NCBI GenBank assembly: GCA_964187785.1
Contig: OZ076413.1
Location: 68,262,001-68,326,000, forward strand
Reading direction: 5' to 3'
Length of the DNA stretch: 64,000 nt
Source of the DNA: Amphiscolops sp. MND2022
Taxonomy: Eukaryota
The notes under the pieces: model-generated
Database searches by the model: none
What the model was told of the DNA's origin: nothing
Seen by the model: the letters and a program-made list of their open reading frames with translations, nothing else
Program-made: the position numbers and the translations under genes
Shown here: in pieces, positions 1 through 64,000 of the stretch
How positions within the stretch are numbered: the stretch's first letter is position 1
Layout of the letters: every line of letters begins with the position of its first letter

Positions 1-1200
1 GCCACTACCCGCCAATGTTGGTTCACAACTCATTGACAACGTCTTCCATAATACAAAATTTTTTCAATTTTTCAGAAGTTGTTCATTTCACACAACTTTC
101 ACAGACTACTTTATATATTTTTTCAAAAAGGCGAAGATTGGATACTTGATTGAATTTGAATCCAATTACATAAACATGTTGTCAAACGATAACTAGAACC
201 GAAATGTCAGTCAAACTTACTTGACCTTTTGACTTTCAAAACTCGCACCAAAGTGAACTGAACCGCACTATAAGAAGTTAACTAAACCGCTTTAGGTAAC
301 GCTCACGCACTCCTTAAGTATAAATCACTCCTCAAACATACAACACACTTTACATAACACCTGAAAACAACAAGATACAAAACATTCAATTCTCCAAATG
401 TGATCTTTGAAACTTTTTTCAAAAACCCGGTTGATTGTGATACCTTAATACATGACCTCAAATGTGTCTTATAGAACTTTCTAGACTTTTTCCTTTTTGA
501 CAAATTGACATATGACATCTTGAAGTTAATTTAATTTATTTAGCAAATGCTCTTACCATCCAGATATTATTACCCACTAACCTATTTAAAAAAGACTCTC
601 AGTAATCTGATATGGCAACCCACTGGTCTCTAATCTATTTAGTGAATGCTTCATCATTTAGATACTAGCCCACTAATCTATAATCGACTTAGCGATGCTA
701 CATCATCTAGACAGTTATTGATGACAGATAAATTTTTGATGAATGTCATGATAAATATCTACTCAGATATTACTTATATCTTTCAAAAGATAGGTTTTCT
801 CTCAGTCTATAACTAGTGAAAGAAATAGAAAGTCATACTCGGAAGACTTAGCTAAGCATCGAAAGAGATCTCTAATAGTATCAATAGCGGCTTCTGCTTA
901 GAAAGAAAGTAACTTCTTATAAAAACATCTAAACATACTTCTACTACACACTAACCTTTAATCTAAGCAGTACAATTGGTGCGATCAAGAAAATATTCAT
1001 CCTTCCTTTCTTTTAACGCCTCTCCTTTTATTGTACACGTTTCATCAACTTCCCCATTCGATATCTTTTTGTCAGACACACTGTATCTCCTCCTCTTGGA
1101 ATAATCTACACCATTTAACATTTCCTTCCAACCAATTTCCTCAGAAAATTGATTCGTGTTGGTACGGTTCTGACTACGTAAACAACGTAATTCCTGTCAG
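1..1200 (+). mobile_element. Highly decayed non-LTR retrotransposon (CR1/L2-like) fragment
   Basis: Frame from base 2 reads ...GSQLIDNVFHN...HTTFTDY, resembling the end of an APE endonuclease (LIDNIF..N...SDH). SWNNLH near 1100 resembles the LINE ORF2 C-terminal WN.LP motif. No RT core recognised between them. Confidence 0.35.
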
Positions 1201-1240
1201 TAAACTTCTACTCCGTTCCAACCACACAAGATATGATACG

Positions 1241-2430
1241 TGTTGGTCGAAACGAAGTTCAATTCAAAAATTGCAAGTTTAATCAAAACAATCGTTTTGA
1301 ATGAATGTTTGACAATTTGTTCATCTTGATATATTACGTATAATTCTAATTCCACGGCACAATCAGCAAAGAACTTCAGTTACATTTAGTTAAAAAATAC
1401 TGCATTGGTGGTTACCATGAATTCAGTTAAAATTTTACTTGACCGCTTACGAGTTAACTGGGGGGGTTAAGTCGGCGACGGGGTTAAAGTTAACAGAGAA
1501 CATCCCATTGTTTTGTCAAATCAGCTATTCAGCCGCTGATCAATTTCAACGTCGCGTATCAAGAAGTTTACAGTTTCAACCGTGGGTGATTTCTATTGGC
1601 TAGTCAGCGTCGCGTACCAGCGGCTTGTATCAAGCACATCGACTCATCGACTCACCAGTTTCGTTCTCAAACTTGTTTTCCAACTGTTACAAACTGAGTC
1701 ACCGTTGCAAGCCGTTATCACGAACCAAATTACAGAAGACATCCAAGTTTTTTGCAGCCGATAAAACTGTCACTCAATCCTAATGGTAAGTTGATAGTTT
1801 TGATAACAAAAACTTTTTTGGTTGAAACGTCGGTTTTGGTTGTTTTATAAATCGATTTTGATTGTTTTATAAAGATTACGCACCAAATAACATAAAATAC
1901 TAAGTTCGATTTTATTTTTTCTGCTCTTTTCTGTTTGGGAATTCACCTTTTATAAATTGGTTTCAATCTTAGGTTTTTATGCAATTTGCTGTTATTTTGT
2001 TTAATATTTTTCTGATAAAAAGATCAGCTTTGTTTCTAGCTTGGTTGTTGTTTACAATTAGGTTCCAATCGTGGTTCTACCAGGAAACATATTTTTTCGT
2101 TTTAGATGGAAAGTTTGGTTCTCATTTTGGGTTTGTTTGTTCAAAAACATACTGACAAACTTAGAATAATTTACGACCAATTTATTCTCAAAAGGTGCAT
2201 TTTCAAGAGGATAGTTCGCTGGGGAGAAAAAACAATTAAAAGTTGGCATATTTTCAATTGAAAAACGTACTTCATTTTGCTTTTTTTAAGTCGAAGTCGA
2301 GGAAAACAGCTGCAAGTACTTTTCTGCAAGATGCAGGGATCAGCACTTCCCAGGGTATTCGAAGCCGTAAAGTCTCTGAGTCAACACCAGAACTCTTCCT
2401 TGGTAAGTCAAAACTTTTCGATTTCATCAA
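1241..2430 (+). repeat. Third, 5'-partial copy of the ZnF-JmjC gene region (upstream sequence, exon 1, intron 1, start of exon 2)
   Basis: Aligns by eye with 4793-~6020 and, from ~1410, with 10371-~11410. ORFs at 1582 and 5143, and at 2243, 5832 and 11228, are homologous. Similarity ends near 2430. Confidence 0.85.
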
Positions 2431-4119
2431 ACATCTGAACGATTGTAACAGCGGGTCAAACTACCTTGACTTGGTTCAATTATTTCCAAATGATACGCTT
2501 TTGTAACAGATTTCAATTTGTTCAGAAAATACTAAAATTTGGTTGTTTTCGAACCTTACGCTTCGCTAAATCACTGTGGAAGACTTCTTTTTTGAAATTT
2601 GTTCGTCCAGCCGGCCAAGAACAAAAGGCATCAAGGGGGCAATACCATGAAACCATTCACTATCTATGTACTGGAAAAAATCCTTCAAATTATCTAATAT
2701 ATGAAAAACTTGAGTAGAGAAAGCAAGTTCACTAATTGAAGGTCTGATTTTATTCAATGGTGATAGAGGCATTACCAATAGAATTCTTGGCCACATAATA
2801 AATTTTCCTTCTTCAAGGGTTTATCAGCCCAATTGTAGCCACTTTCGCCAAAAAGTCTGTGGAACATGGAATTAACATCCCTGAATTCCATATTCGAAAG
2901 ATACTTCAATGGAACGGAAAATTGCGTGTTCCAAATTAGTAACTGACAATTTAGGTTGAAAAAACGGTACAAAACTCCGAAGTTGAAGTAAAATAGCAGC
3001 ATACTGAACTCTGACTTTGTCTGTCATCGGAATACAAAACAGAGGGACAGTAGTATCTAGAATGACCCTTTGTATTATTAACAATTGACAAACACAAGAC
3101 GGAACTGTTTTAATGGTAGTATTACAACGAACATCTTCGATTTTTCCAATTAGATCATCAGGAATGTCTGTCGAGAACAAAAGTGCATACTCTCCAAGCG
3201 CTGATGCAAAGAGGTAGAAATTTGTCCCACAAGGTGACGCAAGTCCTTATTTTCTGGCAAGATTTGGTCAGTATCTGGCAGCGTCTTAAAGGTCCGTTTT
3301 GGCACGTCTTTTTTGGATAGTTGAAGAGAATTTTGGGTATGGATTTCGTTGGGCGTTGAATTTTTCTATATGGTGGTTACAAATATCTCAATGTGGGAGC
3401 GTAGTTTTTTTGGAAATTCCTTCGATTTTGTCTTCATTTTCTAGTTTCCGAATAAATATCGAGTCTCCAATGTGACAATGCGGCGTATTTTCAAACAATT
3501 TTATTATATTTTTTGTGTTTTTATATAAATGTACCTATTCGACAGTAAACATTCGAAGCATTTCTCTTTCCATCATTTGGTTTGTGTTCCATTTCGACTG
3601 GAAAACTCGAAAAGCTATTACTACCAATGAACTGTATAAACTACTACAAAAGTCCCTAAATGTAAGAGTAACATTACAGTGCATAGGCAAGCTAAATCGC
3701 TAGAGACACATTTCTTTGCCTGTAGGCCCTCCGATTCCGCAGACATGTCTTAAAGCGTGGAAATATGGCAATATAGCACTGATTTTGCGGAAACCACGCC
3801 ACGAAAATTGGCGTTTTTCGGAATCCGAGGACATGGGTTAATGCATTGGCCGGTTTCATTTTGCGGAATCCAGGACCAAGAATATGCCGCCAAATGCCGC
3901 CAAGATGCCGACAAATGCGTGTCTTGGTTTCCACAAAATTCATATTAACCAATCAGATGGCTGTAACTTTGAGCGTCTCAGTTTGCACTTACAATTAAAT
4001 TAGCCGAAATTAAACTTAATATGCCAGAGAGAATATAAATCAATTATCAAAAACAAGTCCCAATTAATATCTCACTTTTCGAAAAAATGTCGGCTTCTCT
4101 TCTTTTTATTTTTAAATAG

Positions 4120-4570
4120 ATGCTAAGTTTCCTTCATTACCTTATTATATCATGTTGGAAAACACTTAAACTATTGTGAAATACAAAAGTGAAATACTGC
4201 ATTTCTACAAATTGTAATGAATTATAGTATTTCCTTGAAAAAAATGAAATTTTTATTGAAATAATTGGTGTGGAATCGGCGATATTTTGGTTCCAATCGT
4301 GGCTTCACTTGTAAAGCTTTTTAACGGGGGAAAGGTTTTACAGGTGCTAAGTTTCTTTCATTACTTTACTATATCATGGTGGAATATACTTAGACTATAG
4401 TGAAACTCAATAATGAAATACTACATTTCTACAATTGTAATGAAATTGAGTATTTCTTTGAAAAAAATGAAAAATTTATTGAAATAATTGGTGTGGAATT
4501 GGAGATATTTTGGTTCCAATCGTGGGTTGACTTGTGAGGCTTTTTAACGGGTTAATGGTTTCACAAGGGG
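4120..4570. repeat. Diverged tandem dimer, unit ~225 bp
   Basis: TAAGTTTC(C/T)TTCATTAC...GGTTCCAATCGTGG...TTTTTAACGGG occurs twice in direct succession (~4125 and ~4348). Confidence 0.85.
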
Positions 4571-5249
4571 ATAATAACGAAAAAAGATCCCGAATCGAGA
4601 CAATTACAACAATCCATTTTATGCTTAGTCCTTAAGTTTCAACTGGAACAAATTTAAGATTTTGGAATGAAATTTTTTGAAAACTCCTTCGTACCATCAC
4701 AGCAAATACCATTAGCTGTTTAATTCTTTGTTCAAACTTGGATAAATTTCATCAACTTGCATGGATTGGATTTGAAAGATTTTGGTTTCAATTGTTGGTC
4801 GAAACGAGTTCAATTCAAAAATTGCAAGTTTAATCAAAACGGCTTTTTTGAATGAATGTTTGACAATTTTTTCATCTTGATATATTACATATAATTCTAA
4901 TTCCACGGCACAATCAGCAATGAATTTCAGTTACATTTAGTTGAAAAATACTGCATTTTTATTGGTGGTTACCATGAACTCAGTTAAAGTTTTATTTCAC
5001 CGCTTACGAGTTAACTGGGGGGAGGGGTTAATTCGGCGAGGGGGTTAAAGTTAACAGAGAACATCCCATTGTTTTGTCAAATCCGCTATTCAGCCGCTGA
5101 TCAGTATCAGGGTCGCGTGTCAAGAAGTTTACAGTTCCAACCGTGGGTGATTTCTATTGGCTAGTCAGCGTCGGGTACCAGCGGCTTGTATCAAGCACAT
5201 CGACACATCGACTCACCGGTTTCATTCTCAAACTTGTTTTCCATCTGTT

Positions 5250-8200
5250 ACAAACTGAGTCACCGTTGCAAGCTGTTATCACAAACCAAATTACAGAAGA
5301 CACCCAACTTTTTTGCAGCCGATAAAATTGTCACTCAATCCTAATGGTAAGTTGATAGTTTTGATAACGAAAACTTTTTATAAAGATTAGGCACCAAAAA
5401 TCATAAAATTAAAATTAGTTTCAAATACCAAAAAGAAAATTTCATTTTTATGTTCAGTGGCACCTTTCATTTTCTTTATTTGACACTAAGTTTGATTTTA
5501 TCTTTTCTGCTCTTATGCTGTTTGGGAATTCACTTTTTATAAATTGATTGCAATCTTAGGTATTTTATGTAATTTGCCGTTATTTTGTTTATATTTTTTC
5601 TGATAAAAAGATCAGCTTTGTTTCTATCTTGATTGTTGTTTAAAAAATTGGTTCCAATCGCGGGTCTAATAGGAAACATGTTTTTTTGTTTTAGATGGAA
5701 CTTTTGTTTCTAATTTTGGGTTGGTTTGTTGAAAAACATACTGACAAACTTCGAATAATTTTCCACCAATTTATTCTCAAAAGGTGCATTTTCAAGAAGA
5801 TAGTTCGCTGGGGAGAAAAAACAATTAAAACTTGGCATATTTTCATTTGAAAAACGTACTTCATTATGCGTTTTTTAAGTCGAAGAAGAAGAAAACAGAT
5901 GCAAGTACTTCTCTGCAAGATGCATGTCTCAGCACTTTCCAGGGTATTCGAAACTGCAAGGTCTCTGAATCATCATCAAAATTCTTCCTTGGTAAGTCAG
6001 AAATTTTCAATTTCATCACAAATTTACAGTTTCAAAAAGAAACAATGTTTTTGGAAAGTTCTATTTCAACTAATGAGGGACCCTCCTGGACCATCGGGAA
6101 TTACGTCAACAACCTAATTTACGATTATTAAAAGGAGTGAACTCAACTGAAACGACTAAAAGTGTACCTGAACGTTTCTCTACCTTGCGGCCGTATGATT
6201 TTGCTTTTTAACGTATTTATACTCAGGCCATCTCCGCACAATCGGAACCTCTGACCATTATGCCCCCACAGGAGAAGCCCCCACTGTACATGCTCGCACC
6301 TGCCCTGTGCTGCCAGAAGACAGAAAACGGCAACTCTGTGACGAATTTCGAGATACAACTCCGCCACCTAAAAAAAACGTAAGGATTCCAAATTGCCGTT
6401 TTTGAAATTGTTATTTTTTGACAATTCCAATTAACAAACGACAATCTTCGAATAGTTGCATTGAACTGTTTTGTTGTAACACGTGGAACTGAATTTGATT
6501 TGCGTAAGGATGATAAAAGTCTTCTGTTTATGATTATTTTTTTGATTTTGCACCTCGAATAAGCGGTATTGCTTTGTTTTAAGATCCCCGTGTCCGAATT
6601 GCGACTATGTTGCAGGACGAAAATGGCATTTAACGCGCCATCTTCCGTCATGCAAAAGTGTCAGCAAGCACGAGCAAGTGGCTCAGAATTTGACGTGCGA
6701 GAAGTGTGGTCAGGTTTTCACGACCAAAAAAATGATGACGCAGAAGACCTCAAGGAATTGTAATTTTGTCTTCGACATCAGTCAAAGTTTATTTGGAAAT
6801 AAGATTTCACAAATTTTGTGGTTCCAATCATGGGTCGTTTTAGTTCATGAAAAAATAGTTTTTCTTTTTGACAAAAATGCTTTTAAATTTACAGAAGCCG
6901 CGAAAGGGAAGAGAAGAAGCCCCCACTTTTGCTTTTCGTGTGGGAAGTCCTTTGGGTGCGGATACAGTCTGAGGAACCACATAGCCAGATCATTCCGATG
7001 TCAACTTGACAACCACCGATGCCACTCTATTTGACTTTAAAGTTTGGGACCCCTTCGGCCCCATTGGCAACACGAGAGCACTCCGCATTTTGCAAAAACG
7101 TGCCTCTGGAATGTGGATTTTCCTTTGTTCAGTGGCAGGGACATCATGACAATCAAACTGAACACCTTCTTTCTTCGTCATGGTGTCCCATTGATTTGGA
7201 GAAATGGAGCGAAACACTGTAAAGGACTAAAAATCCCTAAAATATCCGATGAAAAAAGGTTTCGCGACAGAGGGCAAACAACTTCTGCAACCGGCCACCC
7301 TCGCGGAACCTGATGCCCCAAGTGAAATGAAGTCAGCCAAAATCGGATAGGTAAATACAATTTGAACCATGATTAGCTTTGTCAATATTCTGTTTTTCTG
7401 AATGTTTCCAATGAAATGCCTTCGAATTTGAACCGTGTTATGCATTTAGAACAAAACAATTTCTTTCAAAATTGAAAAATCATGACTACACATGTCCTTT
7501 CAAAACATGTCTTCCGCATTGTTTTCTTGAACAATTCGTTTCATACTGAAAATTGGAAGAAACCAGGGCAGTTATATTCTTGCGCAATGTGTATACCGCT
7601 TTGAGTGGAAGTCTGCAATGTATTAGGATTTGTATTTTGTTTCCACTGCACGTGTTTAAAGATATGGTATTGTTTTCCGCATTCACTTCTGACGGAAGGC
7701 GAGTTATATTCAGAATCTGTGGAAACCAAGACATTTGCAAGTTCGCGGAAACAGAGCCTAAAGTTGTTAATCAAATAAAGAGTTTTAAACCCAATTCCGG
7801 AGTCAATGAACGCAAAAATTCATTAGAACCAAGCTATTATCATTCAACACGTTTTGTTACAGGTAAGAGAAATGACGTAAGAAGAGTTTTTCGGTGAGTT
7901 GACCAACTGCGATCCAGAAAACCGAAATCACCCTTTATACGTCATCCTTGCCCTTGTTCTACTTCTTATTATGTCCTGGTCACGCACAATTCTGCGCACA
8001 CGACGTGGCCCCAGGATTATTCTTCGACGTCTGTGTTCTACACTCTTCTAGCTGGAGAGAAGATATTCTTTCTGCTGAAACCGTCGAAGAAAAACCTGAG
8101 CATTTTCGAAGATGGTCGAATGCTGAGAACGACACTACGTAAGTATCAACATTTTCATCTAGCTGACCTTGTCTTCGAAAACACTGTTCTCTTTTCCAAA

Positions 8201-9470
8201 AAACAATTATACTTTTTGGCTACTTTGATAAAAGAAAACGACACCACGGAAGCGTTTAAGGTCATATAACTTTTCTCTCGTTTACTTCTCTTTATGTCAA
8301 AAAAGTCAAAATTAAAGTCGAATTACTTTCAGACCAACATTTTTTGAGAACTTCGATCGGCTGGAAGAGAGATGTTTGCGGTTGCATGTCCAAGCTGGAG
8401 ATGTTCTAGTCATGCCCGCCAACTAACTTCCTCCACTTTGTTCTAACGAAGGACGATGCCATATCTTTGGGAACAAACTTTCTGGCATTCGGACACTTGC
8501 CCATGATAAGGCATTCAATCATCGTCGAGTTACCGAAAAAATCCGATGACAAGTTCCTTGATCTTCCGTAGACATTGGTCCTTCTGATGTACCGTATCGC
8601 GGAAAAACTGTGGCCTCGACTGTGTCGATGCCTTGTGTCACAGTACAGCGCAGTGCAATCATTATACATCGAACAAGCTGCCCGCGAAGTAAGATTTTAA
8701 ACTGTCAGTATTGGTTTTTAACCAAACTTAGTTTTTCTTATTTGAACAACATAGAAACATCTTTCATTTTGGTTCCAATCGAGGGTCGTTTTTTATTTTG
8801 AAAATTTCTGTTTTTGAAAAAGACGTTTGTTTAGTTTTGAACAAAACAGAATTTATCTGTTTCATTTTGGTTCCAATCGAGGGTCTTTTTCTAATTCGAA
8901 AACTTTTGTGTATGAAGAAGTCTTTTCCTATGGTCATTTTCTACATTTACGACTTATATATATCAAGTGAAACACTGCCCGCTGAGTAAAAGTTTGTGAT
9001 TCTACGTCATTAGGTTTATGATACACAAACACTATATCAAGATTATTTGATAAAGTTTTCTGTTCACATTGAAAGTTCGGTTTTTTTCGAAAGTATGAAG
9101 AATTAATTTATATTTTACCAAGCAGCCACCAAGCAGCAGCCGCATTTATATGAACAAGCATGCCGGAAAGAGTGTTGACCCCAGTAAGGCTCTCACAGTA
9201 CCAGCTAATGTGCCCATCGCTGACCCCTACACTAAAACCTATGAAGAAAGGATGACGACAACGGATCTACTAGAACTCGAGTCAACACCGGCAATTATGT
9301 TTACCCATGTCAAAGGAAAGCATGGTAGAACAGTTTTGCCGACACAAACGGTAGATCCGTATTTGCACCAGAAACGTAGCCCCTATGTCGCTGCCACTAC
9401 GGGAAGACGTTCAATCCCCCTTGAACTAGACGTTTTAAATTTGGATCAGTTTCCTTTTCATTTGTATTAG
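5250..9470 (+). pseudogene. C2HC zinc finger x3 + JmjC (KDM7/PHF8-KDM2-like) histone demethylase-like gene, copy 1
   Basis: Spliced frames give CPNCDYVAGRKWHLTRHLPSC, CEKCGQVF and CFSCGKSFGCGYSLRNH, then YVLVTHNSAHTTWPQDYSSTSVFYTLLAGEKIFFLLKPSKKNL (cf. PHF8 [37 protein letters not shown]). GT-AG introns, e.g. 5347-5879 and ~6760-6893. Lesions: HxD His replaced by Pro (8009-8011), a 4-nt AACT duplication at 8421-8428, and stop codons. Confidence 0.8.
7480..7740 (+). repeat. Partial ~165-bp repeat array in a JmjC-gene intron (duplicated at ~12880-13140)
   Basis: Contains CCACTGCACGTGTTTAAAGATATGGTATTGTTTTCCGCATT, homologous to the arrays at 9.7, 15.2, 19.3 and 23.2 kb. Confidence 0.8.
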
Positions 9471-9654
9471 AAAAACACAAATTACCTTACAAGCCGTTTT
9501 ATCCAGTACCAAGCTTAAGTGAGGATGCAAAAAAGAAGAAAAAAATATACACGTTCAAAACATGCTTTGAAACAATTGGGAGATCTAATGCAAAAGTTGC
9601 ACAGAAACTGAAACTTCGTTGTTCTGCTAAAATGTGACACAAATCAGGAGTACA

Positions 9655-10180
9655 CCCCTTCAAGTGAATTTCCGCAATGTATTAAAGTTCGTGTTTGGTT
9701 CCCACTCCATGTGTTTAAAGATATGCCCTTGTTTTCCGCATTGCTTTGAGCAATTCGATTCCTACTGATAAGCGTGGAAACCAGGACACTTATGGTCATC
9801 ACGCGCTATCCTGTGTATACCCCTTTGAGTGAAAGTACGCAATGTATTAGGATTTATGTTTGGTTTCCACGCCATGTGTTTAAAGATATTGCCTTGTTTT
9901 CCGCATTGCTTTCTTTGAGGGAGTCAATTTGTACTGAAAAGCGTGCAAACCAGGACAGTTCAGATTGTCAATTTCGTTTTGGTAAAAATCGAGGGTCGAT
10001 CTTTTAGTGACACGACTGATACATGCATTTAAATGCAAGTAGAAACCACCCTACGACTCTTTTATTCATAAACTACAAAATTTTCATAAAAGGCAAAAAC
10101 TTAACGAAAAAAAAACCTAAAAGTGGCGGATCTTTCCAAAATAATTTGGTTCCAGGACAGTCGAAAGTTCGCTGAAACGG
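9655..10180 (+). repeat. ~165-bp repeat array plus conserved tail module (duplicated at ~15150-15670)
   Basis: (G/A)TGTTTGGTT(C/T)CCAC(T/G)CCATGTGTTTAAAGATAT at 9691 and 9856 (period 165), followed by AATCGAGGGTCGATC...CTACGACTC...TGGTTCCAGGACAGTCGAAAGTTCGCTGAA. Confidence 0.9.
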
Positions 10181-10649
10181 TGCCTTTTTTTACTAAGGAG
10201 CATCACAGGAAACCTAATGCTATGATTTAGGAATTTATTGAAAAGATTCAACAAGTTCGGATAACACTTGAACTAGAAGAGAGCCTTGATACAAAAACAT
10301 TATTGTTTAAAAGTGCCATCACGGTATTTTTCGAGAGCGGCAATTGCAGAAACACCTTCACCCAGTGTGAGTTACCATGAATTCAGTTAAAGTTTTATTT
10401 CACCGCTTACGAGTTAACTGGGGGGTTAATTCGGCTAGGGGGTTAAAGTTAACAGAGAACATCCCATTGTTTTGTCAAATCAGCTATTCAGCCGCTGATC
10501 AATATCAGGTTCGCGTATCAAGAAGTTTACAGTTTCAACCGAGGGTGATTTCTATTGGCTAGTCAGCGTCGCGTACCAGCGGCTTGTATCAAGCACATCG
10601 ACTCATCGACTCACCAGTTTCGTTCTCAAACTTGCTTTCCAACTGTTAC

Positions 10650-13600
10650 AAACTGAGTCACCATTGCAAGCCGTTATCACAAACCAAATTACAGAGGACA
10701 CCCAACTTTTTTGCAGCCTATAAAACTGTCACTCAATCCTAATGGTAAGTTGATAGTTTTGATAACAAAAACTTTTTATGAAGATTAGGCACCAAAAAGC
10801 ATAAAATTGAAATTAGTTTCAAATACGAAAAAGAAAATTTCATTTTTTTGTTTAGTGGCATCTTTCATTTTCGTTATTTGACACAAAGTTTGATTTTTTA
10901 TTTTCTGCTCTTATGCTGTTTGGGAATTCACTTTTCATAAATTGATTCCAATCTTAGGTATTTTATGTAATTTGCCGTTATTTTGTTTATATTTTTTCTG
11001 ATAAAAAGATCAGCTTTTTTTCTATCTTGATTGTTGTTTAAAAAATTGATTCCAATCGCGGGTCTAATAGGAAACATGTTTTTCGTTATAGATGGAACTT
11101 TTGGTTTTAATTTTGGGTTGGTTTGTTCAAAAACATACTGACAAACTTCGAATAATTTTCCACCAATATATTCTCAAAAGGTGCTTTTCAAGAGGATAGT
11201 TCGCTGGGGAGAAAAAACAATTAAAACTTGGCATATTTTCAATTGAAAAACGTACTTCATTATTCGTTTTTTAAGTCGAAGACGAAGAAAACAAATGCAA
11301 GTACTTCTCTGCAAGATGCATGTCTCAGCACTTTCCAGTGTATTCGAAGCTGCAAGGTCTCTGAATCATCATCAAAACTCTTCCTTGGTAAGTCAGAAAT
11401 TTTCAATTTCATCACAAATCTACAGTTTCAAGAAGAAACAATGTTTTTGAAAAGTTCTATTTCATATAATGAGGGACCCTCCGGGACCATCGGGAAATAC
11501 GTCAACAACCTAATATACGATTATTAAAAAGAGTGAACTCAACTGAAACGACTAAAAGTGTACCTGAACGTTTCTCTACCTTGCGGCCGTATGATTTTGC
11601 TTTTTACCGTATTTATACTCAGGCCATCTCCGCACAATCGGAACCTCTGACCATTATGCCCCCACACGAGAAGCCCCCACTGTACATGCTCGCACCTGCC
11701 CTGTGTTGCCAGAAGACAGAAAACGGCAACTCTGTGACGAATTTCGAGATACAACTCCCCCACCTAAAAAAACGTAAAGATTCCAAATTGCCGTTTTTGA
11801 AATTGTTACTTTTTGACAATTCCAATTGACAAACGACAATCTTCGAATAGTTGCATTGAACTGTTTTGTTGTAACACACGGAACTGAATTTGATTTGTGT
11901 AAGAATGGTAAAAGTGTTCTGTTTATGATTATTTTTTTGATTTTGCACCTCGAATAAACGGTATTGCTATGTTTTAGGATCCCCGTGTCCGAATTGCGAC
12001 TATGTTGCAGGACGAAAATGGCATTTAACGCGCCATCTTCCGTCATGCAAAAGTGTCAGCAAGCAGGAGCAAGTGACTCAGAATTTGACGTGCGAGAAGT
12101 GTGGTCAGGTTTTCACGATCAAAAAAAATGATGACGCAGAAGACCTCAAGGATTTGTAATTTTGTCTTCGACATCAGTCAAAGTTTATTTGGAAATAAGA
12201 TTTCACAAATTTTGTGTTTCCAATCATGGGTCGTTTTAGTTCATGAAAAAATAGTTTTTCTTTTTGACAAAAATGCTTTTTAATTTACAGAAGCCGCGAA
12301 AGGGAAGAGAAGAAGCCCCCACTTTTGCTTTTCGTGTGGGAAGTCCTTTGGGTGCGGATACAGTCTGAGGAACCACATAGCCAGATCATTCCGATGTCAA
12401 CTTGACAACCACCGATGCCACTCTATTTGACTTTAAATTTTGGGACTCCTTCGGCTCCATTGGCAACACGAGAGCACTTCGCATTTTGCAAAAACGTGCC
12501 TCTGGAAAGTGGATTTTCCTTTGTTGAGTGGCAGGGACATCATGACAATCAAACCGAACACCTTGGTATTCGTCTTCGTCATGGTGTCCCATTGATTTGG
12601 AGAAATGGAGCGAAACACTGTAAAGGACTAAAAATCCCTAAAATATCCGATGAAAAAAGGTTTCGCGACAGAGGGCAAACAACTTCTGCAACCGGCCACC
12701 CTCGCGGAACCTGATGCCCCAAGTGAAATGAAGTCAGCCAAAATCGGATAGGTAAATACAATTTGAACCATGATTACCTTTGTCAATATTCTGTTTTTCT
12801 GAATGTTTCCAATGAAATGCCTTCGAATTTGAACCGTGTTATGCGTTTAGAACAAAACAATTTCTTTCAAAATTGAAAAATCATGACTACACATGTCCTT
12901 TCAAAACATGTCTTCCGCATTGTTTTCTTGAACAATTCGTTTCATACTGAAAATTGGAAGAAACCAGGGCAGTTATATTCTTGCGCAATGTGTATACCGC
13001 TTTGAGTGGAAGTCTGCAATGTATTAGGATTTGTATTTTGTTTCCACTGCACGTGTTTAAAGATATGGTATTGTTTTCCGCATTCACTTCTGACGGAAGG
13101 CGAGTTATATTCAGAATCTGTGGAAACCAAGACATTTGCAAGTTCGCGGAAACAGAGCCTAAAGTTGTTAATCAAATAAAGAGTTTTAAACCCAATTCCG
13201 GAGTCAATGAACGCAAAAATTCATTAGAACCAAGCTATTATCATTCAACACGTTTTGTTACAGGTAAGAGAAATGACGTAAGAAGAGTTTTCCGGTGAGT
13301 TGACCAACTGCGATCCAGAAAACCGAAATCACCCTTTATACGTCATCCTTGCCCTTGTTCTACTTCTTATTATGTCCTGGTCACGCAAAAATCTGCGCAC
13401 ACGACGTGGCACCAGGATTATTCTTCGGTTCAGTTCTACACTCTTCTAGCTGGAGAGAAGACATTCTTTTTGGTGAAACCGTCAAAGAAAACGCTCAGCA
13501 TTTTTGAAGATAGTCGATTGCTGAAAACGACACTACGTAAGTATCAACATTTTCATCTAGCTGACCTTGTCTTCGAAAACACTGTTCTCTTTTCCAGAAA

Positions 13601-14950
13601 ACAATTATACTTTTTGGCTATCTTCTTTGATAAAAGAAAACGACACCACGGAAGCGTTTAATGTCATTTAACTTTTCTCTCGTTTACTTCTTTTTATGTC
13701 AAAAAAGTCAAAATTAAATTCGAATTACTTTCAACCAAATTTTTTTTTACCAACATTTTTCGGGAACATCGATCGGCTGGAAGAGGGATGTTTGCGGTTG
13801 CATGTCCAAGTTGGAGATGTTCTAGTCTTGCCCGCCAACTTCCTCCACTTTGTTCTAACGAAGGACGATGCCATTTCTTTGGGAACAAACTTTCTGGCAT
13901 TCGGACACTTGCCCATGATAAGGTAGTCAATCATCGTCGAGTTACCGAAAAGATCCGATGATAAGTTCCTTGATCTTCCGGAGATATTGGTCCTTCTGAT
14001 GTACCGTATCGCGGAAAAACTGTGGCTCCGACTGTGTCGACGCCTTGTGTCACTGTACAGCGCAGTGCAATCATTATACATCGAACAAGCTGCCCGCGAA
14101 GAAAGATTTTAAATTGTCAGTATTGGTTGTTAACCAAACTTAGTTTCTCTTATTTGAACAACATAGAAACATCTTTAATTTTGGTTCCAATCGAGGGTCG
14201 TTTTTCATTTTGAAAATTTCTGATTTTGAAAAAGTCGTTTGTTTAGTTTTGAACAAAACAGAAACTATCTGTTTCATTTTGGTTCCAGTCGAGGGTCCTT
14301 TTCTAATTCGAAAACTTTTGTTTAAGAAGAAGTTTTTTCCTATGGTCATTTTCTACATTTACGACTTATATATATCAAGTGAAACACTGCCCGCTGAGTA
14401 AAAGTTTGTGATTCTACGTCATTAGGTTTATGATACACAAACACTATATCAAGATTATTTGATAAAGTTTTCTGTTCACATTGAAAGTTCAGTTTTTTCC
14501 GAAGGTATGAAGAATTAATTTGATTTTTACGTTTTACAGGTGCTACCCGATTTCAGTGCTGAAAACCTTGGCATCGCTGTGGGCAAAAAAGAGCCTCAGT
14601 GGCACTGCGTGAGCCACCAAGCAGCAGCCGCACTTATATGAACAAGCATGCCAGAAAGAGTGTTGACCCCAGTAAGGCTCTCACAGTACCTTGCTGACCT
14701 ATCGCTGCTGACCCCTACACTAAAACCTATGAGGAAAGGATGGCGACAACGGATCTACTAGAACTCGAGTCAAAACCGGCAATTATGTTTACCCATGTCA
14801 AAGGCAAGCATAGAAGAACAGTTTTGCCGACACAAACGGTAGATCCGTATTAGCACCAGAAACGTAGCCCCTATGTCGCTGCCACTACGGGAAGACGTTC
14901 AATCCCCCTCGAACTAGACGTTTCAAATTTGGATTAGTTTCCTTTTGATT
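10650..14950 (+). pseudogene. C2HC zinc finger x3 + JmjC histone demethylase-like gene, copy 2
   Basis: Keeps WHQD (His 13410-13412, Asp 13416-13418), the GEK lysine and LPANFLHFVLTKDDAISLGTNFL (distal His 13846-13848; cf. [23 protein letters not shown]). Damaged by loss of the acceptor AG near 13735 and a TAG at ~13923. Confidence 0.8.
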
Positions 14951-15729
14951 TGTATTAGAAAAACACAAATTACCTTACAAGCTGAAGCTGTTTTATCCAG
15001 TAACAAGCTGAAGTGAGAATGCAAAAAAGAAAGAAAAATTATACACGTTTAAAACATGCTTTGAAACAATTGGGAGATCTAATGCAAAAGTTGCACAGAA
15101 ACTGAAACTTCGTTGTTCTGCTAAAATGTGACACAAATCAGGAGTACACCCCAAGTGAATTTCCGCATATTATTAAAATTCGTGTTTGGTTCACACTCCA
15201 TGTGTTTAAAGATATGCCCTCGTTTTCCGCATTGCTTTGAGCAATTCGATTCCTACTGATAAGCGTGGAAACCAGGACACTTATGGTCATCACGCGCTAT
15301 CCTGTGTATACCACTTTGAGTGGAAGTACGCAATGTATTAGGATTTGTGTTTGGTTTCAACGCCATGTGTTTAAACATATTGCCTTGTTTTCCGCATTGC
15401 TTTCTTCGAGGGAGTCAATTTATACTGAAAAGCGTGCAAACAAGGACAGTTCAGATTGTCAATTTCGTTTTGTTGAAAATCGAGGGTCGATCTTTCAGTG
15501 ACACGACTGATACATGCATTTGAAAGCAAGTAGAAACCATCCTACGACTCTTTTATTCATAAACTACAAACTTTTCATAAAAAGCAAAAACTTAAAAAAA
15601 AACAAACCTAAAAATGGCGGACCTTTCCAAAATAAATTGGTTCCAGGACAGTCGAAAGTTCGCTGAAACGGTGCCTCTTTTTACTATGGAGCATCACAGG
15701 TAACCTAATGCTATGATTTAGGAATTTAT

Positions 15730-18700
15730 TGAAAAGATTCAACAAGTTCGGATAACACTTGAACTAGAAGAGAGCCTTGATACAAAAACATTTTTGTTTA
15801 AAAGTGCCATCACGGTCTTTTTCGAGAGCGGCAATTGCAGAAACACCTTCACCCAGTGTTTTTCTACTGCATTGGTCCTAGAACAAAGGTCTTTCGTCGT
15901 TGAAACGATTCTCAACCAGTTCAGATCCGGGCTGTATTATGTATGGTTCCGGGTCAATCAACTTTTTTTTCTCGTCAACTTCAGAAACAAAACCGATCTT
16001 CAAAAATTTGAAACCCCCAGCTGCGAGTCGTTTTGCTATTTTTGAGTAATGAGACGGTTCAATTGCACCTTCCCGTGTTGCTGATGACCCTCTATTTCTT
16101 GGTGTCCTTAAAACGTTTATTTCCTCCGTGGAACCGGTACCTATGATCAAATCTTTTTCGTCCTTGACGAGAACAAAACAATTGGGAAGTTGCGAATGGG
16201 TGCTCATCAACACAATAGCTTGGTCATTTTCTAGGACAGTTCTTCCCATTTTGATGATAATTTGCTCCACCATCTCGTGGGTTAGAGTTTGTTTTTTCCA
16301 AGCACCCAAGCGTCCAAGCAAGCAAAACCGTAATCCACTTATAGGGTTTTCTTGACTTCCAATGGCGATCACCGTCAATGGTGGTTCTCTGCGGCAATAT
16401 TCAAGGTACTCAGGTCCCGAGACTTCCATGCCAATCACTTTTGTTGCACTGTGAAGTCTACTCATTACGCTGTTTGAGTAACTTGTCGAAACTGTGTGAT
16501 AGTTGATTTTGTTTGCAGTCACATTGTGGTCATCAGAGTTGACCTCTGTTGTTGTGTTATGTTCAGGCTCCATACAAGAAGTTGGTTCCGCGTCCATTTC
16601 GTTGTCTTCAACTTCAACTGCGAATCTTGAAATTTTCATGAAGGAAAAGGACGACTCGAAGAACAGTGGATTCTTGTGATATAATTTGCCTCCTCGGCGC
16701 ATTGTTTTTGTTTGGAAGTCACGATTAGCTTGGTGGTTGGATTTTCCAAGGCCTCCACACAAATGATTGAATGGTCTTCGTATAAATCCACTCTCAACTA
16801 ACTGAGGGAACATCATCATTTTGAGTTTGTACGGTTTCAAACCTGCATGTCCAAATATCAATACATTTGTTTGGTAATATGTTTAGCCCTTTTCTTGAAT
16901 GTGTCATAGTTGAACTCTTCAGATCTCAAACAAAAATTACATTGGTTCAAGCTGTGTCTTAAGAGTTCGCATGCATCATACGCAGATATGAACTTGTCAC
17001 TGGACCCAATTTGTTTAGGGTTGTCTTTGTTTAAATAGTTGGGGTACCAGTTTCTGAGGACTTTCACGCATTGGACATCTGCACTTTCTTCACTTCCGAG
17101 GACTATATCCGCTGCATCCCAAACAACTTCAAAATTGTCGCTGATACTTCCTTCTTTTGCGTCTGAAAGTTCTTCCTTATCTGCAACCACTGCTTGGGCA
17201 CTACTAGCTGAAAGGGACACTGCACCTACAGTGCCGATACACAACCCACTTCTATATAATATATTGAAGGTAAAATATGGTCTCTTTGCATCTCTTCTTG
17301 TCAAGTTTTCTTGTCAGGTCAAGCTGGCGAATGGCTGCATTATGGTTGGGATATTTTTCTCGGATAGTTTTTCGTGCAATTCTTTGGAGGTCATTTTCAA
17401 CACAACGGGTGGTCATATGAGTGGCATCGGGACGAACTGATTGTATATTTTCGTAAAATACCAAGGACGATTTTGGTAGACCTGTTCTGAAGGGTATGGT
17501 TACATCAGATTGTAGACCATGTTCATGATGAACTTTTGTTGGTGTGTAGTCAAGCTCCGTTGTATAGAGTGGAATTTTGGATGGACTCACGGATTCATTA
17601 GTGGTTCCAAGCACCAATCTCATTAGAAACGGTAAATCACCACTGTACGTCAAAAGAACTCCTTGTTTTGATAATTCAAGGGTCTTATCCAAAAACCATC
17701 CAGACTCCTGAACACCAGCTACAGCAGGTCCAAGGTTTTGTTCCATTGCGAATCTACTGCCTTGTCCCCTGTATGCAGCCAAACAGAATACTGCATTCGA
17801 TGACTGACATTTTAATTTGTCAGTAAGTATCCGGAATGCAATTCGTGTTATTTCGACACCCCCAATTTCTTAACTATCGCCCCAAATATCAATCCGTAAG
17901 CCATTGACTTCTTTCGTTCCAAATAGAAAGTATGACACCGTTTCCACGCCTTTTATGAGGTTGCATCGGAAACCGGAAAAGGTTCTTCCTGGCTCACACA
18001 ATGCTGTAAAGTACGACTCATCTTTGGATGTTGCTTTCTTCACCAATCGAATGCAGGGGACTAAACTGTACCCGAGTCCAACAATTGACAATTTTGTTCG
18101 AATAATCTTTTGAGCATCTTCCGTGTTACCTGTTTTCATGACCAGAGATAAATGGTGCCTGAAATCATCAGTAGGTCCTCTTCTTTCGAAAAACTCATGA
18201 GTAGGTCCTCTTCTTTCGAAATCATCTCCTACAATTTTTTAAACCAGATTTGCCTCCTATTTTTTGTGAATCCTTGATCTTTTCTTCTAATTGCAGAGCT
18301 TCTGATGTATTTCATGAAAGTGTTAAATCCGACATTTGATTTTTTTGACTCGATCGCTTTGTTCGTTTTTTACTTTTTTGGGGTCTGATATTTCTAGCTT
18401 TCTTTCTTCTCATGTCGGTGAGAGAGAAGTGTCACCGACACAACCTACAGGGGCCGCATCTTCAGGAGTTACATTCGCAGGTGTCGCAAGGGTTGTCTGC
18501 ATGTAAGGGTTGTCATAAGAAATGACATCATTATTGAAAAAATAATTGCAAACTTTTTCTTGCTGAATTCAAAGGGAAGTCCTTGAATCCCGTCGGAGCA
18601 AGTATTTTTGCCATTTTTGCTGCCACCAAGACAGGGGGTTTCTGGCCTTTAACTGCAATTCTTCGAAGGAAATCATTTGGATTCGAATCACTCCCATTGA

Positions 18701-19120
18701 ACATTTCCCCAACAAGTATCTCGAACCTTCTGAACTTATTCGGTATTTCTTTCCCGGAAATATCATCGAAAGATTGACAGTGAGGTAGCAATTGATATAT
18801 CTCTCCCAAATGGACAGTGGAGTCATTTCTGAAGCTGCTTTTCAAGTTTGATGCAAGTGAAATTGTATGGAATGTATAAAGTCTTTCAGTTCGACAATCA
18901 GTTGCAAATGAGTTGAAATGCAAAAAGTTGAAATGCAAAAAGTTGAAATGCAATGAACTGAATCGCAATTAGATACACGAAAAAAACAATTGAAAATGAG
19001 TCCAAGTTCGAATCTTTTCGCGAGACTCATAATTAACGGTTCAAGTCATTTGAGATAATATCACCCAAGGACAATTTGCCAAGAATCACTATCAGGTGCA
19101 AAAGAGTCCTTCATTGAGTC
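15730..19120 (-). pseudogene. RAG1/Transib-like (RNase H-fold DDE) transposase with C-terminal BRCT-like domain
   Basis: Joined frames read LRIDIWGDS*EIGGVEITRIAFRIL (first Asp), LTYSGDLPFLMRLVLG (cf. RAG1 GYDEKLVREVEGL), VRPDATHMTTR (cf. DALH) and GLKPY...NHLCGGLGKSNHQANRDF (cf. ITNY...SEGNESGNK, with Glu read as Gly). Then GLRFCLLGRL...HEMVEQIIIKMGRTV...TH..LV...K (BRCT-like). Stop at 17870-17872; frameshifts near 17290 and 16860. Confidence 0.7.
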
Positions 19121-19249
19121 CTCTCACTCGTAATTAGAAAATTTCATTTCTTTATATCGTTTGTTTTATCTTCCGAAAGTGTTCTACGAATTAAAATACT
19201 CAAAACTTATTGAAGAAAAAGAAAAACAAAAATGGATGGATTTTTATTT

Positions 19250-19790
19250 CAAAACTTTACCACTTTGAGTATATATGGGCATTGTATTAGAATTTGTGTT
19301 TGGTTTCCACTCCATGTGTTTAAAGATAAGTTCTTGTTTTCCGCATTGCTTTCTTCGAGGAATTCGATTCCTACTGAAAAACGCGGAAACCAGGACACTT
19401 ATGGTCACGCGCTATCCTATGTATACCCCTTTGAGTGAAAGTACGCAATGTATGAAGCTTTGTGTTTGGTTTCCACGCCATGTGTTTGAAGATATGGTCT
19501 TGATTTCCGCATTGCTTTCTTTGAGCATGTCAGTTTGTACTGAAAATCTGTGGATACCAGGACAATTCAGAGTATCGAGTTCGTTTTAGTACCAATCGAG
19601 GGTCGATCTGTCTGTGACACGACTACTAAAAGCGTTTAAAATGCAAATAGACACTATTCTACGACTCATCCAATCATAAACTACAAAATGTTCATTAAAT
19701 GCAAAAATTTTAACAAAAAAAGCAAACTTAAAAGTGGCGGGACATTTTCAGAATAAGTTGGTTCCAGGACAGTCGAAAGTTCGCTGAACA
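19250..19790 (+). repeat. ~165-bp repeat array plus tail module upstream of the transposase gene
   Basis: Unit starts at 19296 and 19462 (period 166); same tail as at 10000-10180. Confidence 0.9.
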
Positions 19791-20066
19791 CGATAAGTAA
19801 AAACTTTGTGGTAAGAGAGCTGATGTCCTTGTATTAATTTTGGTACCAATCAGGGGTAGTCTTCACGTCACAGGTTCATTGTTGATCTTATGCTTCTAGG
19901 ATATATCTATTCAATAGTCCAAGACTGTCCCCATTAAAAAAAAAACAAGAAGTTAGTGCTCATTTTTTGAAAATTGTGTTGATAAAATATGATGAAACAT
20001 GGAATGTTGAAGAAATAAAAAATATAAAACCAAAAAAAAATTCTAATTTCAAAACGTGAGAGTATT

Positions 20067-21310
20067 TCATGCATCTGAGACAGGTACATTCAGACTCAGA
20101 TCTCTATATGGGCTGTTTTTGTAGTGGCCTTGGCTGATCAAAAGCTGGACACGAATCGTGAACATGCCAAACTCTCGATGTTCAGTGAATCTCATTGTCT
20201 TTATAAGGACATCTTCTCCATCGCTTGTGTGACATGGGATCATATCCCACTTGCTTCCAAGTCCAGTATGCCATGTACCATTGCACCATTTGTGCCCCTC
20301 TTGGTTTGCAACACTATACCTAACAGCTTCGTTGGAATTTCCAGAATCGAAGACACAGAGGTTTTTCGTCAATGGGGTACAAGGAACTAATGTTGCAGCT
20401 GAGGAATGCTTCTTCCTTGAAAGTCCCAATATTCGTTTTATTGCCAAAAACAAAGCATACGCTTGATCCATGGGCTCCAACAGCGAATTGAAGTCCACTA
20501 CATCGCCTTTACAAGATGTGGTTGTGACAACACAAATTGTTGGGATGCGCACTTCAAGGTCATGGACATTCTTCTGCTTTGCGTGAAGGCACGTGCTTTC
20601 CTCTTCTGATGATCAAAGTAAACTTTGTTGATTTCAAATTCATCATTTGCGTAAGACGCAATAGATCCAACTTGATAACAAAGTGATAACTTAACAAATA
20701 TTACGTTGGGAAATTTCTTTGAAAATTTTGGTTCCAATCATGGGTTATCAAAATTCCAAAGCACTGTTGCAAAAAAACACAAAAAGTTTTACTTTCGTAA
20801 TATCTTTTCCACAGGACGCATATGGTAATTCAATGTCATTATCAACATTTGGAAGTAAGGACTTGTGGCATCGGTTGCGTGGCGACTGTCACACGGGCTT
20901 GCTTTCTGCCGGGTGGGCGACTTTGAATCTTGATCTGGTTCAGTTTCATCAGTTTCTGGTTCAGTGTCTCTCACAGAAGGTTTATTTTTGAGTTGGCGAT
21001 AAGGTAGATACTCCTCATTGTCCTCCACGTCGATGATCAAACATTGTTGACAGAAAGGGTCATTAATTTTTACCCAATTCATCACAACTGACCCACAGCA
21101 ACGGTCCTCTTGACATCTTTCGCTGTCTGCACAATTACACTCTTGTTGTCAAAAGAAGATGTGATCGTTTTTGACCACTCGACGAGCGTTATAACTGAGT
21201 GGTGTTGATCGTCTTTTGTTGCTGAGAGTGCCTTCGCGGACAAACTTGTGGGATTTTCTAATATTCCAATGGTTTCTGTCAGGTCTGTATATACTTCGGG
21301 AACGGTGATA
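20067..21310 (-). pseudogene. Degenerate PHD-like Cys-rich finger followed by an unassigned C-terminal domain
   Basis: Minus-strand frames give ECNCADSERCQED, LWVSCDE (frameshifted) and DPFCQQC. Apparent GT-AG intron at ~20674-20791. The downstream 161-aa ORF (20067-20552) was not recognised. Confidence 0.4.
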
Positions 21311-22138
21311 ATTCTATTTTATTGTAAGACCAATCACCCCATTTAATTCTAACACACCAATCATCGACGAACAAAATTGTTTTTGCTGATTCCCAAAATG
21401 ATGTCGCAGGATCCATGATTTGGACAGCTTCGTTTTCATAGAAACTTTGAAGAAGCATTTTTGAACATTTCTAGTTTGAACTCAAGAGATTGTGATGACT
21501 GTTTTTGTGATGACTGTTGAAGAAGACGAAGCAACCCAAACTAATTACTGCTAATCGTCATCTAAATACCAGGAAGGTCCTTTAATAAGAACATTTGCAA
21601 ATTTGAGAGACTAGCCTCATTCCGAATTAACGCATTTTTCATGCCTCAATCAAGATTGAGGTTCACAGATTCAGAGCCGGATATGCCATTACTAAATACC
21701 TGTTAACAGCTATTAACGTATTTCGTTTCGATGAAATTTCGAAATCTATAATCATTGTCTTGAAATCGTATCTGAAAATCACGTCGTCAAAACTGAAATA
21801 CAAACTTCAAATTTAGAATGGAACAGAATAAAAACTCGCCTCCCCAATTCCAACTCCGCCTTCCGTGGAAATGTCAACGCCTCTCACGCTAACACAAATG
21901 CAAACGCCTTTTGATTTGTTCACGCCGCTGATTTCGCCCTTGATGTTCAGCCAAACACCCGGCGGGTCACTCAACAGCACTCCGTTCCGCCTCCCAGAGC
22001 CGCCTGAATCCAGCTTCAATTATGATAGGATAATCACTGAGCATCTGCCGTTTGAAGCTGAAGAGGTCATAAACGAATTTTTAAGCCTTCTGAGAAAATC
22101 ATTAGATGAGGCCTCAATAACTGCAAGACCCTCGAATG

Positions 22139-22580
22139 AACATGACGTCTCGAATAGGGCAACGGTCAAACGTCCAATGCTCCCACCAGTTGATATGGTA
22201 ATTTTACGAAAACTTGATTAAGTATTGTTTAAATTTTCGCTCCAATTGAGGGTCATGTTTCGCGGAAACCAGTTTACTTTTTAATTCCTAGATGATACGT
22301 TGTCAGTTTTAAATACTTTTTAAATTTTTCTAAATTACTTGTTCAAATACTTCTTCAAATGGACATGACATCTCGAATAATGTAGCGTTCAAATGTCCAA
22401 TGCTCCCACAAGTTGATACGGTAATTTTAGGAAAACTTGATCAAGTATTGTTCAATTTTTCGTTCCAATCGAGTGTCAAGTTTCGCGGAAACTATTTTAC
22501 TTTTTAATTCCTATATGACACAATATCAGTATTAAACACTTTTTGAAATTTTCTGAGTTACTTTTCCAATTTCTCTTCAT
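22139..22580 (+). repeat. ~222-bp tandem duplication spanning the end of exon 1 and the start of intron 1 of the YR-SET gene
   Basis: ACATGAC(G/A)TCTCGAATA...TCCAATGCTCCCAC...GGTAATTTTA.GAAAACTTGAT.AAGTATTG occurs at ~22140 and ~22362. Confidence 0.85.
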
Positions 22581-23139
22581 TTTTGTAGATTGTTCTTGCC
22601 AAGAAGAAGAAGAAGTCTGACTACAAAACGGATACAGTTAGGTCCTTCATTGAATGGACAATAACAGAAAAAAAAGTCACGTTGTAGAAAGAACATTCTG
22701 TCTGTCAAAAAGTCCAAATAGACTTCTTTCGAAATCTACTGGCCTACGTTTTGATTTTCTTGGATTTTCTGGATCGGGAGGTCAGCAACGTGACTGTTCA
22801 GGCCGTGATGCAGGCTGTAGTTCAGATGAAAGAATCAGACAGCAAAAAGAACTCTTTCGTGCTTGAGATACATGTAGCAGAGAGGTGCGTCAGAAAAACT
22901 TGCTACAATATCCCACGATGGTTATTGGAAGGCGTTGTTGATTACTATGTGAGTGTTCGAAGCGAGTTTTCGACCCACGGCGAGGGATCTCCTTTCGAAA
23001 AACTTCTGAGTGAGACAGACGATCGAATCCTGCACACCGAATTGTTTTTTTGTGAACTTAGCTGGGTAATCCAATTTCCGACCTAGCCACGTTGTTGACC
23101 AGTATATGGAGTCGGTATGTATGATCAAATCATGACCAC

Positions 23140-23750
23140 ACCCCTTTGAATAAAAACAAGTCATGGATACGGCTATGTGGTTTGGTTTCCACGTCATGTG
23201 TATAAACATACAGTATTGTTTTCGGCATTGGTTTTTTTGAGCAAGTCAGTTTATACTTAAAAACTATAGAAACTAGGAAAGTTATAGTCACGCGCAATCC
23301 TGTGCCCCTTTGAGTGAAAGTACGCAATGTATAAAGTTTTGTGTTTGGTTTCCTTGCCATGTGTTTAAAGATATGTCCTTGTTTTTCACATTGCTTCCTT
23401 TGAGCAATTCGAATCTTTCTGGAAAGCGTTGAAACCAGGACACTTATGGTCACGCGCTATACTGTGTATACCGCTTTGAGTGAAAGTACGCAATGTATTA
23501 GGATTTGTGTTTGGTTTCCACGCCATGTGTTTAAAGATATGGCCTTGTTTTTCGCATTGCTTTCTTTGATCAAGTCAATTTATACTGAAAAGCGTGGAAA
23601 CCAGGACAGTCCAGATTGTAGATTTCGTTTTATTAACAATCGAGGGTTGATCTATTTCTGACATATTACATGCATTTAGAGTGCAAATAGACACTATCCT
23701 ACGACTCTTCCAAAAAATGCAAAAACTTCAACAAAAAAACCAAAACTGAA
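23140..23750 (+). repeat. ~165-bp repeat array (about 3 units) plus truncated tail in the YR-SET intron
   Basis: Unit starts at ~23177, 23341 and 23507. Confidence 0.9.
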
Positions 23751-25389
23751 ACTTAGTACTTCTTTAACAAGTACTCAAACACTGCGACAGTCCGCTGTGG
23801 GAATTGGAACGGCGAGTTCAAATTGTGCTGCCCGTGGCAAACAACACTGAATCAATACTCCCGAATTGAAGGTCCAAACAAGAGCAATCTAGGAGACTCT
23901 GGACATTGCCTGGGATTACCAGATCATGCAGTCGGCGATGAGAAGGCACCAGGATCGCCAGCGATATGCCCGCCAATCAGCTCGTGCCCATGCTTTTTTC
24001 AAGCACATGAATGGGGAAGCTGACCTTGTTTCGTTGGATATGCGACTCAAGAGTTATTTTCAGCGACAGAAATGGACCACACAAAAGACTGCAACCAAGA
24101 CCTGAGAAAAGTTTATTTACTTGTGTTGCCCATGTTTATCACTCCCGAAGTTGAAACGAACGTAGCAATTCAAAAGAATTATTATAAAGGATTTGCGAGC
24201 AACATGGAGTTTGAAGACCAAACTCTGCTCATGGAGAGAAGTCGATCTCAAAACTGGCCCAGAGTCACACAGGTTCTTTTCAGCAAGTTCGGACGGAAAA
24301 TTGTTGCAACCAGAGTGTTTCAGAAAAAAGAAGACGTCATTGATTACCACGGGCCGTTTTTCACGAAAAAGTCATTGGATGAAGTATCCGCCATTGAAGT
24401 TGTTAAACGGTAGTTATGTCTCGAAGTGAAAGGACCTGGCCGAGGAATAATCAATGCCTCTAAGGAAACGTGCCCGGTCCACCCTGATAGTAGATGTATG
24501 GGTCGTCTTGCCAATCACTCACTTGTGGAAGCCAATGTGAAGTCCACTGACGTCATTGTGTTTGCTGACAACAACCAACGTGATGTTGTCCTCCGAGCCA
24601 GCAGAACAATTCATCCCTTCGAACAATTAATGTTCGACTGCGAGGATCTGATAGCTCGCTCTGAGTTCAGTGAATCACAGTCAGGAAGCAGCTCTGGAAA
24701 CACCAGCGGTCGCTTCAGCGGTAGTCAAGAACCAAGAAAAGAAAACAGTGTCAATCTTGCAGATGAATCGGACGAAGAAAATTGACGATGAAAGCGAACT
24801 TTCATTCATAAACTTTTAGACTTTTGTGGCATTGGTCTTATTGTACGTGATTGTTTAAATTGCTGTTACTCAGTTTCAACTGGAACAATTTTGAGATTAA
24901 AATGCTGACGAAAGCTTGAACTTGTTTTTAAATCATTTCAAATCAGTTTTTGTAACACTTGCAACGCTATGCAAATTATAATTTTGGTTTGAAGAAGTCA
25001 ATTACGTTGTAATCATAATCACATTTGAGTGCAACAAGTGTTTCAAAAGACTTCACACCAAAAGTTACATCACAAGCACGTTGATAATCAGAATTAAAAG
25101 AAAACGTACTGCAAAAAGTTACAAAATGTCACAAGTTCAATTGTAAGTCTAAAAACTAGGTTTTAGCACGTATTGCTTTCCATTTTTGCTTGGATCTTTT
25201 GATCAAATGAAATAAAAATGAAAGATTAAAACGCAACTGTTTTTGAGAAAACAATTAAAATTTTGGTGCCAGTCGTGGGCCGAGTTGTGATGCTTCATTT
25301 CATAAATAACAAAATCAATCGAAATATGTGCGTTTTTGAGTTTGATTTAATATAGCGACAGACAGGATGAACTGATAGACAGAAAAAAC

Positions 25390-25646
25390 GGATGCAGTGG
25401 CGCAGTGGACCTTCAATTAGGCCCTCTGAAGTCTTTTACCGAATCGATCAGGGGACAATACAGAGTTGTCTGTATTGAGTCGCCTGGCAGAGTGTTTTGA
25501 TGGGGATCGATCCGTTGACAGACTACGCCGCAACCTTCACTACTCGCCTTATCAACTGCGCCACCATCCCCGTTAGGCCGTTGCAATGGACACATTTATA
25601 AACTTTTGTTTGATGAACTTGATTACCAACCACTGCGCCGTCATCC
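25390..25646. mobile_element. Possible small MITE
   Basis: GGCGCAGTGG (25399-25408) and CCACTGCGCC (25630-25639) are inverted, with an imperfect outward extension GGATG.../...CATCC. No TSD seen. Confidence 0.35.
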
Positions 25647-25667
25647 ATATGACACTTAAAATGCAAG

Positions 25668-28600
25668 CTTAGAACATAGCAAGCGAGCTAGTGAGCGGTC
25701 GCGCTATGTCAACAAACAAATTCAACACTGCGCAACAATGCGTAACGAACAAATCTCAACTGAAATCATGAAAACTATAAAGTGCGGAAATTTTTTCAAA
25801 AATAAACCAAAAAACACAAATGATCCAGAAAGTACTTCAGAAAAGACTGATTATTCTGAACAATTCTCATCATTGAATCAAAATGCAAACGATACTCAAC
25901 CAGGGACTTCATCTTTATCCATTACTATTCTTTGGAAGAATCCCAAGCAGGACTACCGGGCAGTCGTTACCAATTTGAGCCCGAATTTCACCAGAGTACA
26001 AAAATTGTTTCGAATGAAAAATTTTCCTCCCTTTACTCGTACGCATTTACAAACTACTGAAAAACTACAAACGAGTGTTATGTTGCTATACTCTGGAGCT
26101 TCTCTCCAAGATTGCGACCGATTATAACGATTGCAAAAACTCACACAATCATTGGCAACCATAAGCTGCAAACCTGCATGGTTACTGCCCCCATAGAAGC
26201 AGAGGAAGAAGTGGCAAACATGCAGCTTACAGTACTACAAAGTCTAAATCGTACAATCCTTCCTACCGCTGACGAAAAATAGCGGTACAGCCTATCCATG
26301 TATTCACAAAGTTCACTTTACGGATTGAAGGATTAGCAATCTTATGCGGTGATGAAGAATTGCTTGGGGTGATTCAGATGCCATGCGGAGACATTCTTTC
26401 AGAAATTAACAGGCACTCAGTTACAACAGAAGTCGGAGTGGTCTACACTGGAACAACTCATGCAACACTCCAATTCAAAAGCGAAGAGGAAAAGAATATC
26501 CTAAAAGACTGGTCCAGAGCCAATGGTATTTTTGATACTTCTGATACAACGAATTGACATGTAATTACCATCATAGCACATGTACCACGACTTCATTCCT
26601 GCTCAATCTGTTCAACGCAGACAGGATGCGAATCTTTTGGAAACGATGAAGCATGAAGACCAGTCATCCACGTCCTGTAGAACCAATTGAAAAGAGAATT
26701 GCAGCTGATGACAATGATGAACAAATAGATGAGAACAATACACCACTGAATGAACGAGACAATAACATTGAACTAGAGGATGGAGAGATCGAACCAGATG
26801 AAGGAGACAATGAACAAGAAGATTGTTCATGGTATGAACAAAAGAGAAACCACAGTAAAAAAGAAAAGGCTCGGGTGCTAACCCCATCTTCTACGCCAGC
26901 AAAAAACAAGTTTCAAGCATTTGCAGATGAAACTTCCATCTCTCACCAAACTTCACCACGCAACAGATGTCCGATCCCACAAAAACAACTCTTTAACGGA
27001 TAGTATGGGGGTTTTTAGTCTAAATTGTAGAGACCTCGGCTCTAGCCAACGACTCATTGAGGTATGTTCTCTAGTCAATAGGGCTAAACACGCTGATTCT
27101 TTTATAATTTCACTTCAAGAAACTAAACTTTCGGAAATCAAAAAACAACACTTGAAAGTTATTGAAACTGAAAAGTTGAAATACATACCAACTCCTTCCG
27201 TAGGAGCATCGGGCGGGCTCAGATGCATTTTCCCAGAGAGAACTCATGCACACAAAAATGCTGAATGTAGCGATTGTCAAGCAATACACTCGATTCGTGA
27301 AAACATACTAATTTTGAACTCATATATTACCCCGAAAGATACATCCTTGACTAGCTTCATGAGCTTCATGAAGGACTTGGATTTATGAAAGTTCAAGCAA
27401 GTGTATCTAGTGGGAGACTATAACGCGATTTGTCCAGTAGATTTTCTTCTGAAATCAAAACACATGACAAACGACTACTAAAGTATACAAAACTTACCTC
27501 CACTCTAAATTCTTTTGGTTTCCGCGATCTGGCAAAAAAGAACTCTCCCGTTTCTCCCACACCTTACGACAAACGTATCAAACAATGGTCTCGACTAGAT
27601 TTTATCTACTGCTACCCGTCTAAGCATAATAAATTCTTGACTTCATACAAACGTCTTTTTCAGACCATATATTACTTTCTGCATATGAGCTCACCGATGA
27701 TGACTACGGCACAAACATCTGGAAACGAGATCACTAAGTGCTCCAAAACAAAGATAAAATTTCGGAAATTTTGAATTTCTACTTTAAAAGAATGAAATCT
27801 ATAAATTCAACCCAATACGAGTTATTCGAAGCTCGTTTACACTGCTCCCTGAAAAAACTTAACATACAAGTAATACAAGTTAAGCGACAAAGGAATGAAC
27901 ATGAAAAAAGTTTGCTCTCGAAAAAAACCCAACTGGAGAATATCATTTTGTCCGAAAGAAATAATGAAATGATTTCCCAATACGAACAAGCTGTGAACGA
28001 GCTTCGCTCTTATCGTTTTTCAAGATACCAGAGTAAAGGAAACTTGATCAAAGGTTTCTACCGAGACGTGAATGAAGGCGATCCGAAAGCTACGAAAAGT
28101 ATGTTAACTTCTAGACGTAAAAAAGCAACATTAAAATGCTGAAAACTGATGAAGGCGAAATACTTACGGAACAAACACAAATCTTAAATTAGATTCAAAA
28201 ATGGTATGAGAAAACATCGAAAGAAAACCTTTTTAATCTTTCTAATGGGACAACACCTGAGAGAATTGTGGACATTCAGGCGTCGTACATAGAAAAATAT
28301 GTACCTGTACTTTTTCGAAACTCATCTGTCTTTAATGAAAATAGCACTGAATATGAAGTCAGTAAGGCTATATCGAGACTTAATCAAGTTAGCGTTCCTG
28401 GACCTGACGGTCTCACCGCCAAATTGTAAAAATCAAATATAGATTTTTTTGCTCCGTTACTCACAGAACTATTCAATAAAATTAGTGAAACAAAACTCCA
28501 TGCTCAGTTTTCAATTATTAAACTTTTACCAAAAAAATCCACATCTGTAGAAATAGGCGATTTTCGCCCACTGAGCATGATGAACACTGACCAAACAATT

Positions 28601-30387
28601 CTGTCACATATCTTGTCTGAAAGAATTAAAGTATCGGTATCGGAAGTGGTAGGCAGTCATCAAACGGCCTGTTTGCCGAATAGAAGCATCCATACAACAC
28701 TGTTGAAAATTCGAAAAAAAAGCTAGCATAGTCATGATTGAATTCAGCAGTGCATTTGACAGAATAAATCGATTCCTTCTGATGCAGATTGTGGACAAGC
28801 TCAACATCAATGATATTACTAAAAAACAAATTAGGCTTATGTATGGAGAAACAATCTGGTTTGTTAAATTGAGCGGTTTTTGTCGCTTCCAATATTAATT
28901 GAAAGGGGTGTTAGACAAGGATGTTCGCTATCTGCTCTTCTATTCGACGTCGGTCTCGAACCTTTGTTACGTCAGATACAGTCAGATAAAGAGATAGTCT
29001 CCGAAAACGACCAAACCATCCTTGCTTATGCTAACGATATAACTGCGGGAGATATCATTGACTCGCTTCCCCGTCTTTTTGCTGACTTCGACCACTTCAA
29101 GCCCATTTCAGGATTGGAGATTATTGACACCAAAACTGAAACAGCCACCAATGGCATACTACCTGAAAATATTACTCCGTCAAAAACTATTGCAGTTCTA
29201 GGAGTACCTATTTGGCCCACTAACCATGATACCCGCGTTTCCGGTAGTCTCATGATACCCGCGTTTTATAGCCGAAATTGCTAGAATAGCTTCTCGATAT
29301 GCCCTGCAGTCCATGTCCTACAAAGCCAGATCAAAAAACATCGAAGTCTTTGTAACTTCCAAACTTGTTCATAGACTGAGACATCCTAATAATCGAAAAA
29401 AAACTGACGGGGAAATTGAATCGCGACCTAATTAACCAATTCTGGCAAAATAAAAAATATAAAGTCAATTCTGAGATCATACACTTGGATTTGAACGAAA
29501 GTTTTCTCAGGCTCAAAAACCTTCCAATTTTAGTTACAGCGTGTAAAATCATGGACTCGAAGGAATTTCACTTCCAAGAGCAAAATCGGTATCTAGTAGA
29601 AAACATTTTCGGGAGCTCTTTTTTTTCTCAGCGAAAGATTTAAAGTTGAATGCAGAAAGAAAAGAATTTTGGAAATCAGAGACCACAAACTGATGATTAA
29701 ACAAGGAGGCCTCGAAAAAAAATTACAGCAGATACAAAACCAGAGAAAGTTATAGCTTTCTGATAGATTTTTGTATCCGAACAAAAGCGATAGATAGGTT
29801 TTCTGAAGGCGCTCAAAAATTAATCATGAGAAAAGAAAACTTAATACTCTTCGTTCAAAAGTTATGGAAACTGGAATCTTTGCTAGCTTTCCAAAAAAAC
29901 ATTATTTATTATCTTCTGATGGGAAGTATCATAGATAAACCAGAAAAGTGGTTAAGAAACTTAGTCCCTCATCCCATTTGCTTCCAATGCGATGAAAAAA
30001 TTGAAACGTTTCATCACTTGATCATGGACTGCAGAAAAACGCGGGGTTTACGCAATGATCTCCAAATACGAAATTGGAAGTTTTTCTCCAACGACAGGGC
30101 CTCTTTGAAACCTAAATTCTTAGTATCAATATCGTATGCTCATGGACTGAAAAGCCAATAAACATTCAATATTTAATAAACGAACTTAAGAAAGATTAGG
30201 CTAAGTTTTTTCCTAGAGAACACTTTTTCAATACCTTCGAAATTGTTGAATTTTTCTTTCTTGACGTTAGTTGGTGTTTGACATTGTGCTTGATATCATG
30301 TTTTAAAGTTGTAAGTTATTTTGTTTATGATACTCTTAACTCTTAACCATTAACCATGATTACAAAGTAATCTATTTTTTTTGAAAT
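25668..30387 (+). mobile_element. L1/Tx1-clade LINE, near full length, inactivated
   Basis: ORF1-like region 25.7-26.95 kb. ORF2: SLNCRDL, LQETK, GASGG, NSYITP and LVGDYN (APE); PGPDGLT, FRPLSMMNTD, AFDRI, GVRQGCSLSALLF and AYAND (RT, YADD decayed); CFQCDEKIETFHHLIMDC (C-terminal CCHC). Many stops and frameshifts. Confidence 0.88.
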
Positions 30388-30736
30388 CTTAAAAGAATGC
30401 AAGTGAAAAGATTTTGGTTCCAATTGTGGGTCGAATCGTCATAATTCAATTTCTTATTAGAGTTGAACTTCGGAATAGCGTACTGTCAGAATAAATTAAC
30501 TCATGTAGTTACGTAATCGTTTGTCGTGACCTATAAAAAATAGTATTCTATAAGCGTAATAATTATTCAAAGCAGCATCAGGGACTGTAGTTTTTTGCGC
30601 CGCTAAAATCGCATAATGAGCCCGTAGTTTTGAGAATGCGAGTCAAAGCGCATAATCGAGCGCATATCCTGCTCTTTTTGATGTTGCTACACAAAAGCTT
30701 TTAGTTTATTAGCAAATAGATATCGTTCAAAAAAAC

Positions 30737-30805
30737 CCGTTGGCCAAATAGGATGCGTGCTAGCTTTCCGATCGTAAGATCGTAGGTTCCGATCCCGCTA
30801 ACGGC
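30737..30805 (+). mobile_element. tRNA-like sequence, probably a tRNA-derived SINE head or tRNA pseudogene
   Basis: CCGTTGG/CTAACGG can form a 7-bp acceptor stem. A-box-like TGGCCAAATAGG and B-box-like GGTTCCGATCCC. Anticodon and T stems do not pair properly. Confidence 0.4.
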
Positions 30806-33382
30806 AAATATTCAGAAAAGACTGCCTGAATTTATTTGTATTTTTACCATCAAATGTATTTCAAAGAGCTTTGAAAAAATGCAAGAAAAGCTAGCCGTTG
30901 TTTTTTACTGTTTGGTAAATTTACTATATAATTTTTGTTCTTTTGCCAACCAAAGCCTAATTTTGAATTCTTCCTGAGCATCATTGCCTCTATTGAATAA
31001 AGCATTAAATCCTTTGTTTCCAACCGAACTTTAGATACCGAAAATTACAGTCTTATCATGATGGAAAAGAATTAGAAACAACGCTTACGGATCTTTTCTG
31101 TTAATCCCCCCACTAACTTATTCCACTTCAGTTGATGGTCAAGAAAAATTATCAGTGAATTAATAGTAATGATCAATCAAATAGCAGTATTTTCTATAAC
31201 TGTAATTCATCGCTGATAGTGGTTGGAAATGAAATTTCTGCGCATACTGCGTGGGGGAGGGTTTGCGGAATATTCAACGAAAAAGACCATCTTTAAAAAA
31301 AGCTCATTTTTCTACCAACTGTAATGAAATTGAACAAAAAGGAAAATTTTAATGATATAATTGGTGTGGAATTGGAGATATTTTGGTTCCAATTCTGGGT
31401 CAAAACGTGAAGCTTCATTTAACAGAAGTTTGTTTCCGAGCACTATCTCTTCTAGCAATTTTCATCTGTCTTCAAGAGATAAAATATTATTAATATATAT
31501 ATTATTATGAGCGGAAACATATTATTATCGATCCGGAATGTGGGTGTACGAATTACTCTACTGAATAAAATTCAAGAATCTGAGACACTTTGCACTATTT
31601 GCTCTCTACATAATTGTCCCTATTGAGGCCTGGCATAAGTGGCAATTAATTGGCCCCATTAACTTGCCAAGACACAAAAATGCGGAAAGTAAGGAAGCTA
31701 AGGCAGTCGATATCAAAGGGGAATGAGCTCAGTGCACGCGTCTCAGTTTCCGAGATTTCATCAGTGCCACTACATCCTTAAGGGGAAGATACTACACAGA
31801 GCAAAAGACCAAGTTGAAGCTCTCAGAATTGAAGACAAACTGGAATAACTCGATGAGAAACAAACTTTCTTGGTTGACAAAAAAGTTTTGGAGAACTTGA
31901 AACTCGTTCTGTGGTGAATTTCAAAACACCTTCTGGAAAAGTGCTGCAAAAACACAGACAGTTTTTACAATCAGTTCTCGACGCAGCATGACTAAAAACA
32001 ATTTCTGGAGCAAAACATTTTCTTTTGACTGAGAATCCACAGCATCACTGAGAATCTTGAGAAAAAACCAGAAGACGTTGTACCAATACATAAAAAGGAG
32101 ACCGGGAAACTCAGAAAGATACGTAGAAAAATTGATCGAGGACTCAAAGATTACGGCGTGATTCCAGATAATTTGAGAATACAGATCTTTGAATTTTTCA
32201 ACTACGGGCAAAATGTCCTACCGACTAATGACGTGGAAACCGACTGATCATTTCACATCAACATGCTCTTTTTAAAAACTGGAGGGTCTCTGGAAAGCGG
32301 AAAGTGGAAAAAACAATTGCAATAGTTTTCAGCTAAAACAATGTCATTTGGTTGTGTGAAACTTGGCTGGATTCGAGTGTAGAAGACTCTCAACTACAAC
32401 TGAAAGAGTGCAAACTCTATCTAACAAACATTCCTTTTTGAAAGGTACTCCTTTCCATAAAGGTTCTCTAATCGCAGTGAAAATGCACGTGTATCCAAAC
32501 ATGTGGACATCGAAATATCTGACTGCTGTGAAGCCGGTTTCATTGCAGTGGATAAATTTATCCTGTGTGCACTCCACAACCCAAACGATGATAGCAAATA
32601 TTGTTTCGAAAAAACTGACTTTGAAAAAAAACTCCATTTTAAACTTCAATCAGGCCACAATCGTCTGTTTTGACATGATTTTGTCTACCATGAACTGAAA
32701 CATGTTATGCATCACCGACGTCTATGACCCAAATGTCAAAGCGTTCTTTGATCAGCACCTGCTTCGACAGATTGTTGACTTTCGTACTTGTTCAAAAAAG
32801 AACTGACTTGTTCTTCCACAGGATATGTGATATCTTGTCTTAAACTGATGAAGACTTCACGATGAACTTCAACATTGCAATTCTCATATCAAAGCAAATG
32901 AGACTCAAATGCTCGCATAGTCAACAGAAACATTTTTATGGAGAGTATCGAAGCTACGAGACTGACAAATTTAACAAAATCACAAACTTTACGCCAAACC
33001 AAAAATATTTCAAGCGTTTGAATTTTCTCAACAAAACCAACCGCCTTCACAAATTTATTTCCTAGGTGGCGCTATCAGCAGTTCGGAAAACAAATGAGCT
33101 CGCTTTTTCGTTGAAAGTCTCCACTCAGTCTTCTCCCCGAAACAATCATACACCCTGATTGATATCCGAAACGTAGAATCAAACTTGACGAAGTTTGAAG
33201 TCTCAAAACAAAAAATCTGAAAATCTGCACTAATCTATATTTCACCAAAGCAAGAAGTTCAAACAAATTCCTTCCAGTACATGTCGCAGGGATATCCGTG
33301 CGAGGTGTCCGGAGTGCAACGTAATTGAAGCAGTCAACGCCAGCATCATGATGCTTTAACACGTAATTTTGCTTGTAATTTA

Positions 33383-33758
33383 TACTGCAATATGCGGTTT
33401 GTACAAAACAGCATATGCGGTATTATTGACAAAACAACATATTGATTTCATACGTGCTTCTGCTTATCCTTCATGCTGCATTATGAGGTTTTCGTAGAAC
33501 AGCTTATGCGGTATTTCAGTCAAAACAGCATAATGATTAGTCACTCTGGTGCTCACACATATTATGGTGTATCATATGGCTTATGCGGAAACTTCAGGAA
33601 AACAGCATGATGAATAAAAGTGAAAACAGCATAATGAAAATATGTGCGGCGGCGCTGGTATATTATATGCGGTTTTCAAAAGACAGTATATGCGGAATCA
33701 TGACAACAATCAGCATAATCTGCATAAAATACCACGGTAATCCGCCGCTACTACAGTG
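33383..33758. mobile_element. Non-autonomous TIR element with internal short repeats (CACTA/EnSpm-like)
   Basis: Right end reads CACTGTAGTAGCGG on the minus strand; left end reads TACTGCAATATGCGG. Interior has many AAACAGCATA and TATGCGG units. Confidence 0.4.
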
Positions 33759-33771
33759 CTATTTTTAAACT

Positions 33772-36700
33772 TTCTAGGGACATGATGTAACGATTTATTT
33801 TAAATTTCTGACCCTAGAAACATGACGTTATGATGATTTGCGTAAAAATGACGGTCATGCTACAAAAAAGATCACCCAATGGAATCATATGATAAGAGAC
33901 GCTTAGGAAAATCATTTTATAACCATCACTCCACAAAAATCTCACATACAGCGCAGTCACTCAATTTCACAAACAACCCACTATCCCCAAACTCTGCAGT
34001 TTCGTTCCTCTGTAAAGATAACTCCTACAGTTTCATTTCACCCCAGATGTTTTTGTAATTGAAAGATTTTCGCACTCAACACAGTTTTCATCATGAGAAA
34101 CAAAAGAAATAGACGTTCTGAAAAAAGAAATATACAAAAGAAATAGTAGAATCTCAGTCATCAGACAGAGACGAAAATACTTCAGAAACAAGCTTCACTC
34201 AAAGTAATGCAACTTTGGTTGATGTTTCTGAAAATGTTATTAACATTTTTGACATGAACTTAGGTAGCGAGGTAACAGAACTTTCGCAAACCAGTAATGA
34301 GATAGAAGCAATAACCCATAGATTGTCTGAGGAAAACAGCCACAAAATGATACAAATTGAACAACAGCTGAACAGTAAATTCGAAGAGATACTCAAAGAA
34401 ATTAGAACAGAGACAGCAATTTAGCAAATGATGAAGAGGAGGACGCTGAGAACAACAGACCTAGTACTTCAGATTCAGAAAACAAGTCTCTCAGGAGAAA
34501 ACACGCATCAAATAATGAAATCGATAGAGATACAAGTCTGGATAATCGCTTTCCGTCCTCAGAATGTATGAACTAAGACAGCCGTCAACTGCTTTTGGAG
34601 TTGTAAATGAGACCTTAGTTGACAAAAATATATTAAACGAAAACAGACAGGAAGCTAATTATCACAGTATGTTTCAGAGAAACTGCTGAAGACTTGAGTG
34701 TTTCTCTGAAGAAACTATTCAAAAGTGTTGAACAACTACGAAGATTATCTAGTGCCTGGAAAGATGCCAGTAACGTAGCTGTTTACAAAAAGGTAAACAA
34801 CGACTACAGAATTAGAGACAAGTGTCACTTCTAAATATTGACAGCAATGCTTTTGAAAAGTGCTTGTATGATACTCTTTATCAATAATTCTTTTTTTCTC
34901 CAACACCCAGCACCGATTCGTCCGTGGAAGATCTATTCAAACGAGTATGCTGAATATTCGGAAAAACGACAAGCACTCCGGATAAAAACTTTAGTGATCC
35001 AGTGTTTCACCAGTCATCAGCCCTTTAAAATTGTTCGGTAACTACCAGAGCAACAAGTTCAGATCTATCATGAAATATGAATTCGAACGTCAGCTCTGAC
35101 AGCTAAATAACAAACACCAGGGTGTCACTATGAATACATCAAGGACGAAAATTATGGCATCTGTCCACTCAGCTAATACGGTTATCCTCTGGTAATAATA
35201 GGGGTATCCACTGGCACTAACTTTGCAAAGTTCAAGCGGCTTACATATTCTGGAAGATATTCTTTATTTTAGGTTACGACAGGCTCCTAATTCCACAGAA
35301 TACTTTCACAACTGACACAGCTGTTTTGTTACATCAATGCCCAGTGGATTTAGATTTGTCTGTGTGCCTCAAAGGCAAACATAAAACAAAAGACCGCGAT
35401 CGTAGATAGTCGACACTAGATCACTCTTCCCACTGCAGCCTTCTTGAAAACCCGGTATTATGGTACGAGTGCCGTGTAATGCGCATCATGCAAATAATGG
35501 CGCCATCAAGTCTGTACCGATTTGAGTGAAGAAAACATGGAGGCTGTAGACGGCCTAACCTCCTCTCGGGTGCGCGACGAAGATTTTGAAAATCAATGGA
35601 TTAATATCCATCAACGAAAAACTTGACACGATCATTCTTACTCAGGAGTAGCACCAAACACGACTCCTGGCAATAACACCAGAGTCGAGCAAGCACTTAA
35701 CTTCTATTTACCCGCAACTTCTATTACCTGTGGAAGCATCTGGACATTGTCGAAAGAACTTACAGAAGTCATCTCTGAAATCAACAAAATTGCGTCAATT
35801 CTAGGGACATGATGTAACGATTTATTTTAAATTTCTGACCCTAGAAACATGACGTTATGATGATTTGCGTAAAAATGACGGTCATGCTACAAAAAATATC
35901 ACCCAATGGAATCATATGATAAGAGACGCTTAGGAAAATCATTTTATAACCATCACTCCACAAAAATCTCACATACAGCGCAGTCACTCAATTTCACAAA
36001 CAACCCACTATCCCCAAACTCTGCAGTTTCGTTCCTCTGTAAAGATAACTTCTACAGTTTCATTTCACCCCAGATGTTTTTGTAATTGAAAGATTTTCGC
36101 ACTCAACACAGTTTTCATCATGAGAAACAAAAGAAATAGACGTTCTGAAAAAAGAAATATACAAAAGAAATAGTAGAATCTCAGTCATCAGACAGAGACG
36201 AAAATACTTCAGAAACAAGCTTCACTCAAAGTAATGCAACTTTGGTTGATGTTTCTGATAATGTTATTAACATTTTTGACATGAACTTAGGTAGCGAGGT
36301 AACAGAACTTTCGCAAACCAGTAATGAGATAGAAGCAATAACCCATATATTGTCTGAGGAAAACAGCCACAAAATGATACAAATTGAACAACAGCTGAAC
36401 AGTAAATTCGAAGAGATACTCAAAGAAATTAGAACAGAGACAGCAATTTAGCAAATGATGAAGAGGAGGACGCTGAGAACAACAGACCTAGTACTTCAGA
36501 TTCAGAAAACAAGTCTCTCAGGAGAAAACACGCATCAAATAATGAAATCGATAGAGATACAAGTCTGGATAATCGCTTTCCGTCCTCAGAATGTATGAAC
36601 TAAGACAGCCGTCAACTGCTTTTGGAGTTGTAAATGAGACCTTAGTTGACACAAATATATTAAACGAAAACAGACAGGAAGCTAATTATCACAGTATGTT

Positions 36701-49800: not shown

Positions 49801-51866
49801 AGTCTGATTTGGACCTGTGGTCCACCACGCCAAGCCAAAAGACATTTGAACATTAATAATACAGCGCTGGAAACAGTAGCAACAAAGGTAATAGTAAGGC
49901 CTTGTCGTCCAAGCGCCAACTACTGCCTGGCTGTCAACGGCGCATGGCTGTACTCGGTTTCTCAGGAGTTTCTGCTCACAGATTTTGATAAAATCCATCG
50001 GGTTGACACTTATTTGAAATCAAGTCCAAATAACTGTAAATTTGACAATACATTGTATAGCCACGAACTCCAATTACTTTATCGACATTGTGTCAGTCTT
50101 TGTTACATTGCCCATTTCTCCACTCAATTCAATATCTTTATTAATCATTCATATTACTCAGTATTTAGCCAACGTCGCATTTAATCTTCTTGTATTTATT
50201 CCACAGTCAGTCTTCTAGTCGGTTTTACTTGTAGTCTTCTTTTATATTATCTTCTTGGGACGTTCTGTGCAATCATCCTTACTCCCGTGGGTTACCTTGG
50301 GCTCGCCCGGGATAATCGACATCGAGTCCCCACTTAGCGGTTCTCTGCCAGTTCCCGTCTTATTCACCTTCTTTGGAAGAAATCACAGTCCTTTGCCTTG
50401 CTACTCTTCACTTGCCATCAGAGTGGACTGAAGGTCTCTTTGCCAACTTTCTCTTGCATTTGCGGACAACACTTTCAGCAGTGACACACTGTCAAATTGT
50501 TCTCTTCAGGAATCACAACCAACAGTCCGAAATTTTCAATTTAGACGCAACAGCCATCATTTTCCCAGCAGATATCCATATAGGTGTGTTGTTATGAAGG
50601 TTTTCTTTCATTAGTTTCGATTTTTGATTTTGAACTTGAAGAGGCTTGATCAAGGCCTTCATGTTGTTCAAGTACTTCCTGTCCATATAACACAAGTGTT
50701 CACTTGAGTTCGATTCTATCTACTCCGGAGATTTTATTTGCGGTAAATGGACTTTAATCAAGGAAGGCTCCCGCTTGAATTTATTTCCTTCTATTTAGAC
50801 ATGTCGTCTGAGAACAACTTGAAGAAAATCCAACACAGCATTCTGAAGATAATGATGTCCAGCAGTTCACTGGACTCCTGGTGACTGAAGATACTGCTGA
50901 GTCAAATGAGCAATCTGCTGAGCCAGTTTGCCGTCAAGCGGACATACTGACCCCTAGTCCATCAACTGAAGATAGTGTTAGCGCGTCATTCGGGGTTACA
51001 GAGTCTGTACAGGAAACTGGGCCAAGTTCATCTAAATCCTAAATGTACATAGTGTACATTTGTTTCTAATTCATTTCTGTTGTATTTCAAACTGGTTTTG
51101 TATTTGTTGTATTATTGTGCTTGCAGACTGTTTGTGGCGTTTATTGTATTATTCGCCACTGAGTCCATTTGTTAATGTATTTGTCCGAAGATATAATTTG
51201 TTCATGAGAAGTCAAAAGATATAGTCAGAGCAGTCCCAAATAAAATACATGTCCTCGTGGGCGAATAGAGAAAAGGGGACTAGCAATTTGATTTTCTGGC
51301 TAGTGATTGTATTCCTGAGGATAGTTGGGGTTGGGTTAGGTTGAAGATTGTATTTTCTCCTCTGGGACTCGTATTTTCAGCAATTTCTTCATTTTCCGAT
51401 ATTTCGGGCACCGTTCGGAACAATTTCCGCATCGTCTAGTTCATTTGTGACGTTATATTCCTTTTCCGTCCTACTAGTCGATTTATTGGGTGGGGACGCC
51501 GCGTCACGGTTGTTGGCCGGTGTCGGCTGTATTTCATTCTCGGTGACGTCATTTTCTGGCTGCAGCGTTCATCTTCGTGTACGCTGCTGCGTTCAGTTTC
51601 AATGACGTAATGGTCCACACCGCCACTTGCGTCGTCGTTCGGCAGGCGTGTAGCCACGTCGGTCCAATTTTCTTTTCTCGGCTCAAATACTTTGAAATCA
51701 AAGTCTGATTCCCACAAAATTGTATACAAGTCGTTTTCTGTTCGTCGTGTAGACGTGTTCGGATCGTTTTCATTATTTGTAAGTGGATAGTTTCGATAGT
51801 TTTTGTAACTGGAAAAGACGTAATGTCGTTCCGACATGGTTTCATTCATTTGGAGTCGTGGCGCAA

Positions 51867-52868
51867 TTAGTTTTTTGAATTTGGCTTCTGAGAGATAATA
51901 TGACCTGATTTGGCACTTGACTGTTTGTCATTGATATTGGGGGACGCCTCGTCTCCTGGTCTGGGTGATGGTTTTGTTTTTGTTTTACTTCTCTTGGGGC
52001 GTAAATGCGCACCTGCGCCTTTCCAACATTTTTCGGCTGTGTGGTTTGTTTTACTGCACGTTGGGCATTCATGGTATGTTGGACGCTGGGGCTTTTTGTC
52101 ACTTTTGTCCTCCACTTTCCGTTTCTTTTTCAGTTTTGGACAGCTTTTATGAAAAAGGTTTGTCGCCTTGCAATATGCGCATTGAGCTGCTTTTTTTGTG
52201 TCAAGGCTATTAGACAGCAAACTTTGAAAAATTTCAAGCATAGTAGTTTCTGGTGTGGGTGGCGTTGTGTCCATTGAGACATTATGGACCGATTCCTGTA
52301 CTTCAAGGTTCGGGTCCGAGTGGATTCGTCTAGTCAGGAACTCAGGAATTGGTCGCTGGGTGTCGTAAACTCCTGTCACCATGTAAGGACTACGGTCGTC
52401 TGTGTCTCTTAAATTACACGCGGACCGTGAGTCCTTTTTTGTAATTTTAGATATAAACCCGTTAGTTCCTTCTGTATTATCCTGATTATTTGGTGACGAA
52501 CCTGACTCAGTGTCCCTCCGTCCTGAAGACAGCGTACCCATAATATTTTGTATCTCGGGGACCATTTTATCAGTGATGGCAGAATTGATCGCTCTAGTTA
52601 TCTGGACTTGTAGGGATAACCTGAGATTCAATTCCTCTGATAACAGTTCCATAGACTCTGAGTGTCTATCTGACCTAGTGGTCTCAATTCTACAGCCAAT
52701 GTTTCTATTCTCAATTTGCTGTGAAGGAATTTTGTAAGTAAGAATGGCCTCGGTGTCACCTTGGCCGAGAGAATGATTTAATACAATCTCGAATTTCTTT
52801 TCTATATAATTTGAATTGATTCCACCAAGCATCATGTCCCTGTCGTTATCATCGGACATCGTGTCCAT
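51867..52868 (-). CDS. Internally deleted Gag-like ORF (333 aa) starting inside the 5' LTR, with two CCHC-like knuckles
   Basis: Open frame from the ORF track crosses the LTR/PBS boundary as SPY/MVTG. Knuckles CAYCKATNLFHKSC and CPTCSKTNHTAEKC. Confidence 0.7.
   Translation of the reverse strand: MDTMSDDNDRDMMLGGINSNYIEKKFEIVLNHSLGQGDTEAILTYKIPSQQIENRNIGCRIETTRSDRHSESMELLSEELNLRLSLQVQITRAINSAITDKMVPEIQNIMGTLSSGRRDTESGSSPNNQDNTEGTNGFISKITKKDSRSACNLRDTDDRSPYMVTGVYDTQRPIPEFLTRRIHSDPNLEVQESVHNVSMDTTPPTPETTMLEIFQSLLSNSLDTKKAAQCAYCKATNLFHKSCPKLKKKRKVEDKSDKKPQRPTYHECPTCSKTNHTAEKCWKGAGAHLRPKRSKTKTKPSPRPGDEASPNINDKQSSAKSGHIISQKPNSKN
52370..52381 (-). promoter_or_regulatory. Primer-binding site, tRNA-Leu-like
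   Basis: TGGTGACAGGAG directly follows the LTR terminal CA. It resembles the TGGTGTCAGGAG complement of tRNA-Leu(CAG) 3' ends; the tRNA identity is inferred. Confidence 0.7.
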
Positions 52869-54315
52869 TTTTCTAGAACGTCTAATTCAGACTTTTGTCT
52901 TCTTGTTGAAGAAAGTGTTTGTAGGGAAAGAAGTCAATTACTTCTTTCATGGTAAAATAAAGTGAGTTTGACAATCGGTCTCAACAATAGAGTTACAAAT
53001 CAAAATTGTGTCCTCGGGACTAGGTGTCCCAAGTATTTATACTAAAATATGCATGACATACAAAATATAGGGTATCTTCAATCTAATTTTAGAGCAAGTG
53101 CTCTAAAAATAGCTACAAAGGACTGCGTGTCCTTACAAACACACAATGACGTAGTTCTAAATATAGCAGCAACATGACGCAGTCAATATATATCTATATA
53201 TAGTAACAGCGTCAACAAATATCCACGTGGCCCTGAAGACCGTCTAAATAGAACATGTTTAATAACACTACATGTAAAGCATCTTATATTAAACTGCATG
53301 TATAGCATGTGGAAAGGAATGGCAAGTAGACACAAGGGCCGTAACCTATAATAGACGACATAATACTGGCTTTTCATGAGAATTAGTTTCCCGTCTGAGA
53401 TAGCTTTAGAGAAGGGGGGAAAGGACTGAAAGTCCAGCACAATTTTGATGAATGAATTTCAACCAGGAAAATGTATGTATGTATGTAGCAACAAATTGTT
53501 ATAGGCCTTAAGAGTCGTACAAAACTATTAATTGCATCTTTGCATAATATATTGCACTTTCATCTGTATATTGGACTGGTAGTCCCACTGCCATAACACC
53601 GACAAAACAAATAACTGCTATACTAGATAGGAGTGTTCAGCAAGCGTACTGCGCTGTAATTGGTTAATATTTAAGCGGACTAGCTGTCCACTAGCCATAA
53701 GTGAGATGTTTATTTAGGTGGACAGCCGTGAATGGCCTTTAAATGAAAGTTAACAGCACTTAAAATCTAAATTGGGACTCAATGTCCAACTGCCGCAAAC
53801 GTACTGGTTTATTAGTTGACAAGCGGTGAACGGCCATCGCGTCCATTAATTAAAAGCACTAACTCAGAGCACTCATACTAATACTGCAATTTGATTGGTC
53901 TAAATTCAACCGGACTGGCTGTCCAAGACGACACAAAGGGACATAAAATAAAATAAGATCACAGGTGGCAGCCTGCAACAGCCCCCGATACATTTTTCCC
54001 AGTATAAAACATTTCTAAATTAAGAAGGGGTGCCCTTTGATCAATTGATTTTTTTCGGAAAAGTGGCACAGAGTGCCAAAAAACCCAAAAGAGGGAACCC
54101 TTCGGTCTGATTCACTTTGGTAACATCAAGAAATTGTCCATCTAGGGTTTCGAAACAACGTGGGGAACTTTTTGGGCGCGAAAACACTTTTCTAATGGAA
54201 AATTATCAATGACTCTATGCTCGATGACACTGAAGAGGGACCCTTTCGTAAAATTGATTTTTTTTAAAAAAAAGACATATCATCCTTTGAAGTATTCTTA
54301 GAAAAGATTGCACAA

Positions 54316-57300
54316 TGAAAAGGATAAAGTTCAAGGTTTACTGTAGCTCAATGTTTCGAACAATTGATTATAGGTTTTTACGTGAGCTAAATAGATTTTA
54401 ATAAACAAATTCAAAAGTGCAACTGTTTCAATGTTGTTTGTCAACAGATTCAAACACAAGTACTGTTGCTCTTCATTCCCCCTTCTACATTTGGAGGAGA
54501 ACCTTTCAATGGGCGTCCATTGCTGTCACTTCTGGTGCTCACTGGTACTGTTGTTTCCGGTTTTCCTTGATTAGCAGGTCAAATCTCCGTTGATGGATTC
54601 TTTGAAAGTTGTGGATGGTTTACTGGTCGTCTTTGTTGTCCCTCTTCAGTGCTTCTGTTGTCTCCAGTAATGCTCACAGGTTCAATCTTTTTGCGGTTTT
54701 TTGTAATCATTCTGATTAACCGGGTTAATTAGTCAAACGATTGGTTTGATTTTTGTTGATCTTTTTGACTGGCGTAGGATAGTTTCTTCTTTTCGTTTTA
54801 TTTCTTCTTCTTTTTCGATTTCACTGCTGGGGCTCAAGATAATTGCTAGTTATAGTTCTGATAAGTCAAATCTAGTTTCTCTTTCCCTTTCAAAAACATC
54901 ATTGGTTACATTACCGTGTTTATATCTGATATGTAACTCTTGGCTTGAATATTGCGTATCTTTGATTGCTTGATCTATGTCAAAACCCGACATTTGGTCC
55001 GCATTGATTGTGAGTGGTCCCAATTTTGCGCTTCATGTTTGATTGTGAGAATTGCGTACGTCCTTTTTGATGATGTTGATGTGCGATTCCTGATTAGCCG
55101 CGCTCGCCTTCTGCTGATGGTTCCTGTTGGTTTTGGAGCCAGAGGTTTTGGGCTGGTGTTCAGTATTTATTCTTATGATGGGTATTATTCGGTAGCAGTT
55201 GAGGCATTGTCCTCGTTCCTTGCAAATCTTCCGTCCATTCCCTTTTCAATAGGTGTACTGATAAATTTACGGTGAATGATTTAATTGTCAGAAGGAGTCA
55301 CGGTGTGTTTTGTTCCTGTGACAGCTGATTGTAGTTATTCCCAGTATAGAACTTCGAGTTTTCCTTCATTGTTTTTCCGTTTAAGGAATTAAAACGGATA
55401 GCTACTTACCGTTTGTGATTTATTTTGTTTCTTTGGCAAATGGTTTGAGCTACCGCCTTTTCCACTTGTAAACGTGCAAGGTTTCTGGGTTTACTGGAAA
55501 AAATTTGATTATTATTTTTTCTTTTTTCAAATTGCTACTCCAATCTGTATTTGGATCTCTAACGAAAGTGTAGTGTTAGTCAATTGCGGATTTCTGTAAT
55601 ATAGTGTGTGGGGTTGTTCGCATTACTTCCAAACCTAAATCGAGTCCTTCTCCGAATGATTTGCCTGCTGTACCATTTGTAGCATTTGCTAAAACGTTTT
55701 CAATAAAGGTTTTTACTCTGCGCTCTACTAAGCCGGTTGTAGTGTGGATATACTGTGTCCCGTATATTATTGAGTCGCTCAAATGACAGCGCGCGAATGC
55801 CGACAACTTATCTGTTCTTATAGTTTTTGTTATTCCGTTTAGTTGATTGTTTTGTTCAATGTATTTTACCGCCGTTTGTCATTCTGTTGTTTTGCAAAGA
55901 CTGGTGGCTGGTTATTATACCGATTCATGGAGATAAAAGTATAACATCTACGGTTCTGTTCCGTGATTGGTCCGATAAATTACAATTTGACAGTTTTGTT
56001 CGGCTCGCATAGTTGGGGTAGGGTATTTTGTTCTAACTCAGGTGTGTTGGTTGCATGATTCCATCCGCAGAGTTTGCGCTATACGCAGTTGTCGCACTTC
56101 CTTTGACTGACTCCCGTCAGCTTTGGCGTTTTGATTGTTCCCTTGGTATAAACCCTCTAAGAAGTTCTGCACTGAAGTCGATTGCCAGTCTTCGAAGTAG
56201 TCTTGTGGAGGGGGTAGTTAGTGTGGCCAGTTTCTAATCTCCATGGCCAGGATTTCTAATCGGCAGATAAATTCGTTCAGTCATTCGTCGATAGTTTTTC
56301 ATTCGCCACGGCTAAACTTTAGCTGGTGGTATTTCTTCCATTTACCGTTTGAGAATCTGTGCGTTTCTGGTTTTACTATTTTTCGCTTTTGCTCTATCGG
56401 GTCGACTGTTTTCGGAAAGGAATCCAATCTTTCGACAATATCAATGGGTCTAGCGTCCCTTGCTTTGATACTAATTGTATTCAAACATTAAATTTCAATT
56501 TACTGCGTTGATAATTGAGGTGCGTTCAAGGCCTTTAATGGTTTGTTCGCGCGTGTTGCCCGATGACCCATCTTTGTTTGCTCTCGTCGTGTTTGTTGGT
56601 CCACTGTCGGTTTGTAATTTGTGAATATGGTTGCTACGGTGAGACTGTGCATCTGGATTTCTACTCAAATAGTCCGTGAGCGCTACATGCTTCTGGCGCT
56701 ATGGTTCATTTTTATTGTAAAGTGCAAGTATTCGGTCTAACCAGCGAGTTAAACGGGCGCTACAGGTTGTATTTGAACGACTATAATAGCAGTTCTAGTG
56801 CCTAATGATCCCTCATCTTTTCTTCGTCGTGAAAGTAACTTAGTATAAGTTGGCCGTAAATATGTAAATGGAAGTGGGTGGTCAAATTGATGACATTTTA
56901 GTTCATTGATGACGTTATACTTTCTGTATCGGATAGAAATCTACGTGCAAATGCTATCGGTTTGAGGTTTCCGTTTAGTTGTTCCTGCCAGCTTGTTGCC
57001 TCCAGGCCTTTCGTACTGGCGTCTGTGGCTATTGTGTTTGTGAGATTGAAGCTATAGTGTGCCAAACACGGTAATCCTCTTTAAAGATCCGTTTACGCTG
57101 ACAAAGTTGCTATGTACTTTGATAAACCCTCAAATGCCCCTAAGAAGGACTAAATCTTTTTCGTTATTAGATACTTTTAGTTCTGGTAAGGCCTTTGGGT
57201 TGTCTTTTAACGGTCTGAGACAGTTTTGGTCAAATTTGGGCCTATCTACTCCATTTCAGTTTTGAGATATTCCGTTTTTTTTTGCTCACGTTCTACCATG

Positions 57301-59025
57301 CGTTTTCTAATTTTGTTAATGCATCTAATCACACACACTTACGTTGTTCGTTTGTTCCGTTTGTAACCACTAGTATACCATCTTGTGACGCCGGATTTGG
57401 TTCTCCAGTGTTTGTTCAATCGTTTCTTGTCTGCTCGGCCACTAAAGCCTCTCTGAATTTTAAATAACCCGGTGAAGTTGCCTCCGGTAATTGCTAACAT
57501 GCACACTTCTGTTGCGTTCTTTGACAACACTTTTTGACTGTATGCGTAATCCAAGTGAATAGAATTTTGAAAAAGCTCCGTCGGGGATTTTTCTTGATAA
57601 TCGTGATACCAGTGCTTCCGTATTGGGCATTTGGGCCGTTCTTTTCACGGTTATTTCACAGGGTAATTGTATTGTTTTAACCGTTTTTACGGTTATTTCC
57701 CCTGGGATAACAAAACATGTTTCATCGTTGTCTGTTGCTTCCTCAATGCGGCAGTTTTTCAGTTTTTCTATTACTTTACCGACTACTGGTTGTATTTGTA
57801 TCGGTATTGATGGGCCCTTTAGTTGTAATAGTTCACGGTCTGGCTTCAATTGCATATTTATTTCTCTTCCTTTTAGTACTCTGTTTTCGTGGAAAATTTT
57901 TCCATTTTTTTCAAATTTACAATATTCGAAATTCTTGAATACTTTGACTTTGAAGGTTTTGGTGTTTAACTTGATCCTCAGATGTTTCATGCAATCTAGT
58001 CCAAGGTATGGATTTGATATTTTTGTTGATGTCAATAGTTCCAGTTTCTTCTTTTCTCCGACAGCTTCGAGATTTGCTATCATTTTGCCACCGAATTTAA
58101 TTTTGTGGCTGTTTACTTCTCTGTATTCCGCTTGAAGTGGGTGTATTGGCGTCCGTTGATGTTTTGTTTAAGTATTAGACAACTGATCGCTGTCAATGTT
58201 AACTTTAATTGGACCGGTTTTAACCTATGCTGCCGCGCTGAAGAATGGATATTCCGTCTTTGGATGTCTGTCTTGTTGAATGGACCATTCTGGTTTTTGA
58301 GTGTATTTCGCATGGGGACCATTCGTCATCTTCGGTACTGGTTGCTTCGAAGTGTTTTCTTTTCCGGTACGTTCTTTGTTTTGAACGGCATAACTTTGTT
58401 TTAACGTCAGTATGTGTACCGAGTTCGGTTCTTCTTCTTTCACCACTTTGGCATTCCCGTGATCGCTGACTGTCCAATTGGCCATATGATTACATCTTTT
58501 ATTTCTTCCTCCAGTTGGTCTCTAATCTGTGGTAGTCCTTCTTTGGAATTGGTCATCTCTAACTAACCTTTTTCACGGGTCTTTTTGATGTCTTGGACGA
58601 CCCTTCTGCACCATAGTTTGGCACTGGTGTGGTCGTTCTTTAAGATGTAGATGTCCATTCTACCGATCTTCTCGTTATGTTGTTTGGGAGTAACTGACTG
58701 ATTGCTTCTCCCGAGGCGTTGTTCTCCTCGTCCGTCACCTTTGTACAGTTTCGCGTTTTGAATGTAAGTTTTCAGCTTGCTGACTGCTCCATTAAGTATT
58801 CCTCGTAAAGGTTGCCCAATGAAAGGGATAAGAGTTTAAGGTTTACTGTAGATCAATGCTTTGAACAAATGAATATAGGTTTTTATGTGAGCCAATTAGA
58901 TTTTAATAAACAAGTTAATAAGCAAATGATAATAAGCTTTTTATGAAAGCTGAATAGCTGTCTGTAAACCTACGGTTCCATTATTGTTTGTCAACAGTTT
59001 CGAATACAAGTTCTGCTGCTCTTCA
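54316..59025 (-). mobile_element. Old, decayed Ty3/Gypsy LTR retrotransposon (short LTRs 54316-54475 and 58820-59025)
   Basis: RT-like LDYAYSQ...TGGNFTG; RNase H TIATDASTKGL...PIAFARRFLSDTEK; LTDYLSRNP; integrase FIGPI and YGTQYIHTTTGLVERRV...VMRTTPHT, in Gypsy order RT-RH-IN. PPT AGAAGGGGGAA next to the 3' LTR. LTRs diverged, no TSD. Confidence 0.85.
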
Positions 59026-59455
59026 TTGTTCCTTCAATGTTCCATGAAAGTATTGGGTTTCGGAAATTTATTGAGTCTAAATAAATTTGTGAAAAAAGAA
59101 ATGGGAAGACCCTTCGGAGTTATTTGCCAACTTTGTAGTGTTTTGGACATCTTGGCATTCGGCATGAAGTGATCACTTTAACCGGATTGGAAAAGTCACT
59201 TTTGATAAAGCGGATACTGAAAATAGCTCCGGAGCAACTAAAAATCATCTATGTTCCTGTAACTGATTTTTGTTTACTTGTTAGAATTTCAATTAGCTAG
59301 GTAGGTCGTTCTTCTCGTCAGACCAATTGATTGTCTTTTTCGTTCGTTGTTTTTTCTTAAATGGGCCCTCCTATCCTGTGTGTGAAAAAACTATCCCTCA
59401 GAACTTGTCCACTGTTCGCGACGACAAGCCCGCGGTATCATGACAATGGTTATGA

Positions 59456-59955
59456 TTTTAGTCGGCGCTTTTCTGGTGAAAAGTGTCCGACTCTTACAGC
59501 GGCTAGTTTCTTTTCTTTTTTTATCGTCAGGCTACAATCTCACACTGATTGAGCCACTTTTTTACAATCGAAACTACTAAAACTACTACCGTAAGGCCAA
59601 GTCCGGTCAGCGGAAATTAGTGCAAAAGGGTTCCCCTTTCATTTTTTACTTTTTTAACGTAACCTACAAAACCGGACGAGACTAAAGGGTCCCCCTTTCG
59701 ATTTTTTTGGCATTGTGCGACTTTTTTCGAAAATTTTTTAATGTCCCAAAAGAGTCCCCCTTTCAAGTTTTTCGATATTTTGCAACAGAATATATGTTAA
59801 TAAAGCCCAAAGGGTCCCCCTTTTACATTTTTCGGCACTATGCGACATTTTCGGAAAGAAAAAAATTCAAAAATTTCAAGTTTTTTTCAAAAAAAAGTCT
59901 TTTGCGCTTTTTGAGCCTTAGATATAGCGCCGACTTTAGACGTTCCCGTCTTGTT
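59456..59955 (+). mobile_element. Helentron-like non-autonomous element
   Basis: TTTTAGTCGGCGCTTTTCTGGTGAAAAGTGTCCGACT ... TAGCGCCGACTTTAGACGTTCCCGTCTTGTT. Confidence 0.65.
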
Positions 59956-60286
59956 AGTCGGTGCTTTTCCTGAAAAGAGCCGACTATAGTCATGGCTTTT
60001 CGTCAGTGTTTTGTTTCGATACACCTGAGGTGACCAAAATAGTTGTACCAAAAGCTCTACAAATTTTAAATTGCCCTGTTGGCCCAAGGAACTGAACCAG
60101 AAAGGTTTCCCGCGTAACATAAAATACCGGGAGAGACCAGAAGGTTTTTTTGGCATTGCGAGACTTTTCAAAAATGTTCAAAAATTTTTTCAGGTGCTGT
60201 AGAAGAGAATACTTTGACACCTTGAAGTCCTTTTGCTATTTTTGAGCCTTAGAGAAGGCGCCAACTTGGACCGGTTCCAGCTTGTT
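59954..60286 (+). mobile_element. Second Helentron-like subfamily copy joined head-to-tail to the previous one
   Basis: TTAGTCGGTGCTTTTCCTGAAAAGAGCCGACT starts at the TT ending the previous copy. Ends GGCGCCAACTTGGACCGGTTCCAGCTTGTT. The same 3' end recurs at 42617-42689. Confidence 0.6.
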
Positions 60287-60649
60287 TTTTTTCAGATATG
60301 ACGGAGACCATATTGATTTTACTGCGAATTAAATTCGAAGCAAATTCAGTCAGTTTCTAAATTGCAAACAAGTGCAAACCTTCAACATGCAGTTTAAATA
60401 AAGATGAGTGCATCAATTGAGTAGTTGAGGGGCGTAACTATGAAAACAAAGTAAACGAGTTAAAAACAGATTTGAAATATTTTAAAATTTGTTCATTGAA
60501 GTGGAAGCCGCATTGTAAAGCTATAAAGTTTTTAGTCGGTCGGCGCTTCTTTGAGAAAAGTGCCCGACTATTACAGCGGCTAGTTGTTTTTGTCAGACCA
60601 AAAACTCACCATGTATGTACTACTTTTTGTGCATTATGCACTTTTATCA

Positions 60650-60718
60650 TGAGAGCTTAGTCCCTCATTTTGTTGAACGCATCCGATGCGTTCAACAAAA
60701 TGAGGGACTAAGCTCTCA
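60650..60718. repeat. Perfect palindrome, 34-bp arms, 1-nt centre (60684)
   Basis: TGAGAGCTTAGTCCCTCATTTTGTTGAACGCATC-C-GATGCGTTCAACAAAATGAGGGACTAAGCTCTCA. Confidence 0.97.
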
Positions 60719-60938
60719 AGGCTCACAAACTAAAAAAAAGGACGTGCCAAGTCTCTTATTGCCAAAAAACGGGAAAGTGACCTTTATGCTTTGGAATGGT
60801 TTAGTATTTCATGTTAGAGGCTTTAGAGTCTAAAGCCTCTAACATGAAATACTAAACCATTCCAAAGCATAAAGGTCACTTTCCCGTTTTTTGGCGATAA
60901 GAGACTTGGCACGTCCCTTTTTTTAGTTTGTGAGCCTT
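60718..60938. repeat. Near-perfect palindrome, 110-bp arms, 1-nt centre (60828), 2 mismatches
   Basis: AAGGCTCACAAAC...GGCTTTAGA-G-TCTAAAGCC...GTTTGTGAGCCTT. Confidence 0.97.
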
Positions 60939-61182
60939 TTCCTGTGAGACTTGTCCCCCTTCAATTTTTTCATGTTTTGCAACTGAATGGATTTTAAAAA
61001 AGCCCAAGGGATACCCCTTTTACAATTTCCAAAACTTCGCGCTTTTCAAGCCTCAGATATAGCGCCGAATTTGGCCGTTCCCAACATGTTCATACATGCT
61101 CCCATATGTCTCCATGTTTTCAAAAGCCAAACTTTTATGCATCAGCACTCACCATTGTTGGTCCCTAAGCCAGTCCTTTATC

Positions 61183-61450
61183 CCTAGCTTAGTGGTATGG
61201 TCAATGACAAAAAATAACGTATTCGGCGGAGAAAAGCGAAAACAAAAAGAGCAACGGTGAGCAGTCCGGCCTTTGTGACCTTGAGCAAGTCACTTTGAAA
61301 CCACAGCTTCAAGCCGACCATTGCTTGACCACTTGGCTGCAAATATGGTACCATATGGTATCCGAACGGGCGCCGAGTTAGAAAAGCAGAACTGCTTATT
61401 CGGCGTCCACCCCGCGATAATGGGGATATTAACTACTCCTACTCATTCTC
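61183..61450 (+). mobile_element. Possible decayed tRNA-derived SINE
   Basis: A-box-like TAGCTTAGTGGTA and GTGACCTTGAGCAAGTCACTT, a motif typical downstream of SINE tRNA heads. No clear B box. Confidence 0.3.
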
Positions 61451-61502
61451 CAGCATGGAAAGTTTTCCAAAACGTTTGACGAGGGAATACTCAAGGTTCT
61501 AA

Positions 61503-61694
61503 TTGTTCCTGAGAAACTGTCTCATGTTTGAAGATTTAGTGATCGAGAAACTCTCCAACATTCCCGTGGACTCGATGTGTGCATCTGCTTGCACCAAAAA
61601 CACAGCCTGCAAATCTTTGAATTACAACGTCAAATCGCAAATATGTGACCTGCTTTTGAGTGACATTGTTTTGCTTTCTGATGTGTCGAAATGA
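61503..61694 (+). pseudogene. PAN/apple-domain-like coding fragment
   Basis: SMCASACTKNTACKSLNYNVKSQICDLL fits C...C....C.S.NY.....C.L. No flanking exons identified. Confidence 0.35.
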
Positions 61695-62539
61695 CCAAAA
61701 GAGAGTGTTGTTCATCAGAGCCACCGACTTTGAAGTCGTTTTTTCACTAACGGTTCATGTCAGACACATGTCCCTCCTCCAACGTACACCTTGTTGGAAA
61801 TTCCCCTCCCCCAACACGAAAGGACATTTTGTTCTTGAACAAAAATATTTCACTAATAAGAGAATATTATATGAATTCATATAATTAGAGGATTGTCTCT
61901 ACAACAGTTTGGACACTTCAGGTAAAAAATTACTATAATTTTTATGATTGTATTGTCCAATATAGCAGAAATTCATGTTTGGAACAAGCTAAAATTGAAT
62001 AAAAAGGCCTCTATTTCAGCGTAAATTTTGTCCGCTACAAAATCTAATGAGCAACTTTTAACTGACAGTCAAAGTAATGGATAGGATTATGTTGACATCA
62101 ATTAATTTATTGGACCAAAATTTCAACGCAAACGATGTCGACATAATGGTATTTGAACCTTCTGTCTTATTTCCCCCGGCGCAGTTTGGGAGGAATAGAT
62201 GACATGGTCCGAGAAAAAGTATTAATCTTCAGATTCGCCGAGAATCAATTTCGATTGGGTCCACCGCTCAACCAATCGAATTAAATGTCGTGGCTGTGAG
62301 GAGTTCACTTCAATGAAAGACTGCACATGGGCCAAAGTATCCAAAGTTGGAACATCTTTCATATTCATGACCATCTTTCATATAAAAAAATATGTATAAA
62401 TATATGAAAATTGTTCATTTGCTCTCAGTTCCCATTTTGATTGGTGCTTTAAGTGAAGTCTCACGCGCGGGTATGATCCCCGTTTGAGCAGAATTTTGTA
62501 CTTTTGGAAGATAACTTTATATTCATTGGGTTTTCCAGC

Positions 62540-63250
62540 TGTAACGAGCATCCTCCTCGTCTTCCTCTTGAACTAGATTTCGGGGGAACTCATCCCGTGA
62601 AATGCTTCTGACCTTACGGTTGAAAGTTCCTTCGGATCTATATTCCGGTCTCTTAACCGGGACGTTCCATTCTTTTTGGGGCATTTGTCCGGAACCGGAC
62701 CTAAGAGAGAGTCGAATTTGTGGTAACACTTGATCATTAATTGCCTCACTTATAACCCTCTGAACTTGTAAACTAACACTGTTCATTAGTCCATTCATTT
62801 CTTGGGTGATCCTTCAATTTTCTTTCGAATTGGAATGAAAATTAATATTTTGATTCACCAGTGCGTCACAATTAGGGCTTTCTGGCCTTCAGCTGATTTT
62901 CTAAATTCACTATCTTCTCTTTCAATGTGATTGCTACCTAGCACTATGTCCATAATTTCTAAGTCGGATAGAAGTTCTGCTTCTCTGGATTTCCTAGCGT
63001 TGCTTTTCTGCTTCCTTGTAGTTGGCATGAAGACTATCCGATTGTGAATATTCAAACTAATCCATCAAAAAATGAACTTGAAATAGGTTTGGACATTAGA
63101 ACGGGTCCAATAATTGTTTCCTCCCCAGGAGAGTTACTAATATATATAGTCCTGAGGGAATGGAATGACATTCACATTCCTATGCATCAAGATATCAACA
63201 TACTATCTAAGAAAACGTCATATGGCCATTCCTAGAATAGCACTTGTTCA
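62540..63250 (-). mobile_element. Partial solo LTR of a third family, with a Gag-N-terminus-like frame
   Basis: Minus-strand frames MPTTRKQKSNARKSREAELLSDLEIMDIVLG and QVQRVISEAINDQVLPQIR...EEDARY end at ...CGTTACA (62540). Similar to the LTR-borne frame at 47410-47910. Upstream end not found. Confidence 0.6.
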
Positions 63251-63726
63251 TTAACAATTGAACGCATCAAAGCGGCGGAAGAATTAAAATACTTTCAAAG
63301 GCATATCCAAATGAAAGATCACACCAATACTAACTAAAAAATTTTCGAATCAACAACTAGAGGCAAAAGGCATTTAAGATATACATCGACTAACTTTTGG
63401 CACGTGCTGGCACACGAGCGGTAAAAGGATATTTGAGTGAAACAGTCTTCGTATTACATGCAATGAGCAATTTGACATTGCTAAGAGGAAGGAAGTTGTG
63501 GCTGATGTGCAACCTGTCAAATGTCGCGCGAGAGCTGGATCGTCTGGGAAGGGATCGTTTAAAGGCAACAAGTAGAACCCTTTGCTACTTGCAGAGTCTG
63601 ATGAGGACGATAACCAAGCAGGTGTTCTGGGGCCTTCTAGATCCTGGACAGTCTCTCTACCTACCCTATGGCTGGTTGCACTCAGTCTGGACAGATGTGG
63701 AGGAGGGCCGCATTTGTCCAATGTTC

Positions 63727-63787
63727 TCTGTGGAGATGTCTGTGAGGTCTGTGGAGGTCTGTGGAGATGTCTGTGGAGATGTCTGCA
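63727..63787. repeat. Short imperfect 9-12-bp tandem repeat (TCTGTGGAGATG)
   Basis: About five units seen directly. Confidence 0.85.
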
Positions 63788-64000
63788 GCAGCTCAGTCTC
63801 CCTAATAAGTACACCGCGGTTGCTTGTCGAAGGCAGCAGCCAGGTGGAAGTCAACAAAGTTGACTATTGCAGGTAAATACTTTGATAAGCAGATTAAATG
63901 TGTGTGATAGTACTGGTGTGCAGACTGTCTCCATGCCAGTAAGTCATAAGTTGTAGAATGGATAGTGCCATATACTGTAAAAAGAAACCCATGTAGCTGG

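Follow-up and report, generated by a model that had tools for sequence, protein, structure and literature searches.

The window analysed here, a 64-kb stretch of DNA from Amphiscolops sp. MND2022, contains a large multi-gene transposon that is now decayed and broken (Table 1). The ZnF-JmjC gene encodes three fingers of the C2H2 type (Pfam zf-C2H2_4, E = 1.9e-5), the second without its His, followed by a JmjC domain resembling that of KDM7/PHF8 (PHF8 match, E = 4.6e-7; KDM7 homologue, E = 0.0018). The iron ligands of this domain, H-x-D and a distal H, are present in copy 2 of the gene, while copy 1 has P at the first ligand. Matches were also obtained for the SET domain of the SET gene (Pfam SET, E = 1.3e-6; SETD8, E = 0.015). 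The middle part of this gene bears a by-eye likeness to a tyrosine recombinase, for which no profile or structure match was found. Damage to the transposase gene consists of frameshifts, stops and altered catalytic motifs. A total of 125 relatives of this transposase were found, those from multi-member clusters being 57 to 72% identical. An AlphaFold model of one relative, P0131, matched RAG1 (Z = 16.5, rmsd 6.1, 454 aligned) and scored higher against RAG1/Transib (Z = 16.5 to 10.6) than against the IS256/Mutator-type ISCth4 (Z = 7.8). Foldseek with the same relative detected RAG1 (E = 3e-7) and HzTransib (E = 8e-6), and Atlas neighbours carry RAG1_RNase_H; RAG1 was not found in the PDB by the transposase sequence profile alone. 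The L1 insertion is accompanied by a weak 8-nt flanking repeat.

Table 1. Positions of genes, repeats and motif copies in the window
Feature	Position	Strand	Context or basis
ZnF-JmjC gene, spliced, broken	5344..9630	+	partial copy 2056-2429; second copy within 10371-15859
DDE transposase gene, RAG1/Transib fold, C-terminal BRCT, broken	15785..18968	-	relatives and fold match
SET gene, spliced, broken	21832..24785	+	ends in SETD8-like SET domain
Gene Y, spliced	20070..21470	-	no homologue found
Gene X, degraded reading frame	2430..3500	-	no homologue found
L1-type LINE insertion, degraded	25353..30178 (ends approximate)	+	RVT_1, E = 6.5e-8; without motif
Inverted repeat, left arm (candidate terminal or subterminal repeat)	4909..5001	+	best-conserved core starts CAC
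Inverted repeat, right arm	31137..31221	-	first 25 nt match left arm at 22/25
Tandem duplication, about 5.4 kb	4968-15859 (4968-10368 and 10371-15859)	+	about 4% diverged; junction not at motif
165-bp repeat module	19258-19788	+	repeat comparison
Modules related to 165-bp module	7508-7736, 9650-10176, 12909-13137, 15154-15667, 23140-23750	all in same orientation	
Motif family A	2056..2078	+	within duplicated left end
Motif family B, first 223-bp unit	4284..4306	+	
Motif family B, second 223-bp unit	4507..4529	+	
Motif family C	4779..4801	+	homology with duplicate at 1241 begins at motif position 12
Motif family A	5645..5667	+	predicted intron 1 (5347-5694), ZnF-JmjC gene
Motif family D	6815..6837	+	predicted intron 6760-6894, between fingers 2 and 3
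Motif family E, first 98-bp unit	8766..8788	+	past splice donor at 8689
Motif family E, second 98-bp unit	8864..8886	+	
Motif family F	9976..9998	+	closes a 165-bp repeat module
Motif family A	11043..11065	+	5.4-kb duplicate
Motif family D	12211..12233	+	5.4-kb duplicate
Motif family E	14178..14200	+	5.4-kb duplicate
Motif family E	14276..14298	+	5.4-kb duplicate
Motif family F	15467..15489	+	3' of minus-strand transposase gene
Motif family F	19583..19605	+	5' of minus-strand transposase gene
Motif family G (single)	19837..19859	+	intergenic
Motif family D2	20725..20747	+	antisense, predicted intron 20671-20792 of minus-strand gene Y
Motif family H, first 223-bp unit	22233..22255	+	predicted intron 22198-22588, SET gene
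Motif family H, second 223-bp unit	22456..22478	+	
Motif family F	23627..23649	+	predicted intron 23115-23771, SET gene
Motif family I (single)	25260..25282	+	directly ahead of L1
Motif family C	30411..30433	+	beyond L1
Motif family B, last copy	31380..31402	+	context 31309-31423 is direct homologue of 4426-4548
Weak motif copy J	5128..5150, also 1570, 10529	+	PWM
Further weak motif families	1957/5544/10942; 2115/5704/11101	+	PWM

A motif of about 22 bp with the consensus ATTTTGGTTCCAATYRWGGGTCR is present in 23 strong copies in the window, all on the plus strand. The 11 exact occurrences of GGTTCCAAT listed in the original prediction were recovered at the same positions, with none on the minus strand, and all 12 of its variants were found within 2 nt of the positions given. 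The actual motif is longer, with ATT in front, and has a degenerate centre (YRW). A search for TTTGGTTCCAATYRNGGGTC with up to three mismatches gave 21 matches, 21 of 21 on the plus strand, compared to a mean of 0.05 in shuffled sequence. A position weight matrix (PWM) trained on 10 unrelated contexts produced 33 matches above 8 bits, of which 29 exceeded 12 bits; these were all on the plus strand between 1957 and 31383, and 23 of them scored at least 18.7 bits. The remaining four scored no more than 10.8 bits and fell outside 1957-31383, while simulated sequence yielded 2.1 matches above 12 bits. When each family was left out of the PWM in turn, the held-out copies scored 13.9 to 36.4, whereas sites on the minus strand or beyond 32 kb reached at most 12.0. 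The PWM and mismatch scans agreed that strong copies are absent from the L1 insertion and from the window after 31.4 kb, as originally described. One weak family (2115/5704/11101) overlaps an exon and may be due to chance. These scans confirmed that the motif is a real signal.

Tandem and segmental duplications reduce the 23 strong copies to 10 independent contexts. Each unit of three short tandem duplications (223, 223 and 98 bp) carries one motif. The 10 contexts have almost no common flank, with core identity across unrelated contexts being 78% as against 29 to 30% in the flanks. Polarity was significant over these 10 contexts (P = 0.002, two-sided), as was the placement in introns and intergenic DNA, all 10 being non-coding (P = 0.0007). 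The family D copy at 6815..6837 has one open frame running through it, yet its segment scores as non-coding. The segment with the 20728 copy, which had been assigned to an intron of a minus-strand gene, has a non-coding score and GT/AG ends and lies between minus-strand reading frames; as gene Y has no detected homologue, its strand was assigned from open frames together with a codon model, for which 2 of the 11 training pieces proved to be off-frame. The same motif strand was found beside plus- and minus-strand genes alike, which, in line with the original prediction, argues against a splice signal. Tandem copying accounts for the orientation within a cluster but not fully for that over 10 unrelated contexts and 30 kb.

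The inverted repeat has a core with an A-rich box in addition to its CAC head. Weaker similarity spans 4818-5153 around the left arm, which has a duplicate at 1358, and 31007-31311 around the right arm; outward of the CAC-headed core at 4909/31221, similarity is borderline (P = 0.03 to 0.6). Transib- and RAG-like target site duplications are 5 bp long. No target duplication was found at the 4909/31221 arms, where 2 of 5 nt match, while an alternative pair of ends at 4562/31542 has a 4/5 match with poor arm similarity. The suggestion that the motif is a transposase end site was not supported: the inverted repeat differs in sequence from the motif, which has a single orientation beside both arms. 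An RSS-like end was similarly rejected, the motif not being inverted at two ends and having no CAC heptamer at a fixed distance (no CAC or GTG was found at a common offset from the copies). A structured RNA or tRNA-derived element was also rejected: no conserved fold and no Rfam or tRNA match was found for the motif, and the consensus fold (-0.9 kcal/mol, 2 pairs) lacked covariation. The check for a SINE or MITE fragment was negative in the other 32 kb of the window; within the window there were no common flanks, target duplications, copies in both orientations or outside copies.

Whole-family fixed differences are concentrated at motif positions -2, 6, 12 to 14 and 19 to 20, while family-fixed changes number at most one per position in the GG, CCA and GGG blocks and the GGG block is invariant in 10 of 10 contexts. 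The motif edges are sharp and position 14 is free. Clustering of family-fixed changes mostly outside these blocks is the pattern expected of a protein-contacted site. The motif is most likely a directional protein-binding site specific to the element, where "specific" depends on the true ends, as four strong copies (4287, 4510, 4782 and 31383) lie outside the span of the CAC arms. Among the three binders originally put forward, the zinc-finger protein provided the best fit; the readings as a transposase end site and as a recombinase site were not supported. The accompanying suggestion of a replication or packaging signal was unsupported, as a search of 147 ORF pieces turned up no polymerase, Rep, helicase or capsid. 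KOPS are strand-polar, and both KOPS and baculovirus hr repeats are dispersed, repeated cis signals, as is the motif. The motif differs from KOPS in having no polarity switch and no translocase and from hr repeats in the absence of palindromic hr structure and viral genes.

The predicted zinc-finger protein is, by domain matches, fused to a KDM7/PHF8-like demethylase domain. We tentatively favour a reading, which may well be correct, in which the motif recruits this protein of the element's own against silencing; the binder, the enzyme activity and the anti-silencing effect are all what we infer. The fingers would dock on sites about every kilobase across intronic and intergenic DNA, leaving the JmjC domain to remove repressive marks (H3K9me1/2, H3K27me2 or H4K20me1) over the element and so enable escape from host silencing. 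Sites would have been gained by same-orientation copying, for example through short tandem duplication and dispersal of 165-bp modules, and, hence, their strand would have been preserved. The finger 1 helix, RKWHLTR, has R at -1, H at 3 and R at 6. An Arg at -1 specifies G. His at 3 and Arg at 6 also specify G, according to PMC1920264, and finger 1 is predicted to read GGG, the invariant block, a match that is post hoc. Removal of H3K9me1/2, H3K27me1/2 and H4K20me1 by the KDM7/PHF8 family is described in PMC13632499. With two or three fingers and non-canonical linkers, the protein would read 6 to 10 bp rather than 22, so a partner or further domain would be needed.

An unlikely alternative to recruitment of the demethylase is that the sites are polar signals for loading or tracking in a directional process (looping, head-to-tail oligomerisation or end synapsis over about 20 kb), read by the transposase through its extra N-terminal domain or by the SET-fused protein, with the polarity itself being selected. 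Polarity in 10 of 10 strong contexts and in 9 of 9 weak PWM matches (at least 8 bits) inside the element would be consistent with this, as would its constancy across both sides of the inverted repeat. Furthermore, the inverted arm has no minus-strand site at the spot to which J would map (best -0.2 bits) and instead has a plus-strand half site at 31014. The score of this half site (8.9 bits) is, however, within the chance range of half-site scores, and the switch in polarity required for two-ended synapsis is absent. Neither a motor nor a helicase gene was found among the ORF pieces, and the extra N-terminal domain did not yield an informative fold (best Z 6.2, pLDDT 60).

Boundary sites are frequently orientation-dependent, which would favour accumulation by the element of host-factor sites, for example those of a BEN- or CTCF-like insulator or boundary protein, as a shield. 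We consider this rather improbable: the CTCF and B-box consensus sequences each differ at key positions by eye, the other 32 kb of the window has no site near its host-like genes, and no BEN domain was found among the element pieces. The core TCCAATYR does agree with positions 1 to 8 of the Insensitive consensus TCYAATHRGAA, and binding of an asymmetric CCAAT site by Elba also counts in favour (both from PMC4281564), but the last three Insensitive positions mismatch (8/11 match by eye) and the GGGTC block is left over.

Paralogous copies of the motif had 31 differences in 299 columns compared to about 32 expected (summed by hand) and were no better kept than their flanks. These differences fit neutral decay of a dead copy, with no sign of selection. 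The lack of excess conservation would suit a functionless relic, a footprint or remnant left by a tiny mobile unit or an old tandem array that spread in one orientation, as would the uniform orientation of the 165-bp modules and the variation at positions 12 and 13, which fits CpG decay (transitions at 34/259 CpG versus 13/238 GpC in the paralogue comparison). A relic is nonetheless improbable, as the flanks of different families are unrelated (besides B/B3, two weak exceptions in 132 comparisons, z = 3.2 and 5.9), no consistent target duplication was found around the copies, copying alone would not produce sharp boundaries and a free position 14, and the L1 and the second half of the window lack the motif.

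An att-like site or rolling-circle origin, at which a recombinase encoded by the element would recombine or nick the DNA, is highly improbable, and the original recombinase proposal is unsupported. The duplicate at 1241 does start inside motif C, and all sites are in the direct orientation that excision requires. However, just 1 of 20 breakpoints falls in a motif; the two inverted arms of 11 to 13 bp around a 6- to 8-bp spacer that characterise tyrosine-recombinase sites (PMC3212892) were not detected in a comparison with 11-bp arms (best mean 4.2/11, random 4.1); the putative recombinase, likened to one by eye, gave no profile or structure match; Rep was not found; and intronic sites would delete exons.

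Recruitment of the demethylase would have parallels in plants. VANC21 motifs occur in non-coding DNA as arrays of uniform orientation, amplified as tandem repeats (PMC5735166). The motif described here resembles those of VANDAL21/VANC21 (PMC5735166, PMC10398659) in being short, family specific, situated in intronic, intergenic and terminal non-coding DNA, of one orientation and multiplied by tandem duplication within a multi-gene DNA transposon. In contrast, VANDAL21 has an Arabidopsis host and a Mutator (VANA) transposase, whereas the host here is an animal and the transposase has a RAG1/Transib fold; the 9-bp VANC21 motifs form dense arrays, whereas the 22-bp sites are much more widely spaced; and the candidate reader is a predicted histone demethylase. 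No Pfam match to a VANC-like protein was found among the element pieces, and genes X and Y match no homologue either. REF6, which binds CTCTGYTY, is known to bring its JmjC domain to a DNA motif by means of C2H2 fingers (PMC11929476); the predicted protein similarly joins DNA-reading fingers to a JmjC domain, with a catalytic domain closest to PHF8/KDM7. REF6 and KDM7/PHF8 are host genes rather than part of a transposon, and KDM7 has a PHD finger where C2H2-type fingers occur here. Transib and ProtoRAG share the RAG1-like fold and catalytic motifs and an inverted-repeat core with a CAC head and A-rich box. The transposase sequence is, however, too distant for RAG1 profile matches and has an extra BRCT, and the element carries several cargo genes; no RAG2-like gene was seen and no target duplication was found. 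The polar motif is neither the heptamer nor the nonamer of an RSS.

The sequence-specific transposon anti-silencing found in the literature is the plant VANC system. No description was found of a transposon-encoded JmjC anti-silencer, or of a RAG1-like/BRCT element with such cargo, in a search that lay outside Repbase and most subscription papers. A broader and more doubtful proposal is that this element represents a family of large animal RAG1-like transposons with a chromatin-editing kit of their own, in which a KDM7-type eraser with zinc fingers and a SETD8-type writer are both recruited by an array of polar 22-bp sites along the element. Animal anti-silencing would then be convergent with plant VANC but based on histone enzymes, site polarity would direct spreading or looping, and fingers and sites would co-evolve between families. 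Regardless of whether the mechanism holds, the motif offers a sensitive tag with which this transposon family can be mapped. If the reader-site pair is true, it would provide a directly testable animal case with a named enzyme, a named site and a predicted finger 1-GGG contact, and would likewise represent a programmable demethylase of natural origin and a new branch, rich in cargo, next to the ancestor of the V(D)J recombinase.

All of the sites listed in the original prediction, 11 exact and 12 variant copies of a ~22-bp motif with the consensus ATTTTGGTTCCAATYRWGGGTCR, were present, and every one lay on the + strand. Searching with a 20-letter pattern and allowing 3 mismatches gave 21 matches (0.05 expected), all on this strand. 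When both strands of the window were scanned with a PWM, as had been proposed, 29 matches exceeded 12 bits, spanning 1957-31383 and restricted to the + strand, and four weaker ones were detected elsewhere; the weaker matches within the element, a multi-gene transposon carrying the copies, were likewise all on the + strand (9/9). Copies belonging to a family held out from the PWM still scored 13.9 to 36.4, whereas scores on the minus strand or past 32 kb never exceeded 12.0. Half-site scans gave no clear strand bias. The motif is real, polar, element-linked and of the cis type.

The region is built as a mosaic from duplications in a single orientation (see the table), and three short tandems each carry one motif per unit. 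As the 23 strong copies collapse into 10 families with unrelated contexts, polarity was counted as 10/10 families on the same strand (P 0.002). Identity between families was 78% in the motif cores and 29-30% in the flanks, and 132 flank alignments recovered as related pairs only B/B3 and two weak ones; the two C contexts, alike for only ~10-20 nt to either side of the motif, were scored as one family. Placement was non-coding in 10/10 families (P 0.0007, using our own exon estimates, which cover 52% of the region). With a codon model for which two training pieces were off-frame, none of the six frames scored as coding for the segments that hold the D and D2 copies, and the best score of gene Y, a spliced minus-strand gene, was on the minus strand. 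Same-orientation copying explains the element-wide polarity only in part, so the motif may still have a directional role along the element. In the right inverted arm, where the minus strand would be expected to carry the weak copy J, a half site lies on + instead; this may point to selected polarity, although its score does not exceed chance. Kinship of the two 223-bp tandem units was rejected, their alignment score being no better than that of shuffles.

Features of the window, with positions and orientation
Feature	Positions	Strand or orientation	Remarks
Duplicate pair	1241-2429 with 4793-6018	same orientation	left duplicate starts within motif C at position 12
Other duplications		same orientation	5.4-kb tandem; two unrelated 223-bp tandems; 98-bp tandem; dispersed 165-bp modules
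Motif-bearing tandems	4121-4565; 22135-22570		unrelated; identical period of 223 bp
165-bp modules	7508, 9650, 12909, 15154, 19258, 23140	single orientation	introns and intergenic DNA; three terminate in small imperfect hairpins (by eye)
27-nt word	4635-4661; 24872-24898	same orientation	25/27 identical; two unrelated intergenic regions; reverse strand looks like left half of motif
ZnF-JmjC gene	from 5344	+	PHF8-like eraser at 7898-8690
Transposase gene	15785-18968	minus	
SET gene	ending 24785	+	SETD8-like writer at 24024-24785
Inverted homology	4818-5153; 31007-31311	inverted	strong core opens with CAC at 4909 and 31221
Core of weak site J	5131; 31014-31027	TTCCAACCG on + in both arms	looks micro-inverted within arms; single post hoc case
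Alternative CAC/GTG end pair	4562/31542		flanks match 4/5, arms poorly similar; joint chance 0.002 per pair, but best of 12 pairs
tRNA-like heads	25385-25520; 30735-30815		A-/B-box look-alikes (by eye); probably SINE-type; no tRNA by ARAGORN
TGGTTCACCTAGT word	42454, 42707, 43341, 44352, 44652	both	likely MITE ends; non-polar contrast to the polar motif
LINE-like sequence	33772-37821		2027-bp tandem duplication, near-perfect (99.6% identical)
Host-like genes	43458-45098; 61503-61691		ShK, cystine-knot and PAN domains
LTR retrotransposon pieces	47245-59000	minus	degraded; RT RNase H match at 56901-57080; repeat pair 97% identical, about 5 kb apart
Inverted repeats	60650-60938	inverted	near-perfect, side by side; arms 34 and 110 nt, loops 1 nt

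The transposase gene had 125 relatives. Six long ones were 34-72% identical, and two of these represent clusters with 72 and 128 members, indicative of a repeated family. DxWGDG, SGD, CPDxxH and HxxEGxEKSNH were conserved among these six, with BRCT in several. The catalytic motifs of the copy in the window were broken. A predicted model of the relative P0131 (pLDDT 79.5) had RAG1, BbRAGL and HzTransib as its best structural matches, suggesting a carrier similar in fold to Transib/RAG-like transposons. The predicted fold of the N-terminal domain was uninformative, and the transposase profile gave 3 chance matches in PDB. In the product of the ZnF-JmjC gene, three fingers of the C2H2 type precede a PHF8/KDM7-like JmjC domain, and the SET gene encodes a SETD8-like SET domain; the host counterparts of both this eraser and this writer target H4K20me1. 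Homologue searches with the SET piece and with the recombinase-like middle of the same gene were empty, leaving the recombinase identity unconfirmed, and gene Y had zero matches in Atlas or PDB. A contig collection searched for the relatives' loci gave 15 pattern matches to the profile, 0 of them confirmed, and 0 to the motif; as this collection is prokaryotic, the result carries little weight. From the common motif and the bracketing repeat in this single copy, we infer that the genes belong to one mobile unit. Spliced genes, together with neighbouring ShK and cystine-knot domains, indicate an animal host.

The most likely function, at slightly below an even chance, is that of a docking site for a self-encoded chromatin eraser: the element's own finger protein would dock on the motif and the fused demethylase domain would act as effector. 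Blocks of conserved bases surround a centre of three tolerant positions, a pattern suggestive of protein contact, and the GGG block is invariant. The finger-recognition code, in part as given in PMC1920264, predicts GGG as the target of finger 1 (RKWHLTR). A degenerate finger 2 would face the degenerate YRW triplet, a post hoc fit, and 22 bp is too long for three fingers alone. For the variation at positions 12-13, CpG decay may suffice as the cause. The motif may instead be a host insulator site of the BEN-factor kind, kept as a candidate because the core agrees with the consensus, as excerpted from PMC4281564, at 8/11 positions. It may also be a functionless relic: motifs in paralogous copies showed 31 differences versus about 32 expected, that is, no excess conservation, as would be expected of a dead copy and equally of such a relic.

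The original prediction of a directional binding site was sustained in part, as to a polar, element-linked cis motif, but not as to transposase-end, recombinase or replication/packaging roles. The inverted homology scored 79 (shuffles, ≤44) and was unique within the window, known duplicates aside. The CAC-headed cores were identical at 22/25 bases, and both arms contain an A-rich box, with spacing differing by 8 nt, reminiscent of Transib/RAG repeats as excerpted from PMC8355894. No target duplication was seen at the 4909/31221 arms and similarity outward of them was borderline, which leaves the exact termini provisional. At 4782 and 31383, the motifs adjoining the opposite arms point in the same direction, so the inverted end signal must be something other than the motif; four strong copies fall beyond the CAC-bounded span. 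A third inverted arm (3913-4083), borderline in a first test, was not borne out by a follow-up test, an inversion of the segment between the C and B sites was rejected for lack of homology, and so was a short perfect TIR. A recombinase site was disfavoured by the absence of inverted-arm symmetry (arm architecture from excerpts of PMC3212892) and by breakpoints falling within the motif in only 1/20 cases. No replication or capsid genes were present among 147 ORF pieces. No target duplications flanked the motif, gaps between motifs varied from 98 to 4117 bp rather than being fixed, and no CAC-type heptamer lay at a constant offset. The earlier case against a splice signal held, as the distance to splice sites varies and one copy is antisense. 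A tRNA B-box was rejected because it has a purine where the motif carries an invariant C, and tRNAs were absent; an RNA hairpin was rejected as no conserved fold was present, and the motif had no Rfam or tRNA match.

Precedents exist for the parts of the docking-site reading. The demethylase family of the JmjC domain erases repressive marks (excerpts of PMC13632499), and REF6 joins fingers to a demethylase (excerpts of PMC11929476). According to excerpts of PMC5735166 and PMC10398659, VANC21 targets are non-coding, in one orientation and enlarged via tandem duplication; the motif array is similarly non-coding, same-oriented and tandem-amplified. The array would work as VANC targets do, yet the element lies outside that system because its transposase type differs and VANC was not detected. 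Targeted literature searches, covering sources in part, found no published description of such an element; counter-silencing examples in the excerpted review PMC8616336 are VANC21 and plant PMD proteins. The element in Amphiscolops is a decayed, cargo-rich, RAG1-like transposon.

Follow-up and report, generated by a model that had tools for sequence, protein, structure and literature searches.

RAG1, the enzyme that assembles antibody genes, belongs to the transposase class that was the source of V(D)J recombination, and it depends on RAG2 reading histone marks. Its core comprises an RNase-H-like catalytic domain with the insertion typical of RAG1/Transib enzymes and helical domains towards the C-terminus, and its catalytic residues are D600/D604, D708 and E959/E962. 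Typical Transib elements are smaller, the element described here being roughly four to six times larger. Transib is grouped with EnSpm/CACTA, Mirage, Chapaev, Plavaka, ESTA and Lanisha in the CMCT clade (PMC12730594). Several transposons outside animals are known to carry genes for enzymes that act on epigenetic marks. The giant Plavaka (EnSpm/CACTA-type) transposons of red algae have a PAG1-3 accessory cassette with SET and 2OG-oxygenase genes (bioRxiv 10.1101/2025.02.11.637652), and SET genes also occur in oomycete HarbingerS and MuDR transposons, as do TET/JBP dioxygenases in fungal transposons (PMC12730594). The VANDAL (Mutator) elements of Arabidopsis, in the descriptions given in bioRxiv 10.1101/2025.02.11.637652 and PMC12730594, encode the anti-silencing protein VANC.

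The locus analysed here lies in a window of 64 kb (the whole stretch of DNA under study), and its closest precedent, compared by description only, is the giant Plavaka group. The two agree in size (17-19 kb) and in being DDE transposons of the wider CACTA/Transib group. Their parts lists are analogous: a SET gene, a 2OG-oxygenase gene whose product starts with a DNA-binding module, a gene without known function, and tandem repeats inside the element (165-bp and 223-bp units here); in both, most copies are degenerate and the accessory genes shift between arrangements. Unlike the ParB-fused 2OG enzyme of Plavaka, however, the oxygenase here appears to be of the JmjC histone demethylase type with C2H2 fingers, the SET domain is SET8-like and not joined to an N6-adenine methylase domain (Pfam found neither an N6-methylase nor a ParB domain in the element proteins), the transposase has a BRCT-like tail, and the host is animal-like rather than algal. 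The HarbingerS, MuDR and TET/JBP-bearing transposons likewise captured an enzyme of epigenetic marks, proposed to counter silencing, but they belong to other transposase superfamilies, carry a single accessory gene rather than a writer and eraser pair, are much smaller, and reside in fungal or oomycete hosts. VANDAL elements, as far as those sources describe them, offer a further parallel in a factor thought to bind the element's own motifs and alter its own chromatin, a model that the 17-mer of the present element invites; VANC, however, belongs to neither the SET nor the JmjC class of enzymes, and the 17-mer is a putative binding motif. The combination of a transposon with its own histone methyltransferase and demethylase genes has been described for red algae and fungi, and we found none described for an animal-type genome. 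The element is less singular than the original prediction supposed, analogues being described in red algae, fungi and oomycetes.

Extent, ends and copies of the element

Positions 3672 to ~31762 of the window (Table 1) probably hold one copy, dead and rearranged, of a giant cut-and-paste DNA transposon with terminal inverted repeats. The predicted limits, 4120-31430, were nearly right, the element actually reaching further on both sides. The copy spans ~28 kb, or ~18 kb once the nested LINE and the 5.4-kb tandem duplication within the element are subtracted, two features that the prediction had overlooked. The gene order along the window is JmjC(+), JmjC(+) duplicate, X(-), P(-), SET(+), in agreement with the predicted order and orientation of four genes. 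The LINE is a later insertion and no part of the element proper; the related copy L035/L036 joins the equivalent of window position 25667 straight to 30394.

Table 1. Features of the element copy in the window.
Feature	Position	Strand	Evidence or remark
Left terminal inverted repeat, CATTACAGTGCATAGGCAAGC	3672..3692	+	JmjC/X side; L001 homology begins exactly here
Subterminal region	3672..4109	+	83% identity to L001 19272-18834; sequence to its left unrelated
223-bp tandem repeat, 2 copies	4121..4565	+	TRF; motif in each copy, at 4289 and 4512
JmjC unit copy 1 (C2H2 zinc finger and probable PHF8/KDM7/KDM2-type JmjC), decayed	5024..10421	+	Pfam zf-C2H2; PDB phmmer PHF8/KDM7/KDM2A; coding blocks within 6579-9437
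Other 165-bp modules	7508-7737, 9637-10040, 12909-13138, 15131-15530, 23141-23690		
JmjC unit copy 2, tandem duplicate	10422..15860	+	~95% identity to copy 1; repeat families D2-D14 at 5.4-kb spacing; coding blocks 11974-14922
Gene X, predicted RAG1/Transib-fold DDE transposase with C-terminal BRCT-like region, dead copy	15881..18339	-	Alignment to intact relative
165-bp repeat module, 2 units and motif-bearing tail	19249..19640	+	One of six modules
Gene P, conserved element protein	20082..21464	-	Broken by stops and frame changes; single-ORF gene elsewhere
Second 223-bp tandem repeat, 2 copies	22135..22570	+	Upstream of SET gene; motif at 22238 and 22461
SET gene, N-terminal region and probable SET8/KMT5A-like SET domain, decayed	22619..24785	+	Pfam, conserved blocks
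Right-hand non-coding, proximal piece	24786..25667	+	82-83% identity to L035 1494-1012
Nested LINE (reverse transcriptase, zf-RVT)	25668..30393	+	Pfam RVT_1 and zf-RVT; missing from related copy L035/L036
Right-hand non-coding, distal piece	30394..31762	+	83% identity to L036 11353-12686

The 20-21-mer that forms the left end recurs, inverted, as the terminus of four young copies, at the very point from which their flanks differ (L014:18930, L015:15131, L016:11843 and L017:9232). It also opens the block shared by L002 and L004 (at L004:1405), is present at L005:17634, and is found in more diverged form, with 5 mismatches at L036:12739 and 4 at L001:19272; both end types carry it, inverted relative to each other. 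The family's terminal repeats are ~21 bp long and have the form 5'-CATTACAGTGCA...TGCACTGTAATG-3'. All recovered ends read CATTAC...GTAATG, i.e. they have the 5'-CA...TG-3' termini of the CMCT clade, and they contain ACAGTG, resembling the heptamer of recombination signal sequences (RSS) and Transib; unlike those of Transib and RAG1, the terminus starts with CATTAC, not CAC. On the right, L036 runs ~55 bp further to CTTGCAGATGAACTGTAATG and then into unrelated flank, whereas the window diverges at ~31762; the last ~55 bp and right terminal repeat are missing there and were not found anywhere else in the window. No copy was recovered with both ends, and no target-site duplication, 5 bp long in Transib and RAG1-like elements, was found.

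Loci of the same genome were all taken from ENA assembly ERZ25074608 (~100x coverage), in which L003 is the window's own locus (99.1% identity). Many loci of this assembly carry the same set of genes between differing flanks, and copies stop at the shared 21-bp terminal repeat, as expected of the single large mobile unit that had been predicted. Clustering of X and P at 90% identity gave clusters of 93, 128, 72, 77 and 54 member sequences. Copies of the young family are 97-99.9% identical over at least 21 kb, and their X, SET and P reading frames are intact. L014 is 99.9% identical to L015, L016 and L017 up to L014:18930; the flanks beyond are unrelated, comprising an LTR element, a Maverick-like region, a Pygopus-PHD gene region and a gene-poor region. 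The Maverick-like double-jelly-roll capsid gene adjoins copy L016, beyond the terminus. The genome is called animal-like on the strength of the ShK, cystine-knot and Pygopus-PHD genes near copies.

Alternatively, JmjC, P, SET and a domesticated RAG1-like gene might form an ordinary cluster of host genes that segmental duplication has multiplied. Such a history would account for blocks of at least 21 kb common to copies at 97-99.6% identity, for a P-side boundary that was not reached in the young family, and for the LTR-retrotransposon sequence shared beyond the JmjC gene. We consider this very unlikely, for four copies stop at the same base and then enter unrelated flanks, in other copies the 21-bp end sequence recurs inverted at the opposite end, the sequence variants number in the dozens to hundreds, most of the older copies bear independent disabling mutations, and relatives lie on short contigs of unrelated samples. 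The P side of the young family does run into LTR-retrotransposon sequence common to the copies, so that part of the spread could have been by duplication of larger blocks. An integrated virus-like element (a giant-virus fragment or a Polinton relative) would fit the large size, the compact intronless ORFs of the very distant relative L006 and the capsid gene next to L016, but is extremely improbable: the shared unit has no capsid, polymerase or packaging gene, the capsid gene lies past the terminus in a flank unique to L016, no relative of X was found in 2.9 million viral contigs, and terminal inverted repeats together with a DDE transposase are transposon hallmarks.

A transposase gene with a predicted RAG1/Transib-type fold

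Taking the locus as a transposon copy, gene X is its candidate transposase. X is a single-ORF, intronless gene with intact ORFs of 1070-1248 aa in the young family. In the window copy, three successive frames (-1/-2/-1) cover residues 357-1131 of an intact 1170-aa relative. The reading frame is broken by an in-frame stop (17870-17872) and by two frameshifts, one near 17300 and the other near 16880; the stop follows the first catalytic motif, and both Glu residues of the otherwise invariant ExxEKSNH motif read Gly.

At the sequence level X is hard to place. Pfam detected no RAG1 or other transposase family in the window pieces, paralogues or full-length homologues, and a profile of X matched neither RAG1 nor Transib among PDB sequences. 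An AlphaFold model of the X homologue P0019 (pLDDT 79.5, pTM 0.69) nevertheless gave 45 Foldseek matches at E≤1e-3, all but two of them to the RAG1 core or HzTransib (43/45) and the remainder to P element transposase (2/45). The best, 6cim_A, had an E-value of 2e-6 and a probability of 1.0, and target TM-scores reached 0.52; the top 32 PDB matches (E 2e-6 to 3e-4, probability 1.0) were to the RAG1 core (31) and HzTransib (1). On the basis of this model, X is predicted to have a RAG1/Transib-type DDE fold, in keeping with the original prediction and like that of the Transib, RAG1 and RAGL (ProtoRAG) enzymes. The structural alignments with the RAG1 core and Helicoverpa Transib transposase cover 550-770 columns at a sequence identity of 9-12%, and this remoteness sets X apart from known Transib and RAG1 enzymes, as does its C-terminal BRCT-like region. 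Unlike RAGL elements, moreover, the present one has no Kelch or RAG2-like partner, the neighbours of X being SET, P and JmjC, and unlike Transib it carries chromatin enzymes.

The candidate catalytic residues are conserved throughout the alignment: D370/D374 in 18/18 sequences, D454 in 26/26 and E744/E747 in 33/33, within the invariant motifs D-x-x-G-D, SGD and E-x-x-E-K-S-N-H. The D-x-x-G-D, the second Asp and the E-x-x-E-(K/S)-(S/G)-N appear to parallel the catalytic positions of RAG1. Between D454 and E747 the alignment showed no clear C(2)C or H(3-4)H; D525, H528, R532, E535 and H741 are invariant there, and C521/C523, spaced C-x-C, are partly conserved.

The predicted BRCT domain on the transposase fared less clearly. 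Three full-length X homologues gave Pfam BRCT_2 matches (E 3e-4 to 7e-4, 20-21.5 bits) below the 27.3 cut-off, the X profile matched the DNA ligase IV BRCT weakly (E 0.19), and alternating strands and helices are predicted at residues 844-916 of the P0019 model; the window X ORF itself had no BRCT match in Pfam.

The SET, P and JmjC genes and the internal repeats

The SET domain of the window copy (24426-24785) matched Pfam SET at E 2.6e-4, just below the curated cut-off (21.8 vs 22.4 bits), and an in-frame stop at 24411-24413 separates two fragments in the same frame. Blocks at 22688-23083, 23757-24410 and 24414-24683 are conserved in L002, L004, L005 and L014, and relative to family A the window gene is interrupted by the 165-bp module at 23141-23690. 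An intact distant homologue in L006 matched Pfam SET at 2e-11. Its 14 best hits in the PDB were all KMT5A/SETD8 at E ~1e-6; judged by these matches, the element protein is probably a SET8/KMT5A-like methyltransferase, as predicted. The prediction had also placed a tyrosine recombinase upstream of the SET domain, making two recombinase-type genes, but only X qualifies: the region upstream of the SET domain had no Pfam match at all in the window, L014 or L006, hence none to a phage-integrase or Crypton-type (R-H-R-Y) domain, and no match among PDB sequences.

The supposed PHD-like character of P, which would call for a Cys4-His-Cys3 zinc-binding signature or a Pfam match, also found no support. 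Neither PHD nor any other Pfam family was matched in the P sequences of the window pieces, L005, L014, P0183 and L006, nor was there a PDB match, a Kelch domain (Pfam) or a propeller match to the model. The AlphaFold model of P is poor (pLDDT 52) and gave no significant Foldseek match; the best weak hints, which come from that poor model, were BAH, chromo-barrel or SH3-like barrels at E≥0.02. A Cys-rich stretch at ~21100 is present in only some families. P has protein-level matches in L002, L004, L005 and L006.

The JmjC gene carries a conserved GT-AG intron. The original description of four intron-containing genes holds for JmjC and probably for SET, but X and P are single ORFs broken by mutation. 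Copy 1 has conserved coding blocks at 6579-6731, 6816-7007, 7013-7262, 7945-8110, 8319-8568 and 9138-9437; it has lost the first Fe-binding His (WPQDY vs WHQDY in other copies) and has a frameshift at ~8420 inside VMPAN|FLHF. Copy 2 retains the HxD (WHQDY) and the FLHF His, but its HxD block carries a small deletion and MIR is followed by an in-frame stop; dN/dS between the two copies is 0.74. The Pfam JmjC match is marginal (E 0.05). Phmmer searches of the PDB matched PHF8 at 1.5e-6, as well as KDM7, PHF2 and KDM2A, with KDM7, KDM2A and PHF8 also matched by copy 2. WHQDY and FLHF are kept in window copy 2, L001 and L002, and the HxD...H ligands are conserved in three families, so that similarity places the protein, as a probable member, in the PHF8/KDM7/KDM2 (JHDM1) group; the prediction of a JmjC enzyme was thus borne out. 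In the young family, the His-exon is split by a 1.7-kb insertion; since this family is apparently active, JmjC is not essential for spread.

The 17-mer GGTTCCAATCGAGGGTC (≤3 mismatches) has 18 occurrences from 2061 to 31385, all on the + strand, with none in the 31.8-64 kb part of the window and never one in shuffles. The ~165-bp unit is present in 11 copies in six modules from 7508 to 23690, and in neither the rest of the window nor the non-element flanks of other loci. Both had been predicted to be private to the unit, and these counts agree. The L001 counterpart of the left 223-bp repeat is a longer array (17400-18670).

All four genes are found in each of three diverged families (A, B and C). 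In between-family comparisons their dN/dS values range from 0.10 to 0.32, with dS saturated; all four have evolved under purifying selection. In L006, which comes from another sample, SET, X and P are linked as intact intronless ORFs at 22-35% amino-acid identity, and the SET-X linkage is repeated on the contig of P0050. These data bear on whether the transposon is real but its chromatin genes are passive passengers, captured fragments of host genes without a role. Order and orientation do vary by family (L005/L014 have the P-SET block inverted, and family A has JmjC on the other side), the units readily duplicate and rearrange, JmjC is disrupted in the young amplifying family, and its intron is like that of a captured host gene. 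Passive carriage is nevertheless improbable in view of the low dN/dS of SET, P and JmjC across families with saturated synonymous sites, the continued linkage of SET and P to X in L006, and the JmjC ligands kept in three families.

Proposed mechanism and significance

Our proposal, plausible but short of probable, is that these RAG1/Transib-fold transposons of an animal genome make up a lineage not described before, perhaps even a superfamily, that is still active and carries a matched H4K20me1 writer (SET8-like) and eraser (PHF8-like), a partner P and co-oriented internal motifs, with which the element sets its own chromatin state or manages its own break repair. The still-active reading is suggested by 99.9% identical copies with intact 1170-aa transposase genes. 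SET8 produces H4K20me1, a mark that PHF8/KDM7 enzymes remove, as they do H3K9me1/2 and H3K27me2.

We infer the roles of SET, JmjC, P, the BRCT-like region, the motif and the modules as follows. X would bind the terminal repeats and excise and reinsert the whole unit by a DDE mechanism, possibly via hairpin intermediates as in RAG and Transib, and its BRCT-like tail may engage the host machinery for double-strand-break repair. Histone lysine methylation on the element or near it would be set by the SET protein and removed by the JmjC protein; the C2H2 fingers of the latter, or P, may be targeted to the element by the co-oriented 17-mer and repeat modules. Such self-targeting could keep the element transcribable, or help to prepare or repair transposition sites. 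The window copy can do none of this because all its genes are broken and one terminal repeat is lost: X bears a stop and two frameshifts as well as a mutated catalytic motif, and both JmjC copies, P and SET are disrupted. The predicted decay is thus evident in stops, frameshifts and lost His and Glu residues.

Transposition, histone specificity and 17-mer binding could be assayed without reconstruction, given that near-identical copies keep the X, SET and P frames; with JmjC interrupted in the young family, an intact JmjC must come from another copy. With a length of at least 21-28 kb and an identity of 98-99.9%, such elements also interrupt long-read assemblies and influence how the genome is structured; several of the contigs examined stop within the element. 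A SET, 2OG-oxygenase and unknown-gene package in an animal-type genome, besides those of red algae, fungi and oomycetes, suggests a recurrent, possibly convergent, anti-silencing strategy. A transposase with a predicted RAG1 fold but no detectable RAG1/Transib sequence similarity would widen the known diversity of the enzyme class from which RAG originated, and chromatin enzymes in place of RAG2 bear on how such transposases become coupled to histone marks. If the proposal is true, a self-set chromatin state, or self-managed break repair, would be a free-living parallel to the RAG1-RAG2 dependence on histone marks.

Copies, layout and ends of the element

Used as a protein query, the largest ORF of gene X, the putative transposase gene of the element, returned 14 relatives, all in ENA and all on contigs of assembly ERZ25074608 with ~100x coverage each. 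One locus (L003) was the window's own, 99.1% identical over 21 kb; the other loci were paralogous copies, which grouped into family A (young; L005, L007-L017 and further copies), family B (L002 and L004) and family C (the window, L001 and L035/L036). The original prediction had placed a JmjC gene, X, a gene P and a SET gene in one mobile unit, and this four-gene set recurs in all three families, whose synonymous sites are mutually saturated, in varying order and orientation. L002 has SET, P, X and JmjC in the same order as the window; SET, P and X are present in L004; in L005 and L014 the P-SET pair is flipped as one block, and the family A JmjC gene is located beyond P (L007 18098 to 14488).

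Clustering of X and P sequences from ERZ25074608 at 90% identity gave clusters of 93, 128, 72, 77 and 54 members, and single X or P sequences occur on up to 13 contigs, several contigs terminating within the element. Seven family A loci were 97-99.6% identical across the full 21 kb fetched and have intact X ORFs of 1070-1248 aa. A tandem repeat of 39 bp (13 aa) close to the N-terminus accounts for the length variation; it is seen at L007 1417-2176 and likewise in L008-L014, and its copy number differs among copies. In older copies, X has frameshifts and stops that differ from copy to copy. At L018 10001-20441, the JmjC gene is followed by X within 2 kb and P, SET and a 244-aa ORF are missing; this copy is an internal deletion derivative of ~10 kb. 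The 244-aa ORF had no PDB sequence match.

With a GC content of ~38% and no N, the window is eukaryotic DNA rich in AT. Its conserved coding blocks agree with the gene order and orientation first proposed, JmjC(+), X(-), P(-), SET(+). Two features had been missed: a tandem duplication of a 5.4-kb JmjC unit, the two copies being ~95% identical, and a LINE. In the related copy L035/L036, which is without the LINE, position 25667 joins 30394 directly, so that the LINE is a later insertion into the element's right arm. Comparison with L035/L036 showed that the element goes on beyond the SET gene via 24786-25667 and then from 30394 to ~31762, where it diverges from L036 ~55 bp before the terminal repeat. 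The missing ~55-bp piece and the right terminal repeat were absent elsewhere in the window; 31316-31326 came close to the right terminal repeat but was discarded because L035 homology runs on beyond it. The predicted extent, 4120-31430, is thus close to that observed from the terminal repeat and the L035/L036 comparison, 3672 to ~31762.

Positions of element features in the window and of terminal sequences in related copies
Feature	Locus	Position	Strand	Remark
Inverted CTTGCCTGTGCACTGTAATG	window	3672-3691		Exact start of L001 homology; left flanks of window and L001 differ
Inverted CTTGCCTGTGCACTGTAATG	L004	1405		SET-side end; exact start of block common to L002 and L004
Inverted CTTGCCTGTGCACTGTAATG	L005	17634
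Inverted CTTGCCTGTGCACTGTAATG, diverged	L036	12739		SET-side end of family C copy
JmjC gene	window	coding blocks within ~3.7-31.8 kb	+
JmjC unit, copy 1	window	5024-10421
JmjC unit, copy 2	window	10422-15860
Gene X	window	18339-15881	-
Gene P	window	21464-20082	-
SET gene	window	22619-24785	+	SET domain at its end
LINE	window	25668-30393		Reverse transcriptase (RVT_1) and zf-RVT; ORF1-like upstream
223-bp tandem repeats	window	4121-4565 and 22135-22570		Motif once in each unit

Four family A copies match at 99.9% identity as far as a single base (L014:18930, L015:15131, L016:11843, L017:9232), past which their flanks are unrelated: an LTR retrotransposon, a Maverick-like region, a Pygopus-PHD gene region and a gene-poor stretch. 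The final 20 bases at this end are CTTGCCTGTGCACTGTAATG. Since this sequence recurs inverted at the ends of other copies, the element has ~21-bp terminal inverted repeats, 5'-CATTAC...GTAATG-3'. None of the loci recovered has both terminal repeats. The P-side end of the young family was not found after a further 10-kb walk and a terminal-repeat scan; the P-side region there is a nest of LTR-retrotransposon pieces common to the copies. L006, a 10.5-kb contig from an unrelated run (Logan ERR15087781), showed no convincing inverted repeats and is probably without element ends.

Other mobile DNA lies in and around these copies. A fragment at window 1411-2500, outside the element and left of its terminal repeat, shares homology with the 5' part of the JmjC unit (86% identity to 4968-6000), and one motif copy is located in it, at 2061; a further family member next to the insertion probably left this remnant. 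The stretch at 25360-25650 resembles a tRNA-derived SINE head (GGATGCAGTGGCGCAGTGG...); it is common to L035 and so was already present in the family C element. ARAGORN called no tRNA there and no tRNA gene anywhere in the window. A 146-aa ORF adjoins the JmjC side of young copies (L018, L019, L024 ~7150-10450; L020-L023) and occurs in two arrangements, as direct repeats spaced 6.9 kb around integrase ORFs and as inverted pairs spaced 2.4 kb. It probably belongs to the LTR of a Ty3-type retrotransposon that the giant element either carries or repeatedly targets. Beside another young copy, the flank at L016 11844-16426, with a double-jelly-roll capsid-like ORF and an endonuclease VII-domain ORF, looks like a Maverick/Polinton-type element adjoining the insertion.

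The transposase and the cargo genes

Neither the copies of X nor its full-length homologues matched anything in Pfam except for a sub-threshold BRCT_2 near the C-terminus, and PDB sequence searches with X pieces and an X profile gave a marginal BRCT match only. An exhaustive HMMER search yielded 240 representative relatives, none informatively named, including uninterrupted ORFs of 1000-1300 aa on short ENA, Logan and JGI contigs; seven further short metagenome contigs also had relatives, and there were none among 2.9 million viral contigs. An AlphaFold model of the homologous protein P0019, built from a 36-sequence alignment, reached a pLDDT of 79.5 and a pTM of 0.69. A Foldseek search with this model gave 45 matches at E<=1e-3, comprising mouse and zebrafish RAG1 core (39), Helicoverpa Transib transposase (4) and P element transposase (2). 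The top match had an E of 2e-6 and a probability of 1.0, target TM-scores were <=0.52 over 550-770 columns, and the match to Hermes was much weaker. The motifs D-x-x-G-D, S-G-D and E-x-x-E-K-S-N-H are invariant in the X family; they parallel RAG1 D600-x-x-G-D604, D708 and E959-x-x-E962-S-G-N. Fold and motifs therefore support the proposal of a RAG1/Transib-type transposase, with a possible BRCT domain, but membership of that family by sequence is not supported. The window's X has a stop after the first motif (17870-17872) and frameshifts near 17300 and 16880, and both Glu of the last motif read as Gly.

L006 has an intact distant homologue whose SET domain gave a Pfam SET match at 2e-11; the closest solved relatives of this domain are KMT5A/SET8. 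The Pfam score of the window's SET piece is slightly below the cut-off, and the piece has a stop in frame at 24411-24413. The upstream part of the SET gene had been read as a tyrosine recombinase; this reading found no support, as that part matched nothing, tyrosine recombinases included, with no Pfam match in the window, paralogues or L006 and no PDB sequence match for the N-terminal ORF. In PDB sequence searches, the JmjC blocks matched PHF8, KDM7, PHF2 and KDM2A. The gene starts with two C2H2 fingers at the N-terminus and, as predicted, is truly split by an intron: families A and C share one of GT-AG type at an identical junction (FE[KR]W|PTFFG). The HxD and distal His are kept in window copy 2, L001 and L002; in copy 1 the first His is gone and the frame is shifted, and copy 2 bears a deletion and a stop. 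The family A His exon is further split by a 1.7-kb insertion. That JmjC is interrupted in this young family implies that it is not indispensable for spread.

Gene P is conserved in all families and in L006. The suggestion that it encodes a PHD finger was not demonstrable: P had no Pfam match (window and paralogue ORFs), its profile had no PDB match, and its low-confidence structure model (pLDDT 52) gave no significant fold match, only a weak resemblance to the small beta-barrel reader folds BAH, chromo-barrel and eIF5A-type SH3 (all E>=0.02).

The cargo genes are under selection. Between families, pN was far below pS for X, P, SET and JmjC, with dN/dS of 0.10-0.32 where dS was estimable (all four genes); the value for window JmjC copy 1 versus copy 2 was 0.74. 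The linkage is also deep, L006 having SET (419 aa), X (1301 aa) and P (452 aa) side by side as intact, intronless genes with only 22-35% identity to the window versions. On the contig of another X homologue, P0050, a SET ORF lies in divergent orientation from X.

Motif and repeat modules

The 13-mer CCAATCGAGGGTC had nine matches in the window (<=1 mismatch), all on the + strand, versus 0.06 expected. The 17-mer GGTTCCAATCGAGGGTC had 18 (<=3 mismatches), again all on the + strand and spanning 2061 to 31385, with zero in 31.8-64 kb and zero in shuffled sequence. In loci flipped relative to the window, all motif matches were on the opposite strand; the motif is thus co-oriented with the element and not with its genes. 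The ~165-bp unit forms six modules of 1-3 tandem units each, with a motif-bearing tail on four of the six. It was seen in element copies only, and was absent from the remaining window and from ~24 kb of non-element flanks of other loci. Both the motif and the repeat had been called private to the element, and both are real. Positional conservation of the modules between families was only partly true: families A and B are without a module at the position of the one within the window SET gene.

Genomic setting, related transposons and a possible mechanism

Outside the element, the window has a likely host gene (43473-45098) for a secreted cysteine-rich protein with a ShK domain, VWC-like repeats and a C-terminal cystine knot/DAN domain, which is among the few signs of an animal genome. 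Inverted repeats ~17.5 kb apart (42040-42341 and 59558-59858; 137-nt arms, 94% complementary), with relatives at 40243-40511, at 60180-60288 and in L001 and L002, form a separate repeat family and may mark the two ends of a further large element. A gag-like ORF occurs in two copies (47242-48755 and 51867-53714; 222 and 333 aa) within direct repeats 4.96 kb apart that are 97-98% identical, and the pair looks like a retroelement duplicate; the longer copy has Cys/His knuckle-like motifs and no Pfam match. There are also a near-perfect palindrome at 60718-60938 (110-nt arms, 98% complementary, 1-nt spacer) and a direct repeat at 33772-34071 and 35799-36098 (spacing 2027 bp, 99% identity).

Cargo-bearing transposons have been described elsewhere. 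Giant Plavaka elements of red algae, 17-19 kb long, contain a CACTA-group DDE transposase, PAG1 (unknown function), PAG2 (N6-methylase and SET), PAG3 (ParB and 2OG oxygenase) and tandem repeats (bioRxiv 10.1101/2025.02.11.637652). Oomycete HarbingerS and MuDR elements have SET genes, several lineages of fungal transposons have TET/JBP genes, and 5'-CA...TG-3' termini are common to the CACTA, Mirage, Chapaev and Transib group (PMC12730594). The window element fits the same general kind. Unlike these known transposons, it has a transposase that is RAG1-like in fold, unclassifiable by sequence and extended by a BRCT-like tail; it combines a SET8-like writer and a JmjC eraser, carries the P protein, and has a host with animal-type genes nearby (ShK, cystine-knot, Pygopus PHD). 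In the literature covered, which was partial, so that absence is not proof, we found no description of an animal transposon with this gene set.

As to how such an element might work, X would cut and paste the whole unit, and its BRCT-like tail may recruit break-repair factors. SET8 writes H4K20me1, and PHF8 erases H4K20me1 and H3K9me1/2; the SET8-like and PHF8/KDM7-like enzymes of the element could accordingly tune lysine methylation. By analogy with Plavaka, for which a ParB-2OG protein and adjacent repeat arrays have been proposed to act in this way, the zinc-finger JmjC protein, P or X may dock on the co-oriented 17-mer and the repeat modules.
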